Shown here: piece by piece, positions 1 through 64,000 of the stretch
How positions within the stretch are numbered: the first letter of the stretch is position 1
How the letters are laid out: each line of letters starts with the position of its first letter
IMG/VR virus record: IMGVR_UViG_3300044609_000960
Location: 95,263-159,262 of that record
Direction: 5' to 3' (one strand)
Source: a virus
DNA length: 64,000 bases
Translations under genes and position numbers: made by a program
The notes under the pieces: model-generated
The model's input: the letters and a program-made list of their open reading frames with translations, nothing else
Told to the model about the DNA's origin: nothing
Databases searched by the model: none

Positions 1-2
1 CA

Positions 3-203
3 CAGACAAATGGCCGTCAACAGATCGTAGAAAATAGTTTAGGAGTTAGATTAAAAGGAAATAGAAACTGGAGAATTCTACTAGGATTTACCTATCAATC
101 CCCAGATACATCGCCTACAGTAACAGGGACTACATATTCCAATCCAACAACCCGTGAGGCATCTCTGGCCGAATTAGGTTACACCCTAGCCGATCTCGCC
201 TGA
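3..203 (+). CDS. 3' end of a gene truncated by the window edge (likely virion structural protein)
   Basis: Frame 3 open from window start to TGA at 201-203 (QTNGRQQ...LGYTLADLA); followed by promoter motif and next gene. Confidence 0.6.
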   Translation, partial: QTNGRQQIVENSLGVRLKGNRNWRILLGFTYQSPDTSPTVTGTTYSNPTTREASLAELGYTLADLA

Positions 204-232
204 TTAAAGTTATTTAGAAATATAAGTATACC

Positions 233-1996
233 ATGGCCGGACTTTATAGTAAGAAAAATCTTGGTGAGGTACAATTAAACCTCAAGGACGCTTTACAAAA
301 ACTTTACGCTCCAGGTATCCAAGAGGATATTAGATTATTTGCATTTTCTAATTCGCTATATTCTGAAATCCGGTCTGGTATTACAAAGATAGATGCGAGC
401 ACTGGGGAAGAAATTGACGTACCTAATGAGATCTTTGGTCTAATCAACGAACCATTTACAGATGATAATGGTAATGTTATTAATAGAACAAAGTTTATCA
501 CAAACAGACTAACTTTCTCTAGTAATAACAGAGTATTTTTTGAAACTATTTCCAATGCAGGATTCACTTTTGATAGAAGAACCTCTTTTACCGAAGGTGC
601 TCCTATAATAGTATCAAGAAATGGTTCGATTGTAAACTTAGAAGTTATTGGATCTGGATCGCAATATGAGGTTATCTCATCTGCTGGACAAATAGTACCA
701 GGTCCTGTAACTATTCAGGTTAATGTACGTGGTAAAGAATCCGGTGCAGAAAACGCAGTTGTTGAAGTAACTATTGATGCTAATGGATCTATTTCTAAAA
801 CCTCACCACCATCTGTTATTTCTGGTGGCTCTGGTTATTTTGAAGAGGAGGACCTTGAGTTAATAACTCAATGTAGAACTAATAGATTCGGTCAAGAAGA
901 AACCCCTAGTTTACATAAATGTAAAAACTATCCGACTTCTGGTAATAGATTATTCCATAGACAATTTAAATATACCGTACCTTCAGCTGGTCAACAAATT
1001 GATTATAGCACCTCCTCGTTAGGATATCTTGCTACATTACGTCAAACAAAATACTTCTATCTTACAAAAGATGCCAGTGAAGAGGGATTTTTCCTATTCG
1101 ACGAAAGATCTTTGAAATGGGTTTATCTTGGTGATTTTTATGATCAGCAATACGCTATAGAATTAAGGACATCCCCTCTTCTTACTATGAGGAGATATGA
1201 TACTATTTCTTCATTAAATTTACTAAATTTAGATTCTTTAGACTCTAGTTCATTCTTCTTCTCCTATAGAGAAGGGTTTGGTGTAGCTGATAATTTAGGA
1301 TCTCAGATTAGGGCCTCTTCCCAAAACGTAGAAAGTATTAGAGACTCATTTAAGTATCTTTTACAAAATAACAAACGGCAACGACTAGTAACAGACGAAA
1401 AAAATACCCTAGGAACTCAATTTAATATCTTCGAAGGTAAAAACTTTGATAGCACTTTTAGGATGATTATGCGTGATCCTGATGGTGTAGTGGATAGGAG
1501 CGACGTAGAGTTTTTTGAATTAAATTCTCTCGAAGGTCCAGATGAGGTGGAGTTAACTGCAGGGGGTGTTACATATCATATCCCTGGACTTTATCTTAAT
1601 GTGGGTGGAGTGTATAAAAGAGCTTTTAGTACAGATGATAAACCTTTCTTAAGCTCTAGAGGAAAAGTATATATCAGTCCTTTGATTGATAAAATCAATG
1701 GGTCTACTAATTACGCGACTGGAAGTTTTGTACCTAGAAATCCATCTGGTGATAATAAGTACTCTATTTCTACTGCCTATTTACGCTCTGGTGGAGAGGT
1801 GCTTGTTGGATTTGATACAACTATAGGAACATTGGTGCAAAACTTATCCTCCTCAAATAAAAATGGAGGATTTGTGTTCCATAGAGCTTTATCCACACCC
1901 ACAATTAATTCTGGTAGTGGGATACAGGGATGGCCATTATTTGACTATGAAAACCAAGGAGTAATATACTCCCCGGTTATTTTAGGCTATACCTGA
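233..1996 (+). CDS. Putative virion structural (tail/baseplate-associated) protein
   Basis: 587 aa, S/T/G/N-rich, GSGSQY and GGSGY turns typical of cyanophage tail proteins; preceded by GATTAAAG motif. Confidence 0.55.
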   Translation: MAGLYSKKNLGEVQLNLKDALQKLYAPGIQEDIRLFAFSNSLYSEIRSGITKIDASTGEEIDVPNEIFGLINEPFTDDNGNVINRTKFITNRLTFSSNNRVFFETISNAGFTFDRRTSFTEGAPIIVSRNGSIVNLEVIGSGSQYEVISSAGQIVPGPVTIQVNVRGKESGAENAVVEVTIDANGSISKTSPPSVISGGSGYFEEEDLELITQCRTNRFGQEETPSLHKCKNYPTSGNRLFHRQFKYTVPSAGQQIDYSTSSLGYLATLRQTKYFYLTKDASEEGFFLFDERSLKWVYLGDFYDQQYAIELRTSPLLTMRRYDTISSLNLLNLDSLDSSSFFFSYREGFGVADNLGSQIRASSQNVESIRDSFKYLLQNNKRQRLVTDEKNTLGTQFNIFEGKNFDSTFRMIMRDPDGVVDRSDVEFFELNSLEGPDEVELTAGGVTYHIPGLYLNVGGVYKRAFSTDDKPFLSSRGKVYISPLIDKINGSTNYATGSFVPRNPSGDNKYSISTAYLRSGGEVLVGFDTTIGTLVQNLSSSNKNGGFVFHRALSTPTINSGSGIQGWPLFDYENQGVIYSPVILGYT

Positions 1997-4900
1997 TAGT
2001 AGAGGAGAGGCAGAGTTGAGAGGATTCTGCCTTGCGTTAACGAATAAATAATAAGTATCCTTTACCTTTTCTTGATTACCAATATGGACATATACATCCT
2101 CATCAAATGAGGTTCCATCTTGTTTGAAGATAGGAAGTTCAACTTTAATTCTATGGGTGTAGTCAGACTCCGCTAGAGTTTTAGATGAAACAGTGATAAT
2201 ACCTGTTGGATTATCTGTTATGGAATAAGAAAATTCGATCTTTTCTGAAACATTGAGTCTTTTACCACCGAGATCGGACAGAGTATGATCTCCCCAGAAA
2301 ACATCGTAATTACCAACCGGCGTTGATGCGTTGTATAAAGTCGAGTCACTTACTGCTATATCTTGTAATAGTACATCAGATATCACATAAGGAGGATAGC
2401 AGATTCCATTGGTATAGTTTGTAGGTTGGTCGTATCCAAAAGGAGTGACTCTTTCCGCAGGGACTTTAGGAATCTCACTCTGAGAAGATACAAAGTTGCC
2501 GGATTGGTATGTTACCTTTAATGTATCAGAGAAACTAATCGACTCTCCAGTATCTACTTTGGCGAATTGGAATGCTATATCTGCCTCTAAAAAGAACTTA
2601 ACAAACTTTGTGTCTAATGAAGTCCGTGCTGGTTCAAATGGTGTTCCAAAAGCTAATAACCAAATCTCATTAGTTCCTAGCACCCCATCATCAGCCAAGA
2701 ATGTTTCTGTTGATGTGTTGTATTTAACTCTTTCTACGCTTAGAACTAAAGGAGCAACAAATCCTTGGACATTTGTAGTGAATGCCAAATCATCCGCATT
2801 AGCAATTGCATTGACAATAATAGGTTTATTCCAGTCGCTCTCACTTGCAAAGGCAGGTAACCCGTATGTAGTTGGGTTATCTGAAACAGTGACTATTGTC
2901 AAATCCGCGTGAAGATAAAAACGTGGGGACCCCTGCGTTCCTTTCCAATACATCCTTGCAATACGCTCTGTTACATTCCCAGCAGCAATTGTCTGATGAT
3001 TTGGACTACCACCAAGATCATTTGCTCCAAGAGCATCAACAGAATTAAACAGGGCATTATTAACCGGAATACCAGTAAATTTAACTATGCCTCCCTCACC
3101 TAACAAATTAGGCATTAGTCTCATGCCTATATAGTTCGACGATGAGGCACTGGTGGGATATTTTGCCTCACCTAAGATAAGGTTTGGTCTGGAGGTATAT
3201 GTTGCAGGATTTAGACCATTTCCGTAGAGTCCTATTCCATCAGCATTAGATTTAAGAACGCTCTTAAAGCTATTATTAACAAATCCATCGATAGGATCAT
3301 TAGTCTTAGAGATAGGTTGATCATAGAGATATCTATTTCCTTCACTAACCTTCCACCATTGCGGGCGTGCATCAAACTCGTATTTATAGATACTCGGTTC
3401 GAAATTTATATTAATGAGATCGTCATAGCCATTATAATCATCCTTAGGAGATACAATGGTAGAGCTCCAAAGAGTATATCGTGAGTAATTATCTCTGTTG
3501 GGAACTATTTGAAGTACGTAGTTACCTGGTCCATTTACTGGAGCCAAGGGATTACCACTTCCGTCAATAAGATAGATTACATTGGATACTAGACTTAGCC
3601 TAACATCTTGAGGAGTATTTAAAGGGACTGTAATTGTAACTGTTTCTTGTATAGGATTACCATTATTATCCTCTCCAATAACCCTTGTAATTTGCTGATC
3701 AAATGCAACTAACTGATATCTGACTGAAGAAGTGCTATCTAAAAGAATAGCCTCTATGTCAATAGTTGCTTCTGAGTCTGGAGTAACAATAGTATTAGGA
3801 GATACTTCTGAGATTGTAACATCAAGTTCTCCAGAGTAGAATTTATCAGTGATATTAGGAGTTGTTTCTGATACCCCATACTTAATGAAAATATTAGGTT
3901 CTGTAGGAACTTCTAATTCACTATCAGCTTTATCTGCCCCGCCATTCCACATTCTAATGGAGATGGGAACGTATCTATACCCTGTTGAACCAGATGTATT
4001 TGTTTGATATATAAATCTACTTGGAAGATTATCCAAGTTAAAACTCACACCTGAGATATATCTATCTCCCTCTTGAATGAATTTTGCGTTCTTATTTTCA
4101 TCGGAAGAGTTAAATACTTCAGTCCATACTGGTACTGAATTTGTGCCTCCATTAATAATATCGATTTTTAAAGAAGTATTTGTTTCAACTTCAAAAATAT
4201 ATTTCTTATCTACGCTATCATTATCAAGACGTAAAAATCCGTCCCATCTAACTCCCCAGTTATCTTGATTATCTCTTAGCACTCTTGGAGGTCTTGAGAA
4301 CCTCATGTTAGAGTCTTTGACTATGTTATTTCCGTCATATACGTATCTATCGACAACTGGTATCCGAGTTTCTATATAGGATCCTGAGTTAAAATATTCC
4401 TTTTCAGAATAAAGTTTAAAACCACCCTGCCTAAATTCTAATAAAGATAGAGATGTTACTGGGTTTATGTCATCCGCGCTATAAGAAACATTATTTCCAG
4501 AATCGTTAGGAGACTCTAGGAACCAAAGTGGTGGGTTTAGGACAGAATATGCTCTTGAGAAAGTATATACAGTATTAACAAATTGAGAACCAATAATTGC
4601 TTTAAGTTCTTTTAATTTATTAAGAGAATTTTCGTCATTAGCTAAATATGCTCTAGTATATACAACCTCACTATTTACAATACTCGATCCAGTTACCTCA
4701 CTCTTGATTGTTATATCTGTGCCAACTAAAGAGATTTCTCGCCCTGTTGACGGATTTACGTAAGATTTTAATGTCCATACAAGAGTATTAGGAGTATTAA
4801 TTTGCTCATCAAAAGAATCTTGTTGTTGAGGTAAGATACTAAGTTGATTTAAAGTAACAACCCCGGTATTCTCATTAAAAGAAGTGAACTTAAAAGTACC

Positions 4901-5392
4901 AAATTCTTGATCAGTGCCTGGTGTTGCACGATAGAATAGCGCGGTAGGTCCTGCATGAAGTCCATCTAAGGTCCCTTTGCCAGTAAAGGAATTAATTTGA
5001 TCTATTCTATCCTCTACCCTAATTCTAGGATTAGTTGATACAGTAGCACCTGCAATTCCACCGGCGATACTAATCCCAGAGAGGGGTGTTAGGAAGGAGG
5101 ATGTAATTTCATTGCTTACAAAGTCTCTAGTTATTTCAAAATCTTCTGGCTTATATGTGCCATAAATAGAGATCTCATTCGCATCATCGACTCTTGTAAC
5201 ATACTCTAAGACATTTGTAAGGGCCTCACCAGGATCATCCAGGTCTCCTAAGGCATTATTCCTCAGAAGACCCACATAATTAATATCATTAAGTTTCCTA
5301 CCGGCCCTACGAAGTAGGAAAGATTGTAGAGCCGAGTAGTTATTAGCAATATCTAAATTCTGGGAGACCTTTTTGTCTATTCTGGTTGCCAT
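1982..5392 (-). CDS. Large virion structural protein with PA14-like domain
   Basis: 1136 aa, beta-rich; DNWGVRWDGFL...YIFEVET resembles PA14; N-terminal NNALGDL as in tail proteins. Confidence 0.55.
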   Translation of the reverse strand: MATRIDKKVSQNLDIANNYSALQSFLLRRAGRKLNDINYVGLLRNNALGDLDDPGEALTNVLEYVTRVDDANEISIYGTYKPEDFEITRDFVSNEITSSFLTPLSGISIAGGIAGATVSTNPRIRVEDRIDQINSFTGKGTLDGLHAGPTALFYRATPGTDQEFGTFKFTSFNENTGVVTLNQLSILPQQQDSFDEQINTPNTLVWTLKSYVNPSTGREISLVGTDITIKSEVTGSSIVNSEVVYTRAYLANDENSLNKLKELKAIIGSQFVNTVYTFSRAYSVLNPPLWFLESPNDSGNNVSYSADDINPVTSLSLLEFRQGGFKLYSEKEYFNSGSYIETRIPVVDRYVYDGNNIVKDSNMRFSRPPRVLRDNQDNWGVRWDGFLRLDNDSVDKKYIFEVETNTSLKIDIINGGTNSVPVWTEVFNSSDENKNAKFIQEGDRYISGVSFNLDNLPSRFIYQTNTSGSTGYRYVPISIRMWNGGADKADSELEVPTEPNIFIKYGVSETTPNITDKFYSGELDVTISEVSPNTIVTPDSEATIDIEAILLDSTSSVRYQLVAFDQQITRVIGEDNNGNPIQETVTITVPLNTPQDVRLSLVSNVIYLIDGSGNPLAPVNGPGNYVLQIVPNRDNYSRYTLWSSTIVSPKDDYNGYDDLININFEPSIYKYEFDARPQWWKVSEGNRYLYDQPISKTNDPIDGFVNNSFKSVLKSNADGIGLYGNGLNPATYTSRPNLILGEAKYPTSASSSNYIGMRLMPNLLGEGGIVKFTGIPVNNALFNSVDALGANDLGGSPNHQTIAAGNVTERIARMYWKGTQGSPRFYLHADLTIVTVSDNPTTYGLPAFASESDWNKPIIVNAIANADDLAFTTNVQGFVAPLVLSVERVKYNTSTETFLADDGVLGTNEIWLLAFGTPFEPARTSLDTKFVKFFLEADIAFQFAKVDTGESISFSDTLKVTYQSGNFVSSQSEIPKVPAERVTPFGYDQPTNYTNGICYPPYVISDVLLQDIAVSDSTLYNASTPVGNYDVFWGDHTLSDLGGKRLNVSEKIEFSYSITDNPTGIITVSSKTLAESDYTHRIKVELPIFKQDGTSFDEDVYVHIGNQEKVKDTYYLFVNARQNPLNSASPLLSGIA

Positions 5393-5434
5393 AATGGGGC
5401 ACTATGCAGTATCTATAAAGATACTTTAAACCCC

Positions 5435-6163
5435 TCAAGTCGGGGAATATAGATCAGAGTACGCGCGGATGACAGACTTGACGAAGTCAGAACGAACAAT
5501 CTCATTATAGCCAAAGTTAACATGGCCAACAGATTGATTAGAACCAAGTCTGCGGAGGGCGTCTGAAAGTCCATCATGGCCGTAGCGGTTAGCAAGGTCA
5601 CGTTGAACTACGTCACCAAGCAAAGCGATAGACGAATTATCACCAAGTCGGGTAAGGATTGTCATTACGGAATGGGTAGTGGCATTTTGCATCTCGTCCG
5701 CAATGATCATGCAACGATGTAGAGACCGTCCACGAAGGTGCTCAATAGGTAAAAACTCAATAATCTTTTTCTCAATAAGATAGTCGGCTTTACCTTTTTG
5801 CATAAATACCGCCAAGGAGTCGCGAATCGGCATGATATGAGGCGCGATCTTCTCTTCAAGATTACCTGGAAGGAAGCCGAGACCTTGCTCACCTGGAGTG
5901 GATACAATGGGTTTTACGTAATAAATCTTCTCGATCTCACGTTTTTGAAGTTTTTCGCATGCAGCATGGATTGAAAGTAGTGTCTTTGCTGTGCCTGGTG
6001 GTCCGGTGAGGATGGTGAGAGTTTTTGTCTTAAGGTATCTCATTGCATCAACCTGCGAAGGATTCATAGGCAATAAAGGCTTATGATCTTCAAATTTAGG
6101 ATTAGAGGCCTGGATCATTTCACCTTCGGTGATTCTTTGACGTCGAGAGGATTTTCTTGCCAT
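5435..6163 (-). CDS. phoH: PhoH-family ATPase
   Basis: GPPGTAKT Walker A, LGFLPG, LRGRS, DEMQN, LTRLG, GDVVQRD, VRS motifs; start chosen at MARKSS (track start 6220). Confidence 0.95.
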   Translation of the reverse strand: MARKSSRRQRITEGEMIQASNPKFEDHKPLLPMNPSQVDAMRYLKTKTLTILTGPPGTAKTLLSIHAACEKLQKREIEKIYYVKPIVSTPGEQGLGFLPGNLEEKIAPHIMPIRDSLAVFMQKGKADYLIEKKIIEFLPIEHLRGRSLHRCMIIADEMQNATTHSVMTILTRLGDNSSIALLGDVVQRDLANRYGHDGLSDALRRLGSNQSVGHVNFGYNEIVRSDFVKSVIRAYSDLYSPT

Positions 6164-6288
6164 GAGGAGATTGTAAATCTTCTGATACGAAAAAAGACCC
6201 AAGGAGATAAATATCTCCATTGAGTCTCATGATCTGTATGTCTTAGGGGACATAGAATGTCTTCGTATCCTGACAATCTTTAAACTTA

Positions 6289-6636
6289 TCAGACAACTCT
6301 TACTTTAAGAACGCTACCAGTTCTATAAAGTCCGCCAATAGGAACCGGTATAGTTGCTGCTGCGGCCGCTGTGTCATCTGCAAATTCTCTTAGACCTGTA
6401 AAATTAATACGGTTAAAGGCGACAGGAATGGTTGATCTATCACCGAATCTTCTTACTACCCCCGTGCTATCTGCATAATAAACTTCATCAAGTACCTCGT
6501 TGAGGAACAACTCTCCTCTGTAGAGGCTTGAGGAGTCATTGTCATGTTCATCTTGAAGATACGCCTCATCATGAGTAGCATCTGAAGTAAATCTAACTCC
6601 CCAACGATGATAAGGAGGTTGTGGCGTTGCAGGCAT
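6289..6636 (-). CDS. Small hypothetical virion protein
   Basis: 115 aa; LYRGELFLN and C-terminal VPIGGLYRTGSVLKVR seen in small tail-associated proteins; GTTTAAAG motif upstream. Confidence 0.5.
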   Translation of the reverse strand: MPATPQPPYHRWGVRFTSDATHDEAYLQDEHDNDSSSLYRGELFLNEVLDEVYYADSTGVVRRFGDRSTIPVAFNRINFTGLREFADDTAAAAATIPVPIGGLYRTGSVLKVRVV

Positions 6637-6747
6637 ATTCCTACTCGGGTTTCTAGTTATATTAACCTTTAAACTCCAGAGTTTTTTGCTCTAGTCAAAA
6701 GTAACAGTAACTTTTTAACTGTTACTGTCAACGCACGTATATTTCTA

Positions 6748-6756
6748 TGATAGAAT
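6748..6756 (+). promoter_or_regulatory. Representative of TGATAGAAT extended -10 element (six exact copies seen)
   Basis: Also at 30632, 32970, 34706, 36668, 40651. Confidence 0.8.
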
Positions 6757-6780
6757 ACTAAGGAATATATCGAGAAACCA

Positions 6781-7350
6781 ATGCCCTCTTATCCTAAAAC
6801 AATCGTGGTCCTTGGAGCAGATCGAGTCGGAAAATCCACTACTGTAGAAAACACATATAAAGATCTTGTAGAAAAGGATATCTGTGTCCGTTCTCTCCAT
6901 TTCTCTGGTCCTCAGCCACACCATCATAGCCCCATTCAACAATACCTTGATCCCTTCCAAGCAGCATTGGAAGAAAAAGCCCAGGTTGTTCTCTGTGATC
7001 GTGGATTTTCCGAAGTTTGTTTTTATGAGAAATTCCGACGTCACATCGATATCTCTGAAGAATGGGCCAATAGCGCAGAATCATTCTTCGCCTCTTATAG
7101 CTCACTGATCAAAGTATTTTTGATTGAAAGGGACTGGGAATGGAGCCTCCCATTGCACATCATCGAGATCAATGAGTTATATCCTGGTTGCTCTGATTAC
7201 TTTATGAATATGCAACTTCAAGCCCGAGAAAAAGAGCATGAGGAATACTATGAATATATGAAAGACTATCTCACATACCGTTCTCTTCTTTCTGACATCA
7301 CTATTCTCTCCCCGCCTGACAAGTCTTTCTCTTTGGCCGACGTAGTTTAA
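6781..7350 (+). CDS. Deoxynucleoside monophosphate kinase (thymidylate-kinase-like)
   Basis: N-terminal P-loop GADRVGKST and hhhDR motif (VLCDR). Confidence 0.75.
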   Translation: MPSYPKTIVVLGADRVGKSTTVENTYKDLVEKDICVRSLHFSGPQPHHHSPIQQYLDPFQAALEEKAQVVLCDRGFSEVCFYEKFRRHIDISEEWANSAESFFASYSSLIKVFLIERDWEWSLPLHIIEINELYPGCSDYFMNMQLQAREKEHEEYYEYMKDYLTYRSLLSDITILSPPDKSFSLADVV

Positions 7351-7352
7351 AG
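7345..7352 (+). promoter_or_regulatory. Representative of recurrent G(T/A)TTAA(A/G)(G) putative late promoter motif (about 21 copies)
   Basis: Usually 21-33 nt upstream of start codons on both strands; list in findings. Confidence 0.75.
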
Positions 7353-7384
7353 ATTATTGAATAGATATAGGAACTATTACCCCT

Positions 7385-8107
7385 ATGGCAACCGTATTTA
7401 ACACCGGTCTTCACCGTAAGATCGGCATGGAGTTTGAATATAAAATCTCCTTTCAAGAGTTTCTAACCGAAGCTATCGGTTCGAGTCTCGTATCTTCGTA
7501 TAGCGCAGGATCAAATACTCCTACTGCTCGTACTACTGCTAAAAATGCCTTCGTGGCTTGTGGCCCTAGCATGGGTTTTGAGGCCAAGAAGTTTGCCTAT
7601 GCGACCCTAGAACTTGTTGTAGGCGCTCTTGCAGCCAATGCAAACGTCCCTGCTGCTGATAAAACTGCACTCAACGACCAATTAGTTAACATCACTCGTT
7701 ATGTTGGTATTACAGGCGATGGTGATTTCCATTTCATGGTAGCCACCTTCAACCTCGCTGAGACCATCTCTTCGATCATTGCTGAAGTAGTCCCTGCTCC
7801 TCAGGCCCCTGTGGGAACAATTGTGACTCTTGAGCTTCTTGATGGAGGAAGTGGATACACTGATACTCTGGACGGAACGGCAGATGGCGAGATTACCGTA
7901 GCATTCAATTCTACTGAATCCACCAACCCCGCTGGTTATACTGCCGGTGCGGGAACAGTGTCTATTGCTACTGGTGAAGTAATCACAATCGATGCTATTA
8001 CTAATGGCGGAGCCGGATTCAAAGTTGATCAGATTGTTTCAATCACATCTGCCGGAGCGGATAATGGCGATACGCTTGCAATGGCTATTGTAACCTCTGT
8101 ATCTTGA
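7385..8107 (+). CDS. Putative virion structural protein
   Basis: 240 aa, A/T/G-rich, DGGSGY and NGGAGF motifs; GTTTAAAG motif upstream. Confidence 0.55.
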   Translation: MATVFNTGLHRKIGMEFEYKISFQEFLTEAIGSSLVSSYSAGSNTPTARTTAKNAFVACGPSMGFEAKKFAYATLELVVGALAANANVPAADKTALNDQLVNITRYVGITGDGDFHFMVATFNLAETISSIIAEVVPAPQAPVGTIVTLELLDGGSGYTDTLDGTADGEITVAFNSTESTNPAGYTAGAGTVSIATGEVITIDAITNGGAGFKVDQIVSITSAGADNGDTLAMAIVTSVS

Positions 8108-8120
8108 TCCCAGGTAAGAT

Positions 8121-11100
8121 GTGTCTAGTCTCTATCGTTGCCGAACTAGAGTAGCATATAAGCCTTTCAAATCAGAGAGGCTTATTGTCTTTGAGGAAAG
8201 ACAAATTCAAGATCTAAGTGTTAAACTTAAATGGAATAACACATTTTCCTCAATGAACTCCCAAGGTGGTGAGTCGGCTAGCGCATATACCTCTGGAATT
8301 AGTCAGTCAACTTGCCAGGTCACCCTTTCAGATCCTTATCTGACCGGGGCGGCTTGGCCTGCGTTATTTGATGCAGCATCGATGTACTCGGCATCAAATA
8401 CCGCTCAAACAAACAATATTTTGCTTCGTCCCTGTGAAGAAGGCCAAGATCCAATAAGAGACAAGTGCTTTCCTTACGCGTCCATCGATGACAGAGAACT
8501 AATTAACTCCGATGGGACATCAAGGCCATTGACGGACACTCTGGCCCATCTTGTCATATCTTTCTGGTATGAGGTGGGAGGAACGTCTTTTGGTACAGAT
8601 TATTACTTCAGAGTGAATAGGATATCAGTGTCTCATGGCGCAAATTTTCCCTCGGTTACTCTTGCGGGTGTAGAACCAAAAGCTCTAGTCTTCAACCAAA
8701 ATCTTATCAATGTTAAGTTTGATGAGGGGATGACAGTTGAAGAGGCGTTAAAAAAGATCGCCGAAGAGAGCGGATATAAAGCAAGTTTCTGTGTCCCTCC
8801 TACCGAATCCCAATCTAAGCCATACATCCTCCCACGCTCAATTATATACAAAGGCGTAACTCCAGACGAGGCAATGAAAAAGCTCATTGGAGCTACGGGT
8901 GGATCGATGCTATCTCTCCCTGTCAAGGAATATGGTAATAGGGTGAGCGTTTGCTCTCGTGGTGAAATTACTCAGAGTTGCACGGTATTTTATCTCGGTA
9001 AAGGGCTCTATGAAAGCTATGAGATTAATGGTGAGCCTCCTACCACTTTTGCACAAAGAAATTCACAGACAGGAGCAACAATTAATGAGGCCGATCCATA
9101 TGTCTCTGCAAGTTTCTCCGCTGATAAATACTCCCTCAAAGAGGTCATAAAACAAAAAAGAATCAAGGCCCTCCAGAATGTAAACAAAGTCACCTTCCAA
9201 GGACTTTTCGAACCCTGCGAAAAGAGATGCCAAGGTCCATTATCGACTGGGTACGGATGGAAGGGTGTAGGACCTACAGTAGAAAATAAAAAATATACCC
9301 AAACAAATCTATATGGCATAGCGCCTAGTGGCACGAAGTCAATCTCCTATCTCCCAGGCAAGGTGCAAAGTGCCTCTGGGGATGAGGGGAAGGTTGTCAT
9401 AAAGACAGAGTTCTGGTTACAAATTTGCAAAGAGGATGCCTCGGAAAAATGCTTTGGGCGTTACATCTTCCAAGAATCCACCAATCTTTCTGAGGTAAAG
9501 GTTAAGAATGGCGATGAGGTGAAGGTGTCTCAGCAAATTGGCTCATCTACCTCCGATAAAAAAGAGTTGGTAAGATTTTATATCCTTGGCCATGGGACAG
9601 ATTTTGTAACAATTGACCCACAACTTGTTTGGAATTGGGCTTCTCCGGCAGAGACCGCTGCTGACTTCCAAGATAAAAACGCTCCTTCATCCCCTAATCA
9701 ACAATCTAATCCACCATCGACTGCTAATGGGGATAATTTAATCGGTCGAGTTGGTAGCACTGGTAGATCAACGGGTCCGCACCTCCATGCAGAATGGGAA
9801 GATAAAAGACCCATTACAGCTGCTCAAGTATTTAAATATGTTAGATTCGGCGGAGGCAATCCTCAAGTAAGTTCTACGTATCGTTCTGCAAGTAGACCGA
9901 ACCATAATGGGGTTGATATAGAAGCAGATTTAGGTACTCCGTTATATATCCAAGGAGGCGCGGGTGGTCTTAATAAGCAAGAAGGATATAGTGGTGGATT
10001 TGGAAATAATGTTTTAATTTCTACGCCAGAAGGCAATATGCTTTTAGCCCATTTACAAGATAAAAGTATTCCTTCCAACCTCCCCGGTCTTACAAGTTCC
10101 GACTCTGCCGGTAATGTAAGTCCAACCATCTCCACAGCAGCATCAAATAAAGCCCTCACTGTAGAAACATCATTTAAAGGCGTACCTAGGGCCCTGCGGA
10201 TCACTCCTGGTAGAACCATCTTGTCTTTTATCACAGACTATGATAAATGGGTGGAGAATGGTGGGCCTAGGGGCGAAGACCCTTCAACCGATCCAGGCGT
10301 ATGGTTACCAAGTCGATTTAGGAATTGGTTTGTTAATGAGGTTGAATTTGTCTGGAGACAAGGGGATCTTAGGGTGAATGTTGAGGCATCTAGTCCTTGG
10401 GGTAATAGTATAATTTCCGCACCTACCTTCCCAGAGTATCTCCAAGGGCAGCAAAGCGCAGGAGAATTTGAAATAACCAAAGACTACTATGGATATATCC
10501 GCTCAATAGGGGACTTATGTTTTCCGATTAAGAAATCTGATACCGGAGAATTGACTAACTCATGCAAAGAGTTATGCAAAGAAGCCCAAGAGTTCTATAA
10601 GCAATTTGGTAGTGGTGAAGGAACAACCACTGATCCTGGCTCAGGTGCCGGGGCTGGTTCTCAGACAGGATTCCCTGTGGGTAAATGTCAATATACTGGT
10701 ACTTCTTACGACCAAAGTAAAGTAAATAAGATTATTAACGCAGCATATGCTGGTGGTATTAGGACCAATATTGGTCTTGCTGGAGTGGTTGCAAATGCAA
10801 TCTGGGAATCTCGCCTAGATCCTAAAGCCCGCGGAGATAACGGAGATGCCTGGGGTATTTTCCAATGGAACTCTAGAAGACCTGGGCTTATTGCTTATGC
10901 TAATAGTGTGGGTGGAAGTCCAGATAACTTTGATGTACAAATGGGATATTTTGTAAAAGAACTTAAGGGATCAGAGTCTGCTACAATCCCAGCAGTGAAC
11001 GGAGCCTCTACTCTTGCCGAAGCTACCAGACAATTTGAACGAGTCTTTGAAAGAGCTGGAGTCCCACGTATCGAAGAACGTATTAAAATAGCCGAACAAA

Positions 11101-11129
11101 TCTTCCCTAGTTTTAACTGTTCGAGATGA
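8121..11129 (+). CDS. Baseplate hub-like protein fused to M23 peptidase and phage tail lysozyme
   Basis: N-terminal gpD/gp27-like region; STGPHLH and HNGVD (M23); C-terminal ESRLDP...GIFQW...FERVFER (Phage_lysozyme2-like); GTG start. Confidence 0.75.
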   Translation: MSSLYRCRTRVAYKPFKSERLIVFEERQIQDLSVKLKWNNTFSSMNSQGGESASAYTSGISQSTCQVTLSDPYLTGAAWPALFDAASMYSASNTAQTNNILLRPCEEGQDPIRDKCFPYASIDDRELINSDGTSRPLTDTLAHLVISFWYEVGGTSFGTDYYFRVNRISVSHGANFPSVTLAGVEPKALVFNQNLINVKFDEGMTVEEALKKIAEESGYKASFCVPPTESQSKPYILPRSIIYKGVTPDEAMKKLIGATGGSMLSLPVKEYGNRVSVCSRGEITQSCTVFYLGKGLYESYEINGEPPTTFAQRNSQTGATINEADPYVSASFSADKYSLKEVIKQKRIKALQNVNKVTFQGLFEPCEKRCQGPLSTGYGWKGVGPTVENKKYTQTNLYGIAPSGTKSISYLPGKVQSASGDEGKVVIKTEFWLQICKEDASEKCFGRYIFQESTNLSEVKVKNGDEVKVSQQIGSSTSDKKELVRFYILGHGTDFVTIDPQLVWNWASPAETAADFQDKNAPSSPNQQSNPPSTANGDNLIGRVGSTGRSTGPHLHAEWEDKRPITAAQVFKYVRFGGGNPQVSSTYRSASRPNHNGVDIEADLGTPLYIQGGAGGLNKQEGYSGGFGNNVLISTPEGNMLLAHLQDKSIPSNLPGLTSSDSAGNVSPTISTAASNKALTVETSFKGVPRALRITPGRTILSFITDYDKWVENGGPRGEDPSTDPGVWLPSRFRNWFVNEVEFVWRQGDLRVNVEASSPWGNSIISAPTFPEYLQGQQSAGEFEITKDYYGYIRSIGDLCFPIKKSDTGELTNSCKELCKEAQEFYKQFGSGEGTTTDPGSGAGAGSQTGFPVGKCQYTGTSYDQSKVNKIINAAYAGGIRTNIGLAGVVANAIWESRLDPKARGDNGDAWGIFQWNSRRPGLIAYANSVGGSPDNFDVQMGYFVKELKGSESATIPAVNGASTLAEATRQFERVFERAGVPRIEERIKIAEQIFPSFNCSR

Positions 11130-11806
11130 TACCAAAGGTAATTGCAAGTGGGATAATGGCCGCGGTATTAAACTCGGCTAAAAAGGAACTTCTTGAGACC
11201 GCAAAATCTCAAATCATAAAATCTCAAAAGGAAGCATTACGTAAAGACCTACTTGCTAAAGTCACTGCCCAATACACCAAGGAAGCAGAACATAACTTCA
11301 CCCAATATATCCAGGCCCTCGAATCTGCTAATGTTGAGATTAGTTTTGAAGGGAAGCCAGGACAGGCTTTTATTAATAAGGCACAGTCAGCAGTAAATGA
11401 ACTTGAGAGTTATTTAGATAATCAAAATCCAGACGGGGCTGTGATACAATTCTTAAAAAAACGATATGGGGAAGAGGGAATTAATATTATCACCGGGAGA
11501 CTTTACGCGGGGCATTATGTCGGCAAGAAGTCACAAGGGGTTTATGAAGTTGCGAATAAGATGGGATATGCTGCCCCAGTAGATAAAAGAAAACCTTGGT
11601 TGTCTAGCGAGAAGACAACTCAAGGTCTGGAGGATATGTTGGCAAATGCTGCTAAGGAGATTTTTGAATTAACTTTTGAAGACTTGGATCTATCTTCGGA
11701 TATTGCTCTGTTAAAATTTTCTGGACAGGGATTCAAACCACCTCAAAAAATATCAAATAAACCACCAAAAGGTAAATCTAGTCCTAAGAAGAAAAAGAAA
11801 AAATAA
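11126..11806 (+). CDS. Hypothetical protein (possible neck/tail completion)
   Basis: 226 aa, ATGA-coupled to upstream gene; TGRL...Y...RKPWL faintly like HK97 gp10; lysine-rich tail. Confidence 0.4.
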   Translation: MIPKVIASGIMAAVLNSAKKELLETAKSQIIKSQKEALRKDLLAKVTAQYTKEAEHNFTQYIQALESANVEISFEGKPGQAFINKAQSAVNELESYLDNQNPDGAVIQFLKKRYGEEGINIITGRLYAGHYVGKKSQGVYEVANKMGYAAPVDKRKPWLSSEKTTQGLEDMLANAAKEIFELTFEDLDLSSDIALLKFSGQGFKPPQKISNKPPKGKSSPKKKKKK

Positions 11807-11807
11807 C

Positions 11808-12506
11808 CTAACCATAATACTTAGCACCTTTGGCTAAATTAGCCTTAGCACTTAAGGCTTGAAGTTGAGCATTCATTGCGTGATAATCAAACCAACTCTC
11901 AGCAAGGGTTGTGTCTTTAAAGTAACATTTAGTTCCTCTACAATGTACATCAATCCGTTCCAAATCTATCTTTTCTTCCCTACACCATTCTTCGACTAAG
12001 TTTTTAAATGGATAGGTGTGGTCGATATGGAACTCACCTGAGTTAATGAATTCACCACTCATCGCGCATTTTAATGGTTTTCTTTTGAGTTGGCGATTTA
12101 CACTGAGTCTAAATGTTTTAATTTGAGGCTCGATGATTTGTCTCATCGCTATAAGTGCCTCTTTTTTATTTTGCTTATATTCGGGGATAGCTATTGCCCT
12201 AGGGAAAAGTTCATCAGTGACTTTACCTTTCCCCAGCCAAATTTCCCTCTTAGACCTAGAGGTAATCATCACAATTCCTCTGACGGCCTTACCTTGAAAC
12301 TTCTTATTGCGTATCTTGTACTTTACCTCGCCACGATCTTTAATCGCCTTCCATTTAGGAATCAGATCAATAACCTCATCAAGGAAATCCTTATCTGTTC
12401 CTTTTACAAAGTAGTTAGATTCTGTTCCATAGACAACTTCTGTCCACTTTTTTTCGAACCCTCCCTTCGTGTATTCGTTTCCTTGGATGGATATGACGCG
12501 TCGCAT
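11808..12506 (-). CDS. DCL/DUF3223-like protein with HNH-like C-terminus
   Basis: AMRxxIEPQI, CxxSG, HIDHxxPF, WxxYH, LSxxANL pattern; very basic. Confidence 0.5.
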   Translation of the reverse strand: MRRVISIQGNEYTKGGFEKKWTEVVYGTESNYFVKGTDKDFLDEVIDLIPKWKAIKDRGEVKYKIRNKKFQGKAVRGIVMITSRSKREIWLGKGKVTDELFPRAIAIPEYKQNKKEALIAMRQIIEPQIKTFRLSVNRQLKRKPLKCAMSGEFINSGEFHIDHTYPFKNLVEEWCREEKIDLERIDVHCRGTKCYFKDTTLAESWFDYHAMNAQLQALSAKANLAKGAKYYG

Positions 12507-13189
12507 AGTATAAATTCGATAAGTTGTTCTGAATATTTCTTGATATCATCAGCATTTTTAAGATGAGGATTCTTTCTAACCAAGGTAGATACAGAACGTT
12601 TTTTAACTAAATAGTCAGTAAGAAAAGTTTCATCAACTGGGTCTAGATCAGTGATTTTATGGAGAAGGTCACGATGGCTCATCATAAAGTCCCCCATTGT
12701 CATCTCTGATTCATACTCTGGTTCAATGATGTTCGAGTATTCAGTAACCTGGGAAAAACTCATTGCAAATGCTTGACGTACTGCACGGATTTTTTTAACA
12801 GATACCTGGATTTTTTCGGCGATCTGCTCATCGGTAATGTCTGGATCAGTAGTTGTATATTTCCTAATCTTTAAATAAAGATCGGAATATGATCTGGGGA
12901 TCTTTACCAATCTAGAATTATCTCTGAGATAATTTAGCATATGAAACTGTAAACATCTATTCACCCAGGTAGAAAAATTTGCACCTTTACTCTGATCCCA
13001 AGAGTCATAGATTTTTACAATATACTCAAGGGCGGCGTCTCTAAGTTCTTCATAAGGAAGCCCTGTAAAACTTGAGATTTTTTTCGCTACCTGCGAGGCC
13101 TTCCACATTTGGGAGATGATTTGCTCATCTCGTTCTGATTTTTGCCTACGTGATTTACGACGTGATTGCTTATCTTGTTCTACAGTCAT
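12404..13189 (-). CDS. Phage RNA polymerase sigma factor (SigF/SigB-like)
   Basis: YEEL, WDQSKGANFSTW, YLRDNSRLVKIPR (region 2), region 3 HTH DEQIAEKIQVS. Confidence 0.9.
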   Translation of the reverse strand: MTVEQDKQSRRKSRRQKSERDEQIISQMWKASQVAKKISSFTGLPYEELRDAALEYIVKIYDSWDQSKGANFSTWVNRCLQFHMLNYLRDNSRLVKIPRSYSDLYLKIRKYTTTDPDITDEQIAEKIQVSVKKIRAVRQAFAMSFSQVTEYSNIIEPEYESEMTMGDFMMSHRDLLHKITDLDPVDETFLTDYLVKKRSVSTLVRKNPHLKNADDIKKYSEQLIEFILCDASYPSKETNTRREGSKKSGQKLSMEQNLTTL

Positions 13190-13500
13190 GCTTTTTCGAT
13201 GGCTCCTATGATAAAATCTTTGAGTTGAGACTGAGCTAAAATACCGTCTATGTTTAATCCTAAGAGTTGAGCATCACGATCAAAAACAGCAAAGTTCGGA
13301 GTACCATCGCATTCAATCTGGTCACAAAATGCCCAGTTATCTGATGTTACGTCCCATTCCCCAAATCCCACCGAATAATGTGGGTACTCTTCAGCGATTA
13401 CGTTAGCCGTTTCTGCCCATACAGGTTTCATAGCATTGCATGCCGCGCAACCTGGCTGGTGAAAAAATACAACTCTATATTTAAATTGTTGATCTGTCAT
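13186..13500 (-). CDS. trx: Thioredoxin
   Basis: FHQPGCAACNAMKP (CxxC) and cis-Pro GTP; start chosen at MTDQQ (track start overlaps terminase). Confidence 0.85.
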   Translation of the reverse strand: MTDQQFKYRVVFFHQPGCAACNAMKPVWAETANVIAEEYPHYSVGFGEWDVTSDNWAFCDQIECDGTPNFAVFDRDAQLLGLNIDGILAQSQLKDFIIGAIEKA

Positions 13501-13543
13501 AATGATAAGTATTCCTGCAGGTAATACGTTATGTATTATACCA

Positions 13544-15160
13544 TTAAAGATATTTTGTAGCGGATCCTTTGCTACTTCCCATGGTAGTATTGACTTTACC
13601 CACTTCACTAGAAAGTCTTCTAGATCCACCTCGGTAGAATGGGTCATGGACTAGGCGCGGTAATTCCTTTCTGTCCCCTCCATGGACGGTTCTACCACCC
13701 ATAATCTCATCTCGATAAACGGTCACTCCATACACGAAAGCGTCTACAAAGTCGTCGTTTTTGATAAATGGGAAAGAGGTTAATTCCGCTGTTCTTTCCG
13801 CCAATGAGGGTAGGTTCTCGTAAAGAGAGACGATCCCATCCTCTACAAGCGGGGCAATTGCGTTTGCCCTAAGTACCTTGTCTTTATTAGGTACTAATTC
13901 TTTAATCGAGATATTAATGGTTCTCTTTAGAGTTTGAATCAAAGGGACTCCTTGGGCTCTACCCTCAATATATACACATCTTAGTTTCCAAGTTTTAACA
14001 AGTTGGGGGAAGATCTTCTCAAGATCTGGGAACTCCATTCGATCGAGGATATAATGAATGAGATGAAGTTTACTTTCACGTTTGTCATATCCCCAGATAC
14101 AAATTGCAGTATAATCATTCATCCTATCGGCCTTATAGGCCGTGTCGATAGTGGCATAGATGTAGGAATATTTACTCTTATTCTTTGAATGATACCCAAA
14201 CCAATGTTCTTTAAAGATTGCACCCTGCTCACCGGCTGGTCTGCCTTGGTATAAGGAATTAAAGTCTCTATCGCCGATTGATTTCTTGATCGCCTCAAGG
14301 TTCTCCACAGGAAAAAACTGAGGCCAATGAGACTCACCCAATCTTCTCCCGAGAACATCGTTCTCTTCATCTGTACATAGAGCAGGTACATTAAGCTCCT
14401 TCCAGCCTTCGGGGTCAGCCTTAAGCAATCTACCAATCACATCATCTACATGAAAGCGAGTTCCCATGGAAATGATTCCATGGTTAGGAAGACCACGGGT
14501 TAAGAACTGAGCCTGGGTCCAAGCAAATGTACTCTCCATGACCGTGGGTGAGTTACCATCAGCGAGAAGGTCATCTAGAATCCCAACTCCAGGGAGTTCA
14601 CTGTCATCAATTACGCCAAAACCAAATCCGGTAACGTTACCCCCAGCCGATGCCATCTTAATCAGACCACCATTGTTGTTTCGGATGGCACTTAAATTAG
14701 ATTTATCTCTATCTACCTCGCATTCAGGAAAGAGCCATGCAAAACTCTCATGGGAGATATACTCAATCACTGCTCTAGAGTTTTCGTTGGTGAGTTGGAG
14801 CGCATAAGAGCTCATGATAAATTGGGCAGTGGGGCTCCGACCCATTTGCCATGATGGAAAAACCTTGGAGATAAGCAAAGACTTCCCTGTTCTCGGAGGT
14901 AGGGAGATAGCACTTTGCTTATAATCTTTGTCTCCGTCTCCAATCTTTTGTAGAAAGTTACCGATTACCTCATGGACATGGAATGGTTGAAACTTTCCAG
15001 CAATAGGAACTTCTGATGTTATAAATCGAGCATATGTTAAGAAGTCTGTTCGACATTTAAGTCGAAGGAGTTCTTGTTTGTCTGAAGGTGAAAGGGAAGA
15101 AATATTCCCTTCCATCTCTTTAACAATCTGCCTTTCCTTCGCGGCTTCTACCTTGTTCAT
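13544..15160 (-). CDS. terL: Terminase large subunit
   Basis: PPRTGKS Walker A, ILDD Walker B, GTRFH, LYQG, nuclease IDTA and DDFVD. Confidence 0.93.
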   Translation of the reverse strand: MNKVEAAKERQIVKEMEGNISSLSPSDKQELLRLKCRTDFLTYARFITSEVPIAGKFQPFHVHEVIGNFLQKIGDGDKDYKQSAISLPPRTGKSLLISKVFPSWQMGRSPTAQFIMSSYALQLTNENSRAVIEYISHESFAWLFPECEVDRDKSNLSAIRNNNGGLIKMASAGGNVTGFGFGVIDDSELPGVGILDDLLADGNSPTVMESTFAWTQAQFLTRGLPNHGIISMGTRFHVDDVIGRLLKADPEGWKELNVPALCTDEENDVLGRRLGESHWPQFFPVENLEAIKKSIGDRDFNSLYQGRPAGEQGAIFKEHWFGYHSKNKSKYSYIYATIDTAYKADRMNDYTAICIWGYDKRESKLHLIHYILDRMEFPDLEKIFPQLVKTWKLRCVYIEGRAQGVPLIQTLKRTINISIKELVPNKDKVLRANAIAPLVEDGIVSLYENLPSLAERTAELTSFPFIKNDDFVDAFVYGVTVYRDEIMGGRTVHGGDRKELPRLVHDPFYRGGSRRLSSEVGKVNTTMGSSKGSATKYL

Positions 15161-18035
15161 AATTTATCTGGTCTAAGAGAGATGAGATTTGTTGTTGGTC
15201 AGGTGGCAGATCAAAATACTTTGTGGGCAATGAATTACCTAATAGAGATGAAGGTTCTGGTGGCTCTGGTGAATTTATCTTAGACTCTAAAGAGTCTTTA
15301 AGCACTTTATCTTTGTTATTGGTTGTCTTACATCCATCGAAATTAATTGGAACATCAGGATTGAAGAGTCCAAGGACAATATCCGCTGCCTCAAGGAGGC
15401 CTTCTCCAGGGGAGAGTTGCTTCCATTCCTTATGAGCAGGTTTGAGGGCTTTATTAATTGTTAATGTTGCTTCAGTTCGAGATTTTTTACTTAACTTGGG
15501 AATTTGTTTGATATTTTTGTTTGTAAGTACAAGGGCTGGTGTCTTTGCAACTCCAATTCTTGGACCATCTTTAGTTCCGTCTAAACGTTTAACATACTGA
15601 TAAAGGTCCATAATCGCCCTAGCGTGCTCTGTCATATCTTTTAGGGCTAGAGGAAAATAAGAGAAGTTAGATGAGAAAAATTTTCTCATTGTACGATATT
15701 GAGCATCAATTAACTTTCTCTCAATAGACTCCACCTTAGAGATATTATTATCTGCTTGCTTAAGAGCCTTTTCAATAGCCTCTAACGAATAAATAAGTTC
15801 TGAGAAAAGCTCTGGGAAGTCAGCATTCTTTGCACCCTCCATTCTATCAGCAAGGTCTTTCAACCTACTAACAGCCTTAAGGATTTTTGTTAGATCAAAA
15901 GGATTCTTAACGCATAATTCCTCACCAATCTGAGTAGGAAGAAAGTCAGTGATTGGGTTATTATTATTATCTACTGGATTCCCACTAGGTGAATAGGAAC
16001 TATGCCCACTCTTAAGTACATTGCCACAGGGGTCAAGGAGTCTATTCCCATCAGAATCTACCCCATGTTCTGTCTTTCTACATTTAGGGTCACATGGGCA
16101 ATCCAATCCGCCCCCACCGAATAGTCCCCCAAGGCCGGGTATCCCGCCAAGGATAGATGAGACCGGGTTAATACCAGTAAGAGCAGAAAATGCGCTTAGG
16201 CCTAAACCTGCAGGTCCTAAGAATGAGGTGAATTGCCCACCTAACCCAACTAACTGGAGCGCTGAGGTAGCCAATTGTGGTACACCCTGTAACCCGCCAA
16301 GACTAGGAATGCCTGGTAGGTTAGCAAAATTAGCGGCCATCTGAGCAATTTCACCAAAATCCCCACCAGAAAGTTTCCCTAGAATATCCCCAGAAACCAA
16401 GTCAGTAAGACCACCGATCCCTCCTGCTGTAGAGATAATCTGATTAATAGAATCTGGTAGGGATTGATCCAATGCCCCAACGGCACTACCGATAATATTA
16501 TTGATGGAGAGAGGTTGACCATTTAGAATATCTTTACCAATGTCCCATACAGGGGATACGAATTGTGCTACCTCTGGAGGGAGCTGGGAGAGACCAAGCA
16601 TCGCAGCACTATCAATAGCACCCAATGCTCCACCAGCCATATATGCTGAATATACTCCGGCCACCTGAGAAGGTAGGCCATTGAATGCCTGATTGAGAGA
16701 GTTCTTGCCTATGATTTGCAGAGCAGAGTCAAGAGTATTATTTCGTATACCCCTAGCCAGCACATCCCCTGCTCCTCCAGCAGTGCGAAGAATCGCTACC
16801 AACTCATCATCAATAACACCACCCCTATTTATGGCATTGGTTATCTGTGAAGTTAATGCAGCAATGGATTGATTAGAATTGTTTGCAATCGCAATCTTTG
16901 CAAGGTTGCTAAGCATATCCGCCCCGTTAAATTGCCCTGGAAGAGCATTTGCTGCGATCATTGCTTCCTTCAGGGCCGGATCTGAAGCAATAGGTGCCAC
17001 TGCATTTCCGGCAGCCTTTAAGATTTCTTTACCTGCTTTACCAACAAAATCTTGGGAGGAAGGTGATGCATTTTGAGCTAGGGCCTCCATGGGTTTTTTA
17101 GAAGCCAAGAAGTCCTTTCTGGACATTGGCTTTTCACCCGGATAGAATTGTACTGGTCTCCGAGTACCGGGATGGACCCATTTCATCTGGCCTTGGTAGC
17201 GGAGACAAATCGCCAGCTCAGAGTTATCACCGGGGTCTATGATTGCCTCCATCCCATGATTCTTCTCAGTGCAAGAAGGGAGTGTAGTTCGGAATACTAA
17301 CGGAGGTGAAGATACTGGGCTCCATGAGAAATCACCATTCTCATCCCTACGGCACATTAGCATCGTCGAGCGAAACTTCCGATCCTCCGCAAACTCTCTT
17401 ATCTCCCCCTCAAGTGCCTGAGAGCATTTAGGCATTCCAGACTTCTTAGAAAGATTGGTATTTATCTGCGATTCCACCACTCCAGGATCAAATCCCTTCT
17501 CAACTAGTTTGCCATGGGTAAGGGATTTCCATGCATAGACCGGATCCCCACCTTCTTGGGTATTATTTCTTCTGAGGCAAATAATAACATCTTGATTTAC
17601 CTCATTCTCAAGGAGATACATCCGTCCAGCATTATCTTCATTGCATCTCATACCGGGATCGGAGGCAATACTTCCTGCCTCCATTTGCTCACCAAGTACT
17701 GTGAGTTGGATAGGCGTACCTACACCACTCCCTCTAGGATCTTTATTAAATATCTGACTTACAAATGCGTCGTTAGTATTACCTCCGGCTTTGGAAAGGA
17801 GGCAAGGAGCACCGATATATTGCGAACTTAGTTGGCCCTTATGACTACCTTGTACATACACCCAGTCACTTGTAATCCCCGAGTAAAGTACCTTAACCCT
17901 CCCAAGTCTTTTAGGATCTGACACAGAGACAATAGTCCCAATCTCATTAAATGGATCTCCAAAGGGTCCGCCTATAGCCTCCGAGGTGCGGAGGCTAAGT
18001 TCTTTCATTGTCTGTAGGTCGTCAAAAAATCCCAT
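15120..18035 (-). CDS. Baseplate spike gp5/VgrG/gpV-like protein with long C-terminal extension
   Basis: N-terminal OB-fold signature GTIVSVSDPKRLGRVKV...SDW; Cys-rich repeats; long Gly/Leu/Ala-rich region. Confidence 0.7.
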   Translation of the reverse strand: MGFFDDLQTMKELSLRTSEAIGGPFGDPFNEIGTIVSVSDPKRLGRVKVLYSGITSDWVYVQGSHKGQLSSQYIGAPCLLSKAGGNTNDAFVSQIFNKDPRGSGVGTPIQLTVLGEQMEAGSIASDPGMRCNEDNAGRMYLLENEVNQDVIICLRRNNTQEGGDPVYAWKSLTHGKLVEKGFDPGVVESQINTNLSKKSGMPKCSQALEGEIREFAEDRKFRSTMLMCRRDENGDFSWSPVSSPPLVFRTTLPSCTEKNHGMEAIIDPGDNSELAICLRYQGQMKWVHPGTRRPVQFYPGEKPMSRKDFLASKKPMEALAQNASPSSQDFVGKAGKEILKAAGNAVAPIASDPALKEAMIAANALPGQFNGADMLSNLAKIAIANNSNQSIAALTSQITNAINRGGVIDDELVAILRTAGGAGDVLARGIRNNTLDSALQIIGKNSLNQAFNGLPSQVAGVYSAYMAGGALGAIDSAAMLGLSQLPPEVAQFVSPVWDIGKDILNGQPLSINNIIGSAVGALDQSLPDSINQIISTAGGIGGLTDLVSGDILGKLSGGDFGEIAQMAANFANLPGIPSLGGLQGVPQLATSALQLVGLGGQFTSFLGPAGLGLSAFSALTGINPVSSILGGIPGLGGLFGGGGLDCPCDPKCRKTEHGVDSDGNRLLDPCGNVLKSGHSSYSPSGNPVDNNNNPITDFLPTQIGEELCVKNPFDLTKILKAVSRLKDLADRMEGAKNADFPELFSELIYSLEAIEKALKQADNNISKVESIERKLIDAQYRTMRKFFSSNFSYFPLALKDMTEHARAIMDLYQYVKRLDGTKDGPRIGVAKTPALVLTNKNIKQIPKLSKKSRTEATLTINKALKPAHKEWKQLSPGEGLLEAADIVLGLFNPDVPINFDGCKTTNNKDKVLKDSLESKINSPEPPEPSSLLGNSLPTKYFDLPPDQQQISSLLDQINYEQGRSREGKADC

Positions 18036-18038
18036 GTA

Positions 18039-20183
18039 TTAGTCCTCTTCTACAATCTCTGGCTCAAAAAAACCGTCTCCAACTGCCCATAGATCTGCAG
18101 AAAGATATGCATATTGAATATGTTTATTTAGGTTATCTGGTAACCAATTCTTAGAGATATAATTCACTCTATCCCAAGACTTACCGTCTCTATTATAGTA
18201 GTATGGAACTCTAAAAAATACATTCTTACTATCTTCAACTGAAGTAACTCTAGATACTCCAGCCACTATTTGATTTGAATAGTTGTTAATAGCAAGATCA
18301 GATTCTCCACCTACCTGTAGAATTTCTGACTTATATGGCCATAAGGGAGGAGCATCAATTTCAACATTTCTAAGACCATTCTTTGGCCTTCTAACTAATA
18401 CCTCTGAGGTAGTTCCATCCTCTTTTGTTAAAATTGATGTATTTTTTATTTCAACCTCTTCCTCTGTATGGGCTTTAAGATCGAATATTGAAGATAAGAA
18501 AGCAAATGATAACACACTTCCTTTCGATTCCATAAGACCATTCCATTTACCATCATAAATTTTTATGGAATTTGTTGGAGATAGTGATAGTATCTTAGAA
18601 GTACTATTATATGCTTTTTCTTTGTATAAATATTCGGATGCTAATACATTTGAATTATAAGTAAGAGAACTCACCTCATCAAATTTAATTTTATTACTAT
18701 TATCTTGGGAGGGATATGTCGTCCATAATTGACTCGATATAAAGGGGAATTTATTAAGCGCTTCGCCTTTGGGAGTTTTTATCTCACCAACACCTGGGAG
18801 GGTAAATGTTTTTTCACGATCATACCATCCGAAAGCATTTTCGATCATCGCTACTTTGATCTTTCTTTCCCATCTACCATCCCATAGATCCCCAAATAGA
18901 CCTACATGTTGCGCGAGCCAATCAAGAACCAGCGGAGAACATGTCTCAAGATCGAGATAGTTCTGATAGAAAGATGCAATTTGGTCTTTCTTTGAGGAAA
19001 GAAACTCATCCACCCCACTTGTTAACCATTGAGCTGGGGATTCATTTTCAGAGAATAATGGATCAGAGCGATATGCCTCGGAAATACCTGGCAATCTAGA
19101 GTATACTGGACGCGCTATATCATTCTTAGAGTACTCAAGTACTCCTCTCTTTAGAGAACTTTTTGTTACCTGGATTATATTATTAAAAAGTTCTTTTACT
19201 CGGTTATATACGGTAATAATGAACTTAAAATTATCATGGACTCTTACTTCTTTATAGAGATATTCTTCCTCAATAATTAAAGCGCATTGCTCATACCACT
19301 CAGTAGGTAATGTGGAGAATACCTGTAACATCTCACCTTTAACTTCTTCTCTAACCCCATCTTCATAAAGAACTAAAGAAATGTACCCGTCCGACTTCTG
19401 TGGATAAAGGAGAGTCATGAACGACGAAATAAATCTATCTCTTCTGTTTTCAAGACCTATTACATTTGTCTTAGGAGGATTATTTATCGCATCTAATCTC
19501 TCATCAATCACTCTTATTGCCTGATCTATAAAATCTTCTGAAAAATAATATTTTGGAGGGAGGTAAATTTTTGAATACTTAGAAGCCGGAGCATCGATAT
19601 CTAATGTTAATGGACCGGATTCAGTGAAGGTTATTGCTTTACCTCTAAGTACAGAATGAAGTGATACTTCTTTTTCTACGTTTAAATAATATATCAAAGG
19701 AGCATTAGAATTATATGTATTACTTGACTGATATTTCCACTTCTTATTTCTTACATAACTTAGTTTTCCAATAATACATTTACCAGGATTACAAAGAGTA
19801 TCTTCTCCTTCACCGTCTTTACATATCAATCCTATTCTGGAGCAACTCTCCATTCCACCATGTTCTGTGCCACCAAGCGGATGCCCATGGGCGTAGATAG
19901 GAAATCCACCAAGAGTTGGATCTTCTGAAATTACCTCGGTATTGGAATACGTATGTCCAATGTTTTTATATACAAATCCATCAAGAGTTAAATTGCCACT
20001 TTGAACCGAAATTACTCTATCTCTAGGAGAGTTAATATCTTTTGATTCAAAAACAATATTCCCTAACTTATGAGCAAATATTTTTTGCTTTTTTGTTCTA
20101 TCAAACTCTAAGATAATATGAGCTGAAGAAAGGGAGGGATTATTTTTTCTTGATTGTATACTATCCCAAACTGATAGATTCAT
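18039..20183 (-). CDS. Baseplate wedge/tail protein (P2 gpI-like domain)
   Basis: YSRLP...YLD...LDWLAQHVG...KGS motif; directly downstream of baseplate J. Confidence 0.7.
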   Translation of the reverse strand: MNLSVWDSIQSRKNNPSLSSAHIILEFDRTKKQKIFAHKLGNIVFESKDINSPRDRVISVQSGNLTLDGFVYKNIGHTYSNTEVISEDPTLGGFPIYAHGHPLGGTEHGGMESCSRIGLICKDGEGEDTLCNPGKCIIGKLSYVRNKKWKYQSSNTYNSNAPLIYYLNVEKEVSLHSVLRGKAITFTESGPLTLDIDAPASKYSKIYLPPKYYFSEDFIDQAIRVIDERLDAINNPPKTNVIGLENRRDRFISSFMTLLYPQKSDGYISLVLYEDGVREEVKGEMLQVFSTLPTEWYEQCALIIEEEYLYKEVRVHDNFKFIITVYNRVKELFNNIIQVTKSSLKRGVLEYSKNDIARPVYSRLPGISEAYRSDPLFSENESPAQWLTSGVDEFLSSKKDQIASFYQNYLDLETCSPLVLDWLAQHVGLFGDLWDGRWERKIKVAMIENAFGWYDREKTFTLPGVGEIKTPKGEALNKFPFISSQLWTTYPSQDNSNKIKFDEVSSLTYNSNVLASEYLYKEKAYNSTSKILSLSPTNSIKIYDGKWNGLMESKGSVLSFAFLSSIFDLKAHTEEEVEIKNTSILTKEDGTTSEVLVRRPKNGLRNVEIDAPPLWPYKSEILQVGGESDLAINNYSNQIVAGVSRVTSVEDSKNVFFRVPYYYNRDGKSWDRVNYISKNWLPDNLNKHIQYAYLSADLWAVGDGFFEPEIVEED

Positions 20184-21469
20184 GGTGTATATAGATTGGT
20201 ATAGGTATATGTGAGTGGGCTAAAATCGTTGATAGATGTAAATGTTATTTGGAGGTTATACAACTTATATGAGATGATTCCAGAAGTGGGAACATATACC
20301 TCATTATCTGAATTTATTACATCTATATATGAGTAGATACATTTACCCAATGATTCTGATTCTTCACCAATAAACCCAGCACAAAATCCTTCGACATTGG
20401 CTGAATCTTTTAACATTAACTTTGTATCAAGTGTATTTATTGTCTTGACAAATGAGAATCCATAAAGTCTTCTCAAAAGATCTTGGTAGGATAGATTAGA
20501 TCCTAGAGGGAGGTTTATTGGATTGATGTATTCTTGTAATGAAACAAGAATCTCATTAGATCTAGATTCTATGTTTCCAGAAATTTCAGCTGGATCATAA
20601 TAGACCTCAATTACCATATCAATAGGAATTATCTCTGGTGGTAATATGGAGATATTAGTGCCTAAAGTAACTCTATTTCTTACAGACTCGATAATATACT
20701 GGAGTGTTGTATCTGACAGTTGTTTTCCATTATCATCACCAGCGCATATGACTATATTCCCAGACAGAGCAGAAGAGAGTTGATACCTTTCTTCGTATGT
20801 AAGAACTTTTATCAAGGATGCTTCTGGCGCTAGTACAGATACCTCATTCTGAAAGTCTAAAGCAGTAGTTAGATTTCTCCTGCTCAGAACTTCAAAGGCT
20901 CTTTTCTTCATCGAGTTAACAGACTCTAAGTCTTTGCCTCCAGTCGCAGCAGAGTTATTTCTTAGAAAATCTAACCCTACAAAACTTCTTTCAATTTTAT
21001 TGATTTCTCCTGCTCCGACATTATATACCGACCCCCATTTCTCTGAGCGACAAATAGCAGTGATGGAATCTTCCGACTCAAGAATCCTTACTTCCTCAAG
21101 GAGGGTAAAACTAAGACCATTATTTGCATATACTCTAGTCCCAGATGGTATAATTACAACTCTATTATACCCAGGTACTTTATAAAAACTCACATCAACT
21201 AACGCCCTTGCTCCTATCCTTCTTTGAATGCCTAATTGTCTTAACCATTGTAGACTAAATGCCTCGGGGAGATTGTTAAGATAATAAAGAAGTTCTGATT
21301 GGGCGAATGCTTGACCTTCACTAATTGCCGCTAGTGGTGAAGCCGGAGTAAAATCATTTAACTCACCTCCAGACTCAAGATTTATTCTGGTCTGAATTGC
21401 GCGTACTAATGCCGAAGTATTTCTACTATCGAGTTGGAGTGGTAGTATCGGACCGTAGATATTAGCCAT
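20180..21469 (-). CDS. Baseplate J-like protein
   Basis: DFTPASP, LGIQR, IPSGTRV, GxxYNV, ATGGKDLES, TALDF motifs. Confidence 0.88.
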   Translation of the reverse strand: MANIYGPILPLQLDSRNTSALVRAIQTRINLESGGELNDFTPASPLAAISEGQAFAQSELLYYLNNLPEAFSLQWLRQLGIQRRIGARALVDVSFYKVPGYNRVVIIPSGTRVYANNGLSFTLLEEVRILESEDSITAICRSEKWGSVYNVGAGEINKIERSFVGLDFLRNNSAATGGKDLESVNSMKKRAFEVLSRRNLTTALDFQNEVSVLAPEASLIKVLTYEERYQLSSALSGNIVICAGDDNGKQLSDTTLQYIIESVRNRVTLGTNISILPPEIIPIDMVIEVYYDPAEISGNIESRSNEILVSLQEYINPINLPLGSNLSYQDLLRRLYGFSFVKTINTLDTKLMLKDSANVEGFCAGFIGEESESLGKCIYSYIDVINSDNEVYVPTSGIISYKLYNLQITFTSINDFSPLTYTYTNLYTP

Positions 21470-22524
21470 TAGAATGTATTAGAGAATTTACGAGAAGACA
21501 TTGGCAATCCGTCTTCTTTATCAGAATTTAAAATTTTTGGAAGATTGGACGTATCGAAATAGTCCCCATTAGACATAGTAGCTGGGTCAAATGTTAAGAG
21601 ATTATTAATTCTAGGTCCGATGAGACTTATTTCATAAATATCCCTATCACTTTGAGAAAGACCAGCGATATTGGCCAAGTCCCCTAGAACTGAAGTAGCA
21701 TTCCAAATATCCGATCCAGAAAGAACAGAATTGATTTCTAGCGAAATATCTCTAAGAGACTCGGCTCCTGCGGGGTTGAATACTGACTCAAGGGACGTAT
21801 TCGATGGATAACCAACATATCCATCAATCACTGAGTTTTTAAATGTGACAGGGGTAGTAGAGGATGAAGTTTCGAATCCTGGATAAGCGATTTCAGAGAA
21901 ATATTTCTGAGGAGAAAGGTATCCGGTTGCAAAAGATACACCCCTATAATCCTTATCTAGATCAATACTTTGAGACAAAGATACGGTAGTATCTGGGGGT
22001 GGGGTGCTTATTTTATTCTTGGGATTATTACCTGCGATTTTTGCAATGAATGAAATATCTGGCCCTAATACCGGATCTGAATTAATTGACGATATTACAC
22101 CATCGGCCAAAGAGGACGTATTTTCAAATCCTACAAACAATTTATTAAAAGTTTTAAGAATGAAATCTTTTAAACCTTCTCCATATCGCGTACTAGAATC
22201 TATCTCTAGAGATAATTGTTTTGGTAATTTTTTAAAAATTTTTGTAATCCAATCTGCACCGAAAGTGCTATCAATATAATCCGCGAAAAAGTTATCTTGT
22301 TGATATCTAGATAATAAATAGTCTTTAATAGACTCAAAAAAGTAATCTTTCGATTCTAAAAAACTTTCAAAGATATCAGATGGTCTTTGGGAATCAAAAA
22401 TCTTTGTTGGTGAGTTACTTATTATCTGATTTTGAACCTCTCTGAATAGATCGGTGCTACCATATGCTACTGAGGCGAGCCCACTCAGCGTACTAAAATT
22501 ATCAGTAATATACCCTGTTTTCAA
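21469..22524 (-). CDS. Putative baseplate protein with LysM/gpX-like N-terminus
   Basis: TLSGLASVAYGS resembles gpX/gp53 LysM-like start; first gene of the baseplate operon; TTG start. Confidence 0.45.
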   Translation of the reverse strand: MKTGYITDNFSTLSGLASVAYGSTDLFREVQNQIISNSPTKIFDSQRPSDIFESFLESKDYFFESIKDYLLSRYQQDNFFADYIDSTFGADWITKIFKKLPKQLSLEIDSSTRYGEGLKDFILKTFNKLFVGFENTSSLADGVISSINSDPVLGPDISFIAKIAGNNPKNKISTPPPDTTVSLSQSIDLDKDYRGVSFATGYLSPQKYFSEIAYPGFETSSSTTPVTFKNSVIDGYVGYPSNTSLESVFNPAGAESLRDISLEINSVLSGSDIWNATSVLGDLANIAGLSQSDRDIYEISLIGPRINNLLTFDPATMSNGDYFDTSNLPKILNSDKEDGLPMSSRKFSNTF

Positions 22525-22602
22525 GGCGAATTTCCTTTGCTCTATTATAATTTAAACCTTAGTAATTAGATTAAAGATTATCAGACAAACCTCGTATTGT
22601 TG

Positions 22603-23154
22603 ATGGCTGAGGCAACATTCCAACAACTAACAACTTTGCTCCCTGGCGAAGAACCATTCATTGGTGATCTCGATGAGGGAGAACTTTGTATCAATGTTGC
22701 TGATGGAAGGATTTGGGCAGGGGATTCAATTTCTACCCCCATAGAACTCGGAGGAGCGGTTAAAAACCATCCAATGGGCCCACTAATTACTTCGAATTAT
22801 CTGGAGGTAGATGTAACATCTCCAGATAATTTACCAATCTCGAATACGAATCCGTTGGACATCCCCCCTGGGTACTATAGAGAACAAAGAATTCTTTTAA
22901 GATTTCCAGAAACCGAACTTGAGAACTTTACAACTTATTTCGACTACCCAGTGAACTGGGGCAGTGAGATAATTTGGAAAGCTTATTCCACAGGTTTTAC
23001 CTGGGGAGGTGGTGATGAGATTTTAAATCCAACGGCGGATAATCCTATTGATTTTTATAAAGCCCAAGGAAGAATCATCTTGGTAGAATTAAACTCTTTT
23101 GGTCCAAGTTCATATTGGATGGGAAGAGTTCTCTGGGTTAACTCTAATTCTTAA
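22603..23154 (+). CDS. Tail fibre-associated protein
   Basis: LDEGELCINVADGRIWAG fibre N-terminal motif; upstream of tail fibre; ATG at 22603 (track TTG 22597). Confidence 0.55.
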   Translation: MAEATFQQLTTLLPGEEPFIGDLDEGELCINVADGRIWAGDSISTPIELGGAVKNHPMGPLITSNYLEVDVTSPDNLPISNTNPLDIPPGYYREQRILLRFPETELENFTTYFDYPVNWGSEIIWKAYSTGFTWGGGDEILNPTADNPIDFYKAQGRIILVELNSFGPSSYWMGRVLWVNSNS

Positions 23155-23169
23155 TTTACGCCCTCGATC

Positions 23170-26100
23170 ATGTTAGATAAGATCCAGTTCCAGAACGGAA
23201 CGATTGTAACCAAAGAATATCTCAATGAGGTGCAGAAAGGCACGAGTTTTTCTGCGACAACAGGACGTGCCAATTTTTACGCCGAGCCTACAAACTCTGA
23301 GCATGCTGGTTGGTCAGTTGGTCAAAGAGACTCTGTCAAAGACTGGGAACTAGCTGATCCCAGAGAAGATAATGAAACAGCGGTAGGTAGGCTTGCTCAT
23401 GACGGTATTGTATTAAATTCCTATAATCCTACTACTGGGGCCAAGGTATGGGGTCCTCCTGCTCTTATTGAAACTGCACCTAATAGCGGAGTATATGGAG
23501 TCTGGGTAGAGGCAGGTAGTATCGTTCTTTCTGATGGACAACCTATCTCTTGGGGAGTTCAGTTTGTTCAGTTATTAAGTGGCGTAGAAGTAAACTATCT
23601 ATATATCTCAGAAGAAGGCGTAAGAAATAATATTGAAAATAACGAGGCTATAGAGATCTCGATTGATCCAGGCCTACCATCTGTCTCCGAGCCACATATC
23701 CCTCTTGCTAAATTAACCCTATCCGCTGATGGAACTTCTTTAGCAACCAATGAGGACGGCGAAGTTGCTGGAGTTGGTTATGTAGATCTTCGTCCTTCAC
23801 TATATATTGGTAATCTTAATACCTATCCCCGTACCCTACGTAACACAGAAACCAAAGAAGATTCTTATGTTGCAAAGGCATGGGAAAGAGTTATTGCTGA
23901 TACCTCGAATGGTTCATTAATTGTTTCTCTGCCTTCCAATCCCACAGATTCCGATCGTATTGCTATTGTTGATATTTCTGGGACATTCGATAGATTCCCT
24001 GTTGTCATCCGCCCAGGTGGAGACACAAAAATTAACAACTCAGTGGATGATTGGATTGTTAATATCCGTGATGCCCACCTAGAACTTTTCTATCACGGAG
24101 CTACTTCTGAATGGAAATTTGAGGAGACCCCCGGCGGAGATTGTAATCCCGTTCTTGGAACTTTCTTGAGTTGTGGTGGTAAGGAATTCATCGGCCAACG
24201 CCTAGCAACAGAATGTCCTGATGGTGATATCGTCCCCGTTACCTTCCCCAATACCCCAGATGGAGTATATAGATACGAGGCATCCACTCAGAAATGTTAT
24301 AAAGAATACTATCCTAAAGTTGCTGTATACGCCAATGGAGAGGGTGGTCTTATTTCAATTAATAATGCACCTCGTTGCTCTAAGGATTCTTCTTCGGAAA
24401 TCTCTGCTGCTTCAGTTAAGAATATCATCTATGTTGATCCGGCAGTTGGTGATGACTCATTGACCAATAGTGGCTTTGACTCTGATCGTCCTTTCAGAAC
24501 TATTGAAAGAGCACTTATCGAGGCGGTAAGAGAAAGTCGTAGGGCTGGGCAATATAACGATCGTTACGATAGAGTGATGATTGAGTTGGCTCCTGGTGAC
24601 TATTATGTAGACAACTCACCAGGTGTGAGCAGTGTGCCTTCTCTCTCAGCCAATAATGGTTTGATTCAGAGAGTATTTACTGGATTTACAGTTCTTCAGG
24701 TTATCGAAGCTGATAGATCGATTAGAATTGATATCGATGCGCTCGATCCTACTCTCACCCAACCGCCTAAGTCTTTAAATCTCGGAAGAATTCTATATTC
24801 CCAGAGTGGTGGTGTAGGTAATGTAGTTAAAGTAGAAAAGCAGACCCTTAGTTCGTCACTTTGGACAATTACTCTAGAGTATGTAAGAGGAACATTCGCG
24901 TTCAACGATGAACTATACTACGATAATCTATCAGTAGTTAACCCATCAACCGGTGGTCTAGTAGTCCCTAGAGGTATTTCGGTTGATGGTGTGGATCTTC
25001 GTAAGGTCCGTGTAAGACCAATGTATGTACCTGAGTTGACTCCTACGGAGATTGAACCTCAGACAAAGAGAACCGCAATCTTCAAGGTGACTGGTGGTAC
25101 ATACATTTCACTTCTAACCTTTACTGATAACCCTCAGTACGCAAGAACCCATAACACAGTCACCTCAGTAACATTTGCTTCAGAAGCAGAGATTTTTGGT
25201 TCTGGAGATGAAGTCTCCTATTACTCCAAACTTAATTCTCTATTCAATTCATTTGATGGTTGGGGCAATGAAGGTCTTGAGCCAATCCGTGCAGAGACCA
25301 CTATCGTTGCTCCTATCGCACCTTCTAAGAGCCTGCGCCAAAATGACCTAGAGGAGAATCAAACTGGTCTCCCTGGAGCCGACTCCAGAGACCTAACTTC
25401 TGTCTCTTATCCTGGACCTACTCGTCTTATCCGTAAAGATTCTTCAGGTAGTCAATTATTTGGTCTTCCTGACATCAACTCGACCAGATCATCCTCGCCA
25501 TATGTCTTCAATTGCTCGGTAAGATCGATCTTCGGCCTTAATGGTATGTGGGCAAATGGAGCTTTAGTTTCTGGCTTCAAGTCGATGGTGACTGCCAACT
25601 TTACTCAGGTATCACTCCAGACCGATCCTAATTGCTTCAATGATCAAGGATACTATCTCGATCCCCCAACAAATAAGGAAACAGGTCAAGGTAAGCAATA
25701 TCGCGTAAGCCCTAACGATCGCTTTAAGTATCGTCATTGGGGATTTAGAGGAAGTAACGACTCAACAATTCAAATTGTGTCTTGCTTTGTTATTGGTAAC
25801 TCTGATCACTTTATCTCTGATAGTGGAGCTGATTTATCAATCACTAACTCCTGTTCTGACTTTGGTGATATCTCACTAAGAGGTATTGGGTATAAAGCTA
25901 ATCCATTTAGCCAAGACGAAGGTATCCCAGGACCCGGTTATCTTGGTACAAGACTTTCTCAGGTCATTCCTCCTCTTCCTTTAAAGTACGCCTGTAAGAA
26001 AGATCTTCAAGGTAATGTAATTGATAATGGTAATTGTTTTACTAATCGCCAACCAACTCTAGTTGATACTGAAATCAATACGAGTTTGGTAATTAATTAT

Positions 26101-28155
26101 GAAAAGACTGAAACTTATATTCTAGCAAATGCTGTTGGATTTAATGCTCCTAGTATCTTAAGAGTATATTTTGATAATGCTGATAATGCCAATCCATTTA
26201 CTCTGGAGAATCCTCCATCAGCAGATATAGCTGCCTTTGGACAATTCTCTTATACTAAAAAGAATCTTGAAGGACAATATATTCATGCTGGTGGCACAAG
26301 TTATATAAATAGAAGAAGAGTATATATCAACGGATTTGATGAAGACGGTAATTCTGTCGTCTACTCCGGTGAAATTCAAATCTCTACTACTGCAACGCCT
26401 GGATTTGAAAAATTAGATGATAGATCTAAGGTTTTCGCTTGGGACGCAACTGCTTCTTCTTGGTATATTTCTCTCAAAACAAATGATATCGTAGAAGAGA
26501 CTGTAGATGAAGATGGAGATGGATATCTCCTCAAGAAACTTGATTATGCATTCCGATTTAAACTAGCTCCAGGTACAGCACCTAACCAAGCTATACGGGA
26601 CATCGACTTTATCTTCGATCGTTCTGCGATCAAAATCATTCGTGGTATCGACTCAAGAAAGAACGATGATCGAGTTTATAGAGTAATTCTTACCGGATTT
26701 GATAAGAGTCTCGGTATCCGTCGTCCTCAACCATACTACGTACTTGAGAAGCAGGCATCCTCGGCCGGATTCCCTCTTAATGGTTCACCGGATCTTATCG
26801 AAGATCCTCTCATCATTACTCAGATTCGTACCTATAATGAGGTATTTAGACCCGGCATAACTTCTCCATTAGACCAAGATAAATTTGTTACTTATCTTAC
26901 TACCGGCAGTGTAGCTCGTCAGGTATTTAGTGGAGATGTATTCCCTTCTGTCGATCTTGATGAACCTGAATTGACTGAAGATCCAGCAGATTCTATTACA
27001 AAGATTGCTCTTCAGCAACTCAAGGAAAGACCCGGAGTAGACTTTGAAAGAGAGATAACTCCATCAACGGAAAGATTTAATATCAAACTCCGTGCAAATA
27101 GCACCGATGTAGGTATCCTTATTAACCTCCGTCGTCCTTCTGTAATTAGAGCCTCTAATCATACTTGGGAATGGACAGGTTATCTTAACTATGATACTGC
27201 CTTCCCAACATTCCAAGGTGATCCTCTAGAAGCTGAATTTGCTTTAGGTAAAATTATCGTTGAAGAAAGTGGTGGTAGAGTTTATGCCACTGGGATGAAT
27301 GAAGAGGGTAGTTACTATATCGGCACTACAGTATTCGATCTTCGTTCTGGTGAGCAATTCGCTATCCCGCTTAAGGCTGATACTGAGCCCGGTAATGTAA
27401 CCAACCAGGTACTTAATAATGTAATTGTTAAGAATACTCTCCTCATGGCAGATGATAGTAAGATTATCTTCCAAGATGGTACTCAGATTATCCTTAATAA
27501 GAATACTGAAATTGTATCTAATGTAGGTCCTATTACCGCCGGTGATGGTTCTAAGTCCTATGGTACTACGGATTTCGCTGGTCTTGTTCAGTTAGCTAAA
27601 CGTGAGGATATCGAGGGTGCTAGAAACCTTATCGGACTTAAAGGGGTTTCAGACAAGGTAGTTGTATCGGCCCTTCAACTTGCTCAAGAATTTGAGACTA
27701 GACTCTCTGGATTTATTAGTGCAGGTACTGGCGTAACTGTCCAAGTTACACCTAATAATGCTGGTACAGAAGACGAGGCGGATGACTTTAATACTTATGC
27801 AGTGTCTATTGGCCAAGACGTTGCCACTACTGCTAATGTTACATTCAATAGTGTCACTGCTGCTGCTGATATTTGTGCTTTCTCTGATATTAGATTAAAG
27901 CAGAATGTTCTCTCGATTGATAACTCATTAGCTAAGATCGAAGGTCTTCGCGGTGTCTCCTTTGAGTTAAAGAATGATCCCGGTGTCCCTCATCTCGGAC
28001 TTATTGCCCAAGAGGTTAAGGATGTTGTACCAGAGGTGGTGCATCATGACGATGCCACTGATATGTATAAAGTATCATATCAATCATTAATTCCTGTGCT
28101 AATCGAGGCAATTAAAGAACTATCAGATCGCGTTAAGAAACTCGAGGAGAAGTGA
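23170..28155 (+). CDS. Tail fibre/tailspike with C-terminal S74 intramolecular chaperone
   Basis: 1661 aa; IYVDP..GDD...PFRTIERA beta-helix cap; C-terminal SDIRLK...GLIAQEV...LIEAIKEL. Confidence 0.88.
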   Translation: MLDKIQFQNGTIVTKEYLNEVQKGTSFSATTGRANFYAEPTNSEHAGWSVGQRDSVKDWELADPREDNETAVGRLAHDGIVLNSYNPTTGAKVWGPPALIETAPNSGVYGVWVEAGSIVLSDGQPISWGVQFVQLLSGVEVNYLYISEEGVRNNIENNEAIEISIDPGLPSVSEPHIPLAKLTLSADGTSLATNEDGEVAGVGYVDLRPSLYIGNLNTYPRTLRNTETKEDSYVAKAWERVIADTSNGSLIVSLPSNPTDSDRIAIVDISGTFDRFPVVIRPGGDTKINNSVDDWIVNIRDAHLELFYHGATSEWKFEETPGGDCNPVLGTFLSCGGKEFIGQRLATECPDGDIVPVTFPNTPDGVYRYEASTQKCYKEYYPKVAVYANGEGGLISINNAPRCSKDSSSEISAASVKNIIYVDPAVGDDSLTNSGFDSDRPFRTIERALIEAVRESRRAGQYNDRYDRVMIELAPGDYYVDNSPGVSSVPSLSANNGLIQRVFTGFTVLQVIEADRSIRIDIDALDPTLTQPPKSLNLGRILYSQSGGVGNVVKVEKQTLSSSLWTITLEYVRGTFAFNDELYYDNLSVVNPSTGGLVVPRGISVDGVDLRKVRVRPMYVPELTPTEIEPQTKRTAIFKVTGGTYISLLTFTDNPQYARTHNTVTSVTFASEAEIFGSGDEVSYYSKLNSLFNSFDGWGNEGLEPIRAETTIVAPIAPSKSLRQNDLEENQTGLPGADSRDLTSVSYPGPTRLIRKDSSGSQLFGLPDINSTRSSSPYVFNCSVRSIFGLNGMWANGALVSGFKSMVTANFTQVSLQTDPNCFNDQGYYLDPPTNKETGQGKQYRVSPNDRFKYRHWGFRGSNDSTIQIVSCFVIGNSDHFISDSGADLSITNSCSDFGDISLRGIGYKANPFSQDEGIPGPGYLGTRLSQVIPPLPLKYACKKDLQGNVIDNGNCFTNRQPTLVDTEINTSLVINYEKTETYILANAVGFNAPSILRVYFDNADNANPFTLENPPSADIAAFGQFSYTKKNLEGQYIHAGGTSYINRRRVYINGFDEDGNSVVYSGEIQISTTATPGFEKLDDRSKVFAWDATASSWYISLKTNDIVEETVDEDGDGYLLKKLDYAFRFKLAPGTAPNQAIRDIDFIFDRSAIKIIRGIDSRKNDDRVYRVILTGFDKSLGIRRPQPYYVLEKQASSAGFPLNGSPDLIEDPLIITQIRTYNEVFRPGITSPLDQDKFVTYLTTGSVARQVFSGDVFPSVDLDEPELTEDPADSITKIALQQLKERPGVDFEREITPSTERFNIKLRANSTDVGILINLRRPSVIRASNHTWEWTGYLNYDTAFPTFQGDPLEAEFALGKIIVEESGGRVYATGMNEEGSYYIGTTVFDLRSGEQFAIPLKADTEPGNVTNQVLNNVIVKNTLLMADDSKIIFQDGTQIILNKNTEIVSNVGPITAGDGSKSYGTTDFAGLVQLAKREDIEGARNLIGLKGVSDKVVVSALQLAQEFETRLSGFISAGTGVTVQVTPNNAGTEDEADDFNTYAVSIGQDVATTANVTFNSVTAAADICAFSDIRLKQNVLSIDNSLAKIEGLRGVSFELKNDPGVPHLGLIAQEVKDVVPEVVHHDDATDMYKVSYQSLIPVLIEAIKELSDRVKKLEEK

Positions 28156-28158
28156 TAG

Positions 28159-30276
28159 ATGTCTGCAAAGTTTACAACTTCTGGTAACATCAAAGTTGAT
28201 GCTGGTATCCAGTACGTAAAATTACGGATGGATATTAGTTGGAATGATAGCGCAGCTACTTATGGCATTGCTTTAAAAAGTCTCTCATTTTCAGCAGATA
28301 ATAGGACCATAGAATGGTCCAGAGATGATAGTAATGAGTCTGGGAGCGCAGACCGTACATTTAATATTTCCGGGCAACAAAGCGGTGCAACAGAAGTAAG
28401 TATTAATTATCAGTCTCAAGGTACATCTTTAAATGTAGTAAAGCAAAGTGATAAAAAAATAATATTTTTAGATGGTGATGGTAGTGATGCAAATGCTACC
28501 ATAACTCTATCAATATTAGAAAATGTTCCTTTCTCTGCCACTCCTCCTCCAGTAGTTCCTCCAGGTGGTGGTTTTACTCCCGCTCCCCCGTTAGATTGCC
28601 CCCCAGGCCCTTGGTCAGATCCCAATATTCCTCCACCTTGTGGGGCTCCTCCTAGTGGTATTTCCTCGTCTGATGGATTGCAAATATCCATAACTGGACA
28701 AAATCAGATCACTCTTAATCTAAAAAATTACGTAAATAAACTTGTGAGTTTAAAAATAACTCATCAGGTAGATGCGGCCTGGACACAAAGTTTTAGTTTT
28801 AATATTCCTAATTGCTCGGATATTAGTCCTGATACAGGCGGGGCACCATACTCTAAAGGGGCGTATTCTAATTCAAATATCACGGGTACTAATGTATTCT
28901 ACGTATATAATATAGATGGAGGAAATAATAACTACGTATTTAATCATAGTTCTATTGCTGGTCCGGCCCCTACCCGCCAACTCTACTCAAAACAATGCAC
29001 TACAACTTGTGATGAAGAAGGGAATTGTGTTGAGACTTGTGTCTGTGTACCATCTGGTATAGAGACTTTTGGTCCTTGGCCATATTGCAATACTGGCGTG
29101 GCCATATCAAAAAATGGTGGGGATAAAGTACAATGGCAATATGAAGATGGTGGTGGTGGAAGTTATGATGATCAATATGTCACCGTAGAAGTTATTGGAG
29201 TAAGAAATGCCATTTCGTCGGTTGGAGCTATTTGTACCTCAGCTTTAAAGGCAAATGTATGGATTCCAGATTCTACTCAAGCGGGAATAGTAGGAAACTG
29301 TATCGGAAATTATAAAAACCATTCACAAAAAATCAGATTTAGAATCCCATCTTTAAAAGTTTCTAAGACTACTTTTTCAGATCCGGTGTGTAGTTCAAGT
29401 TTTAGAGGTGTTGCTGGAGCCGTTCCACCGAGCCAACAACTTGGTAGTTTAAGTTCAGAGTACTCAGTCTTACATCTTTTCAATGATGATTTTTATACAA
29501 CAACATCATTGATATCTGGCAATGGAATTATCGTAACACCTCAGAATCTTGATGATGACTACCATAGTCCGTTTAATGAGGCAAATCCACAATCTAATAC
29601 CAATCTTGGGACCTTAGATAGGAGATATTACACTGTCCAATTTACTGATGGAACTCAGGTAACTCCGGGCGCACAAAATATAGGGGTTACTGTGGGGCAG
29701 AATGTAACTGCTGGTGGATTGAATACTAATATCACTCTATTTAAAAAAGAACAAGTAAATACAAATACTATGAGAGTGTGGTTCTACACTTCTTATAGTG
29801 AAAATGTTCAATTTACTAATGATATAATTCATGTATTTGATGATGATCAAAATACAACAAATACCGCACTATCAAAACTAGTAAATCCCGGTAGTATTAT
29901 TATTACCCCACAAAGTTTAACTGATCCCGGTAATGGTACTGCAGGATTTGAAACTTTGAACCAAACAAATAAAAAACATTATTTAATTACATTCTCTGAT
30001 GACACCATAGTACAAACTGGTGGTACTAATATAGAAATAGATGTTAATAGAAATCTAACGGCTAGCGGATTAACAGTGCCTGGTTTTGTGTCTAAAAAAG
30101 AGAGAGTTGACGACAAGAACCTAAGGGTATGGTTTACTTGGTACTATGCAGATAGACCAGTTGGATTAGAAAATGATAACGGATTTGCCAGAGACTGGAG
30201 TGTAAGAAGAATTAAACCTGAAAACTCTTCTGGTAATGTATTTGTTCGTAACTGGTATTTAAGTAAAATTAACTAA
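28159..30276 (+). CDS. Putative virion structural/receptor-binding protein
   Basis: 705 aa, beta-rich, Pro-rich linker, Cys cluster, EDGGGGSYDD, duplicated C-terminal domain. Confidence 0.55.
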   Translation: MSAKFTTSGNIKVDAGIQYVKLRMDISWNDSAATYGIALKSLSFSADNRTIEWSRDDSNESGSADRTFNISGQQSGATEVSINYQSQGTSLNVVKQSDKKIIFLDGDGSDANATITLSILENVPFSATPPPVVPPGGGFTPAPPLDCPPGPWSDPNIPPPCGAPPSGISSSDGLQISITGQNQITLNLKNYVNKLVSLKITHQVDAAWTQSFSFNIPNCSDISPDTGGAPYSKGAYSNSNITGTNVFYVYNIDGGNNNYVFNHSSIAGPAPTRQLYSKQCTTTCDEEGNCVETCVCVPSGIETFGPWPYCNTGVAISKNGGDKVQWQYEDGGGGSYDDQYVTVEVIGVRNAISSVGAICTSALKANVWIPDSTQAGIVGNCIGNYKNHSQKIRFRIPSLKVSKTTFSDPVCSSSFRGVAGAVPPSQQLGSLSSEYSVLHLFNDDFYTTTSLISGNGIIVTPQNLDDDYHSPFNEANPQSNTNLGTLDRRYYTVQFTDGTQVTPGAQNIGVTVGQNVTAGGLNTNITLFKKEQVNTNTMRVWFYTSYSENVQFTNDIIHVFDDDQNTTNTALSKLVNPGSIIITPQSLTDPGNGTAGFETLNQTNKKHYLITFSDDTIVQTGGTNIEIDVNRNLTASGLTVPGFVSKKERVDDKNLRVWFTWYYADRPVGLENDNGFARDWSVRRIKPENSSGNVFVRNWYLSKIN

Positions 30277-30593
30277 TGATAACCTCGATATCATCTTCTT
30301 CTGGGCGTAAAGCCCGACCACCAAAATGGTGGGGGAAGTTAGTAGATACTATTCCCCGCCTAGAGTTGCCATGGCTCAGACCCCAAACCTGGACACCGGA
30401 ATTGGCTCAGAAGTGGATGAGAAGTATCCCATCAAAGTGCCCATTTGAACGTCAATGGTGGGTGGGGGATAGACTGATTCTCTTCATCCCAGCACTCTGC
30501 TCTCTCAATCCCCTCTCCACCCAACTCTACTCTCTACGCCTTGAAGCCCAGACGTACCTGGCCAGACTTGAGGTCGATGAAAAATCAGTTTAA
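30276..30593 (+). CDS. Mo-nitro_C-like (cyanobacterial 'Mo-dependent nitrogenase C-terminal') protein
   Basis: IPSKCPFER...IPALCSLNPL..QL..LR..A..YLA matches the cyanobacterial family signature. Confidence 0.8.
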   Translation: MITSISSSSGRKARPPKWWGKLVDTIPRLELPWLRPQTWTPELAQKWMRSIPSKCPFERQWWVGDRLILFIPALCSLNPLSTQLYSLRLEAQTYLARLEVDEKSV

Positions 30594-30699
30594 AGAAATG
30601 TATCCAGATTTGGACCTGAAATCCAATTCTGTGATAGAATATCCAAGTGAGCAAAGAGAGATCTTTCCTCCAAGAGACCCTTACTAAGAGAATTTTAAA

Positions 30700-31632
30700 A
30701 TGTCCGCAACTTTTCAAATCACGACCATTGACCTGAGCACAAACGCTCCTCAACTCGCTCCTCTCAGTGGCCGCGAATACACTTCTGAATATACTCAGCT
30801 CCCTAACGCCAACCTTCCTAAGGTGATGCGTAAGGAACTCGATACTGTCTTCCAGTTCCTCACCGGCGAAGAACTCCCTCTCGATGAGAACACTTTCCTT
30901 ATCAAAGCCCGTGATGGTGTGTACTTCCGTCTCTTCGGTCCCGTACTCAAAGTCGGTGCTGATGGCGTAGAAGGCACTGAAACTGGTAAACTCTACATCC
31001 AATGGGGTCCTCGTTTCTTGCCCGTTGGTATTACCAAAGGTGGATTTGTAACCGAAGATGGTCGTGAAATCGAAGCCGAATTTGGTTCTTTCAACTTCTC
31101 CGGTCGTGGTGAAGATCCTTGCCTCTTTGTTTCGGTAGATACCAATGATGGCCAAACAGTCCTCCCTGTGGCAGTCCGCTTCAGCGACTGGGAAAATCCC
31201 ACCGATCCTAAGGCCCTCAACGCTCTTCTGAAGAAGAAGCCTGAGGATGTTGTTGCTCTCCTCCAACCTGTGACTGCAAAGGGTGCTGCTTCTGGCCCTC
31301 GCATTGAAGCCGATGAAGAAATCGATTTCCGTGAGTTGGATGTAAACACCCCTTATCAGGTTGTTGGGTACTATCCCTGTAAGACTTCGTATGGCTTGAC
31401 CTATCGCATCTTGATCGATAACCTCCCTGAAGAGGGCAAGGTTTCTGGCGCATGGGCCCATAGCTCCATTCGTCCTCTCTTGGCTACCAAGCCCGAGATC
31501 AACCGTGATAAGCCTGCTACTCTTACCCTGCGTAGCAAAGAAGAACTCGATTCTGGCAAGATTCGTATCCGCTCCACTCTCCTCCTTGCTCAGCAAGAGA
31601 GTTCCGAAGAAGCATTGAATTTAGATTTTTAG
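30700..31632 (+). CDS. Putative single-stranded DNA-binding protein
   Basis: Beta-rich, acidic tail ending ESSEEALNLDF, strongly biased codons, TGATAGAAT promoter; no family recognised. Confidence 0.4.
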   Translation: MSATFQITTIDLSTNAPQLAPLSGREYTSEYTQLPNANLPKVMRKELDTVFQFLTGEELPLDENTFLIKARDGVYFRLFGPVLKVGADGVEGTETGKLYIQWGPRFLPVGITKGGFVTEDGREIEAEFGSFNFSGRGEDPCLFVSVDTNDGQTVLPVAVRFSDWENPTDPKALNALLKKKPEDVVALLQPVTAKGAASGPRIEADEEIDFRELDVNTPYQVVGYYPCKTSYGLTYRILIDNLPEEGKVSGAWAHSSIRPLLATKPEINRDKPATLTLRSKEELDSGKIRIRSTLLLAQQESSEEALNLDF

Positions 31633-31660
31633 ATTCTTTAAGTCTTGACTTCTAAGTTTA

Positions 31661-31685
31661 AAGGTCCTATAATGGGCCTTTTTTT
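31661..31685 (+). terminator. Intrinsic terminator with TATAAT loop
   Basis: AAGGTCC-TATAAT-GGGCCTT followed by T run. Confidence 0.7.
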
Positions 31686-32414
31686 ATGTCTAAAAATCAC
31701 TACGTATATTACTCTTATGAAGAGTGGGGTCGTGGATATATAGGAGTCCGTAGTACTAAATTAGATCCATGGAAAGATCCATATATGGGAAGCTTTAAAG
31801 ATAGATCATTTAAACCGACTCGTAAAGAAATTATTGCAATTTTTAGATCTAGGAAAGAAGCATTAGAAGCTGAAATTATTTTACATGATTTTTATAAAGT
31901 ACATTTAAATTCTCATTTTGCAAATAAAGCAAAACAAACATCAACGGGATTTAGTCAAGAAGGAATTAAAGGCAGAAAATGGTGGAATAATGGAAAACAA
32001 AGAAAACTTTGCGAACAATGTCCTGGACCAGAATATGAACGTGGAAATCTTTTACCTGGTCAAAAGGGAAGTTTTTATGGAAAGACCTTATCTATAAAGG
32101 CACGTCAAAAATTAAGTGAATATGCAAAAAATCGTATAGGGAAAAAATCACCAATGTATGGTAAAACGCATTCAAAAGATGCAAGAAGAAAAATAAGCGA
32201 ATTCAGAAAGACTTGTATAGGTGAAAAAAATCATATGTTTGGTAAAAGAGGAGAAAATAGTCCTATCTTTGGCATTACAAGGAATGAAGAAACTCGGAAG
32301 AAAATAAGTGAATATGCTAAAAAATGCCGATGGTGGACTGATGGAGTCTCTCTTAAAAGATGCCCAGATCAACCCGGTCCAGAATGGAAACCAGGGCGGA
32401 TTAAAAAGATATAA
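31686..32414 (+). mobile_element. Free-standing GIY-YIG-like homing endonuclease with NUMOD3 repeats
   Basis: HYVYY...GYIG, YMGS, ALEAE, FAN; repeated YGKTHS..RRKISE; visibly AT-richer than neighbours. Confidence 0.85.
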
Positions 32415-32444
32415 GTTTAAAGACATATTACTGTTAGAATTATT

Positions 32445-32972
32445 ATGGAGAACGATTTAAGAGTCCCTGAGGGTTGGGGTGTTGCAGAATACGCCGAACC
32501 TGGTAAGGACACTGGTAAACAATCTAAGAACCTAGAGTTAATTGCACCTGGTCCTCAGAGTGGTGAAGATGATTATCATTCTCAATATGTAGACCCAGAA
32601 GGTAAGTTTGGTGCTGCGAAGACAGAACGTGGGTCCTCAGAGCATTGTTCATATGGCGGAGAAGAATCCTCCCAAGAAGAACCAAAAGGCTCCCAGCCCT
32701 ATGATGTTGGTCAACTCCACCTCGAAGATAAAGAAGTAGTGGTGGAAGATGGTAGACAGAGAGGCTATCATTACTATCTTGTTACCCATCCCGACGAAGA
32801 GTATTTCTACTCTGTTATTCCTAAACTCCGTGGTAATAAAGAGACCTATAAGAGCCCACGTAAATCAACTCGTAAGGAAGCCCTAGAAGCAGCCTATAAA
32901 GTTCTCAATGTAACTCTCCCTGCTTCTATTTCAGATCAGATGCATTACACGTATCCAGAATCAGAAATATGA
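32445..32972 (+). CDS. Hypothetical acidic protein with N-terminal VPEGW tag
   Basis: 175 aa ORF, GTTTAAAG motif 23 nt upstream. Confidence 0.65.
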   Translation: MENDLRVPEGWGVAEYAEPGKDTGKQSKNLELIAPGPQSGEDDYHSQYVDPEGKFGAAKTERGSSEHCSYGGEESSQEEPKGSQPYDVGQLHLEDKEVVVEDGRQRGYHYYLVTHPDEEYFYSVIPKLRGNKETYKSPRKSTRKEALEAAYKVLNVTLPASISDQMHYTYPESEI

Positions 32973-33023
32973 TAGAATAAGATTCTATCCATTTAATCAA
33001 CCCATACCCTCTTTCTCCATCCC

Positions 33024-34019
33024 ATGAGCAGTATCCTCGAGCATAATAAGATGATCTTTAAAAAGGACACAGGGTTTGACTTCCCTGAGTTCTATGACTA
33101 TTATGAACGTACCGTGGCTAGCGTATGGCGACATCAAGAAGTTGCCATGGAGTCGGATCTTCGCGACTGGCAATTCAACTCCACTCCAGATGAAAGGAAG
33201 GTTATTGCTGGTATCCTCAAGGGATTTGTAAGTGCTGAGTTGGGTATTGGTTGCTACTGGGCTGATGAGGTCTGTCGAATCTTCCCCAAACCGGAGATCC
33301 AGGCCATGGCCAAAGCCTTTTCATTCTTTGAGACAATTCACGCTGCAGCCTACTCGTACCTGAATGATGTTCTAGGTCTTAAGGAATACGAGGAGTTTAT
33401 CAATGATCCTGTTGCCTGTTCTAAGATCGATACGTTCTTCTCTAAATATCCCGATAAGGTATCTCTCGCCGTATTCTCTGGAGCTGGTGAGGGTGTAAGT
33501 CTCTTTAGTTCTTTCGCTGTTCTCCTCAGTTTTAATAAGGATGGACGTTATAAGGGACTTGCTCAAATCATCTCTTGGAGTGCTATTGATGAACAAACCC
33601 ATTCAGAGGCAGGTTGCCAACTCTTCCGTCGACTTGTCGATGAGGTAGGTCTTTCTGAGGATGATAAAAAAGCAATCTATGATGGATTTCAATTAGTTAT
33701 TGATAAAGAGTTTGCTTTTATTGACCATATCTTCAACTCTGCTAGTATTTCTTCGATTGACGCAAATGAGTTGAAAGCTTATATTAAGAACAGAGCCAAC
33801 GAACGTCTACTTCTTCTAGGCCTTGATCAAATGTTCAAACTATCAACCCAAGAACTAACTCAAGCGAAGTCAGTTTCTTCATGGTTTGATCCAACAGTCA
33901 AGGGTGCAAGTAGCACAGACTTCTTCGCTGCCTCTAAAGACGGTGCGAATTACGTTGCCAAAGTCTCCCAAGACTTTATGACAGTGGATCTTTCTGCACT
34001 CGATCTAGTACTTTCTTGA
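33024..34019 (+). CDS. nrdB: Ribonucleotide reductase class I beta subunit
   Basis: ETIHAAAY, EGVSLFSSF, DEQTH iron ligands; TDFF tail. Confidence 0.95.
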   Translation: MSSILEHNKMIFKKDTGFDFPEFYDYYERTVASVWRHQEVAMESDLRDWQFNSTPDERKVIAGILKGFVSAELGIGCYWADEVCRIFPKPEIQAMAKAFSFFETIHAAAYSYLNDVLGLKEYEEFINDPVACSKIDTFFSKYPDKVSLAVFSGAGEGVSLFSSFAVLLSFNKDGRYKGLAQIISWSAIDEQTHSEAGCQLFRRLVDEVGLSEDDKKAIYDGFQLVIDKEFAFIDHIFNSASISSIDANELKAYIKNRANERLLLLGLDQMFKLSTQELTQAKSVSSWFDPTVKGASSTDFFAASKDGANYVAKVSQDFMTVDLSALDLVLS

Positions 34020-34029
34020 TTTAAATAAG

Positions 34030-34227
34030 ATGGCTATCCATCCCAACCCCGATCGTAATGAAAACTTAATGGCAAGAGACCACGGCACGGTCTGCCTAAT
34101 CACTGATATAAGAGCTGATAGATACCTCAAGAGAATTAAGAAAAACCTACCACCAGAGAATAGATACTCTCGTCCTTGTGGTGGAAAAAATGGATTTGAT
34201 GATTACGTAGAAAGATGGCATGAATAA
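34030..34227 (+). CDS. Small hypothetical protein
   Basis: 65 aa ORF filling the gap after nrdB, overlapping the next gene. Confidence 0.55.
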   Translation: MAIHPNPDRNENLMARDHGTVCLITDIRADRYLKRIKKNLPPENRYSRPCGGKNGFDDYVERWHE

Positions 34228-34630
34228 CTTTAGAACCCCAGACGGTTGGAGGGTGAGAGGCCGGGAACAGGGAGGAAGAGAATTCTCCGGTTCAGAAGAA
34301 ACATGGAAGCAGTGGAGAAATTCTCCATATGAGGTAAGTAATACCGGGAAAGTACGTCGTAAGGGAAGCGGTGAAGTCCGTAAACCTAGAGACGATGACC
34401 GAAAACATCAGAGGGTCAACCTCACATGGGATGGTAAACGTGAAGAACCACCTCTACATCAGATGGTAATGGAAGTATTTGGTCCACCTAAACCTAAGGG
34501 AGAGAATATTGTCATTCTTCATAAAGATAATGACGGGACAAATAATGCAATCTCGAACTTAAAATGGGGAACTAAATCAGAAAACGTACAACAAGCCCAC
34601 GACGACGGATTAATCGATAATAGTCGTTAA
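34220..34630 (+). CDS. NUMOD4-HNH endonuclease-like protein with N-terminal TPDGW tag
   Basis: YEVSNTGKVR (NUMOD4), LHQMV..F, HKDND..NN..SNLKWGT.SEN (HNH_3). Confidence 0.85.
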   Translation: MNNFRTPDGWRVRGREQGGREFSGSEETWKQWRNSPYEVSNTGKVRRKGSGEVRKPRDDDRKHQRVNLTWDGKREEPPLHQMVMEVFGPPKPKGENIVILHKDNDGTNNAISNLKWGTKSENVQQAHDDGLIDNSR

Positions 34631-34734
34631 ATAAAACTAAATAACTAACTAACCAACCCATTGAGTTACATCTTAGTAACTATTGGGTTCGTTTACCATG
34701 CCTTATGATAGAATAAACTACCCACTTTGATCAA

Positions 34735-36651
34735 ATGCCAGAACTTCAAGTACCAGAATGGATGAGCAAGGAAGCTGTTGATACCCTCTCACGAGGATAT
34801 CTATGGAACGCTGAGACTCCTAGAGGAATGTTTGAGAGGGTCTCAAATCAAGCAGCAAAGATCCTTGACTACCCAGAGCTCTCTGAGGATCTCTTTGAGG
34901 TTCTTTGGAGAGGGTTTCTTGGCCTAGCCACTCCTGTGGCCAGTAACTTTGGCACCTCAAGGGGACTACCAATTAGTTGCTATTCCACTCATCTTTCTGA
35001 CTCTGTCCAGTCTATCTACTCCCACCTCAAGGAAGTCGCTGCATTATCTAAAAATGGTGGAGGAGTAGGAATATACCTAGGTGATATCCGTCCTTCTGGA
35101 TCCCCAATCGCTTCCGGTGGGAAGAGTACTGGCATTGTGCCATGGGCTCGGCAATATGACCAATGTGCCTCTGTGGTTTCTCAAGGTGGAGTGAGGAGAG
35201 GTAGTTTTGCCATGTATCTCCCAATCGATCATCCTGATCTTGCTGAGTTACTTCGCACCAAAGACCATTCCCAAGGAGACCCACGGGATTTTATCGATAG
35301 TAATATTGCTGTTTCGATCACCGATGAGTGGGTGGAGAGTATGATTACTGGGGATCGGGATAAGCAAAAAATCTTTGGTGAGGTGCTTAAGGCTCGGATG
35401 ATTAGTGGGTCTCCCTACATTATCTACATTGATAACGCTAATCGCGCCAATCCCGAGTGCTATACTCAACGTGGTCTTAAAGTAAGTCTCAGTAATCTCT
35501 GTTCTGAAATCTTCCTTCACACTGACGAAAACCACACCTTTGTATGCGTACTCAGCTCCATCAACCTTGCCCGATGGGAAGAATGGAAAGACTGGAGAGG
35601 GGCAAAGACTGGCAAATCTGTACCTGAGTTGGCCGTATACCTCCTCGATGCGGTGGTTGAAGAGTTTTGCCATAAGGGTGATCGCATGCCTTCCATGGGT
35701 CGGAGTGTCCGCTTTGCACGTAAATCCAGAGCCCTTGGCCTAGGTACTATGGGACTCCATGCTCTTTATCAGTCCAAGAGTCTCCCATTTGCATCTAAAG
35801 AAGCGCGGGATCTCAATATTGAGACTCATCGATTTATTAAAGAACAAGCAATTAAGGCTTCGGAAGAGATGGCCAAACGATATGGCGAGCCGGAGTGGTG
35901 CGAGGGAAGTGGTCGTCGTCATACCCACCTTATGGCAATTGCCCCAACCCGGTCCAACTCAGTTATCTGTGGAGCAGTGAGTCAAGGAATCGAGCCTATT
36001 GACGCAAATTATTATGTTGCTAAGCAAGCAAAAGGAACCTTTGTACGTAAAAATCCTTATCTCGAAAATCATCTGGAGTCTATTGGGAAAAATACAGATG
36101 AGGTATGGGAAAGCATCTTGGAGTTTAGGGGATCTGTGCAACATTTAGACTTCCTGTCAGAGGACGCAAAGAATATCTTCCTTACTGCCCGGGAGACTGA
36201 TCAGTTTGAACTCGTAAAACAGGCATCTGATCGTCAACCATATGTCTGCCAAGGGCAATCCCTCAACCTCTTCGTAGATCCAGAGTCCTCCCCTGAGTAC
36301 CTCTTCAAGCTCCACTTGAGCGCCTGGAAAGGTGGATTGAAATCACTCTATTATCTGAAGAGTAGTTCGCTCCTTGTGAAACGTAAGAAACTCGAGACAG
36401 TAACTAAAACTGCAAAGATCATCACCAAGGAAACGTGCCCATATTGCACTATGGCAAAGTCCTTGCTCAAATCTAAGGGCTATAAAATCGAGGAGATTGA
36501 CCGGGCCGAAGTACCTGACTCAGAGTTTCCTTATCGCACCGTTCCTCAAATCTGGATTAATGGTTCCTATATCGGAGGGTATACTGACCTTGCCGAAAAG
36601 ATCGGCACTCCAGAAAAACAATATGGAGACTGCGCTGCTTGTGAAGGTTGA
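34735..36651 (+). CDS. nrdA: Ribonucleotide reductase class I alpha subunit with glutaredoxin fusion
   Basis: PISC, GGGVG, RRG, NLCSE, APT, LYY; then CPYC, TVPQI, IGGY (Grx) and terminal CAAC. Confidence 0.95.
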   Translation: MPELQVPEWMSKEAVDTLSRGYLWNAETPRGMFERVSNQAAKILDYPELSEDLFEVLWRGFLGLATPVASNFGTSRGLPISCYSTHLSDSVQSIYSHLKEVAALSKNGGGVGIYLGDIRPSGSPIASGGKSTGIVPWARQYDQCASVVSQGGVRRGSFAMYLPIDHPDLAELLRTKDHSQGDPRDFIDSNIAVSITDEWVESMITGDRDKQKIFGEVLKARMISGSPYIIYIDNANRANPECYTQRGLKVSLSNLCSEIFLHTDENHTFVCVLSSINLARWEEWKDWRGAKTGKSVPELAVYLLDAVVEEFCHKGDRMPSMGRSVRFARKSRALGLGTMGLHALYQSKSLPFASKEARDLNIETHRFIKEQAIKASEEMAKRYGEPEWCEGSGRRHTHLMAIAPTRSNSVICGAVSQGIEPIDANYYVAKQAKGTFVRKNPYLENHLESIGKNTDEVWESILEFRGSVQHLDFLSEDAKNIFLTARETDQFELVKQASDRQPYVCQGQSLNLFVDPESSPEYLFKLHLSAWKGGLKSLYYLKSSSLLVKRKKLETVTKTAKIITKETCPYCTMAKSLLKSKGYKIEEIDRAEVPDSEFPYRTVPQIWINGSYIGGYTDLAEKIGTPEKQYGDCAACEG

Positions 36652-36676
36652 CAGAGATAACCTATTATGATAGAAT
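36648..36676 (+). promoter_or_regulatory. Sigma70-type promoter
   Basis: TTGACA-N17-TAGAAT with TG extension. Confidence 0.85.
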
Positions 36677-36699
36677 CTAAAAGCCAATTTATTAACGAC

Positions 36700-37155
36700 A
36701 TGATGTTCGATTACGCAAAATTTATCGACCAAGGATATGCCTCTCAGCAGAAATATGCCAAGGCAGCCGGACAACCTGGACCTCTTGACCCAGATCTCAC
36801 CAGAGAAGATCGTCATGCAAAAGTAATCGAGTACATGGGTCATCTTATTGAAGAGACTATTGAAGCCCGAGTTTATGTCCCTCGTCGCAGTTGGAAAAAT
36901 AATGAACCTTCATTCCTAGACAATGATAAAAACCGAGAGGAATTTATCGCAGAGATGTTTGACATTCTTCTCTTCCACCGCGCTGCTCTTGCATACGCCG
37001 GTGTGACAGGATCTGAATTTGCAGAGATTGCGGAAAAGAAAATGAATTACAATTCAAAACGCAAGGACCATAACGTCAATGGTACTGAATCCGCATCTCA
37101 AGACCCCGCACAAGAACTCCAAGGAAACTGCTCATCTGCCAACTTTAATGGCTAA
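36700..37155 (+). CDS. All-alpha dNTP pyrophosphatase (dimeric dUTPase / T4 gp56 dCTPase / MazG superfamily)
   Basis: EETIE, PRRSWK, EMFD, KMNYNSKR motifs; track ATG at 36667 lies inside the promoter so 36700 is preferred. Confidence 0.75.
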   Translation: MMFDYAKFIDQGYASQQKYAKAAGQPGPLDPDLTREDRHAKVIEYMGHLIEETIEARVYVPRRSWKNNEPSFLDNDKNREEFIAEMFDILLFHRAALAYAGVTGSEFAEIAEKKMNYNSKRKDHNVNGTESASQDPAQELQGNCSSANFNG

Positions 37156-37318
37156 AGAAACACAGTATAAAGCATTTGGCACCACTCGGTGCCATTATTG
37201 CGATGGGAGGGGGTTTCTAATCCTCCAACAATCAACTCTGGAGGGCAAGATCCTCCCTAACCACGTAGAAGAATGCGAAAGGTGCAATGGAAACGGATTT
37301 TTTGAACAGAATAACTAG
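37148..37318 (+). CDS. Small DnaJ-type zinc-finger protein
   Basis: 56 aa with two CxxCxGxG motifs (CHYCDGRG, CERCNGNG). Confidence 0.65.
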   Translation: MAKETQYKAFGTTRCHYCDGRGFLILQQSTLEGKILPNHVEECERCNGNGFFEQNN

Positions 37319-37772
37319 AGGGCAAATTCTTGTTCTTAATGCTAGTTATGAGCCAATCAACATAACCTCTTGGAAGAGGGCATTTGTCCTCCTCTTGAAA
37401 GAGAAGGCTCAAATAATCAATCATAGGGTCATCCGCCTAGTTGAGTATATCAAAATCCCATTTACAAAACTTCGCAATAACAAACCTACCAGAAGCGCAA
37501 TCTACGCGCGAGATGGTCATAAATGCCAGTACTGTGGCGCAACTCGTAAGTTAACTATTGATCACGTTATTCCAAAATCCAAAGGTGGGAGCGATGATTG
37601 GGACAATTTGGTTGTTGCTTGTTCTTCTTGTAATACTAAAAAAGGAGATAAATATCTTGAGCAGACGGGGATGAAGCTCATTAGAATACCAGTTCAGCCA
37701 CGCACTCATCTCGACTTGGCAATTTCCCAAACAAATCTTACAGAATGGCGTGAATACTGTTTTATAGTTTAA
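37287..37772 (+). CDS. HNH endonuclease (McrA/HNH_5-like)
   Basis: LVLNASYEP, RDGHKCQYCG, TIDHVIP, NLVVACSSCN. Confidence 0.92.
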   Translation: METDFLNRITRGQILVLNASYEPINITSWKRAFVLLLKEKAQIINHRVIRLVEYIKIPFTKLRNNKPTRSAIYARDGHKCQYCGATRKLTIDHVIPKSKGGSDDWDNLVVACSSCNTKKGDKYLEQTGMKLIRIPVQPRTHLDLAISQTNLTEWREYCFIV

Positions 37773-37805
37773 AATAGTTATATGGAGGGCCAATCAGGTT
37801 CTCTT

Positions 37806-37902
37806 CGTTCATCGGGAGGTATCTCCCGACGCAAGTAGGCCGACGGAAGGAACGCATCGTTCAGCAAGAAATCTTGCCGAAAGTACGCCGACTGAAGGAA
37901 CG
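37806..37902 (+). ncRNA. Tandem glnA-motif (glutamine) riboswitch aptamers
   Basis: Two units, 37806-37854 and 37858-37902, each CGTTCA-hairpin-G(C/A)AAGTA..CCGAC.GAAGGAACG with P1 CGTTC/GAACG; upstream of DUF4278-like gene. Confidence 0.8.
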
Positions 37903-37943
37903 GGATAAGTAAACCTTATTCTCATTTCTTTGGAGGTAAACTA

Positions 37944-38081
37944 ATGGCTAAAGTAGTATATCGTGGCGTTGAGTATGATACTCAAAAACGTCTTGAGTAT
38001 CAACAACAAATGATGCAACAACCCCAACAATACAACGAGACCTATCGTGGTGTTAAGTTTACTAAGGAGGGGCACAAATGA
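37944..38081 (+). CDS. DUF4278-like small protein (45 aa, not in ORF track)
   Basis: MAKVVYRGVEYDTQKRLEYQQQMMQQPQQYNETYRGVKFTKEGHK; two YRGV motifs; GGAGG RBS. Confidence 0.85.
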   Translation: MAKVVYRGVEYDTQKRLEYQQQMMQQPQQYNETYRGVKFTKEGHK

Positions 38082-38173
38082 CAAATAAACTAAATTTTCT
38101 TCAGCTTATCAAAGAGCAGAAGCAAAAAGCAGATAGACGTCATAAAGCATCTTTGGCTCAGATAAAGCGATAG
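38078..38173 (+). CDS. 31-aa peptide (not in ORF track)
   Basis: MTNKLNFLQLIKEQKQKADRRHKASLAQIKR; AAGGAGG RBS, ATGA overlap, terminator follows. Confidence 0.65.
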   Translation: MTNKLNFLQLIKEQKQKADRRHKASLAQIKR

Positions 38174-38185
38174 ATTAAAGTCAAG

Positions 38186-38214
38186 GAGAGGGGACAATCT
38201 TCCCTCTCTTTTTT
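38186..38214 (+). terminator. Intrinsic terminator
   Basis: GAGAGGGGA/TTCCCTCTC stem plus T run. Confidence 0.75.
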
Positions 38215-38221
38215 ATTAGAT

Positions 38222-38788
38222 ATGGACTTCTATTTTTCTTTTGGCAAAAAGAGAGCTTCAGAAAGAGAAACAATCTTTTCTGCAGCTATTATCTGGGGGT
38301 TCATAGAGGCAATAATGGACCCACTCTTGGACTTCTTAAATAAGAAGATCATAGCAAGATTTGATGGGGAAAAGTTAAAGGTAGTATTTGATGAGTTGGA
38401 TATATTTTGGCTAAGAAATGGTAATAGTAAACATTATTCCGACTCTGACATAAGATTAATAATTTCTTTATTTTTAAGATCAGTAGAAGATAATAATTTA
38501 ACCAGAAAGGAACTTCTTGCTTTAGTAGATTTTATTCAGAGAAAGTGGATTGCCTCTGAGGCATTACAAAAAACCTTTACCCAAACAGACGAGGTAATTG
38601 ATGCTTATGTAGAGGCCACAGTAGATCAGGCAATCGAACTCTATGAGAAGACCTATATGGAAAAGCCACTAACCCCAGAGGAGTTTGTGGCTAATACTGC
38701 AGAAATAATCTTCCATGAGCCAGATGGGAGCAAAGCCCAAGAACTCTTAGGAGGAATGATGGAGATTAAAAATAAATTTTTCTATTAA
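38222..38788 (+). CDS. Hypothetical protein
   Basis: 188 aa helical ORF. Confidence 0.6.
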   Translation: MDFYFSFGKKRASERETIFSAAIIWGFIEAIMDPLLDFLNKKIIARFDGEKLKVVFDELDIFWLRNGNSKHYSDSDIRLIISLFLRSVEDNNLTRKELLALVDFIQRKWIASEALQKTFTQTDEVIDAYVEATVDQAIELYEKTYMEKPLTPEEFVANTAEIIFHEPDGSKAQELLGGMMEIKNKFFY

Positions 38789-39999
38789 ATCGACCAAAGA
38801 GGCTTCATTGGCTTTTTAGAATCGGTATTATTCTGCCTAAGAATTTTTGTCGATCCATCATCCTTTCTCTCAGGCTCAATCCATTCTCTCTTACCATCGA
38901 GCACAGCTGCGATCTCAGTAATCCAGTCCCCTGCAGTACATGCAGGGACATTTTGGCAAATTACATTACTATCTTTGGTGGGAATATGGACCTTCTCAGC
39001 GTAGTCATTAGGAAAGCCCATAAGCGCTAGACCTTCTGCCACAGTCAACCAACGGTCCTCGTGGGGATGCATAAGATAAGGCAATGACTTCCACATGAGA
39101 GATTGGGTTCTATACCAGGCCAGCTTCATGCTCCCATCCATGATATTTTTACCTGCTTTTTTCTTCTCAAGAGTGTAGTTGAGCCAACGATTAGCCTTCT
39201 CATCTTTAACAACTCTACAAGCCTCTTCTAACCAACCTGAGTCATGAATAACATTCCATACTGAAGTCATACGTTCAGATGCTACATGAGCAAGTATGTC
39301 TTGCTTAGTCGAACCTACAAACTTTGATTCAATAAACTGCCAGAGTGGATCTTCACTGGGAAGTTTTTTAGACTTACTAACAGAGTCGCTAGGAGCAAAT
39401 CTCCCGTCCTTAAGAAACTTATGGAATGGGTCAAATGATTTTTTGATAGGTGCCATAACAGGTACCTTATCTCCTTTCCATAGGAAGAAGAATGAACGAG
39501 TACGCTCTTGAGGCACTCCATGATTAATCGAGGTGGTTTTCACCAAACTCATAGTATACCCATGTTCATTCGCCAAGGCATTAATCCTTTCTGCAAACTC
39601 CTCACCCATCTTTGAATAAAGAGTAGGGGCATTCTCCACCATAATTGCCTTTGGCTTAATGTTCTTCATTGAAAACTCAGCAGCATTGTACATATGAATG
39701 TTACTAGGAGCTGAGCAACCACGAGGATTATTTGCTTTATCCCCTGAGGTGGTATTTGCCATCGAAAGTCCTGCGCATGGAGGCAAAGACGTAACAATAT
39801 CTACGTACCCTTTAGGAAATGCATTCTCTTCAAAGTCATAAAAAGGCACCTTGTCCATATACTTGAGGCAATATTGATCATTAGCCCCAAACACACTGCC
39901 CCAAGATGCAATCCATTCAGGCTCTGATCCTAGAGCAATCGATGTTCCAACAACACTGCCACCTACTAGGGGGATAATGTGTCCGTGAGTGTACGCCAT
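38785..39999 (-). CDS. Divergent DNA cytosine-C5 methyltransferase-fold protein
   Basis: PPC (IV), ENA (VI), PQERTR (VIII), RWLT..E...LMGFP (IX), QNVP (X); motif I reads IPLVGG instead of FxGxG. Confidence 0.85.
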   Translation of the reverse strand: MAYTHGHIIPLVGGSVVGTSIALGSEPEWIASWGSVFGANDQYCLKYMDKVPFYDFEENAFPKGYVDIVTSLPPCAGLSMANTTSGDKANNPRGCSAPSNIHMYNAAEFSMKNIKPKAIMVENAPTLYSKMGEEFAERINALANEHGYTMSLVKTTSINHGVPQERTRSFFFLWKGDKVPVMAPIKKSFDPFHKFLKDGRFAPSDSVSKSKKLPSEDPLWQFIESKFVGSTKQDILAHVASERMTSVWNVIHDSGWLEEACRVVKDEKANRWLNYTLEKKKAGKNIMDGSMKLAWYRTQSLMWKSLPYLMHPHEDRWLTVAEGLALMGFPNDYAEKVHIPTKDSNVICQNVPACTAGDWITEIAAVLDGKREWIEPERKDDGSTKILRQNNTDSKKPMKPLWSI

Positions 40000-40077
40000 A
40001 AAGTATTTGTGATATTATCTAAGGGATCCTTAGACTGAAAATCTTCGGTTTAAAGACTAGGGAGGATAGAATTAGAA

Positions 40078-40374
40078 ATGGACAAAAAACTCTCGACTCA
40101 GGATTACATGGAAATCTTGAAGAAGAAGCGCCAAGATGGGACATATGACTATGCAGATCGTGTGTTCTATAAAGGTAAAGTCATGCTAAAATGTCCTCCA
40201 GGATCTACAAAAGCTGGAAATACCTGCGTCCCATCAATGAAAACACCAGCGGGTATGGGACCTGGAAAAACCTGGCAAAAAGACTTAGGTGGTATTAATC
40301 CCCAACAAGTACAACAACTAACAACAGCTAAATCCCAAAAAGACGTTAAAAAAGCCAGAAAGTCCGGCAGTTAA
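40078..40374 (+). CDS. Small basic protein with CPPG...CVP motif
   Basis: 98 aa, GGAGG and GTTTAAAG upstream. Confidence 0.6.
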   Translation: MDKKLSTQDYMEILKKKRQDGTYDYADRVFYKGKVMLKCPPGSTKAGNTCVPSMKTPAGMGPGKTWQKDLGGINPQQVQQLTTAKSQKDVKKARKSGS

Positions 40375-40392
40375 ATTGTTTTTATAATAACT

Positions 40393-40635
40393 ATGATTGA
40401 AAGAATCTCAAAGCCAATTCGCTTTGATAAGCAAATCCCTTGGCTAATTGTTGCCCGTGATGGAGAAAAATTCTTTGTAGCAAAAGAAGATGTAATTGCA
40501 GAAGATCCCTCAATGGAACTTATTGAGATGGGTTCTCGCTCACTCCTCCAGTGGGCCATGGAATATGACTATCCACTCCGTAAATTTGTAAAGCTCCAAA
40601 AAATCCTTGTTAAGAAGTATTTCGATATTCAGTGA
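40393..40635 (+). CDS. Hypothetical protein
   Basis: 80 aa ORF co-oriented with neighbours. Confidence 0.55.
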   Translation: MIERISKPIRFDKQIPWLIVARDGEKFFVAKEDVIAEDPSMELIEMGSRSLLQWAMEYDYPLRKFVKLQKILVKKYFDIQ

Positions 40636-40688
40636 TAAAGAGGTTTCCTATGATAGAATGATGATCAAATCATTCACCTCGGGAGACC

Positions 40689-41525
40689 ATGACTCTATCC
40701 TTTGATTATCAGTACATCAAGATCGCAAAAGAGATCCTTTCTGAAGGAACTGAGATCGTCGGCCGGAATAATCTGCGATACAAGCAGATGTTCGGCCAGA
40801 CTATCAAAGTTGATATTCGGGAAGGATTTCCTGCATTGACCATTCGTAAAATGCCCGTTCGTAATCTCTTCAGAGAGTTTATGTGGGATATCAATGGGGA
40901 TTATAAAGTTTCAGCACTTGGTCCCGCAAAACATTTCTGGGATTTTCTGGCCGATACTGAAGGCCGTCTTGCTGGGTCTTATGGACGTTCTTGGCGCTCT
41001 TGGCCACAAGTCTGCCCAGAACAAGATATGCAATGGGAAAACTTCCGTGCCAAACCATTCGATCAGCTCAAGTGGATCTGGGAACAACTCCGCATTAACC
41101 CCACCAATCGACAACTTGTTCTTCAGACTTTTAATCCTGCTTACGATTCTCTTCACTGCCCTCCTTGTCATCCTAACGTCGTGTTTTCTAGCGATGGGGC
41201 TCATCTGGATATCTTGGTAACAGCTCGGAGTAATGACATGGCCACCGGGGTCCCCTTGGATATGTTCCGTTATAGCATTCTTTGCACAAAGATGGCTCAA
41301 GATGCAAATCTTATTCCTAGGTTTGTGATGTTTACTTCTGCCAATAATCACATCTATCTGCAGAATGAGATGGCCATTGAATCTATTATCAAGAACGTCC
41401 CAATGGAACCTTGTGACCTCTGGATTAATAATGAAAAACCCTTGTTCGATCTTGATCCAGAAATTGATTTTGAATTGATTGATTATCAGTCTCATCCTGC
41501 TGTCCGTATGGAGGTGGCAAACTGA
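40689..41525 (+). CDS. Thymidylate synthase homologue, predicted dCMP (hydroxy)methylase
   Basis: GFPALT, FRE..W, YG..W, PPCH, RSND, HIY; Asp191 at the position equivalent to E. coli Asn177. Confidence 0.85.
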   Translation: MTLSFDYQYIKIAKEILSEGTEIVGRNNLRYKQMFGQTIKVDIREGFPALTIRKMPVRNLFREFMWDINGDYKVSALGPAKHFWDFLADTEGRLAGSYGRSWRSWPQVCPEQDMQWENFRAKPFDQLKWIWEQLRINPTNRQLVLQTFNPAYDSLHCPPCHPNVVFSSDGAHLDILVTARSNDMATGVPLDMFRYSILCTKMAQDANLIPRFVMFTSANNHIYLQNEMAIESIIKNVPMEPCDLWINNEKPLFDLDPEIDFELIDYQSHPAVRMEVAN

Positions 41526-42802
41526 TGCCACTTCCTACATACGACTACAAATCCACTCTCCTTGAAGATGTATTTGAGCCCATCCTCGATCCTTATTACC
41601 CGGTTGTCGTCTTTGATTTCAAGGTATATGCTCATGCCATTAATAAGTTTGCAGGATTGGCTTCTGAAGTTGCTAAAGACGAAGAAGAACTAAAGACAAT
41701 CATGAAGGCGATGTGGGCCTATAAGCTCAATCGTGGTCCTGATATGCTAAGTCCTTTCCCTTTTGTAGGGGTCGTGGTTGATGATCTTAAAGGCCAATTT
41801 ACTCCAGAGTTTGCTGAAGCATCTACAACTGGAATTGGATACTGGAGACATATTGAAGCCCATAAACTTTCCTTGGCCGAGTATAAAGGAGGTAGGGGAG
41901 AAAAAACCCCCTTCTTCTATATCACAGAGGCTGCTGGATACGAGTATATCCTCTCTAAAGGCTCTACTTTCCCCTATTTTGCAAAGGAGTTCTTTGAGGC
42001 GGATGATATTGCTGGGCATATCTGCAGACTGAGACGTAAAGCAAGGAAGAATACGACTCTAGCTCAGAGGCAAATCATCCTATCCACTGTGGATGGTGAC
42101 TGGCAAGGACTCGTTTCAGATCAAGATGATATTGTCTGGGCTAATACTGGCCCATGGTTACCTCGTCTCCGTTCTGAACGTGAAGTATGTGACTACTATC
42201 TCCGTAAAGAAAAACTAATCATCGACTCGGCGTACGGATGCTATACCGTAAAAGAAAAAGTAGGAGATGCAGGAGATAATCTCCTCCCAGGTACACCTTT
42301 ACGATTTTTTGATTTATACAATGAAGATTCTGAATGGCGTTTTACGAAAGAAGATACCAGTGCAATATCAAAAGTACTCAACTCCAATACTCCTTCGAAC
42401 AGGGAGGATCATCTATCTTCCGCGAAGAACTTCATCACATCGAGAGGGTTATTCTTACCTGAATTCGGAGAAACTCATGAGGATGAGAAAAAGTATTTCA
42501 TGGCAAAATCTGAAAAGATTAGGATTGAAAACTCGCATCCAGAACTTCGTGGGAAGAATAAAACGCTTTGTATGGCGTTAATAGATACAGAGGAGTCCTT
42601 TAACAAATGCGTAAAACTCGCTGTTGAACAAGAAGACATTAAAGAAAAAATAAAGAAACAAACTGAGGATATTGCTAAATGTAAAGAGATTGAGGATAAG
42701 AAATGTGAAAAGGAGCTCAGAGTAACTCTGAAGTCTTTAAAAGCATTAAAGGAATCCATTTCCAACGATATATCAAATTTGATTATCTCTCTAGACAACT
42801 GA
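41525..42802 (+). CDS. 5'-3' exonuclease (PolA N-terminal/T4 RNase H/FEN-like)
   Basis: WRH, YKGGR, FEADD, DGDW, GDAGDNL motifs; C-terminal coiled coil. Confidence 0.85.
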   Translation: MPLPTYDYKSTLLEDVFEPILDPYYPVVVFDFKVYAHAINKFAGLASEVAKDEEELKTIMKAMWAYKLNRGPDMLSPFPFVGVVVDDLKGQFTPEFAEASTTGIGYWRHIEAHKLSLAEYKGGRGEKTPFFYITEAAGYEYILSKGSTFPYFAKEFFEADDIAGHICRLRRKARKNTTLAQRQIILSTVDGDWQGLVSDQDDIVWANTGPWLPRLRSEREVCDYYLRKEKLIIDSAYGCYTVKEKVGDAGDNLLPGTPLRFFDLYNEDSEWRFTKEDTSAISKVLNSNTPSNREDHLSSAKNFITSRGLFLPEFGETHEDEKKYFMAKSEKIRIENSHPELRGKNKTLCMALIDTEESFNKCVKLAVEQEDIKEKIKKQTEDIAKCKEIEDKKCEKELRVTLKSLKALKESISNDISNLIISLDN

Positions 42803-42845
42803 CCAGATCCATCCTATAATAGTCCCCTAGGGACTTTTTTTCTTT

Positions 42846-44687
42846 ATGGCAGCAGAATCTAAAAAACAAGGACATTCTTCCGCAAAGGAGACTCTTGGGG
42901 TCAAGGGTCCATCGAAGATGTATAAGTCGATTCTAGCCTGGTTGGAGAATAAAGGCTATCATCTTCGTTTTGATTACAATGCTAAACTTCAAAGCTTCCA
43001 CTCTCTCTACGAAGAACATGATCCTTCTATGGATCCTATGGCGCCGAAAAGTGTCCGGTATCCCAAGTGGTTCCAGTTTTTGGTACCAGCTTCTGAATAT
43101 CGCCTTGAAGCCGCCCAAGACCTAATTCTTGATGAAACCTGTATTGAGGAGATCGGCGCAGAAGAGCAAGAGTTTGCTGTCCCACTCTTCATCTATCGCA
43201 GTGGTCGGAGTAGTGAGATCACTGACCATGTTTTAGGACTGGAGAATCTCAAGGCCCTTCGGCATAAGAAGATGGGCGGTGGACAATATAAACTTGGTAT
43301 TGCCCACTCACCCAATAAGAATGAAGGTAACAAGAGGGCTATTGAAGAGACCTACGCGTATGTCCCTGAGAAGGATTGGTTTGCCGAAGAGCTTCAAGAA
43401 TTGACCTTCGAAGATATCGTAAAAATCTTCCCATACCACGAAGCTCAGATGGTAAAACTTATCATCGGCCGAGCATGCGTTGGCAGGAGTGGATCTGCTC
43501 ATCCAGGCACTAATGAGATAATCGAGCATGGGTTTCGTAAGGCTGGGGTGGTGATTGGTGAACCAGGTGTCGGTAAGACAATTACCCTCAATGGTATTCT
43601 CAATGCAATGAAATACGTGGGGTATGATGTTTCTGCCATGGGAGACTTTGGTTCCCGCTTCAATCAAGGTTCGGTTATCACATCCCACCTCGCGTATAAT
43701 GACGACCTTACACTTGAGAGTCTTGAGAAGATGCTCAAGGCTCATAGCTTCAAGTCCGTGGTTACTGGAGGGACAGAGAAGATCGAGAATAAGGGCACAG
43801 ATGCAGTAGAAGTTGTGGCCAACACTGTCATTCTTGCAAACTGTAATGAATGGAAGCCGGAGATTACCTATAGCCTTGATAGTGGGGCTATTAGTCGCTT
43901 AGCTCCCATCTCTACATATCGCCTCTTTGAACTTGAAGAGATGTCCACAGAGGAAGGTCATGACATCCACCCCGGTTCTCATATCCGCTGGTTATGTGAG
44001 AAATACGATACCGACCCCATGTCCCTCTATCTCCGGGTTCTCCGAGACTGCACAGACTTCTTCCTGTCGAAATGCAACGATGCAGAAGACGTCCACTTCT
44101 ATTCTGAGTCTCTTCTGCCTTATATGCGGATTCAGATCCACAAGAACTCTCTCGAGTGCTTCATTCGATTTGGTTTCCTAGCGTATGCCATCCGTCAACG
44201 CAGAGCAGAAGGCAATTGGCTCCCTGAACTTACCTTGGGTTCTCTCGCTGAGATCCTTGAATCCACCCGATTCTTGATGATTGACAAGAGAGCAGATAAG
44301 TTCCGCAATCTACTCAAGGATGATTGGAATGAGCGTAATCGGTCTCAATGGCATCCTTACTGGGCCCAGAGGAAACTTCTTATTACTTCTATCGACAAAG
44401 CCTATGAGATCTTTAATAATTATCGCAATGATAAGGATGTGGCATTGACCACCGAGAACGTATTCGATGTCCTCCGTCTCCGTGATGGTTTCTCAATGGG
44501 TAAGAAGATGACGCACATCGTCAGAACCTGGGAGATGGTGAAAGGCGAGAAGAATAAGATCTATGAGTTGGCAAAGAAGGTTGTTTCAAACATGACAGAA
44601 GAGGAACTAGAGCCTATCTACGATGATAAAACTCGGGCAAATGTGGAATGGATTTACAGTCCTGATTACGATCCTCAAAAAGTGTGA
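42846..44687 (+). CDS. Superfamily 3 (D5-like) helicase
   Basis: GEPGVGKT Walker A, YNDD Walker B, KSVVTG, ENKG, ANCN motif C. Confidence 0.8.
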   Translation: MAAESKKQGHSSAKETLGVKGPSKMYKSILAWLENKGYHLRFDYNAKLQSFHSLYEEHDPSMDPMAPKSVRYPKWFQFLVPASEYRLEAAQDLILDETCIEEIGAEEQEFAVPLFIYRSGRSSEITDHVLGLENLKALRHKKMGGGQYKLGIAHSPNKNEGNKRAIEETYAYVPEKDWFAEELQELTFEDIVKIFPYHEAQMVKLIIGRACVGRSGSAHPGTNEIIEHGFRKAGVVIGEPGVGKTITLNGILNAMKYVGYDVSAMGDFGSRFNQGSVITSHLAYNDDLTLESLEKMLKAHSFKSVVTGGTEKIENKGTDAVEVVANTVILANCNEWKPEITYSLDSGAISRLAPISTYRLFELEEMSTEEGHDIHPGSHIRWLCEKYDTDPMSLYLRVLRDCTDFFLSKCNDAEDVHFYSESLLPYMRIQIHKNSLECFIRFGFLAYAIRQRRAEGNWLPELTLGSLAEILESTRFLMIDKRADKFRNLLKDDWNERNRSQWHPYWAQRKLLITSIDKAYEIFNNYRNDKDVALTTENVFDVLRLRDGFSMGKKMTHIVRTWEMVKGEKNKIYELAKKVVSNMTEEELEPIYDDKTRANVEWIYSPDYDPQKV

Positions 44688-44755
44688 GGGGGGTACTTTG
44701 TGACAATATGTGAAGAGGGGCCTCTTCGAATCTTATTCTCTGATAAAATTAACTC

Positions 44756-45745
44756 ATGACAAAGATCTCCGCTTCTATCTCTCTTGACTCTGAACAGTGG
44801 GACCATAAGCCCTCCTCAAAGCTCCAGTATGGCTCTGAGGTTGATAAGTTCGGCAATCCTAAGACCGAGGTTAGGGTCATTGGCGCCCGCCTCGGCTCGT
44901 CTATCGATGAGGTAACACCAAAGTCCTTGGCCCGATTCATCTCCCGTGGTCAGACCTGGAGTCCCTTTGTGTTCAATGTCTGTCCTAATTGGAAACGTCC
45001 GCGAAGGGTCGAAGGACTCTTCAAGAGTTGCCAAGTCTTTGCTATCGACTTCGACAATGGAGAATCCACTGAGGAGATCCAACTTCGCGCGGCTGAACTA
45101 GGTCTAAAGTTTTCTATCATCCACAATAGCTTTAGCTCTACTCCAGAGTTTCCTAAGCATCGGGGGATTATCTTTGCAGACACAGAGGTAACCGATTTTG
45201 ACAAAGCCAAAAAAATCTCTACCGGATTGGCATATGCCTTCGATGGGGATAAGCAATGCATTGATGTTGCTCGGTTATATTTTGGCTCAACTTCAGGTAG
45301 TATTATTTCTGTTGAGGCTGAATATTGCGCTAAGGTTGCTGATCTGGAAAAGATCGCTGAGGCAGTTAATGCAGAACAATATCTGACAAAGTCCGAAAGG
45401 AATGTTGCCAAGCCAGAAGGATCGGAGTGGGGTGATGCTAAACTCCAACGTAAGATTCTTGGGGGATTGACATCTGCCAAACGTTCGTATGTTAAGAGGA
45501 AAGTACTCGGTATCCTCAAGGATGTAGAGACATTCGATGGTAAGAAAGGATCTAGATATGAATGTGTATGGAGGAATGCATCGAGATTGGCAAGGATGCC
45601 GGAGGTGGTAGGGAGTGCCGCTTATCAATGGATGATAGAGAGCATCGAGAAGAACCCGTACTTCTCTGATTGGGAATGGGACGCCGGGAATGTAGTTATT
45701 AGCGCAATCCAATGGAGTTCCGATCACGCAGACGATCCAGTTTAA
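44756..45745 (+). CDS. Primase-polymerase-like protein
   Basis: FAIDFD, SFSS...KHR, D..C.D.ARLYFG; adjacent to SF3 helicase. Confidence 0.75.
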   Translation: MTKISASISLDSEQWDHKPSSKLQYGSEVDKFGNPKTEVRVIGARLGSSIDEVTPKSLARFISRGQTWSPFVFNVCPNWKRPRRVEGLFKSCQVFAIDFDNGESTEEIQLRAAELGLKFSIIHNSFSSTPEFPKHRGIIFADTEVTDFDKAKKISTGLAYAFDGDKQCIDVARLYFGSTSGSIISVEAEYCAKVADLEKIAEAVNAEQYLTKSERNVAKPEGSEWGDAKLQRKILGGLTSAKRSYVKRKVLGILKDVETFDGKKGSRYECVWRNASRLARMPEVVGSAAYQWMIESIEKNPYFSDWEWDAGNVVISAIQWSSDHADDPV

Positions 45746-45768
45746 AATAGAATATAGAGGGTCATAGA

Positions 45769-46029
45769 ATGAATTTTGCAAATATAAGTTTTGGATCTAA
45801 TCTTAATTTTTCTAAAGGACGGATAGATTTAGGAGAAGAATTTTTTAAAAAAGATTCTGCTAATTCTGGGAAGTTGGGAATAGAAGCATTTAAAGGTAAT
45901 TTAAATGTATCAGATATTAAATTCCCATCAAATGCCCCGATGTTTGAAAATGTATTTAAAGAATCCCCTATTGTATCCGCTCCTCCTACCCCTCCATCCA
46001 CTCGTCCGTATATCTGGAAATATCAATAA
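45769..46029 (+). CDS. Hypothetical protein
   Basis: 86 aa, GTTTAAAA motif 22 nt upstream. Confidence 0.5.
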   Translation: MNFANISFGSNLNFSKGRIDLGEEFFKKDSANSGKLGIEAFKGNLNVSDIKFPSNAPMFENVFKESPIVSAPPTPPSTRPYIWKYQ

Positions 46030-46072
46030 TAATTAGGGTTTAAAGACAATATAGATATAGCTTTAATTCCCA

Positions 46073-47887
46073 ATGCCGGGCCGTGACGAACTATTACAAC
46101 AGAATAGATCCGCGGTTAAGGCTAGGATAGAATCAGCCGGGGAGGAGGCGTCGACTGGAGGCCAAAAGCCTGTCTACTCCTCCCATCGCAGTCTTTTAGG
46201 GGGTAATTTAGATGTTGCCTCGGCATTGGAGAGTATTGAATTTGCAATCAAGGGTCCTCTCGGTGATGGTGCATTACGTAACTCAGTAGCTTATATACGG
46301 TATTGGAATAGACCTGGGAGCAAATCAACTGCGGAGAACTCTGCCCAGATCATAGATGCTACTCAAATCGATCCGGCATTAGATCCTCAGTTACAAACCG
46401 CAGAACAATTAGCCAATGCGTGGTATGATGGCGGTGAACTTCCAGATAATACTACTATAGAATATAGTACCTCCTTACCAGGTGAGGCTGATGCAACTGA
46501 TTGGTATACAGTAAATACTGGAGTAGAAAGAGATGAGGATGGAAATATAATCCGTGGAATAAGCCAGACAGTCTTTGCTTCGCCTAATACCGATCGACAA
46601 AAGGCTCTTTCTCAAGAAATACCTACAACTAGAACTTATTCTGGAGATCCTAGGGCAATTATAGTTGCAGATACCGAGCAGATCGGTGGAGGAGGCAGAG
46701 GATCTAGGGTTGCTGATCAGCAGATCGGACAAGTTAAACCTGCAAATCCTAACGGATTTGTAAATACCGTCTCAAGAACAGGAAGAAGTGTATTAGGCCT
46801 TCCACCTGGACAGATAGGATATACAGGTCAAGCTGGAGGAGCCCAAGGAGGCAAAGCTGCTCTTGCTTCAGGTGGTACATTAACCAAGGGCATGTGGCAG
46901 TTCCTCTTCAATCCCTCTGAGTTGGAGATTGAGGCCGGACCTGAATTCCGAACGGCAGAAACCTGGGGGGTTAGTGATAAAGCAAACTCCGGCCAACCAC
47001 TCAACTGGAGCCATAATAAAAATACTCAACTCAAGTTTAATTCTGTGCTTCTCAATGGATATGTATTTGGACGCAAGGTAGAAGAACTGGAGCAGGGTAT
47101 CTTTGAGCTCTTTATGGCTAGAGATGGAGAGGGTCAGGCTGGACCTCCTATCCTTGAGTTTGTATGGGGAAAGAGAGTGTTTGGCCCATGTGTGATTAAG
47201 GATATCTCCATTAAAGAAAAGATGTGGGATGAGGGGATGGTTGTTAATGCAGAACTATCCTTTACCCTTGAGCAGATTCCTGAATGGACGATTAATGACG
47301 GATATGTGGATGTGGCTAGACCCGGCCGGATTCCTATGGTCTATGATGCCACTGAATCCGGTCCTGTTGGCGTAGGAAGCACAGTGCCTCCAGGCGCGTC
47401 TCCAGATGCTAAGTCTCCAGATCAAAAATCTCAAAAACCCCAACCCCAGTCTCAAGGAGTATTAAGTGAAAGAGTCTGTGAAAGGGCCTATTATTATACT
47501 GGGTTATTCACCCAATTTAGAACAAGAATGAAGAATATAGGAGGATTTTTAAACCTTGGCAGTTATTCTGAGTATGGAAGAATCATGACAGAGTTCCAAA
47601 TAAAATATCAAGATGCTATTCAAGAATTAGGTAGCGATTTTGATAATCCTTCTCAGGCGAAAATATTATATCAAACAATACAAAATATAGTAGATCCTAA
47701 CAGAGGTTTAATTGCTACGGATATTGAAAATAGACTTACGCCCATTATACAAAAAGCAATTAATAAAGCTGGTGCTATATATAATAGCCCAACTAAATGT
47801 CCCTCTACAAGAGGTTCTACGGTACAACCGGAAAGAAATGGAACCCGTGGTGTAAATACTAGATTATCCACTCCCCTCAATTTATAA
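46073..47887 (+). CDS. CIS-tube/tail tube initiator-like protein
   Basis: FLFNPSEL, PPILEFVWG, CVIKDISI, AELSFTLEQ motifs. Confidence 0.7.
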   Translation: MPGRDELLQQNRSAVKARIESAGEEASTGGQKPVYSSHRSLLGGNLDVASALESIEFAIKGPLGDGALRNSVAYIRYWNRPGSKSTAENSAQIIDATQIDPALDPQLQTAEQLANAWYDGGELPDNTTIEYSTSLPGEADATDWYTVNTGVERDEDGNIIRGISQTVFASPNTDRQKALSQEIPTTRTYSGDPRAIIVADTEQIGGGGRGSRVADQQIGQVKPANPNGFVNTVSRTGRSVLGLPPGQIGYTGQAGGAQGGKAALASGGTLTKGMWQFLFNPSELEIEAGPEFRTAETWGVSDKANSGQPLNWSHNKNTQLKFNSVLLNGYVFGRKVEELEQGIFELFMARDGEGQAGPPILEFVWGKRVFGPCVIKDISIKEKMWDEGMVVNAELSFTLEQIPEWTINDGYVDVARPGRIPMVYDATESGPVGVGSTVPPGASPDAKSPDQKSQKPQPQSQGVLSERVCERAYYYTGLFTQFRTRMKNIGGFLNLGSYSEYGRIMTEFQIKYQDAIQELGSDFDNPSQAKILYQTIQNIVDPNRGLIATDIENRLTPIIQKAINKAGAIYNSPTKCPSTRGSTVQPERNGTRGVNTRLSTPLNL

Positions 47888-47901
47888 AGAAAAGATAATC
47901 C

Positions 47902-50900
47902 ATGGCAACTTCATCAATAATCCTAGATATACGGGCTAATACACAGAGAGCTCTTAGTGAGTTCAAAACGTTCTCATCCCAACTCGATAATAAATTCCTA
48001 GTATCTGGACTTAAACTCGATGTAGTTCGCAATGCGCTTTCCCAAATCAACCGTGAGTTTCAAAAGAGCCTAGGGGAGCAAGGACTAGCCTCAGCGCAAT
48101 CTCTTAAAGCCGCAGAGAACCAAGCCGCGATCCTAACCAATATCTATGCTGGATTCAGCAAAACTGCATCTGGTCGTATTGTCGAGGACTTTTCATCGGC
48201 TCTTAATATAGTAGCCACAAGAACCGGATCTACGGTTTCTGATATTCAGAAAACCTTAGCAGTATCACCCTATCTTTCTAGGGATTTGTCGCAAGGTATT
48301 AGACAGAATATCCTTGTAGATATTCAAAATCTCCAAACCGCTGCTCGTAGAGCCGGACTTGGAGGCAACACCGCTGACATTCTTAATAAGTTCCTAACTG
48401 GGCAGACAGGTGGCCAAGAGCTCCAAGAATCTGGGGATACACTCTCCAAGATGCTTGGTGCGGAGCTAAGTAGAGTTGGTGGTGGAGTTGGTACAGAGAC
48501 AATGTCTCTCTCCGAAAGAACAAGGATTCTCCGCGCCGCCCTAGCAAATATAGACATTGAGGGATTTGCCAAAGAAACTGGTGGATTTAGGGCCGTATTA
48601 GAACAATTCTCGGCATCTCTCTTCAATCCAAAGGCCGGCCTTCTTGGCGCAATGAGGGAGTTCGTCTTAAAGACCGGCGAGGCTCCAACTACTATTTTTA
48701 AAGAAACTACAAAACTTTTTGAGAGTATCTTTGGTGAAGAAGGATTTATTAAAACTCTGAGTAGAGAACTCGCTAAAGCATTTGGTCTTAGGGGCGAAGA
48801 CACAGCCATAAGATTCTTAGGCAGAGGGATTCGGTTTATTACCAATCTCATCAATGGTGCTAAAAATCTAATCGATGATATCCTTAATACTCCAATAGTC
48901 CGTAAAGTTGTAGAGATAATTAGGTCAGCTTTTGATGGTATTGTAGGATTTTTAAGGAAGCTTGAAGGTATTGCCAATAACCCTCCAGACTTCCCAGATA
49001 TCTCAAAGGAGAGTATCCAGACATTTATCCGAGATATCGGGGAAAACGTACGTGGATTCTTACGTAAAGTAGGAGCATTTATTCGCGGAGAGGATATTTC
49101 CGATGAGGCAAATACCGGGGCATCAATTGTTGGTACAATAGTCGATGAGGCTGGTAAAACCATGCTCACCTTCTTCAAGGAAGTTGGTGATGCCTTATTA
49201 GCTAAAACCGGCACCATTGCCCTTGAACTTGCTAAAGTCCTTCCAGGAACCATTGCCGGGGTTATTGCCAAAGGACTAACCGGAGCAGGAGGGATTACAG
49301 GATTTATACTTTCGGCCCTTGGGGTAGGAGGACTGGGACTAGGTGCCTCAAGAGCCTTTGGCGGATTTAGGAGAGGTGTTCTTGCTGGAGAAGGTGGGGT
49401 TCCAGGCGCTATAAATAGATTCTTAGGTTCTCCTGTTGGCCCATTAAGACCAAGAGCTAGAGTCACTGGAAGTGGCCGAACACGTGGAGGCGGAGGTGGA
49501 AGAAGAACCGGAGAGGTTTCTCCTCCTGACTTAGATGATCTACTCAGTTCAATTAGAAATGAGGATGGGGCTCCTACACAAACATCTTATAGAAGGGGGC
49601 TTAGAGATAGAATCAGAGATAGATACTCAAGAACAATTGCTCCGAGATCACAATGGCCAAGGCCAGGACAAAATCTTGAATTACTTGCCCGTAGAAAAGC
49701 AATAACTGAGGGTAGAATCACTCCCTCAACCTCTGTATTAGCAGGCACTATAAGTGAGTTATTGACTCCAGAAGAAATTCTGTCGCAATATTCCCGGCCA
49801 GGCACAAAGATCAATAGATATAATACAATGTTCAAATCTATTGATATGCCAGATCAATATCTCACTCAAGCTGGCCCTCTTCCCCTCGAGTCAGCCGAAC
49901 CTTGGACAATGGCCGAAGGAGCATATCAGCCATATATGGGTGAAGTAAATCCGGCTGTAACTGAAAGGAAAGACTTTCTTACCAATCAACGTAGACAGGG
50001 ATTAATCGAAGAAGCAGCCTTTAGAAGAAAGATTAGAAGTAGACAAAGTGTAAGACAAAGATTTGCTCAAAGATATGGTCGTGGTGCGCTTTTAAGAACG
50101 CAAATGGGAAGATTAGGACGTGGTGGAGTACCCAATGTGCCCGGCGGGAAGTTTGGTCTTGCCATGACTGCACTTGGGTTGGGTGCAATGGCTCTCGACG
50201 CTGGGCAATCTCAAGCAGGACAAGATGAATTTGGACAAGAAATCCCTCAACCTAAAGTAGGAACGGGAGCTGCTTGGGGTTCTGTTGGTATGGGAGTTAC
50301 TCAAGGAGCATTAGCCGGTTCAGCTTTAGGCCCATGGGGCGCGGCGATTGGTGGAGTTATTGGTGGTGGAATATCTCTGATGGATAAAGGTGTCAGAGAT
50401 GCTATAGGAAAATCATTGAGAGACTTTGGATCTAATGCGCTTAAATGGGGTGGTGAATTAGCCGAAGGACTAAAATCCAACATATTTAAAGGATTTGAAA
50501 CTATCAAAAACTTTGCAAAGGGAATAGACTGGAAGCAAAGAATCTTAGATATTGTATTCCCCGGCAGATCTTTGCTGAGAATGGGAGCGGAAAGAGTTGG
50601 TTTGGAGAGAAGTGGACGAAACTCCGGCTTTGGGGCTAATGTTAAAAATTGGCTTGCTAATATTCTAGGCCTTAAAGAAGTAGGTGGCCCCGTAATAAGA
50701 GGTGCTTCCTATATCGTGGGAGAAAGAGGTCCTGAGATTTACACACCTGGAGAAACTGGCACTATATCCTCTAATAGAGAGCTGAATTCTCTTATTTCTG
50801 GGGCTCAAAAAAATAAACCTATTAGTTCCTTAGATGGTGGAGGTGCAGTATTTAACATTACTATTAATGCCACCGGCTTAGCAGGTAATGATATTGCTGC

Positions 50901-50991
50901 TGCAATCCAACCTGCTGTTATGCAAGTACTGGACACCGCGTGGAGTAGATCTAACTCCAACATCGTAACAAGAGGAGCAACAATAATCTAA
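47902..50991 (+). CDS. Tape measure-like protein
   Basis: 1029 aa helical, Gly-rich hydrophobic segments, C-terminal GGPV...YIVGERGPE. Confidence 0.75.
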   Translation: MATSSIILDIRANTQRALSEFKTFSSQLDNKFLVSGLKLDVVRNALSQINREFQKSLGEQGLASAQSLKAAENQAAILTNIYAGFSKTASGRIVEDFSSALNIVATRTGSTVSDIQKTLAVSPYLSRDLSQGIRQNILVDIQNLQTAARRAGLGGNTADILNKFLTGQTGGQELQESGDTLSKMLGAELSRVGGGVGTETMSLSERTRILRAALANIDIEGFAKETGGFRAVLEQFSASLFNPKAGLLGAMREFVLKTGEAPTTIFKETTKLFESIFGEEGFIKTLSRELAKAFGLRGEDTAIRFLGRGIRFITNLINGAKNLIDDILNTPIVRKVVEIIRSAFDGIVGFLRKLEGIANNPPDFPDISKESIQTFIRDIGENVRGFLRKVGAFIRGEDISDEANTGASIVGTIVDEAGKTMLTFFKEVGDALLAKTGTIALELAKVLPGTIAGVIAKGLTGAGGITGFILSALGVGGLGLGASRAFGGFRRGVLAGEGGVPGAINRFLGSPVGPLRPRARVTGSGRTRGGGGGRRTGEVSPPDLDDLLSSIRNEDGAPTQTSYRRGLRDRIRDRYSRTIAPRSQWPRPGQNLELLARRKAITEGRITPSTSVLAGTISELLTPEEILSQYSRPGTKINRYNTMFKSIDMPDQYLTQAGPLPLESAEPWTMAEGAYQPYMGEVNPAVTERKDFLTNQRRQGLIEEAAFRRKIRSRQSVRQRFAQRYGRGALLRTQMGRLGRGGVPNVPGGKFGLAMTALGLGAMALDAGQSQAGQDEFGQEIPQPKVGTGAAWGSVGMGVTQGALAGSALGPWGAAIGGVIGGGISLMDKGVRDAIGKSLRDFGSNALKWGGELAEGLKSNIFKGFETIKNFAKGIDWKQRILDIVFPGRSLLRMGAERVGLERSGRNSGFGANVKNWLANILGLKEVGGPVIRGASYIVGERGPEIYTPGETGTISSNRELNSLISGAQKNKPISSLDGGGAVFNITINATGLAGNDIAAAIQPAVMQVLDTAWSRSNSNIVTRGATII

Positions 50992-51512
50992 TGATTAACT
51001 TACCACAAATAACTTCTAGGGTTGATACTGCAGAACTACAGAATATCAAAAACCAACTAGCTTTGCGCGATAGGATTAATGCTGATAACTATGAAAATAT
51101 CCAGCTCGAAAGAAAAAATCCATCGGTAATTTTCTCAGAACAATCAAACCCGTCGCTCTCCGACTCAGCACTTCGAGGCCTATCTTATCCCCTAGAGCTT
51201 AATGGCAAAGGCGGATTAAAGCTATCCTCAAACTATGACAGAGTTGGCCAGCAAATACTAGAGGTCTTACAAACTCGCATTGGAGAAAGGGTCTATAGGC
51301 CATTCTTTGGTATTCCTGAATTGCTCTTTGAGACCATCGATGAATACACATTAGCTCAAACAATCCGCTCTCAGATTGGCTCAGTGGTACCCACAGGTGT
51401 GGAATTAGAGGTTAAAGTATCTCTATCCGAGGATGGTGGCGCTCAGATAATAGTATTCTATTCAGTCGAAGGTAGTCAACCCGCCCTTGTTAAATACGCA
51501 TTTAGACCATGA
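50991..51512 (+). CDS. Baseplate wedge gp25/gpW-like protein
   Basis: GLSYPL, LQTRIGERVYRPFFG, LLFE. Confidence 0.88.
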   Translation: MINLPQITSRVDTAELQNIKNQLALRDRINADNYENIQLERKNPSVIFSEQSNPSLSDSALRGLSYPLELNGKGGLKLSSNYDRVGQQILEVLQTRIGERVYRPFFGIPELLFETIDEYTLAQTIRSQIGSVVPTGVELEVKVSLSEDGGAQIIVFYSVEGSQPALVKYAFRP

Positions 51513-51934
51513 GTCGTATCCATAAAAACTTTGCAGAATTTGGCTCAGATGCTCAGCAGATGATCATCGACCAGATTCAATCTATCGATCTTGAGAAGAT
51601 TGGGCCAAAGTCCATTGCTCACGTCGGTAAAACACTTATCTCCCTAGTTAAGCAATCCCACCAACTCCAGGAAGATGTTGAAGAGGAGGAAGTACGGGAT
51701 AACTGGATTGCTATTAGAGAACTTTCTCATATCCTCCTTGTTGAGATCCTTGAGAAGTTTAAAGAGTTGAGTGCCCTTGGTGAAATTCCTGAATGGGAAC
51801 GGGCAAATGTCCTCAATCTTCTCCAAGAGATTACAAAAGTCTGCCACGCAGAAGAAAAACGCGATGCCCTCTCAGAGATCAATACTGGGAAAGTCATTGA
51901 TGACAAAATACTCGACGAGATGTTAGGATTATGA
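51509..51934 (+). CDS. Hypothetical helical protein
   Basis: 141 aa, ATGA-coupled on both sides. Confidence 0.6.
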   Translation: MSRIHKNFAEFGSDAQQMIIDQIQSIDLEKIGPKSIAHVGKTLISLVKQSHQLQEDVEEEEVRDNWIAIRELSHILLVEILEKFKELSALGEIPEWERANVLNLLQEITKVCHAEEKRDALSEINTGKVIDDKILDEMLGL

Positions 51935-52092
51935 TGAACATTGACCAGGTCAGAGCAGGTGGTGAGGGAATGCTCTCCTCTGCCAAGAAACGCAAAGAGG
52001 AAGAAGCAGCCGAAGGACCAGATCTCTTCCAAACCAAAGAACAAAAAGTTAAAGTAAAAGTCCCAGACGGATGGCATACTAAGGAGCCATGA
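51931..52092 (+). CDS. 53-aa protein with VPDGW tag (not in ORF track)
   Basis: MMNIDQVRAGGEGMLSSAKKRKEEEAAEGPDLFQTKEQKVKVKVPDGWHTKEP; ATGA overlap, exactly fills the gap. Confidence 0.7.
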   Translation: MMNIDQVRAGGEGMLSSAKKRKEEEAAEGPDLFQTKEQKVKVKVPDGWHTKEP

Positions 52093-52093
52093 G

Positions 52094-52297
52094 ATGCCCC
52101 GCGAATGGAACACTCCTGTTAGAGAGTGTTGGAATGCCCCCATTCATAACATTCTCAAAGCAATAGATAATCATACTCAGATATACCTAAGAACCGGGGA
52201 TAAGTGGCATCTTGAGCAGGCCGCCTTCCTCAGGGTATATGTTTCAGATCTTAAGACTTGGATACATAGTCAAGAGAAGAATCAGTTTAAGGATTAG
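52094..52297 (+). CDS. Conserved cyanophage-type hypothetical protein
   Basis: MPREWNTP.RE.WNAPIH..LKAIDNH; AAGGAG RBS. Confidence 0.7.
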   Translation: MPREWNTPVRECWNAPIHNILKAIDNHTQIYLRTGDKWHLEQAAFLRVYVSDLKTWIHSQEKNQFKD

Positions 52298-52315
52298 GGA
52301 GAGTTATAATTACCC

Positions 52316-55071
<2,756 letters not shown>

Positions 55072-55072
<1 letters not shown>

Positions 55073-55203
55073 TGGACAATAAACTTAGCCCGGAATTAGA
55101 ACAAAAATTACAAAAGAAGCATGGATGGGGAGAATTCTCCGCGATTAAAGTAGTAAAGAAAGCTGTTCAAAAACCTGAAGGTTGGAGAGAACAGGGAAAA
55201 TGA
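55072..55203 (+). CDS. 43-aa protein with KPEGW tag (not in ORF track)
   Basis: [43 protein letters not shown]; TAATG overlap with effector gene, GGAG upstream. Confidence 0.65.
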
Positions 55204-55237
55204 TCGTTTAAAGTACTATATAAATAGTATTAATATC

Positions 55238-55876
55238 ATGCCACTCAAAGAAGGCTCAAGTGATGAGACCATCTCAAAAAATATAAAAACAGAGATGGAA
55301 TCGGGTAAACCACAAAAACAAGCCATAGCCATCGCCTTGGATAAGGCTGGTAAATCCACCTCGGATAATGCAGAACCAGAAGAGGGACAAATGGCCCAAG
55401 GGGATGTCCGTGCGATCATGGCCATGGCCAAAAAGATCGATGATATGGTCTCAGAGATGACCGATCTGCCTGAATGGGTCCAGGCAAAAATCACCAAAGC
55501 CCAAGACTATTTAACATCAGTTACCCAACATCTATCGCATCCAGGAGAAGATCAAATGGCACAAGATATGGGCGAAGGAAAAGACCACGATAAGGATGGT
55601 GATGTTGACTCTGATGATTACATGATGGCAAGAGATAAGGCAATCGATGAAGCCATGGGTAAGGATGAGGAAACCTCTGACAATGCCGAAGACTCCGATC
55701 CTTGCTGGAAAGACTATGAGATGGTTGGAATGAAGAAGGGTAAGGGTGGTAAGCCTGTTCCTAACTGTGTACCCAAGTCTTCTGACAATGGTGAATGTGA
55801 AGAATGTTCTGACGAGTACTCAGAAGTAAATGTTCCTGACGGTTGGTCGGTAAGTTCCAATGTCTACAAAAATTAA
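55238..55876 (+). CDS. Acidic modular putative head-internal protein
   Basis: [13 protein letters not shown]...[17 protein letters not shown], DxDxDGDxD, CWKDY...VPNCVP modules; C-terminal VPDGW. Confidence 0.7.
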
Positions 55877-56312
55877 TATACCTGATGGTTGGTCAGTAAG
55901 TCCTTCTTTTGGGGAGATTCCATCTCCTTATGATAAGAAACAACATCTCGAAGGTCAGCATGATAAGCAGGATAGCGGCATAGATGATGAGGTCTCTGAT
56001 GAGGCTAATATGTCCGAGGAAGAATATAAATATTGGTCTAAAGAATACGCAGAAGAGACCAATTATGCTGACGATGGTAAAAAATATACTCACACGTATA
56101 AAGATCCTAAGACTGGCAATACCCGTAAAGTCCGCTATGGTGCAAAAGGATACACCATCGCCCCAGGGACAAAGAAAGGCGATTCCTATTGTGCCAGATC
56201 CTTGGGAGACATGAAGTCTGAAGGGATGGACTGTTCCGGTCCAGATAAAAATACTCCGATGTGCCTATCAAGGAAAAAATGGAGATGTAAAGGGGCCAAG
56301 TCATCTAGGTAA
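55860..56312 (+). CDS. Putative head-internal protein (YCAR...KWRC family)
   Basis: N-terminal IPDGW, acidic leader, basic VRYG...SYCARS...RKKWRC domain. Confidence 0.7.
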
Positions 56313-56392
56313 AGATATCCGTATATCTAGGGGGGTTTACAGATCCCCCTTTGTCGTTTAAAGTAGGATAAATCCTTTACCCAGGAGACTCT

Positions 56393-56803
56393 ATGACTAC
56401 AGTGTTCCTCTATACGTTTCTATTTTCTACCTGGGGGCTAGGACTTTTATCTTGGATGGTGGCTTTAGGAAACTTTATTACAAAAAATAACATCTCAAAT
56501 CAAGAACGTTATATTGAAATAACTCAAAAGAAAGCACTATTTAATCGCTTCAATGATCTCAGTGGTATCCAGGCCTACGGATCTAAGTCCCAACCCTCAA
56601 AACGTGCTCCTTGGGGGAGAGTTGGTGAAGCAGAAGAGAGTCCAGAATTGATCCCAGATAAGATTAAAGAATTGATGAAATCATCACCTAATCATCCAGA
56701 GGTCGAAGAGATTGATGGATCTGATCAGATTCTCGGAGTTAAATTTGAAGCACGTGATTATCCTCCGGTATTTGGAGACGGCGATGGAGACGATGAAGAA
56801 TGA
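56393..56803 (+). CDS. Membrane protein, possible holin/lysis accessory
   Basis: N-terminal hydrophobic helix; ATGA-coupled to endolysin. Confidence 0.5.
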   Translation: MTTVFLYTFLFSTWGLGLLSWMVALGNFITKNNISNQERYIEITQKKALFNRFNDLSGIQAYGSKSQPSKRAPWGRVGEAEESPELIPDKIKELMKSSPNHPEVEEIDGSDQILGVKFEARDYPPVFGDGDGDDEE

Positions 56804-58077
56804 AACCCCCTGCTTGTGGTATTGATCTAATCAAAAGATTTGAAGGATGCCACCTCAAGGCATATCCAGATCCCCTCAGTGGCGGTAAGCCCTATACCAT
56901 AGGCTGGGGATCTACTAAGAAGATGGATGGCTCACCATTTATCTTAGGAGAAGCAATCACCCAAGATGAGGCGGATAGGCTCCTTCTGGATCAATTAGAG
57001 AAGGCTTATATGCCAGCTCTTCTAAGAATCCCGCATATCAACGAGATGTCAGAAGAGCAGATGGGAGCCCTGCTCAGTTTTGCCTATAATTTAGGCGCTA
57101 GGTTTTATGGTTCTGATGGATTTGAAACCATCTCACGTAGATTAAGGAATAAGGAATGGGATCTTATTCCAGATGCTTTATTGTTATATAGAAACCCTGG
57201 AAGTAATGTAGAGGAAGGATTAAAAAGACGTCGTGTTGCTGAAGGGGCCCTTTGGTCTAAAGGTAATAGAAAAAATAAAATGGAAAAACAACAGATTGTA
57301 GCATTATGCGATACGCTCCTCAAAAAAGAGCCATTACAATCCTACCAACTTGACTTCAATCAGAAGAAACAAGTTCAAAAGGGCAAGGGGTATCAAGTAA
57401 TTGATATCGTGGATGAGGGTACTCATTCTAAAGTAACTTTGGATTATGGAGCTGGTATTTGGTATATTTATAACCCTCATTGGGAGGTAGAGGGTGTTAA
57501 TGCAGTAGACCATGAGGCAAATAAGCATACTATCCTCAAGGTAAAGTATTTCCCTCAAAGAGATAGTCGGACCACGCATGCACATCGTATGTGTTTCTCT
57601 AGTTCATGCGCGATGATGGCAGACTATCTCAATCCAAATGCGATTGATGTCGCTGAGCAAGAGGACGATTTCTATATGAAGAATTATGTCTTCAGATACG
57701 GAGATACAACAAGCTCTTCTGCTCAAATCCAAGCATTAAGAGACCTTGGTATCAAGGCCCAGTTTCGCCAAAATCTCTCTCAAAAAGATATTGAAGCACA
57801 AATCGACAAAGGAATCCCTGTGCCAGTAGGTATTCTCCATCATGGTCATGTTTCCGCTCCTCGTGGCGGAGGGCATTGGGTTTGTATCATTGGTTACGAT
57901 AAAGAGAATGCTCAGTATATCGTCCATGACCCGTATGGTGAGTTAGATCTAGTCAATGGAGGCTATTATGGCTCTACCAATGGCGCATCTGAACGTTATT
58001 CTTATGTCAATTTCAACAAACGCTGGATGGTAGAAGGAATGGGCACAGGTTGGGGGATTATTTCTGAGAAGAAATAG
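56800..58077 (+). CDS. Endolysin: GH24 lysozyme plus C39-like peptidase
   Basis: FEG..L.AY.D...TIGWG, SFAYNLG, GL.RRR.AE; CFSSSCAM, GGHW, VHDPYG. Confidence 0.92.
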   Translation: MKPPACGIDLIKRFEGCHLKAYPDPLSGGKPYTIGWGSTKKMDGSPFILGEAITQDEADRLLLDQLEKAYMPALLRIPHINEMSEEQMGALLSFAYNLGARFYGSDGFETISRRLRNKEWDLIPDALLLYRNPGSNVEEGLKRRRVAEGALWSKGNRKNKMEKQQIVALCDTLLKKEPLQSYQLDFNQKKQVQKGKGYQVIDIVDEGTHSKVTLDYGAGIWYIYNPHWEVEGVNAVDHEANKHTILKVKYFPQRDSRTTHAHRMCFSSSCAMMADYLNPNAIDVAEQEDDFYMKNYVFRYGDTTSSSAQIQALRDLGIKAQFRQNLSQKDIEAQIDKGIPVPVGILHHGHVSAPRGGGHWVCIIGYDKENAQYIVHDPYGELDLVNGGYYGSTNGASERYSYVNFNKRWMVEGMGTGWGIISEKK

Positions 58078-58201
58078 GGAAATTACTACTCAAAAAGTAG
58101 TATTTCCCTCCCATGTTTTACCACTTTACCAGATTAAAATATAATAGATGAGTCGCCTACGGGGTCTTGTCTATTATCTTTATGCTTTTTAAGGTAAAAC
58201 A

Positions 58202-58636
58202 ATGCTTGATTTATTTGTAACTTCACCCTACTCTAGAAAAAGAGTCGAGCCAAGTGAGCTCGAGAAACAACTCATGGATACGTTCTTTGGCACTTCTAGT
58301 TCTTCTGTGAACTTTCCAAAGTACAATGTCTATCGCAACATGGACGGTAATCCATACATCACCTATATGGAGTTCGCTCTTGCGGGATATAAGAAAGAAG
58401 ATCTAGATATTAAACTAGAAGGAGGTTATTTGCATGTCTTAGGTAAAGGTGGTGCAGATATTAAAGACAGAGAATATTCCCATAGGGGGATGGCGCGTAG
58501 AGACTTCGATGTTAAGTTTTACATCGAGAAGGATGTTGAAGTTAAATCCGCTAAGTTCTCAGACGGGCTTTTAACTATTGAGCTGGAAAAATTAGTACCT
58601 GAAGAGAAAAAACCCAAGTCCATTCAAATCTGGTGA
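58202..58636 (+). CDS. hsp20: Small heat shock protein
   Basis: FPKYN, ALAG, HRGMARR.F, DGLL.I.L...PEEKKP. Confidence 0.93.
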   Translation: MLDLFVTSPYSRKRVEPSELEKQLMDTFFGTSSSSVNFPKYNVYRNMDGNPYITYMEFALAGYKKEDLDIKLEGGYLHVLGKGGADIKDREYSHRGMARRDFDVKFYIEKDVEVKSAKFSDGLLTIELEKLVPEEKKPKSIQIW

Positions 58637-58663
58637 TCTAACCACATTACAGACTGTAACATC

Positions 58664-58686
58664 AAGGAGGCTTCGGCCTCCTTTTT
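58664..58686 (+). terminator. Intrinsic terminator
   Basis: AAGGAGGC-TTCG-GCCTCCTT plus T run. Confidence 0.9.
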
Positions 58687-58721
58687 ATGTTATGATGATC
58701 GGAGAAAATCCGATTTTCCCC

Positions 58722-59717
58722 ATGAAAACGATCTCAGAAGTCCAATCCGCCCTCTCAAAGATTATTGAGAAAACCATTCCCCACTCCGTATTCATCTGGG
58801 GTCCGCCTGGAATCGGTAAGTCTTCCATTGTCCGTAAGGTCGCAGAAGATAACCGACTCGATCTGATCGATCTGCGAATCTCCCAGTTGGCCCCCACTGA
58901 TCTCCGAGGACTGCCTTTTGTTGAGGATAGGGTGGCTAAGTTTGCTCCTCCGTCCTTCCTCCCACAAGATGGCCAAGGGATTCTCTTCGTAGACGAGTTT
59001 AATATGGCCTCCCCATCGATGATGGGTATTGCCCAACAACTCATCCTAGATCGCCAAGTGGGTGATTATAAAGTCCCTGAAGGTTGGTTTATTATCGCAG
59101 CAGGGAACCGTGCTGAGGACCGTGCAGCAGTGAGTCAAATGCCTGCTCCTGTGGCTAATCGTTTCATCCACTTCCAAGTAGAGTCCGATCTTGCGTCGTG
59201 GAAAGAATATGCTATTAAGAAAGGACTCAATGAGCAAATCATCTCCTTCCTAAATTTCCGTCCGCAACTTCTTTTCGATTTCAATAAGAACGCCACAGCA
59301 TGGCCATCACCTCGGAGTTGGGAGTTCGCAAACTCTCTCCTTGACATCGACCTTGAGATCGATTCTGCAATTGGTGATGGAGCAGCAGCAGAATTCTATG
59401 CCTATCAAACCATCTATTCCAAACTGCCAGACATCTCCGCGATTCTATCCGGTGAGCAAGTTGAGGTTCCCCATGAACCTTCTTTGATGTACGCTGTAAG
59501 TGGCGCGCTCGTCTCCCGAGCAAAGTCCGCCCAAGACTTCTACAATGGGGTTAAATGGTTGATCAATGGAACAACTGAAGATTATGTTGGTCTCTTTATG
59601 GGAGATGCTATGATCTCCATGCAAGCGAACAATTTCCAAGGGGCGTTTGTTAAGCTTATCTCTAAGGATCCCCAGGTTAAGGCCTTTATCACCAAGTACC
59701 AGGAGTTGCTGCGATGA
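58722..59717 (+). CDS. MoxR-like AAA+ ATPase
   Basis: GPPGIGKS, DLRGLP, VDE, AAGN, NRF, SPRSW; start chosen at MKTISE (track 58692). Confidence 0.92.
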   Translation: MKTISEVQSALSKIIEKTIPHSVFIWGPPGIGKSSIVRKVAEDNRLDLIDLRISQLAPTDLRGLPFVEDRVAKFAPPSFLPQDGQGILFVDEFNMASPSMMGIAQQLILDRQVGDYKVPEGWFIIAAGNRAEDRAAVSQMPAPVANRFIHFQVESDLASWKEYAIKKGLNEQIISFLNFRPQLLFDFNKNATAWPSPRSWEFANSLLDIDLEIDSAIGDGAAAEFYAYQTIYSKLPDISAILSGEQVEVPHEPSLMYAVSGALVSRAKSAQDFYNGVKWLINGTTEDYVGLFMGDAMISMQANNFQGAFVKLISKDPQVKAFITKYQELLR

Positions 59718-60883
59718 GCATCGAAAAAACAATTGTCAAGTCCCGAGTAAAACTTCTCAAGGAATCGCCATTCTTTGGCACTTTATTGCTCAATACTCGG
59801 TATAAGATCACTGAGGATATTTCCACTGCTGCCACAGATGGCGATCTCTTGATGCTCAATGAGCAGTTTATGGAGTCACAATCTCCAGAGCATTTCCGCT
59901 CTATCCTCCTTCACGAGGTATTGCATATGGCTCTGGAGCATATCGAGAGGATGAAGGATGTCTTTGATAGTGATCCATTAACTGCTAATCTTGCCGCTGA
60001 CATCGTCGTCAATGGGATTATCCAAGATAATCGTATGCTCCTCCCTAAGGAGGCAATCACAGACCCAGACCTGAAGCATCTTAGTGTTAGAGAGATATAC
60101 AATATCCTCAAACAAAAACAACAAGAAGATCCAAACTTCTTGAAGAATAAATACGGGACAGACGGCAATAACGTCAATCAATGCCTCCAACCATCTAGTG
60201 ATGGCAATAGTAAGACTAAAGAAGGCAATGGTCCATCTTCCAAAGGAGATAAAACTAATTGGAAAGACGTGCTTAATAAAGCAGCAACAATCGCCCGGAG
60301 TAAAAACGCTGGACCAGTTGGTTCTGGATTGAGTCGGATATTCAAGGAATTCCTTGAGCCTACTATTAATTGGAAAGATATCCTTTATAGATATATTACT
60401 GCTTCCCGCACTGACTTTGAAGGGTTTGATCGGCGTATGATCCACCAAGGCCTCTATCTCGATGATCTTGGTGGAGGGAAGATTAAAGTTGCTTTGTTCT
60501 TAGATACCTCGGGATCTGTGGATGAGCAATTATTGTCTGAGTTCTTTGCCGAGGTAAAGTTTGCTGTCAATGCCCTGCCCAATACCGAAGGAGAAATGTG
60601 GTATTTTGATACCGAACTCTATCCAGAAGGTGATATTAAAGAGATCTCAGTTCCTAAGATCAAAGGGGGAGGAGGTACATCATTCAAGCCCGTTATGAAG
60701 AAACTTCAAGAACTCCATGAGGAGGATGCTTCCTCTCAGATTCTTGGTATTGTATTTACTGATGGGTATGCTAGGGTGGATAATTGGCCTGAACCTGATT
60801 GCGGTTTGTTGTGGTGCATTAGTCCCGGTGGAGTGGATAATGAATACTTTCCATGCGGCGATGTGGTTAGGATCGTTAAGTGA
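59714..60883 (+). CDS. DUF2201-type metallopeptidase plus VWA domain protein
   Basis: TAATDG, HEVLH, DTSGS (MIDAS), GGGGT.F, FTDG. Confidence 0.9.
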   Translation: MSIEKTIVKSRVKLLKESPFFGTLLLNTRYKITEDISTAATDGDLLMLNEQFMESQSPEHFRSILLHEVLHMALEHIERMKDVFDSDPLTANLAADIVVNGIIQDNRMLLPKEAITDPDLKHLSVREIYNILKQKQQEDPNFLKNKYGTDGNNVNQCLQPSSDGNSKTKEGNGPSSKGDKTNWKDVLNKAATIARSKNAGPVGSGLSRIFKEFLEPTINWKDILYRYITASRTDFEGFDRRMIHQGLYLDDLGGGKIKVALFLDTSGSVDEQLLSEFFAEVKFAVNALPNTEGEMWYFDTELYPEGDIKEISVPKIKGGGGTSFKPVMKKLQELHEEDASSQILGIVFTDGYARVDNWPEPDCGLLWCISPGGVDNEYFPCGDVVRIVK

Positions 60884-60913
60884 TAGTTTAAAGTAGACTA
60901 TATAGTAACTGAT

Positions 60914-61126
60914 ATGGCAGATCCAGGATTTGAAAATGGCTGGGAAGTCCCCGGCCATGATTACCAGGCACATAGTGGAGCTACTGCTTCTCATGGACCC
61001 ACTCAAGTGGTATATAAGAAGGGTGGAGCATCCGGCAAAGTTGTAGCAACTGAGACCATTACCTACGACGTTAACAATAATATCGCCACCCGTTCCATCG
61101 CCTGGGAACCAGACATTCTCATGTGA
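60914..61126 (+). CDS. Small putative virion protein
   Basis: 70 aa; YKKGGASG.VVAT.T.TYD; GTTTAAAG upstream. Confidence 0.6.
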   Translation: MADPGFENGWEVPGHDYQAHSGATASHGPTQVVYKKGGASGKVVATETITYDVNNNIATRSIAWEPDILM

Positions 61127-61135
61127 GTATAAGTA

Positions 61136-62536
61136 ATGCCATTTTATAGTAATCCACTAGAAACTCATCCTGTTGATGAGGCCATTAGCGTAGCCAATAA
61201 TAAGATGTTCTACGTTCATCAGCTTGCTGATACGCGTGGGATAATCATCGATCCATTCTCCCTGTCGAGTTCGTCCTCTTCGGCCTCGGCAGGGTTTATA
61301 GATGCTTTTGGCCGGCAGCGAATATCCCAGCCTCATACCATCGGAGACTATAAGCATCTTTACGCCATAGATCCTAACTTTCTAGATAGTTTGAATGCTG
61401 GAGGAGCCGTAAATTTTGATCCGAATAAAGCCGCGGCTACTCTATCTACGTCTAGTAACCCGGCATCTTACGCCATCCATCAGACAAAACTATACCACCA
61501 ATATCAACCAGGAAAGTCCCAACTTATCCTATCATCATTTGTTTTTGGAACTGCTGTTACTAATGTAACTAAGCGGACTGGATACTTCGATGATAGAAAC
61601 GGAATCTACTTCGAGCAGACAGGCAATGGTACTCTTAACTGGGTAATTAGGAATTATGTTACCGGATCTCCAGTTGAAACTGGTAATCGTATAGCTCAAG
61701 CAGACTGGAATGTTGATCCATGCGATGGCACTGGTCCTAGTGGATTTGATATTGATATCACTAAAACCCAACTCATCTTCATCGACTTTCAATGGCTAGG
61801 AGTTGGTAGGGTTAGATGCGGATTTGTCCATAATGGAACAATGATCATCGCCCATGAATATCTCCATTCAAATGAGAGAGATACCGTCTATCTCTCATCC
61901 CCCAATCTCCCTGTGAGATGTGAGATTAGAAATACCGGCGCGACTACTGGCGGATCTTTTGACCAGATCTGCTCCACTGTGCAAAGTGAAGGGGGCTACC
62001 AAGAAACAGGGATAGACTGGGAAGTAGCTAATACATCTATGAGAAACACTCCGACTCCAGGTGGTTCTGCTTTTCCAGTCTTAGCAATACGTCTCAGAAA
62101 TACCTTTGGTGGTACTCAGAATCGTATAAGCGCTATACTTACTAATGTGGGATTATATGTGGAGACTAAACCAATTCGTTATGAGATTGTTAAGTTACCT
62201 GGCGTTTCAAGTTTAACAACTACTAATGTAGGTGGGTTAGTCTGGACGGATGTAGATATAAATAATAGTGGAGTACAGTATTGCGTCAATGCTACTGGTT
62301 ACGTTTCTACTGGCGCATCTTCTCTATTTGGAGGGTTCTCATCCGCTGGTACTTCTCAGAACTCTCGAAGTGAAGTAGGAGCAGGGGGACTTACTGCTTC
62401 CAAGAAGAACTTTATCTCACAGAATTATGACTCATCTGATTCTGAGATCTATGCAGTTCTGGTTCGTACCATCGCCACTGGGCCAAGTGACTCAGCATCC
62501 GTAGCCTGCTCTCTCCAATGGAGAGAAGTCTATTAA
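61136..62536 (+). CDS. Putative virion structural protein
   Basis: DAFGR.R.S.P, YQPGKSQ, QWLGVGRVR, terminal W.E; beta-rich. Confidence 0.65.
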   Translation: MPFYSNPLETHPVDEAISVANNKMFYVHQLADTRGIIIDPFSLSSSSSSASAGFIDAFGRQRISQPHTIGDYKHLYAIDPNFLDSLNAGGAVNFDPNKAAATLSTSSNPASYAIHQTKLYHQYQPGKSQLILSSFVFGTAVTNVTKRTGYFDDRNGIYFEQTGNGTLNWVIRNYVTGSPVETGNRIAQADWNVDPCDGTGPSGFDIDITKTQLIFIDFQWLGVGRVRCGFVHNGTMIIAHEYLHSNERDTVYLSSPNLPVRCEIRNTGATTGGSFDQICSTVQSEGGYQETGIDWEVANTSMRNTPTPGGSAFPVLAIRLRNTFGGTQNRISAILTNVGLYVETKPIRYEIVKLPGVSSLTTTNVGGLVWTDVDINNSGVQYCVNATGYVSTGASSLFGGFSSAGTSQNSRSEVGAGGLTASKKNFISQNYDSSDSEIYAVLVRTIATGPSDSASVACSLQWREVY

Positions 62537-62539
62537 TCC

Positions 62540-62568
62540 TTGACATAACAACAGATCTATGATAAGAT
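62540..62568 (+). promoter_or_regulatory. Sigma70-type promoter
   Basis: TTGACA-N17-TAAGAT with TG extension. Confidence 0.85.
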
Positions 62569-62596
62569 GGGGAAGAGAAATCTTCCCTTTCTTTTT

Positions 62597-63355
62597 ATGC
62601 CAGAACTGGTTAAACTCGTCCATGTTACTCCCGAGGCCGAGCATCTCATCACCGACATGGCGCGTGTGTCGGCTCCCAAGAACCAAGGGAATTATGATAC
62701 TGCCTCGCGTCTAATCAAATACCTAATTAAACATCGTCATTGGAGTCCATTTGAAATGGCATCAATGGCCGTAGAGATTAACACTACTCGCGATATCGCA
62801 GCGCAAATCATCCGTCATCGTTCCTTCAGTTTCCAAGAGTTCTCCCAGCGATACGCTGATGTGAAGGACCTTGGACAGATTTGTGTCCCTGAGTTCCGTC
62901 GTCAAGATACCAAAAACCGTCAGAACTCTATCAATGACCTTGATCCTGAGTTGGTCAAAGCATTCGAGCAACGTACCCGTATGCTCTTTGCAGAATCCCA
63001 AGAACTCTACGACGACATGCTCGAGGCAGGGATTGCTAAAGAATGCGCTCGTAAAGTCCTGCCGATGAACTCCCCGAGTAGGATTTATATGCATGGTACT
63101 CTACGTTCTTGGATGCATTATATTGAGCTTCGTTGTTCTAATGGAACACAGAAAGAGCATATGGATATCGCTAACGATATCGCCGATATTTTCGCTGAAC
63201 AATTCCCATCTATCTATCAAGCTTTAGAGGAAATCAAGGGTGAACCGGAACCTCAACCCAAACCTTATGTGATCCCAGAACCTAAAAAAGCCCCCAAGCG
63301 GACTTGGAGGCAAAGGATCAAGGATTATCTTTTGGATCGAATTTTTGATCTATAA
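62597..63355 (+). CDS. thyX: Flavin-dependent thymidylate synthase
   Basis: HWSPFE, RHRSFSFQEFSQRY (RHRx7S), KECAR.VLP, TQKEH; track ATG 62567 overlaps the -10 element. Confidence 0.96.
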   Translation: MPELVKLVHVTPEAEHLITDMARVSAPKNQGNYDTASRLIKYLIKHRHWSPFEMASMAVEINTTRDIAAQIIRHRSFSFQEFSQRYADVKDLGQICVPEFRRQDTKNRQNSINDLDPELVKAFEQRTRMLFAESQELYDDMLEAGIAKECARKVLPMNSPSRIYMHGTLRSWMHYIELRCSNGTQKEHMDIANDIADIFAEQFPSIYQALEEIKGEPEPQPKPYVIPEPKKAPKRTWRQRIKDYLLDRIFDL

Positions 63356-63808
63356 TTAACCGATATAGGTTTTTTTAAGAAGAAGCAAAAGTTCGGGGGC
63401 GTTGATAGACTTAGTGTCTACGGCGCTCCTAATTTTATCTGCAACTGCACGTTCTTTATCGCCAATAACCCCTTTCTCGATCTTTTCAGATGCGATTTGA
63501 GGGATCCATTGTTGTGAGATAACACGGACAATCTTATTAACTTCTTCGATAGTTAGTTTGCCATCATAACCAACTTCTATGGCAAGGGCAATAGCGCGAT
63601 CGATATCTCCGTCTTTCCATCCTTGAAGACTTCCGTCTAGGATCGGATCGACAATATTATAAATAGTTTTTATTGAGGGTCCGAGTTTTGAAAGCAGAAA
63701 CTTAGCTGCGAGTTTATCCCAACCAGCAATGATAGCACCAGCAGCAGCACCACTGGCAGCGCTGAGAATAGCCGGAAGGATCTGTGTTGAGAACCAAGCG
63801 GTGAGCAT
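63356..63808 (-). CDS. Hypothetical membrane-associated protein
   Basis: 150 aa, N-terminal hydrophobic Ala-rich helix, AGGAGG RBS. Confidence 0.65.
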   Translation of the reverse strand: MLTAWFSTQILPAILSAASGAAAGAIIAGWDKLAAKFLLSKLGPSIKTIYNIVDPILDGSLQGWKDGDIDRAIALAIEVGYDGKLTIEEVNKIVRVISQQWIPQIASEKIEKGVIGDKERAVADKIRSAVDTKSINAPELLLLLKKTYIG

Positions 63809-64000
63809 AATATAGTACCTCCTAGTTGTCCTTAAACGATAATTGTCTCCGCCCCATTGTCATGTGGATATGGCGGGGAATTGTGACAATTTTTAAAAAA
63901 CACCCACGCCAGCCTAGGCTTGCTGTGCCTATATGCCGGCTACAAAGTGTGCATAACCCTCGCCACGCAGGGCGGCGCCCGAGAACTACACTTAAATCAG

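What the first reader, a model, noticed from the sequence alone, without database searches (positions are those of the whole stretch)
6748..41525. Dispersed but co-regulated nucleotide-substitution regulon (kinase, pyrophosphatase, RNR, TS homologue)
Seen: the exact 9-mer TGATAGAAT precedes the dNMP kinase (6748), putative SSB (30632), nrdB (32970), nrdA (34706), all-alpha pyrophosphatase (36668) and TS homologue (40651); variants precede prim-pol (TGATAAAAT, 44741) and thyX (TGATAAGAT, 62560). Established: T4 needs gp42 (modifier), gp1 (kinase) and gp56 (dCTPase) to replace C. Inference: the kinase stranded among structural genes 34 kb away and the pyrophosphatase are the gp1 and gp56 equivalents, a link that gene-neighbourhood analysis would miss.
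Basis: partly seen in the sequence, partly recalled or inferred. Interest (0 to 1): 0.8.

Follow-up and report, generated by a model that had tools for sequence, protein, structure and literature searches.

The report
Host-type promoters on cyanophage nucleotide genes
The repeated word TGATAGAAT is an ordinary host-type (sigma-70, extended -10) promoter used by many genes of a TIM5-like marine cyanophage, but three of the genes it precedes (an Asp-type thymidylate-synthase homologue, a thymidylate-kinase-like kinase and a MazG-like pyrophosphatase) also sit together in unrelated phages and probably make a modified cytosine for the phage DNA.

Summary
Observation confirmed. TGATAGAAT occurs 7 times in the window (1.6 expected). 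Six copies lie 20-60 nt upstream of the named genes, or on the listed ATG in the pyrophosphatase's case.

It is not a special regulon word. It is the extended -10 element (TRTGnTAnnAT) of a sigma-70-type promoter. In 15+ relatives, including cyanophage S-TIM5, the element stays at the same positions, but the hexamer drifts (TAGAAT, TATAAT, TATGAT, TAAAAT). A canonical TTGACA often lies 17 bp upstream.

About 20 such promoters exist in the 159-kb genome. They also precede DNA polymerase, dCMP deaminase, tRNA-Arg/Gly, an AAA ATPase and several unknowns. Structural genes use a second motif, GTTTAAAG.

The biochemical inference does better:
- The ThyA homologue has Asp at the E. coli N177 position.
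- ThyX and a homologue of T4 DNA alpha-glucosyltransferase are present, and no TET was found.
- The kinase is thymidylate-kinase-like and unrelated to T4 gp1. Its distant relatives lie directly beside Asp-type TS genes in nine or more other viral contigs (12 of 12 TS are Asp).
- The MazG-like gene joins them in three lineages.

Whether the product is 5hmC or 5mC is unproven, and a C5 DNA methylase remains unexplained.

The parts
6748..6756 (+). extended -10 promoter element (ctaTGATAGAAT) 24 nt upstream of the kinase start, set among GTTTAAAG-driven structural genes
   Evidence: An extended -10 sits at the same position in 15 orthologous loci, with TTGAC(A/T/C) at 16-18 bp in several
6781..7350 (+). 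thymidylate-kinase-like P-loop kinase (GADRVGKST P-loop, CDRGF motif), member of a small, mostly viral family
   Evidence: Distant relatives lie beside Asp-type TS genes
30632..30640 (+). extended -10 element 59 nt upstream of gene 30700
   Evidence: Conserved in L003 (TGGTATGAT), S-TIM5 (TTGACA-17-TGATATAAT) and G031 (identical)
30700..31632 (+). protein of unknown function (phrog_25892).
32970..32978 (+). extended -10 element 45 nt upstream of nrdB
   Evidence: Present in close relatives L001 and L003, absent in S-TIM5 and L012, where nrdB follows another gene directly
33024..34019 (+). ribonucleotide reductase small subunit (nrdB)
   Evidence: PF00268, 8.8e-48
34706..34714 (+). extended -10 element 20 nt upstream of nrdA
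   Evidence: TGnTAnnAT is present at this position in all six relatives examined
34735..36651 (+). ribonucleotide reductase large subunit with a C-terminal glutaredoxin domain
36648..36676 (+). full sigma-70-type promoter, TTGACA-17 bp-TAGAAT with a TG extension, upstream of the MazG-like gene
   Evidence: 11 of 12 consensus matches, TG present. Conserved in 6 relatives
36700..37155 (+). all-alpha NTP pyrophosphohydrolase (MazG/PRA-PH/DCTPP1-like). Start corrected from 36667 to 36700
   Evidence: (invariant E51 E52 E55 ... E81 E85 D88)
38785..39999 (-). C5 cytosine DNA methyltransferase homologue with PC, ENV and QxRxR motifs. Part of the context; its role is unexplained
   Evidence: Conserved in all relatives examined
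40651..40659 (+). extended -10 element 29 nt upstream of the ThyA homologue
   Evidence: TGnTAnnAT is conserved in 12 related loci while the flanks diverge; TTGAC(A/T) lies at 17 bp in L011, L012 and S-TIM5
40689..41525 (+). thymidylate-synthase homologue with the catalytic Cys (PPCH) and Asp at the E. coli N177 position (GVPLD). Predicted to act on dCMP
42815..42820 (+). TATAAT -10 hexamer without TG, 25 nt upstream of the primase gene 42846-44687. Same promoter family, missed by the 9-mer
   Evidence: Relatives have TTGACA or TTGACT upstream
44741..44749 (+). extended -10 element (TGATAAAAT) ending 6 nt before the ATG of gene 44756-45745, a likely leaderless transcript
   Evidence: The 6-nt spacing is kept in L001, L003, L005 and L007
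62560..62568 (+). TTGACA-17 bp-TAAGAT promoter with a TG extension, upstream of thyX
62597..63355 (+). flavin-dependent thymidylate synthase ThyX. The start is probably the in-frame ATG at 62597
   Evidence: TIGR02170, 8.7e-50

Best explanation
The window is the right-hand 64 kb of a 159-kb TIM5-like (Aurunvirus-related) marine cyanophage.

TGATAGAAT, usually preceded by TA, is the extended -10 element (TRTGnTAnnAT) of promoters read by the host RNA polymerase with its primary sigma-70-type factor. Most copies have no good -35 box and rely on the TG extension. Each nucleotide-metabolism gene carries its own copy 6-60 nt upstream of its start. This lets the kinase be expressed with the replication genes although it lies among structural operons, which use a different motif (GTTTAAAG). 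The class is general: it also precedes DNA polymerase A, the prim-pol-like gene, dCMP deaminase, two tRNAs, probably the topoisomerase/AGT/glf operon, and several unknown genes.

Within this class, inferred but not shown, four enzymes form a T4-like pre-replicative cytosine-replacement route. The MazG-like pyrophosphatase turns dCTP into dCMP. The Asp-type ThyA homologue converts dCMP to 5-hydroxymethyl-dCMP (less likely 5-methyl-dCMP). The thymidylate-kinase-like enzyme phosphorylates the 5-substituted dCMP, and probably dTMP as well. After replication, the homologue of T4 DNA alpha-glucosyltransferase adds a sugar. ThyX plus dCMP deaminase supply dTMP separately.
For: Promoter identity:
- The motif is enriched and oriented: 6 sense copies in upstream zones against 0.49 expected and 0 antisense for the exact word, and 24 against 7.2 expected and 9 antisense for TGnTAnnAT.
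- Aligned sites carry information only in cTA-TGATAnAAT; there is no other shared box.
- Orthologous promoters in 12 TS loci, 15 kinase loci and 6 nrdA and MazG-like loci keep TGnTAnnAT while the hexamer and flanks change. Many add TTGACA/TTGACT at 16-18 bp.
- An exact copy with TTGACC at 17 bp lies 12 nt before tRNA-Arg.

Generality of the class.

Pathway:
- Asp at the N177 position and the catalytic Cys are present.
- N177D switches TS to dCMP, and Asp-type TS plus PRA-PH co-occur in modified viral contigs (PMC8670742; bioRxiv 10.1101/2024.12.05.627091).
- ThyX is present.
- The AGT homologue hits only T4 DNA alpha-glucosyltransferase in the PDB, at E 1.8e-11 (phrog_2888 at 1.5e-86).
- No TET/JBP was found.
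- The kinase model (pLDDT 94.6) is closest to thymidylate kinases.
- Distant kinase relatives (24-40% identity) lie in tandem with or overlap TS homologues in nine or more contigs whose TS are only 57-82% identical to one another. All 12 TS found in kinase-bearing contigs have Asp.
- MazG-like genes cluster with them in G017, G014 and G025.
- The pyrophosphatase keeps the ExxE...ExxD metal ligands, and its top fold matches are all-alpha NTP pyrophosphatases led by mouse dCTPase.
Against: - No transcription start or timing data exist.
- The phage encodes a sigma region-2-like protein, so recognition by a phage factor is not formally excluded.
- The ThyA homologue keeps H147, Y94 and a full TS-like C-terminus. 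It is only 20% identical to T4 gp42 and 25% to the 5mC-phage PaMx74 enzyme. Sequence therefore does not say whether the product is 5hmC or 5mC.
- A conserved, apparently active C5 DNA methyltransferase would have no substrate if C were fully replaced.
- AGT is absent from the two near-complete non-TIM5 genomes that carry the trio.
- Kinase and pyrophosphatase specificities are unknown. A kinase for dTMP only and a general dCTP/dGTP-clearing MazG would also fit an AT-rich phage in a GC-rich host.
Confidence: 0.7

Rival explanations
1. A dedicated regulon. The exact word TGATAGAAT (G at hexamer position 3, TA before it) is read by a phage-specific factor, or needs a phage activator. This would give the nucleotide-substitution genes a common, separate timing.
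For: Five of the eight exact copies in promoter position precede nucleotide-metabolism genes, against 2 of about 13 variant copies. The phage encodes a sigma region-2-like protein and an ADP-ribosyltransferase that could reprogramme RNAP.
Against: The hexamer changes freely at orthologous sites. The kinase promoter is TGATATAAT in a relative with 97% identical kinase, and nrdB, nrdA and TS promoters vary among TAGAAT, TATAAT, TAAAAT and TATGAT. Exact copies also precede tRNA-Arg/Gly and an unknown 119-aa gene. No shared upstream box was found. Canonical TTGACA at 17 bp in relatives points to the host primary sigma.
Confidence: 0.07
2. A thymidine-supply reading. The kinase is a plain dTMP kinase and the MazG-like enzyme a general dCTP/dGTP-clearing pyrophosphatase. 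With dCMP deaminase and ThyX they shift the pool of a GC-rich host towards dTTP for a 41%-GC phage. They have no special link to a modified base.
For: The best fold and motif matches of the kinase are thymidylate kinases. The genome has dCMP deaminase and ThyX, both with the same promoter type. Genome GC is 40.7%. From memory, cyanophage MazG has been reported to prefer dGTP and dCTP; this was not checked here.
Against: The kinase family is small: 164 clusters among 1.84 billion representative proteins, and distinct from canonical Tmk. Its distant members are physically coupled to Asp-type TS genes in several lineages. This reading does not explain the Asp-type ThyA or the AGT homologue. The two readings are not exclusive: T4 gp1 acts on both dTMP and hm-dCMP (annotation).
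Confidence: 0.2
3. A 5-methylcytosine variant. The ThyA homologue is a dCMP methylase, as in Xp12 and PaMx74, and the DNA carries 5mC. The AGT homologue then acts on something else or on a minor base.
For: The enzyme keeps nearly all TS catalytic residues and the TS-type C-terminus needed for hydride transfer, unlike T4 gp42. A single N177D change makes TS a dCMP methylase. In G025 the related TS is overlapped by a dCMP deaminase, the arrangement reported for 5mdCMP-making enzymes.
Against: A homologue of T4 AGT needs a hydroxyl acceptor, and no TET/JBP oxidase was found to make 5hmC from 5mC. Identity to the PaMx74 enzyme is only 25%, and PaMx74 has Pro rather than His after the catalytic Cys.
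Confidence: 0.25

Closest known systems
Extended -10 (TGn / TRTGn) sigma-70 promoters of bacteria and phage early genes
   Same: TG one base upstream of a TAnnAT hexamer, often preceded by TA. A -35 box is optional, and TTGACA lies at 17 bp where it is present. The element sits a short distance upstream of genes, and its position is conserved in relatives.
   Different: Nothing distinctive was found. The G at hexamer position 3 is common in this genome but not conserved in relatives. Initiation has not been shown experimentally.
Phage T4 hydroxymethylcytosine pathway (gp56 dCTPase, gp42 dCMP hydroxymethylase, gp1 dNMP kinase, alpha-/beta-glucosyltransferase)
   Same: A TS-fold enzyme with Asp at the base-specificity position, aligned with T4 D179. 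A homologue of T4 AGT. A P-loop nucleotide kinase and a helical NTP pyrophosphatase. In both phages the kinase gene sits among structural genes.
   Different: The kinase is thymidylate-kinase-like and shares only the P-loop with gp1. The pyrophosphatase shows no significant similarity to gp56. The TS homologue is closer to true TS (30-34% identity) than to gp42 (20%) and keeps the TS C-terminus. A UDP-galactopyranose mutase is coupled to the AGT gene. A C5 DNA methylase and ThyX are present.
Asp-type TS homologues with PRA-PH/MazG and dCMP deaminase in modified-cytosine metaviromes (MetaGPA; Xp12 and PaMx74 5mC phages)
   Same: Asp at N177, co-occurrence with a PRA-PH-like pyrophosphatase and a dCMP deaminase.
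   Different: Here the genes are dispersed over more than 100 kb rather than clustered. His147 is retained. The linked kinase family is not mentioned in the passages of those papers read here.
Cyanophage S-TIM5 and TIM5-like phages (Aurunvirus)
   Same: Syntenic replication and nucleotide module. ThyA 78% identical, kinase 55% (L033). The MazG-like gene, the C5 methylase and AGT are all present.
   Different: This genome adds glf after the AGT gene. In the papers read, ThyA, DNA methylase and DNA alpha-GT are annotated, but promoters and base modification are not discussed.

Membership tests
sigma-70-type extended -10 promoter | TG dinucleotide one base upstream of a TAnnAT -10 hexamer | tested here: met
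   All six cited sites and about 14 more
sigma-70-type extended -10 promoter | Sense-oriented position shortly upstream of genes, more often than chance | tested here: met
   Exact word: 6 sense, 0 antisense, 0.49 expected. TGnTAnnAT: 24 sense, 9 antisense, 7.2 expected
sigma-70-type extended -10 promoter | -35 hexamer TTGACA at 16-18 bp (optional for this class) | tested here: met
   Present at 36648 and upstream of 62560 in the window and at genome 9532, 16254 and 55320. Present at orthologous sites of relatives for TS, kinase and MazG-like genes. Absent at most of this genome's own sites
sigma-70-type extended -10 promoter | Transcription starts 5-9 nt downstream and depends on host RNAP with its primary sigma | not testable with these tools
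Thymidylate synthase ThyA (PF00303), canonical dUMP methylase | TS fold and catalytic Cys146 | tested here: met
   PF00303 at 1.6e-53, PPCH motif
Thymidylate synthase ThyA (PF00303), canonical dUMP methylase | Asn177 contacting the uracil | tested here: not met
   Asp in GVPLD, aligned with the N of GVPFN in solved TS structures and with T4 D179
T4 gp42-type dCMP hydroxymethylase | Asp at the specificity position | tested here: met
T4 gp42-type dCMP hydroxymethylase | Close sequence kinship with gp42 and the shortened C-terminus | tested here: not met
   20% identity at E 1e-4. No dCMP-hydroxymethylase PHROG among the hits. A TS-like C-terminus is retained
T4 gp42-type dCMP hydroxymethylase | Product is 5-hydroxymethyl-dCMP | not testable with these tools
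   Indirect support only: the AGT homologue and the absence of TET
T4 gp1 dNMP kinase family | Sequence homology beyond the P-loop | tested here: not met
   BLASTP found nothing. hhalign gave probability 11% over 34 P-loop columns
Thymidylate kinase (PF02223) | P-loop GxDRxGKST, a DR(Y/F/H)-like motif and the Tmk fold | tested here: met
   GADRVGKST and CDRGF are invariant in 28 homologues. The top 30 or so Foldseek hits are nearly all thymidylate kinases, E about 1e-5, TM 0.5-0.6
Thymidylate kinase (PF02223) | Score above Pfam's gathering threshold | tested here: not met
   15.3 bits against 27. 13 of 28 homologues match at E <= 0.05, best 9.4e-6. A profile search of 1.84 billion proteins returns only 164 clusters, not the canonical Tmk family
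All-alpha NTP pyrophosphohydrolases (MazG / PRA-PH / DCTPP1 / T4 gp56) | Four-helix core with ExxE ... ExxD metal ligands | tested here: met
   Invariant E51 E52 E55 and E81 E85 D88. Model pLDDT 90.5. The top 7 VIA matches are all from this superfamily, Z 6.8-7.5, a range common for helical models. Foldseek's top hit is mouse dCTPase at E 0.1
All-alpha NTP pyrophosphohydrolases (MazG / PRA-PH / DCTPP1 / T4 gp56) | Specific homology to T4 gp56 and dCTP specificity | tested here: inconclusive
   BLASTP found nothing. hhalign gave probability 10% and pairwise E 0.003 over the ExxD helix. Specificity is not testable here
T4 DNA alpha-glucosyltransferase (AGT, PF11440) | Sequence homology to AGT | tested here: met
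   The only PDB hits are T4 AGT, at E 1.8e-11 over 270 residues. phrog_2888 at 1.5e-86. The Pfam score of 23.1 is just under the cut-off of 25

The most novel reading that the evidence does not exclude
TIM5-like marine cyanophages replace cytosine with 5-hydroxymethylcytosine and then glycosylate it. In this phage the sugar may be a galactofuranose supplied by the coupled glf gene. The route is T4-like, but its kinase step is carried out by a previously uncharacterised thymidylate-kinase-like family. That family is specialised for 5-substituted dCMP and is genetically coupled to Asp-type TS homologues across several unrelated phage lineages.
Probability: 0.45. Interest if true: 0.65.

Novelty: new variant of a known kind. 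Interest (0 to 1): 0.45.

Why it matters
The promoter result is ordinary, but it gives a usable transcription map for a little-studied cyanophage lineage. Host-type extended -10 promoters precede DNA-metabolism genes and tRNAs, and GTTTAAAG precedes structural operons.

The pathway result predicts that TIM5-like cyanophages carry modified, probably glycosylated, cytosine. This would affect their resistance to host restriction and CRISPR. It would also affect how well they are recovered by some sequencing and PCR methods, including the polony assays used to count them.

The work also points to a small kinase family, linked to Asp-type TS genes, as a candidate modified-dCMP kinase. Such an enzyme could be useful for making modified dNTPs in vivo, a job for which T4 gp1 is now the standard tool.

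Tried and rejected
- Chance occurrence of the 9-mer: rejected.
- A shared upstream activator box, as in T4 MotA promoters: aligning 20 sites showed no information outside cTATGATAnAAT.
- A generic TTGACA/TATAAT consensus scan has no power here: 32 sites against 32.2 expected. Only the TG-extended form is enriched.
- The S-TIM5 genome paper (Sabehi 2012) is not held. The TIM5-like genome paper mentions neither promoters nor base modification.
- A post-replicative route to 5hmC: no TET/JBP and no 2OG-FeII_Oxy_3 match in the genome.
- Telling 5hmC from 5mC by similarity to characterised enzymes: not discriminating. Identity is 20% to T4 gp42, 25% to PaMx74 ThyA and 30-34% to ordinary TS.
- PaMx74 gp53, the 'hydrolase' that overlaps its thyA, is not a member of the kinase family.
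- AGT as a universal partner of the trio: not found in 21 other kinase-bearing contigs, including two near-complete genomes.
- Identity of the '30700 SSB': Pfam, NCBIfam and the protein atlas gave nothing.
- Co-occurrence of kinase and MazG-like genes within TIM5-like relatives was set aside as uninformative, because it follows from shared ancestry.

Full report
**What the window is.** The window is bases 95,263-159,262 of a single 159,262-bp phage contig with 40.7% GC. Nucleotide searches find almost nothing close. The ThyA homologue is 77-78% identical to those of cyanophages S-TIM5, S-TIM54, S-TIM61 and S-TIM66, which infect marine Synechococcus. The gene order around it matches S-TIM5. Twelve IMG/VR contigs carry the same module, with TS identity of 77-89%. 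The phage is therefore a TIM5-like (Aurunvirus-related) cyanomyovirus.

**The observation.** TGATAGAAT occurs seven times in the window against 1.63 expected, and none of 100 shuffles reached seven. Six copies are on the + strand at the stated coordinates. Five end 20-59 nt upstream of the starts of the kinase-like gene, the 30700 gene, nrdB, nrdA and the ThyA homologue. The sixth overlaps the ATG that an ORF listing gives for the pyrophosphatase. Homologues of that protein are about 150 aa and align from residue 12, so the true start is probably 36700 and the motif lies 23 nt upstream of it. The two variants before the prim-pol-like gene and thyX are also present.

In the whole genome, six of the 11 exact copies lie in sense orientation in the 75 nt before a called start. 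The expectation is 0.49, and there are no antisense copies.

**What the word is.** The word reads TG-A-TAGAAT, which is a TG extension plus a -10 hexamer, and it is usually preceded by TA. This is the TRTGn form of the extended -10 element. Two sites in the window have a perfect TTGACA 17 bp upstream (36648 and the thyX site). When 20 sites are aligned, the only information lies in cTA-TGATAnAAT, and no second box appears.

The comparative evidence is the strongest. Upstream of the ThyA homologue, all 12 related loci keep TGnTAnnAT while the surrounding sequence diverges. The more distant ones read TTGACT or TTGACA, then 17 bp, then TGATATAAT or TGATATGAT. The same holds for nrdA and the MazG-like gene (six relatives each), the 30700 gene, the prim-pol-like gene, and the kinase gene in 15 loci with 51-97% protein identity.

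The hexamer itself is free to vary. The kinase promoter is TGATATAAT in a relative whose kinase is 97% identical. In the closest large relative, nrdB has TATAAT and nrdA has TAAAAT. What is conserved is therefore a generic sigma-70-type promoter, not the particular 9-mer.

**How general the class is.** Scanning every upstream region of a crude 168-gene map gives about 20 credible TGnTAnnAT promoters.
- DNA polymerase A, with a mitochondrial-type exonuclease domain (cctaTGATAAAAT);
- dCMP deaminase;
- an HbpS-like gene;
- the first gene of a long block of small ORFs (TTGACA-17-TATTAT);
- a 340-aa gene, an AAA ATPase, and several unknowns;
- a small gene that heads the probable topoisomerase II / AGT-homologue / glf operon.

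The primase has TATAAT without TG, and relatives have TTGACA there. An exact TGATAGAAT with TTGACC at 17 bp lies 12 nt upstream of tRNA-Arg and tRNA-Gly.

Structural operons instead carry GTTTAAAG 20-45 nt upstream of their starts. This motif occurs 34 times in the genome, 24 of them in sense upstream zones, and it is conserved as far as S-TIM5. Other first-stage notes had flagged this motif.

The phage encodes a sigma region-2-like protein next to thioredoxin and terminase. It is a natural candidate reader of GTTTAAAG. The canonical -35/-10 geometry of the other class points to the host primary sigma. 'Co-regulated' is therefore true only in the sense that all DNA-metabolism genes, tRNAs and several others share the host-type promoter class.

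**The enzymes.**

*ThyA homologue.* It is a full-length TS (PF00303, 1.6e-53) with the catalytic Cys. It has Asp where E. coli has Asn177 (GVPLD against GVPFN), and this Asp aligns with T4 gp42 D179. The literature read here states that N177D switches TS to dCMP. It also states that Asp-type TS, PRA-PH-type pyrophosphatases and dCMP deaminases co-occur in contigs with modified cytosine. ThyX is present and intact, so dTMP synthesis does not depend on this enzyme.

*Kinase.* It has only sub-threshold Pfam hits. Its invariant GADRVGKST P-loop and CDRGF motif are those of type-I thymidylate kinases. A confident model (pLDDT 94.6) is matched mostly by thymidylate kinases. It shares only the P-loop with T4 gp1. 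The family is small, with 164 clusters in 1.84 billion representative proteins.

*Pyrophosphatase.* It keeps the ExxE...ExxD ligands. Its model (pLDDT 90.5) is matched first by all-alpha NTP pyrophosphatases, led by mouse dCTPase. The scores are modest, as is usual for helical bundles. Similarity to T4 gp56 is not significant.

Co-occurrence inside the TIM5-like lineage is uninformative, so I looked at distant members of the kinase family (24-40% identity) in IMG/VR. Of 21 such contigs, 12 contain a TS homologue, and all 12 have Asp at the specificity position.

In nine contigs the kinase gene lies immediately upstream of the TS gene on the same strand, and in G017 the two overlap by 4 nt. The TS proteins of these nine contigs are only 57-82% identical to one another, so the linkage has been kept over considerable divergence.

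MazG-like relatives join them in three lineages:
- In G017 one lies 3 kb from the kinase-TS pair on the same strand.
- In the complete 118-kb genome G014 the order is prim-pol-like, MazG-like, one ORF, kinase.
- In G025 the deaminase-TS pair, the kinase and the MazG-like gene lie within 11 kb.

This is independent support for a functional trio.

**Which base.** T4 AGT is its only hit in the PDB, at E 1.8e-11, and phrog_2888 matches at 1.5e-86. Its 3' end overlaps a UDP-galactopyranose mutase gene (PF03275, 2e-71). S-TIM5 and G003 also have the AGT gene, and S-TIM5 lacks glf. No TET/JBP dioxygenase was found. The only evident source of a hydroxymethyl acceptor is therefore the ThyA homologue, which favours 5hmC followed by glycosylation.

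Several facts cut the other way:
- The enzyme keeps His147, Tyr94 and the TS C-terminus.
- It is no closer to T4 gp42 (20%) than to a 5mC-phage enzyme (PaMx74, 25%) or to ordinary TS (30-34%).
- A conserved C5 DNA methyltransferase with intact PC, ENV and QxRxR motifs lies next to it.
- The near-complete non-TIM5 genomes with the trio lack AGT.

I put 5hmC at roughly twice the odds of 5mC, and full replacement of C remains unproven.

**Verdict.** The 'regulon' is the phage's general host-type promoter class, so that part is ordinary. It rests on gene neighbourhoods in other phages, and on analogy with gp1 and gp56 rather than on membership of their families. Nothing in the literature I could search connects TIM5-like phages with modified cytosine. 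That prediction, and the kinase family, are the parts worth testing.

Noticed in passing
outside the window: genome 16254-16424 (L026:16254-16424): An exact TGATAGAAT with TTGACC 17 bp upstream lies 12 nt before tRNA-Arg(tct), which is followed by tRNA-Gly(tcc). Six more tRNAs follow between 17657 and 19200.
   Followed up: yes
window 44741-44758; L001, L003, L005, L007: The -10 hexamer of the prim-pol-like gene ends exactly 6 nt before its ATG, in this genome and in four relatives. This suggests a conserved leaderless mRNA.
   Followed up: partly
window 12404-13189 (-), 13186-13647 (-): A sigma-70 region-2-like protein (about 24-26 bits, at the Pfam cut-off) lies next to a thioredoxin and the large terminase. 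It is a candidate factor for the GTTTAAAG promoters.
   Followed up: partly
window-wide, e.g. 5431(-), 6285(-), 6674(-), 7345, 31656, 32415, 40048, 46038, 55206, 56356, 60886: GTTTAAAG sits 20-45 nt upstream of structural and some other genes, often followed by a TATA-rich stretch. It is conserved upstream of orthologues as far as S-TIM5. At the kinase gene it forms a divergent pair with the host-type promoter.
   Followed up: partly
outside the window: genome 5906-8346 (L026:5906-8346): A homologue of T4 DNA alpha-glucosyltransferase overlaps a UDP-galactopyranose mutase gene. S-TIM5 has the transferase but not the mutase, which hints at a furanose sugar on the DNA of this phage.
   Followed up: partly
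window 38785-39999 (-): A conserved C5 cytosine DNA methyltransferase homologue with intact catalytic motifs lies beside the Asp-type ThyA homologue. It is hard to reconcile with complete replacement of cytosine.
   Followed up: partly
window 30641-30699: The 59-nt leader of gene 30700 is highly conserved between this phage, L003 and S-TIM5. A small hairpin is predicted, with compensatory changes in a two-sequence alignment. It may be a translational operator.
   Followed up: partly
window 13209-13217 (+): cctaTGATAAAAT is identical over 13 nt to the DNA polymerase promoter. It points antisense into the thioredoxin gene, so it is either an antisense promoter or chance.
   Followed up: no
window 31686-32414, 34220-34630, 37287-37772: Three homing-endonuclease genes (NUMOD3, HNH_3/NUMOD4 and HNH) are inserted around nrdB, nrdA and the MazG-like gene. 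S-TIM5 has HNH genes at similar places.
   Followed up: no
window 42815-42846: The primase -10 hexamer is followed directly by a conserved GC hairpin and a T run, just before the ATG. A terminator for the upstream ThyA/flap-endonuclease unit therefore overlaps the primase promoter.
   Followed up: partly
window 52316-55072: A 918-aa protein carries a C-terminal ADP-ribosyltransferase domain (PF03496, 6e-12). It could modify host proteins such as RNA polymerase.
   Followed up: no
L119 (G017), L120 (G014), L121 (G025), L122 (G016): Unrelated viral contigs carry compact kinase / Asp-type TS / MazG-like clusters inside their replication modules. In G025 a dCMP deaminase overlaps the TS gene.
   Followed up: partly

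Follow-up and report, generated by a model that had tools for sequence, protein, structure and literature searches.

A nine-residue, Trp-centred peptide on unrelated proteins of an S-TIM5-like cyanophage: a putative docking tag for virion incorporation

Tagged genes, their products and two look-alikes

The stretch of DNA analyzed here (64,000 nucleotides; the window) comes from the 159-kb genome of a relative of cyanophage S-TIM5 (Aurunvirus). The head of this phage is Mu-like and not T4-like, with a Mu portal and a protease-scaffold protein of the Mu I type (PF10123). This marine cyanobacterial virus and all its relatives carry a common tag on at least seven unrelated proteins, a nine-residue peptide centred on Trp with the consensus Phi-x-[VI]-P-[DE]-G-W-x-[VI]. 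A first-pass annotation of the window had listed seven heptapeptides of this kind, six close to a protein terminus and one internal. All seven translate as it wrote them, on the plus strand and each in frame in an open reading frame, and their placement is as described: three are N-terminal, three are C-terminal, and one lies in a stretch rich in K, P, A, and Q (Table 1).

Table 1. Tagged genes, late motifs, motif look-alikes and an untagged neighbour in the window
Feature	Coordinates	Strand	Tag or position
175-aa carrier (S-TIM5 gp094 family)	32445..32972	+	N-terminal tag LRVPEGW 32457-32477, P at residue 8
Late motif GTTTAAAG of the 175-aa gene	32415-32422		30 nt upstream of ATG
136-aa HNH endonuclease (NUMOD4 + HNH_3)	34220..34630	+	N-terminal tag FRTPDGW 34229-34249, P at residue 7
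53-aa micro-protein (S-TIM5 gp067 family)	51931..52092	+	C-terminal tag VKVPDGW 52054-52074, 5 residues after W
918-aa protein	52316..55072	+	Internal tag IQIPDGW 52652-52672 (residues 113-119)
43-aa micro-ORF	55072..55203	+	C-terminal tag VQKPEGW 55165-55185, 5 residues after W
Late motif GTTTAAAG of the 212-aa gene	55206-55213		
212-aa protein (S-TIM5 gp066 family)	55238..55876	+	C-terminal tag VNVPDGW 55826-55846, 9 residues after W
150-aa protein (S-TIM5 gp065 family)	55860..56312	+	N-terminal tag INIPDGW 55872-55892, P at residue 8
141-aa untagged protein	51509..51934	+	Gene overlaps start of 53-aa tagged gene
YKVPEGW in AAA ATPase core, probably not a tag	59067..59087 (PEGW 59076-59087)	+	Between Walker B and sensor 1
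P[DE]GW in terminase, probably unrelated	14402-14413	-	Inside folded protein

The carriers differ in kind. In the 175-aa protein, P8, G10, and W11 are invariant among 10 aligned homologues (64 to 92% identity). AlphaFold gave this protein no confident fold (pLDDT 35), and residues 1 to 98 are without secondary structure in the low-confidence model. The tag of the HNH endonuclease sits on a 26-residue extension N-terminal to the NUMOD4 domain, and its gene lies between nrdB and nrdA in a nucleotide-metabolism operon. The tagged nuclease was found in 15/15 relatives whose locus reaches that far, at 75 to 92% identity, a level similar to that of nrdB; its tag has the variant P-N-G-W in three loci. 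Members of the gp067 family (eight were compared) keep V-P-x-G-W-x-x-K-E. The N-terminus of the 53-aa micro-protein of this family, MMNIDQVR, is similar to the N-terminus of the capsid protein.

The 918-aa protein consists of a phrog_2423-like leader, the tag, the low-complexity region, and a putative ADP-ribosyltransferase domain at residues 733 to 889 (PF03496, 45.7 bits versus a cut-off of 23.4). It matches phrog_802 (Alt-like, the PHROG family of T4 Alt, a head protein that is injected) at E = 1e-4, and its transferase also matches the transferase end of a PHROG family in the head and packaging category. On these profile matches, this carrier is a predicted enzyme holding an Alt-like/exoenzyme-type ADP-ribosyltransferase domain. 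The same parts are found separated in other members of the lineage. In relatives L006 to L010, leader and tag make up a protein of about 100 aa in which the tag is C-terminal, and in these relatives and in L034 the transferase is a protein of 295 to 331 aa with an N-terminal tag of its own. Each polypeptide has one tag, and both halves are tagged in relatives with a split carrier gene.

At the position of the 43-aa micro-ORF, L005 and L032 have 50-aa ORFs whose only common part is the end P-P-E-G-W-K-E-Q. The 212-aa protein has the phrog_2423 leader (residues 1 to 43) followed by a Cys-containing "CW...PNCVP" domain, and the 150-aa protein, the start of whose gene overlaps the end of the 212-aa gene, has a C-terminal "GKKY...CARS" domain. 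A single protein of another phage lineage unites the "PNCVP" and "GKKY" domains; here they are on two adjacent proteins, each with a tag at the split. Among the database homologues listed for the gp065 family, 89/120 have P[DE]GW.

Most carriers lie downstream of the late motif GTTTAAAG, as the first-pass annotation had noticed. Two carrier genes have the motif 30 nt upstream. The cassette is part of the late tail operon and comes after the tail genes, not after the head genes. No late motif was found upstream of the HNH gene, which is behind the TGATAGAAT motif of nrdB.

Two further occurrences of P[DE]GW, in the AAA ATPase and in the terminase, are probably unrelated to the tag. The ATPase YKVPEGW is 128 residues from the start of the protein and is kept together with the rest of the domain (mean column identity, 87%); its position argues that it is probably intrinsic to the fold. 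Alignments of the ATPase to solved structures ended ahead of this peptide.

Enrichment, conservation and lineage restriction

Is the motif more frequent than chance would predict? P[DE]GW occurs nine times in the whole-genome proteome versus 0.31 expected from composition, and 2,000 within-protein shuffles of that proteome gave a mean of 0.28 and a maximum of 4. A nucleotide search of a phage collection with the cassette gave no match, and relatives (S-TIM5 and more than 30 uncultured relatives) were found by protein comparison. Among 64 distinct instances from these phages, the ATPase excluded, P, G, and W never vary, although flanks and codons drift. Such invariance between free flanks indicates selection on the tag peptide itself. 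The proposal of a short linear motif on unrelated carriers therefore withstood the comparison, since the motif is both enriched and kept in orthologues, and conservation is at the protein level as had been claimed: codons vary among copies, and flanking DNA is at random identity. A DNA repeat or recombination site was rejected because the flanks are at chance identity.

Placement of the 64 tags is flexible but limited to a few settings: 42 are N-terminal (4 to 17 residues from the start), 18 are C-terminal (4 to 10 residues from the end), and 4 are at fusion joints. In some tags N, S, R, K, Q, or A takes the place of D/E. Of 73 instances, 60 have V or I at position -1 and 44 have I, L, or V at position -3, where Y, F, or P is also common. 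In the HNH tags, position -1 is occupied by T, K, or R.

We then scanned genomes with the DNA pattern CCNGANGGNTGG, using the reversed pattern as the control. TIM5-like records had 5 to 11 matches each versus 0 to 3 for the control (four records that are complete or almost complete had 7 to 11, and a fifth had 5). Syn9 and S-PM2, T4-like cyanophages of the same host genus (Synechococcus), had one match each and are without enrichment; the motif is confined to the TIM5-like lineage. S-CBWM1 had five matches, all internal to proteins and one of them in a shared DNA polymerase family. A phage-encoded receptor is favoured because of this lineage restriction. Our literature search on PDGW/PEGW in phages gave no relevant report.

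Virion links and comparison with known cargo addresses

Two tagged micro-proteins of S-TIM5, gp094 and gp067 (the latter the orthologue of the 53-aa protein, annotated as structural), are annotated as virion proteins, presumably on the basis of mass spectrometry. Among the 51 S-TIM5 CDS of ≤70 aa, these two are the only ones with a virion annotation and the only ones with a tag (P = 1/1275). At ≤100 aa, 6/84 CDS are virion annotated and the association with the tag has a P value of 0.004, and over all CDS the annotation is found for 2/5 tagged proteins versus 44/212, which is not significant. The other three of the five, gp089 (HNH), gp066, and gp065, are without virion annotation. Links to heads also come from other phages, in whose head modules two of the carrier domain families are encoded. 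The phrog_2423 leader, common to two carriers, is found in BcepB1A and in Acinetobacter phages as the N-terminal part of the head protease-scaffold protein; the ESM Atlas yielded nothing for this leader. Homologues of the gp065-type domain in another lineage are encoded between the portal/MuF and scaffold/capsid genes. The kinase-like protein of the head module in that lineage had no BLAST similarity to the source genome.

In tailed phages, the selection of proteins that accompany the DNA is understood at the molecular level in very few cases, namely for the T4 targeting sequence, MuF fusions, and the P22/T7 ejection proteins. The capsid-targeting sequence of T4 is a strictly N-terminal leader similar to MKTYQEFIAE, about 10 residues long, which the gp21 prohead protease cleaves off after Glu, at L/I-x-E; it suffices to bring a foreign protein into the head. 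Like the tag, it is a short peptide common to unrelated proteins (IPI, IPII, IPIII, and Alt), an ADP-ribosyltransferase among them, and belongs to a plastic cassette that differs among relatives; by analogy, the role proposed here is loading for delivery with the DNA. In contrast to that N-terminal leader, which the tag does not resemble in sequence, the tag occurs at either end or at a joint, with 18/64 C-terminal and 4/64 internal. The T4 head, with its gp21 protease, also differs from the Mu-like head and Mu I-type protease of this phage. The tag is analogous to the T4 sequence and not a member of that family.

MuF-domain polymorphic toxins, reportedly described by Jamet and colleagues in 2017 (Jamet et al. 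2017), and SPP1 gp7-type minor head proteins offer a second possible parallel: they occur in phages with Mu-type heads, their effectors include ADP-ribosyltransferases, and attachment to a head-associated module reportedly brings them into the capsid. However, their address is a folded domain of about 100 to 300 residues, whereas the common element here has nine. No effector fused to PF04233 (Phage_Mu_F) was found: the Mu-type portal is present, yet PF04233 had no match anywhere in the whole genome at E ≤ 1, and MuF was not found in the tag carriers with Pfam or PHROGs. Encapsulin cargo-loading peptides, which dock on the inside of a shell with the HK97 fold, are likewise short and are found at either terminus of unrelated cargo. 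Unlike the tag, they are Gly/Leu-rich and lack Trp, and they come from bacterial compartments and not virions.

We put at roughly 50% the probability that the peptide is a position-independent docking tag for incorporation into the virion, probably into the head. The tag would form a small beta-hairpin, with a strand, a P-D/E-G turn, and a second strand led by Trp, placed in flexible ends or linkers of its carriers. This hairpin may bind one phage-encoded receptor during late assembly, so that unrelated proteins join the virion, most probably inside the Mu-like head. Enzymes such as the Alt-like ADP-ribosyltransferase could then be delivered with the DNA from the head. A broader version is tentative, and we regard it as doubtful: a portable, end-independent hairpin address might serve to load enzymes (the ADP-ribosyltransferase, a domesticated HNH nuclease, and a kinase-like domain) into a Mu-like head that lost MuF, and W-centred counterparts in other lineages ([KR]-D-S-x-W-A-x-G-F) might do the same, as a general cargo peptide code co-evolving with its receptor.

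The finding itself is a statistically solid, lineage-wide peptide at either protein end with a defined list of carriers, and carrier genes have split and fused in nature with a tag retained on every separate polypeptide. If virion docking is its function, the tag would identify the arsenal that an oceanic cyanophage lineage injects, would explain the fixation of a homing-type nuclease in all members, and would provide a very small handle for packaging foreign proteins in capsids. Even with a receptor outside the virion, it would be a new phage interaction motif. S-TIM5 and its host Synechococcus WH8102 are a cultured phage-host pair, which makes the question directly testable.

Alternative explanations for the shared peptide

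Could the tag instead dock its carriers on a phage hub outside the virion, so that toxic or aggregation-prone late proteins are restrained? A 141-aa helical protein, Hsp20, or a MoxR-type ATPase with a VWA-like partner might serve as this chaperone or holdase, and we consider such a role unlikely. The 141-aa gene is the most conserved of the region (91% mean column identity; the adjacent baseplate protein has 65 to 69% identity in more distant relatives) and overlaps the first tagged gene. However, its model, a helical bundle (pLDDT 74), resembled generic bundles only: as a candidate receptor or chaperone it had no Foldseek match below E = 0.1 in PDB, and VIA-align Z scores of up to 11.7 came from designed or generic bundles, the only viral match being the S-TIM5 orthologue. 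With respect to Hsp20, which is encoded nearby and itself ends S-I-Q-I-W, most tags read I/V-x-I/V before the proline, the motif class (I-x-I/V anchor) for the small heat-shock protein groove. The invariant P, G, and W lie outside this anchor, however, several tags are without both aliphatics, and the HNH tags read F-R-T-P or F-V-K-P. An acidic residue at the turn tip could be a ligand for a VWA metal site, but that position is not always acidic. Moreover, hsp20 and cobS-type ATPases are common in T4-like cyanophages, and the S-PM2 and Syn9 genomes have just the single pattern match each.

It is quite improbable that the motif is mainly a processing site, at or near which a protease of the phage, either the head protease of the Mu I type or a DUF2201 metallopeptidase-like protein, would cut to trim ends and free the transferase from its leader, with targeting left to other elements such as the phrog_2423 leader. 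The tag of the 918-aa protein does lie exactly between a protease-type leader and the enzymatic part, and a cleavage site stands at the end of the T4 targeting sequence. However, the capsid, protease-scaffold, and portal proteins have no P-x-G-W, on which ground a general head-protease site was rejected. The leader is absent from most carriers, and there is no obvious purpose in removing 4 to 10 C-terminal or 8 N-terminal residues. We also rejected the tag as a substrate mark for the phage transferase because S-TIM5 keeps its tags without a transferase gene in the cassette.

The carriers might have no common partner at all, the hairpin being an inherited structural cap or a recombination joint that spread by gene fission and shuffling in a plastic cassette. 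Fusion and fission do occur exactly at the tag, and the gp066/gp065 pair probably took its tags from an ancestral linker, which in other phages reads [KR]-D-S-x-W-A-x-G-F. Nevertheless, we hold this to be very improbable: the HNH, gp094-type, and gp067-type carriers, which stand at the margin of the cassette or beyond it, have nothing else in common with it, the DNA around the tags is no more similar than expected by chance, and P, G, and W stay fixed between free flanks.

Least probable of all is a Synechococcus protein as the partner, which would bring several phage proteins to one host machine or compartment; host-directed enzymes (transferase and nuclease) are among the carriers and short terminal motifs are typical for hub binding, but two T4-like phages of Synechococcus lack enrichment, the S-TIM5 annotation lists the tiny carriers as virion proteins, and an unrelated phage lineage, probably with another host, has a W-centred motif of different wording at the homologous position.

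Occurrence and conservation of the tag

Each of the seven Trp-centred heptapeptides that the first-pass annotation had listed is present on the + strand where it was reported, in frame within an ORF. In the proteome (190 ORFs and 51,156 residues, from greedy gene calling across the genome), the core P-[DE]-G-W occurs nine times, against 0.31 copies expected from composition and a mean of 0.28 (maximum, 4) in 2,000 within-protein shuffles. Seven of the nine copies have the full tag context, and these are exactly the seven reported; the other two sit in folded proteins, an AAA ATPase core and the terminase, and the terminase copy is not conserved in S-TIM5. The terminal placement also held, with six of the seven tags 12 residues or less from a protein end and the seventh inside a low-complexity stretch of the 918-aa protein (residues 113 to 119). 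Because codons differ between copies, as had been claimed, and the 30-base flanks of the 21-mers resemble one another no more than expected by chance, it is the peptide and not the DNA that is conserved. Only the neighbouring tags at 55826 and 55872 depart from this in their flanks; the two also have W-S-V-S in common. The tag is real, and its occurrence is far above chance. Among four-residue words of the whole-genome proteome, YDSN, IFYD, and PIFY (8 to 11 copies each) are the most over-represented; we take them to be repeated tail-fibre joints.

The window makes up the final 64 kb of one phage contig of 159,262 bp. The primase shares 62% identity with its counterparts in cyanophage S-TIM5 and sister phages (genus Aurunvirus), and the gene order is collinear with S-TIM5. 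Is the tag kept in orthologues? In S-TIM5, five orthologues carry it amid changed surrounding residues, N-terminally in gp094 (175-aa carrier family), gp089 (HNH), and gp065 (150-aa carrier) and C-terminally in gp067 (53-aa carrier) and gp066 (212-aa carrier). From more than 30 fetched loci of uncultured relatives, we gathered 64 distinct instances, ATPase copies left out. The invariance of P, G, and W among these was built into the search; in family alignments, they are the sole fully conserved columns near the termini. Tags were N-terminal in 42 of the 64 (P at residue 4 to 17, mostly 7 to 8), C-terminal in 18 (4 to 10 residues after W), and internal in 4, every one a transferase fusion protein. 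P-[DE]-G-W is present in 89 of the 120 listed database homologues of the 150-aa carrier, and full-length homologues without it have P-E-D-W, P-D-D-W, or P-[SRKQA]-G-W; P-N-G-W is a variant in the HNH family. Beyond the core, the consensus reads Phi-x-[VI]-P-[DE]-G-W-x-[VI]. Each flank of the P-D/E-G turn has alternating hydrophobic residues, a pattern that would fit a small beta-hairpin. Disorder of the tag gains no backing from the predicted model of the 175-aa carrier, whose quality was poor. We found no published description of the motif in the searchable literature.

Matches to the DNA pattern CCNGANGGNTGG were counted per record, with the reversed pattern as a control. Among TIM5-like records, four that are whole or nearly so gave 7 to 11 matches each (control, 0 to 3) and a fifth gave 5 (control, 0). 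The T4-like Synechococcus phages Syn9 and S-PM2 had one match each (control, 0), and S-CBWM1, which is more distant and shares the polymerase type, had five, none terminal (control, 0).

Coordinates of individual features (window coordinates unless marked)
Feature	Coordinates	Remark
HNH enzyme	34220-34630	between nrdB and nrdA
MMNIDQVR	51931-51954	start of 53-aa tagged micro-protein
phrog_2423 leader (MPL-x-x-GSS...NIK...)	52316-52366 and 55238-55366	heads two tagged proteins
212-aa/150-aa gene overlap	55860-55876	17 nt, different frames
425-aa protein	56800-58077	phage lysozyme and C39-like cysteine peptidase domains
Hsp20	58202-58636	ends S-I-Q-I-W
MMNLDQVR	genome 41094-41117, - strand	start of major capsid protein, outside window
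[KR]-D-S-x-W-A-x-G-F	L054:583-603, L054:1110-1130, L056:10283-10303	another phage lineage

Tagged proteins divided by gene fission

At its C-terminus, the 918-aa protein carries an ADP-ribosyltransferase domain of the exoenzyme type, and it matches the PHROG family to which T4 Alt belongs. In six relatives (L006 to L010 and L034), the transferase is free-standing (295 to 331 aa) with the tag at its start, and in L006 to L010 a separate small protein, with the tag at its end, corresponds to the first ~100 residues of the 918-aa protein. The stand-alone L006 transferase has a match to the transferase end of a PHROG family in the head and packaging category. The two small Cys-containing domains of the 212-aa and 150-aa proteins are one protein in another phage lineage, where [KR]-D-S-x-W-A-x-G-F is the linker between them; in this genome they are encoded by two overlapping genes, with a tag on each at the break. 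Each separate product of the two natural fissions has its own copy, as expected of an address label; a mere linker would not need the tag. Translational coupling or occasional frameshift fusion of the overlapping genes is conceivable.

The head module is Mu-like. Its portal is of the Mu type (PF06074, E = 1e-75), and its protease, of the Mu I type, is fused to a scaffold region that is acidic and coiled-coil; the module also has a cement-like protein and a lambda E-like capsid protein. The whole genome gave no detectable MuF domain. The transferase protein and the 212-aa protein have in common a ~45-residue leader (phrog_2423). In Burkholderia phage BcepB1A and Acinetobacter Obolenskvirus phages, whose heads are likewise Mu-like, this leader is the extreme N-terminus of the head protease-scaffold polyprotein. 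The leader also heads small tagged proteins in relatives; the TIM5-type protease is without it.

Destination of the tagged proteins

The deposited annotation of S-TIM5 gives the label "virion structural protein and packaging" to gp094 (60 aa) and gp067 (50 aa). By our count, among the 51 CDS of 70 aa or fewer, these two are the only ones so annotated and the only ones tagged (P = 1/1275); among the 84 of 100 aa or fewer, six are annotated as virion and two are tagged, both of them among the six (P = 0.004). Over all 212 CDS (44 virion, 5 tagged, 2 both), the association is not significant, and three of the five tagged proteins have no virion label. The two labels probably come from mass spectrometry, because homology is an unlikely basis for labelling such tiny orphans. 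Homologues of the 150-aa carrier's domain in the other lineage are encoded with portal/MuF genes on one side and scaffold/cement/capsid genes on the other, and a neighbouring 100- to 117-aa protein ends with the same W-centred linker motif. The putative late motif GTTTAAAG, downstream of which most carriers had been placed, lies 30 nt upstream of the 175-aa and 212-aa genes and also precedes the tail operon containing the cassette of tagged genes; the claim does not extend to the HNH gene, which follows nrdB's middle-type motif and has no late motif.

We give about an even chance to the reading that the tag is a position-independent docking tag by which unrelated proteins enter the virion, with the head as the probable site. 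In favour of the virion we count five observations: the labels of the two small S-TIM5 proteins, the phrog_2423 leader, the head-module setting of the 150-aa carrier's domain in the other lineage, the PHROG match of the L006 transferase, and the late motif. The three unlabelled S-TIM5 carriers and the promoter context of the HNH gene speak against it. The tail may be the destination instead, because the cassette follows tube, tape-measure-like, and gp25-like genes. That the tag is a general protease site is argued against by the lack of P-x-G-W in the capsid, protease-scaffold, and portal proteins. We found no receptor for the tag; the neighbour with the highest conservation (141 aa; mean column identity, 91%), a predicted plain helical bundle, had no informative matches.

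The HNH enzyme has a homing-endonuclease domain make-up. Its tagged form is present in all 15 relatives whose locus reaches that far, at 75 to 92% identity, about equal to nrdB. Such fixation is unusual for a selfish or mobile element and suggests that the enzyme has been domesticated.

Known systems and parallel motifs

The T4 capsid-targeting sequence, to which the tag had been likened in its working, stands as an analogy of that kind only, as the tag lacks the defining features of the family: its sequence is unlike the tag, the tag is not confined to the N-terminus, and the protease here is of another type. Nor is the tag a MuF fusion.

In the L054/L056 lineage, which has a PB1/E217-like head module, the W-centred motif is placed at the domain joint and near the C-terminus of the neighbouring small protein. 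The N-terminus M-x-L-T-P-x-x-[VL]-R-x-D is also common to several small proteins of this lineage, two of them in L056 and further ones among database homologues. These motifs look like a parallel tag system. The MMN[IL]DQVR starts of the 53-aa micro-protein and the major capsid protein are both kept in S-TIM5, with differing codons, and their likeness may be a second shared signal or capsid N-arm mimicry. The C-terminus of the phage Hsp20 is the usual I-x-I anchor, with a trailing Trp both here and in L005, the closest relative; endings in relatives are S-I-A-I-W, S-V-D-I-A, S-V-E-I-T, or S-V-E-I-R. The 425-aa protein, encoded downstream of a small membrane protein, has no counterpart anywhere in S-TIM5.

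Follow-up and report, generated by a model that had tools for sequence, protein, structure and literature searches.

A ThyA-fold enzyme with a dCMP specificity residue and its predicted role in cytosine modification in an S-TIM5-like virus

The rightmost 64,000 nucleotides (the window) of a virus record that is complete at 159,262 bp and bounded by inverted terminal repeats encode a ThyA-fold enzyme whose substrate is very probably dCMP. The enzyme marks a separate subfamily that carries Asp at the ThyA specificity position and is accompanied, in distant phages too, by a dNMP kinase and a pyrophosphatase resembling gp56, and from this company we infer a dCMP-modifying role. It is predicted to be a hydroxymethylase more likely than a methylase: a hydroxymethyl product appears moderately probable, and a methyl product rather unlikely. 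The fuller reading, that the enzyme makes 5-hydroxymethyl-dCMP which is later glycosylated in the DNA, we regard as evenly balanced. The enzyme most likely modifies cytosine building blocks for a second viral enzyme, to give a protective sugar layer on the viral DNA.

Alignments place Asp191 of the enzyme on Asn177 of E. coli ThyA, and Cys160 on Cys146, without gaps. The catalytic cysteine (codon 41166-41168, within PPCH), the R180-S-N-D motif, and the spacing of 31 residues from Cys160 to Asp191 are as the original prediction had read them, and the alignment it proposed against ThyA, T4 gp42 and the Xp12 dCMP methylase likewise sets D191 on N177 (19% identity to gp42, 24% to Xp12). The catalytic set is complete (R26, E63, W84, Y98, C160, H161, R180, D183, H221 and Y223), and the hallmarks of the superfamily are all found: the PF00303 fold, the cysteine, and Glu58, Tyr94, Arg166, Asp169, His207 and Tyr209 in E. 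coli numbering. An AlphaFold model of the enzyme (pLDDT 91) matches ThyA structures with TM scores of 0.86-0.90. Profile comparison with hhalign gave E-values of 3e-37 for ThyA, 1.5e-15 for Xp12 and 8e-7 for gp42, in agreement with the earlier view that the sequence lies nearer ThyA than gp42. The C-terminal ThyA tail is also kept; its last residues, EVAN, align with the PVAI end of E. coli ThyA. The enzyme departs from canonical ThyA at Asn177, replaced by Asp191, and at both water-excluding residues, Trp83 and Leu143, replaced by Leu87 and Cys157. It carries the Asp by which dCMP-utilising thymidylate synthase homologues are recognized (PMC8670742, PMC13326640). The N177D mutation switches specificity (PMC8670742), and five of seven metagenomic Asp177 enzymes were active on dCMP (10.1101/2024.12.05.627091). 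Asp177 as a marker of dCMP enzymes is already published practice; what is new here is the signature of the subfamily, its occurrence together with ThyX, an alpha-glucosyltransferase (AGT) homologue and a broad methyltransferase, and the cyanophage lineage.

The closest annotated relatives are the cyanophages S-TIM5, 54, 61 and 66, whose enzymes are 77-78% identical to ours; the next matches fall to 34%. Their public label is 'ThyA', the automatic annotation that had been anticipated. Our genome shows the polymerase-gamma-like gene, common gene order and orthologues of the S-TIM5-like group (Aurunvirus lineage). Asp occupies position 177 in each of the 87 clade homologues with sequence at this site, in S-TIM5, and in a sister group about 40% identical to the enzyme, so Asp191 reflects neither chance nor a sequencing error. 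The gene is under purifying selection (dN/dS 0.03-0.11). A profile search and tree delineate phage proteins with D62, D177, R180, N205 and mostly C143, which keep H147 and D169 (E. coli numbering); the signature residues of our enzyme are Asp67, Arg194 and, at the D205 position, Asn219. D62, R180 and N205 never occur together in Asn177 enzymes of the same comparison. The subfamily lies outside the starred branch (100/98) of canonical ThyA and Xp12, in a tree where gp42 and Xp12 form long branches. One distant family member (L094:8001-9344) is predicted as a single gene with an HNH/NUMOD4 endonuclease at its N-terminal end. In other genes, psbA is interrupted by insertions in two relatives (L056:7733-11460 and L057:7360-9312), and an HNH open reading frame splits the polymerase gene of a sister phage (L042:17132-20786); these insertions are likely introns.

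Judged by its sequence marks, the subfamily matches none of three published signatures cleanly, and by the marks published for those families the enzyme does not belong with gp42, Xp12 or the 5-hydroxy enzymes. The hydroxymethylase signature consists of Asp or Glu three residues before the catalytic cysteine and Ser or Thr two before Tyr96 (PMC6400193); the enzyme instead has Cys157 and, at the Ser94 place, Gly96. Every tested 5-hydroxy-dCMP synthase has been published with D169N, and since D169 is retained here as Asp183, that signature is absent too. In the Xp12 arrangement, DHFR and deaminase genes stand beside the methylase gene, with DHFR two genes away; our genome has no DHFR, and its deaminase gene lies 87 kb from the enzyme gene. 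H147 (E. coli numbering) is retained in the enzyme and absent from the T4 and Xp12 enzymes. The second cysteine of the C-P-P-C motif, three residues ahead of the catalytic one, is kept across the clade and the sister group and may act as a redox switch or in catalysis.

Several partners at the nucleotide level accompany the enzyme (Table 1). The ThyX gene proved complete, as originally predicted; its product carries a RHRSFSFQEFSQRY motif, and 62597 is its likely start. The genome also encodes a dCMP deaminase, so that dTMP supply is covered by these two enzymes. We found no DHFR in the complete genome, in S-TIM5, or in 33 related, mostly partial, records, which extends the absence first noted in the window. 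In most sister-group loci a homologue of the kinase gene sits immediately, or almost immediately, upstream of the enzyme gene, two further distant phages have both a dNMP kinase and a homologue of the pyrophosphatase within 8 kb of the enzyme homologue, and kinase and pyrophosphatase accompany the enzyme gene in groups at 40-44% identity. The likeness of the pyrophosphatase to gp56 is a weak match (E 0.007); its single-sequence fold reached a pLDDT of 46, and it had no match in the PDB. Together, enzyme, kinase, pyrophosphatase and deaminase would form a T4-type cast for making modified dCTP.

Table 1. Features of the window, in window coordinates; entries prefixed G000 give coordinates in the complete genome.
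Feature	Position	Strand	Remarks
Thymidylate-kinase-like dNMP kinase	6781..7350	+	phrog_761, 1.4e-5
All-alpha NTP pyrophosphatase	36667..37155	+	Start probably 36700 or 36703; weak likeness to T4 gp56
C5 cytosine DNA methyltransferase	38785..39999	-	70% identical to S-TIM5 enzyme
GTCTAAGG, variant of the GTTTAAAG motif preceding virion genes	40028..40035	-	Upstream of methyltransferase; putative late promoter
Extended -10 type element TGATAGAAT	40651..40659	+	Upstream of enzyme gene; putative early/middle promoter
ThyA-fold enzyme, Asp at the N177 position	40689..41525	+	278 aa; PF00303 E 1.6e-53; predicted dCMP C5-modifier
Asp67 at the F62 position	40887..40889	+	Subfamily signature with Arg194, Asn219
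C157-P-P-C160	41157..41168	+	Cys160 catalytic (= C146); Cys157 at the L143 position
Asp183 = E. coli D169	41235..41237	+	Retained; by alignment
Asp191 = E. coli N177	41259..41261	+	dCMP specificity residue; by alignments
Arg194 at the S180 position	41268-41270	+	Subfamily signature with Asp67, Asn219
ThyX, flavin-dependent thymidylate synthase	62597..63355	+	Intact; PF02511 1-191/191, E 1.9e-48
T4-type alpha-glucosyltransferase (AGT) homologue	G000:5933-7225 (outside window)		PDB T4 AGT E 2e-11
UDP-galactopyranose mutase, overlapping AGT	G000:7222-8346 (outside window)		PF03275 E 2e-71
dCMP deaminase	G000:48540-48950		71% to S-TIM5 PDB 4P9C

The complete genome further encodes, 130 kb from the enzyme gene, a homologue of the T4 alpha-glucosyltransferase followed by a UDP-galactopyranose mutase. 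The T4 residues G13-C-G-V16, R46, H116, R204, K209, E306 and E311 are kept in all aligned AGT copies, and the gene has a dN/dS of 0.03. It follows the topoisomerase gene in 24 of 25 related loci and is also found in all four S-TIM isolates; most related records of one survey lack it, being fragments without that genome end. The slot behind AGT varies, holding the mutase here (present in 4 of the 25 loci), an epimerase in L063, and an NTP transferase with a kinase in L073. The AGT-mutase pair of our genome (G000:5933-8346, L007) is a candidate for galactofuranosyl DNA modification. T4 AGT requires a hydroxymethyl acceptor and acts on hmC. A search of the complete genome found no TET/JBP and no PF13640/PF13759 oxygenase; a very divergent one among the small open reading frames is conceivable. 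Because an AGT needs a hydroxyl handle in the DNA and no TET or oxygenase was found to provide it, a hydroxymethyl product is favored. The original prediction had proposed a maker of 5-methyl- or 5-hydroxymethyl-dCMP with a lean towards the methylase. Its dCMP-specific C5 modification is upheld by the invariant Asp, by the kinase and the pyrophosphatase, and by the supply of dTMP through ThyX and the deaminase, but AGT and mutase, both outside the window, together with the lack of DHFR, tip the balance away from methyl and towards hydroxymethyl.

Related genomes show further variation around these genes. In the sister loci L029 and L042 the mutase is clustered with the kinase and the enzyme; an open reading frame beside the L042 mutase looked glycosyltransferase-like by eye, and searches gave it no assignment. 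In L052, the AGT slot is taken by an unrelated 354-aa gene (5824-6888) with the same upstream motif and no match in annotated phages; it is glycosyltransferase-like by its features, and identity with T4 BGT was not demonstrable (E 0.08). L073:1256-4457 holds a divergent AGT (22%), a small HAD-like open reading frame, an NTP transferase and a phosphotransferase, and may be compared to the sugar-nucleotide cassette of arabinosylating phages. PF18723 5-hmdU DNA kinase-like genes occur in the sister records G024, G031 and probably L037, and none was found in our genome. The sister phage G024 (150 kb, 65% GC) combines such a gene with an Asp177 enzyme and ThyX (features at 38285-39202, 46925-47563 and 128979-131650), and has an HhH-GPD glycosylase and a type of deaminase that are also found in Xp12, a 5mC phage. 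With no AGT and no methyltransferase found in it, G024 possibly carries another modified base.

Next to the enzyme gene lies a gene for a C5 cytosine DNA methyltransferase, found in each clade locus that extends over this position (dN/dS 0.04). One sister record has a methyltransferase of the S-TIM5 type (66%; G023:7203-8423), away from its Asp177 gene, and the other sister records are without it. In S-TIM5, all cytosines that follow purines are reportedly methylated, and this purine-C-only pattern is typical of a methyltransferase; we found no secondary literature on it. If bisulfite was the method, methylation confined to post-purine positions would be hard to square with much hmC at other positions in S-TIM5. 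Of the modified-cytosine genome first proposed, a dCMP-specific C5-modifying enzyme is well supported, but replacement of every cytosine is doubtful, since the conserved methyltransferase, with its late-type promoter, needs plain C and the pattern said to hold in S-TIM5 is limited by context. A mosaic of glycosyl-hmC and 5mC would best reconcile a T4-like gene set with context-limited methylation.

Base composition gave mixed signals on the extent of modification. The site TCCGGA, which contains no purine-C step, is missing from our genome (0 versus 19.9 expected), scarce in S-TIM5 (5 versus 18.5), and not rare in the sister group or T4. Palindrome avoidance by class was 0.84 versus 0.86, and the fully modified T4 and Xp12 avoid single sites too; the scarcity of TCCGGA is only a hint of modification. 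GGATCC is halved in our genome, with a like trend in S-TIM5. The ratio of C/T substitution after purine versus pyrimidine was inconsistent (1.4-1.5 in our genome, 0.6-0.8 in S-TIM5 pairs, about 1 elsewhere), and third-position G/A by context ran in the opposite direction in S-TIM5, like T4. At third positions in S-TIM5 (L001-L005), C is kept at 0.42 after purine versus 0.23-0.26 after pyrimidine on both strands; this bias is absent from our genome, and T4 has a similar one.

Promoter motifs divide these genes into two sets. A sigma70-type element precedes the enzyme gene in all 13 clade loci (8 strict, 5 looser; the strict pattern has a background of 1% per 70 nt), and the extended -10 element is common to the enzyme, kinase, pyrophosphatase, nrdA, nrdB, deaminase and polymerase genes. 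The virion-gene motif G(T/G)(T/C)TAA(A/G)G, with a background of 1.3% per 70 nt, precedes the methyltransferase in 12 of 12 clade loci and AGT in 9 of 10, with a one-base variant in the tenth. Methyltransferase and AGT, both preceded by this motif, therefore probably act late, on progeny DNA.

In the pathway we propose, Asp191 would bind dCMP, Cys160 would attack C6, and CH2-THF would donate the one-carbon unit. Water would then resolve the exocyclic methylene to give 5-hydroxymethyl-dCMP, with THF not consumed. The thymidylate-kinase-like enzyme would lead this product towards the triphosphate, pyrophosphatase activity would shift the pool, and some of the C positions would receive hmC from the polymerase-gamma-like enzyme. 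At a late stage of infection, the T4-type glycosyltransferase would place a sugar on hmC, possibly galactofuranose from the adjacent mutase, and the C5 methyltransferase would methylate remaining plain C in its context; dTMP would come from ThyX and the dCMP deaminase. The scheme builds on observed residues, gene content, conservation and promoter motifs; substrate, hydroxymethyl product, timing, partial substitution and sugar identity are its interpretive parts. A specific two-layer version, in which a new class of dCMP hydroxymethylase lacking the acidic water activator of T4 (perhaps using Asp67 and Cys157) leads to hmC with variable sugars at part of the cytosines, galactofuranose here, and a late methyltransferase acts on the remaining purine-C sites, is a tentative possibility.

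Several observations count against a hydroxymethylase: the acidic residue 143 and Ser94 are absent, the ThyA tail and H147 are kept, the methylase Xp12 likewise has a polar non-acidic residue 143 (Asn) and has lost W83, G024 shares its glycosylase and deaminase type with Xp12, and 130 kb separate the AGT gene from the enzyme gene. We favor hydroxymethyl nonetheless: the loss of W83 and L143 points that way, as do the mutase clusters of L029 and L042 and the PF18723 genes of sister genomes, and gene context was given more weight than marks taken from the gp42 lineage. The ThyA-like sequence and fold, the retained tail, the non-acidic residue 143 and the Xp12-like genes of G024 speak for a dCMP methylase whose product, as with Xp12, replaces many or all cytosines in the DNA by 5mC, as does the published finding that the five tested deaminase-linked Asp177 enzymes gave 5-methyl-dCMP. 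This reading is nonetheless unlikely: no related record contains DHFR (although host DHFR could serve a methylase), AGT would be left substrate-less without a TET, methylation in S-TIM5 is said to be context-specific, and the C5 methyltransferase would be redundant, yet its dN/dS is 0.04. A methylase could instead provide a second dTMP route, from dCMP through 5-methyl-dCMP and the deaminase, with the kinase as a thymidylate kinase, the pyrophosphatase as a dUTPase, and all 5mC in DNA owed to the methyltransferase. Such a route has been proposed in print for Xp12, the deaminase is present with the same promoter type, and the purine-C-only pattern would fit; but dTMP already comes from ThyX and deaminase, DHFR would be required, AGT is unexplained and an Asn177 enzyme would serve directly, making this distinctly unlikely.

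Quite improbable, too, is a route in which hydroxymethyl-dCMP is deaminated to hydroxymethyl-dUMP, and hmU, invisible to bisulfite, partly replaces T and is glycosylated by the AGT homologue. To our knowledge, hmU phages use an Asn177 enzyme; in addition, ThyX is kept, T4 AGT acts on hmC, and our genome lacks PF18723. The route is nevertheless compatible with purine-C-only methylation and a conserved AGT, PF18723 genes do occur in sister genomes, and published work shows that deaminases can channel hm-dC nucleotides into hmU in DNA in vivo. An ordinary dUMP thymidylate synthase, redundant with ThyX, would suit the intact catalytic set and the ThyA annotation; we consider it very improbable in view of the invariant Asp177 with its co-varying D62, R180 and N205, the specificity switch caused by N177D (PMC8670742), and the lack of DHFR. 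There is equally little to be expected from other C5 chemistry, such as 5-hydroxy-dCMP of the RB69 and RL38JI type or a methylene trapped by another nucleophile involving Cys157. The new active-site signature and the similar cast of RL38JI (thymidylate-kinase-like kinase, glycosyltransferases and UDP-galactopyranose mutase) recommend it, but D169 is retained, against D169N in every tested 5-hydroxy-dCMP synthase.

If the hydroxymethylase reading is right, a sugar-modified base has been overlooked in S-TIM5-like phages, a cultured, ocean-wide lineage whose DNA has so far been described only as 'methylated'. A single genome would then combine modification of cytosine in the nucleotide pool with its modification in DNA, an acidic residue 143 would no longer hold as the rule for recognizing hydroxymethylases, and counts of these phages based on qPCR or sequencing libraries could be skewed. 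A literature search that covered sources other than the text of the main S-TIM5 paper found no report of sugar-modified DNA in this group, and no paper treating S-TIM5 gp076 as a dCMP enzyme.

That protein, F417_gp076 (annotated as thymidylate synthase / ThyA), is the orthologue of our enzyme, 78% identical, with the same neighbors and active-site residues. S-TIM5 likewise has AGT, methyltransferase, ThyX, deaminase, kinase and pyrophosphatase; our genome adds the UDP-galactopyranose mutase after AGT. With the T4 glucosyl-hmC pathway (gp42, gp1, gp56, alpha-gt, cd, td), it has in common Asp177, an AGT homologue, a dCMP deaminase, a separate dTMP synthase, a kinase and an all-alpha pyrophosphatase; at the level of genes, the dNMP kinase, pyrophosphatase and hmC DNA glycosyltransferase of a T4-type pathway are thus all predicted. 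At 19% identity to gp42, the enzyme differs in lacking the D145/S94 signature, having Cys157 where gp42 has its water-activating Asp, and keeping the ThyA tail, while this non-T4 phage has ThyX instead of td and frd, a thymidylate-kinase-like kinase and an extra C5 methyltransferase. The Xp12 dCMP methylase shares the ThyA-like fold, Asp177, a non-acidic residue 143 and a genomic dCMP deaminase; in contrast, it is 24% identical, falls in a different clade (its place on a long branch being unsure), has adjacent deaminase and DHFR genes and no AGT seen, and lacks H147, D62 and R180. The 5-hydroxy-dCMP synthases of RB69, DLP3 and RL38JI (PMC13326640) share Asp177, a thymidylate-kinase-like kinase, a glycosyltransferase and, in RL38JI, a mutase, but their D169N signature is absent from our enzyme. 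Finally, the phage C5-MT/TET/GT pathway (PMC8256090) likewise combines a broad-specificity C5 methyltransferase and a glycosyltransferase in one genome; here, where no TET was found, a pool-level enzyme stands in its place.
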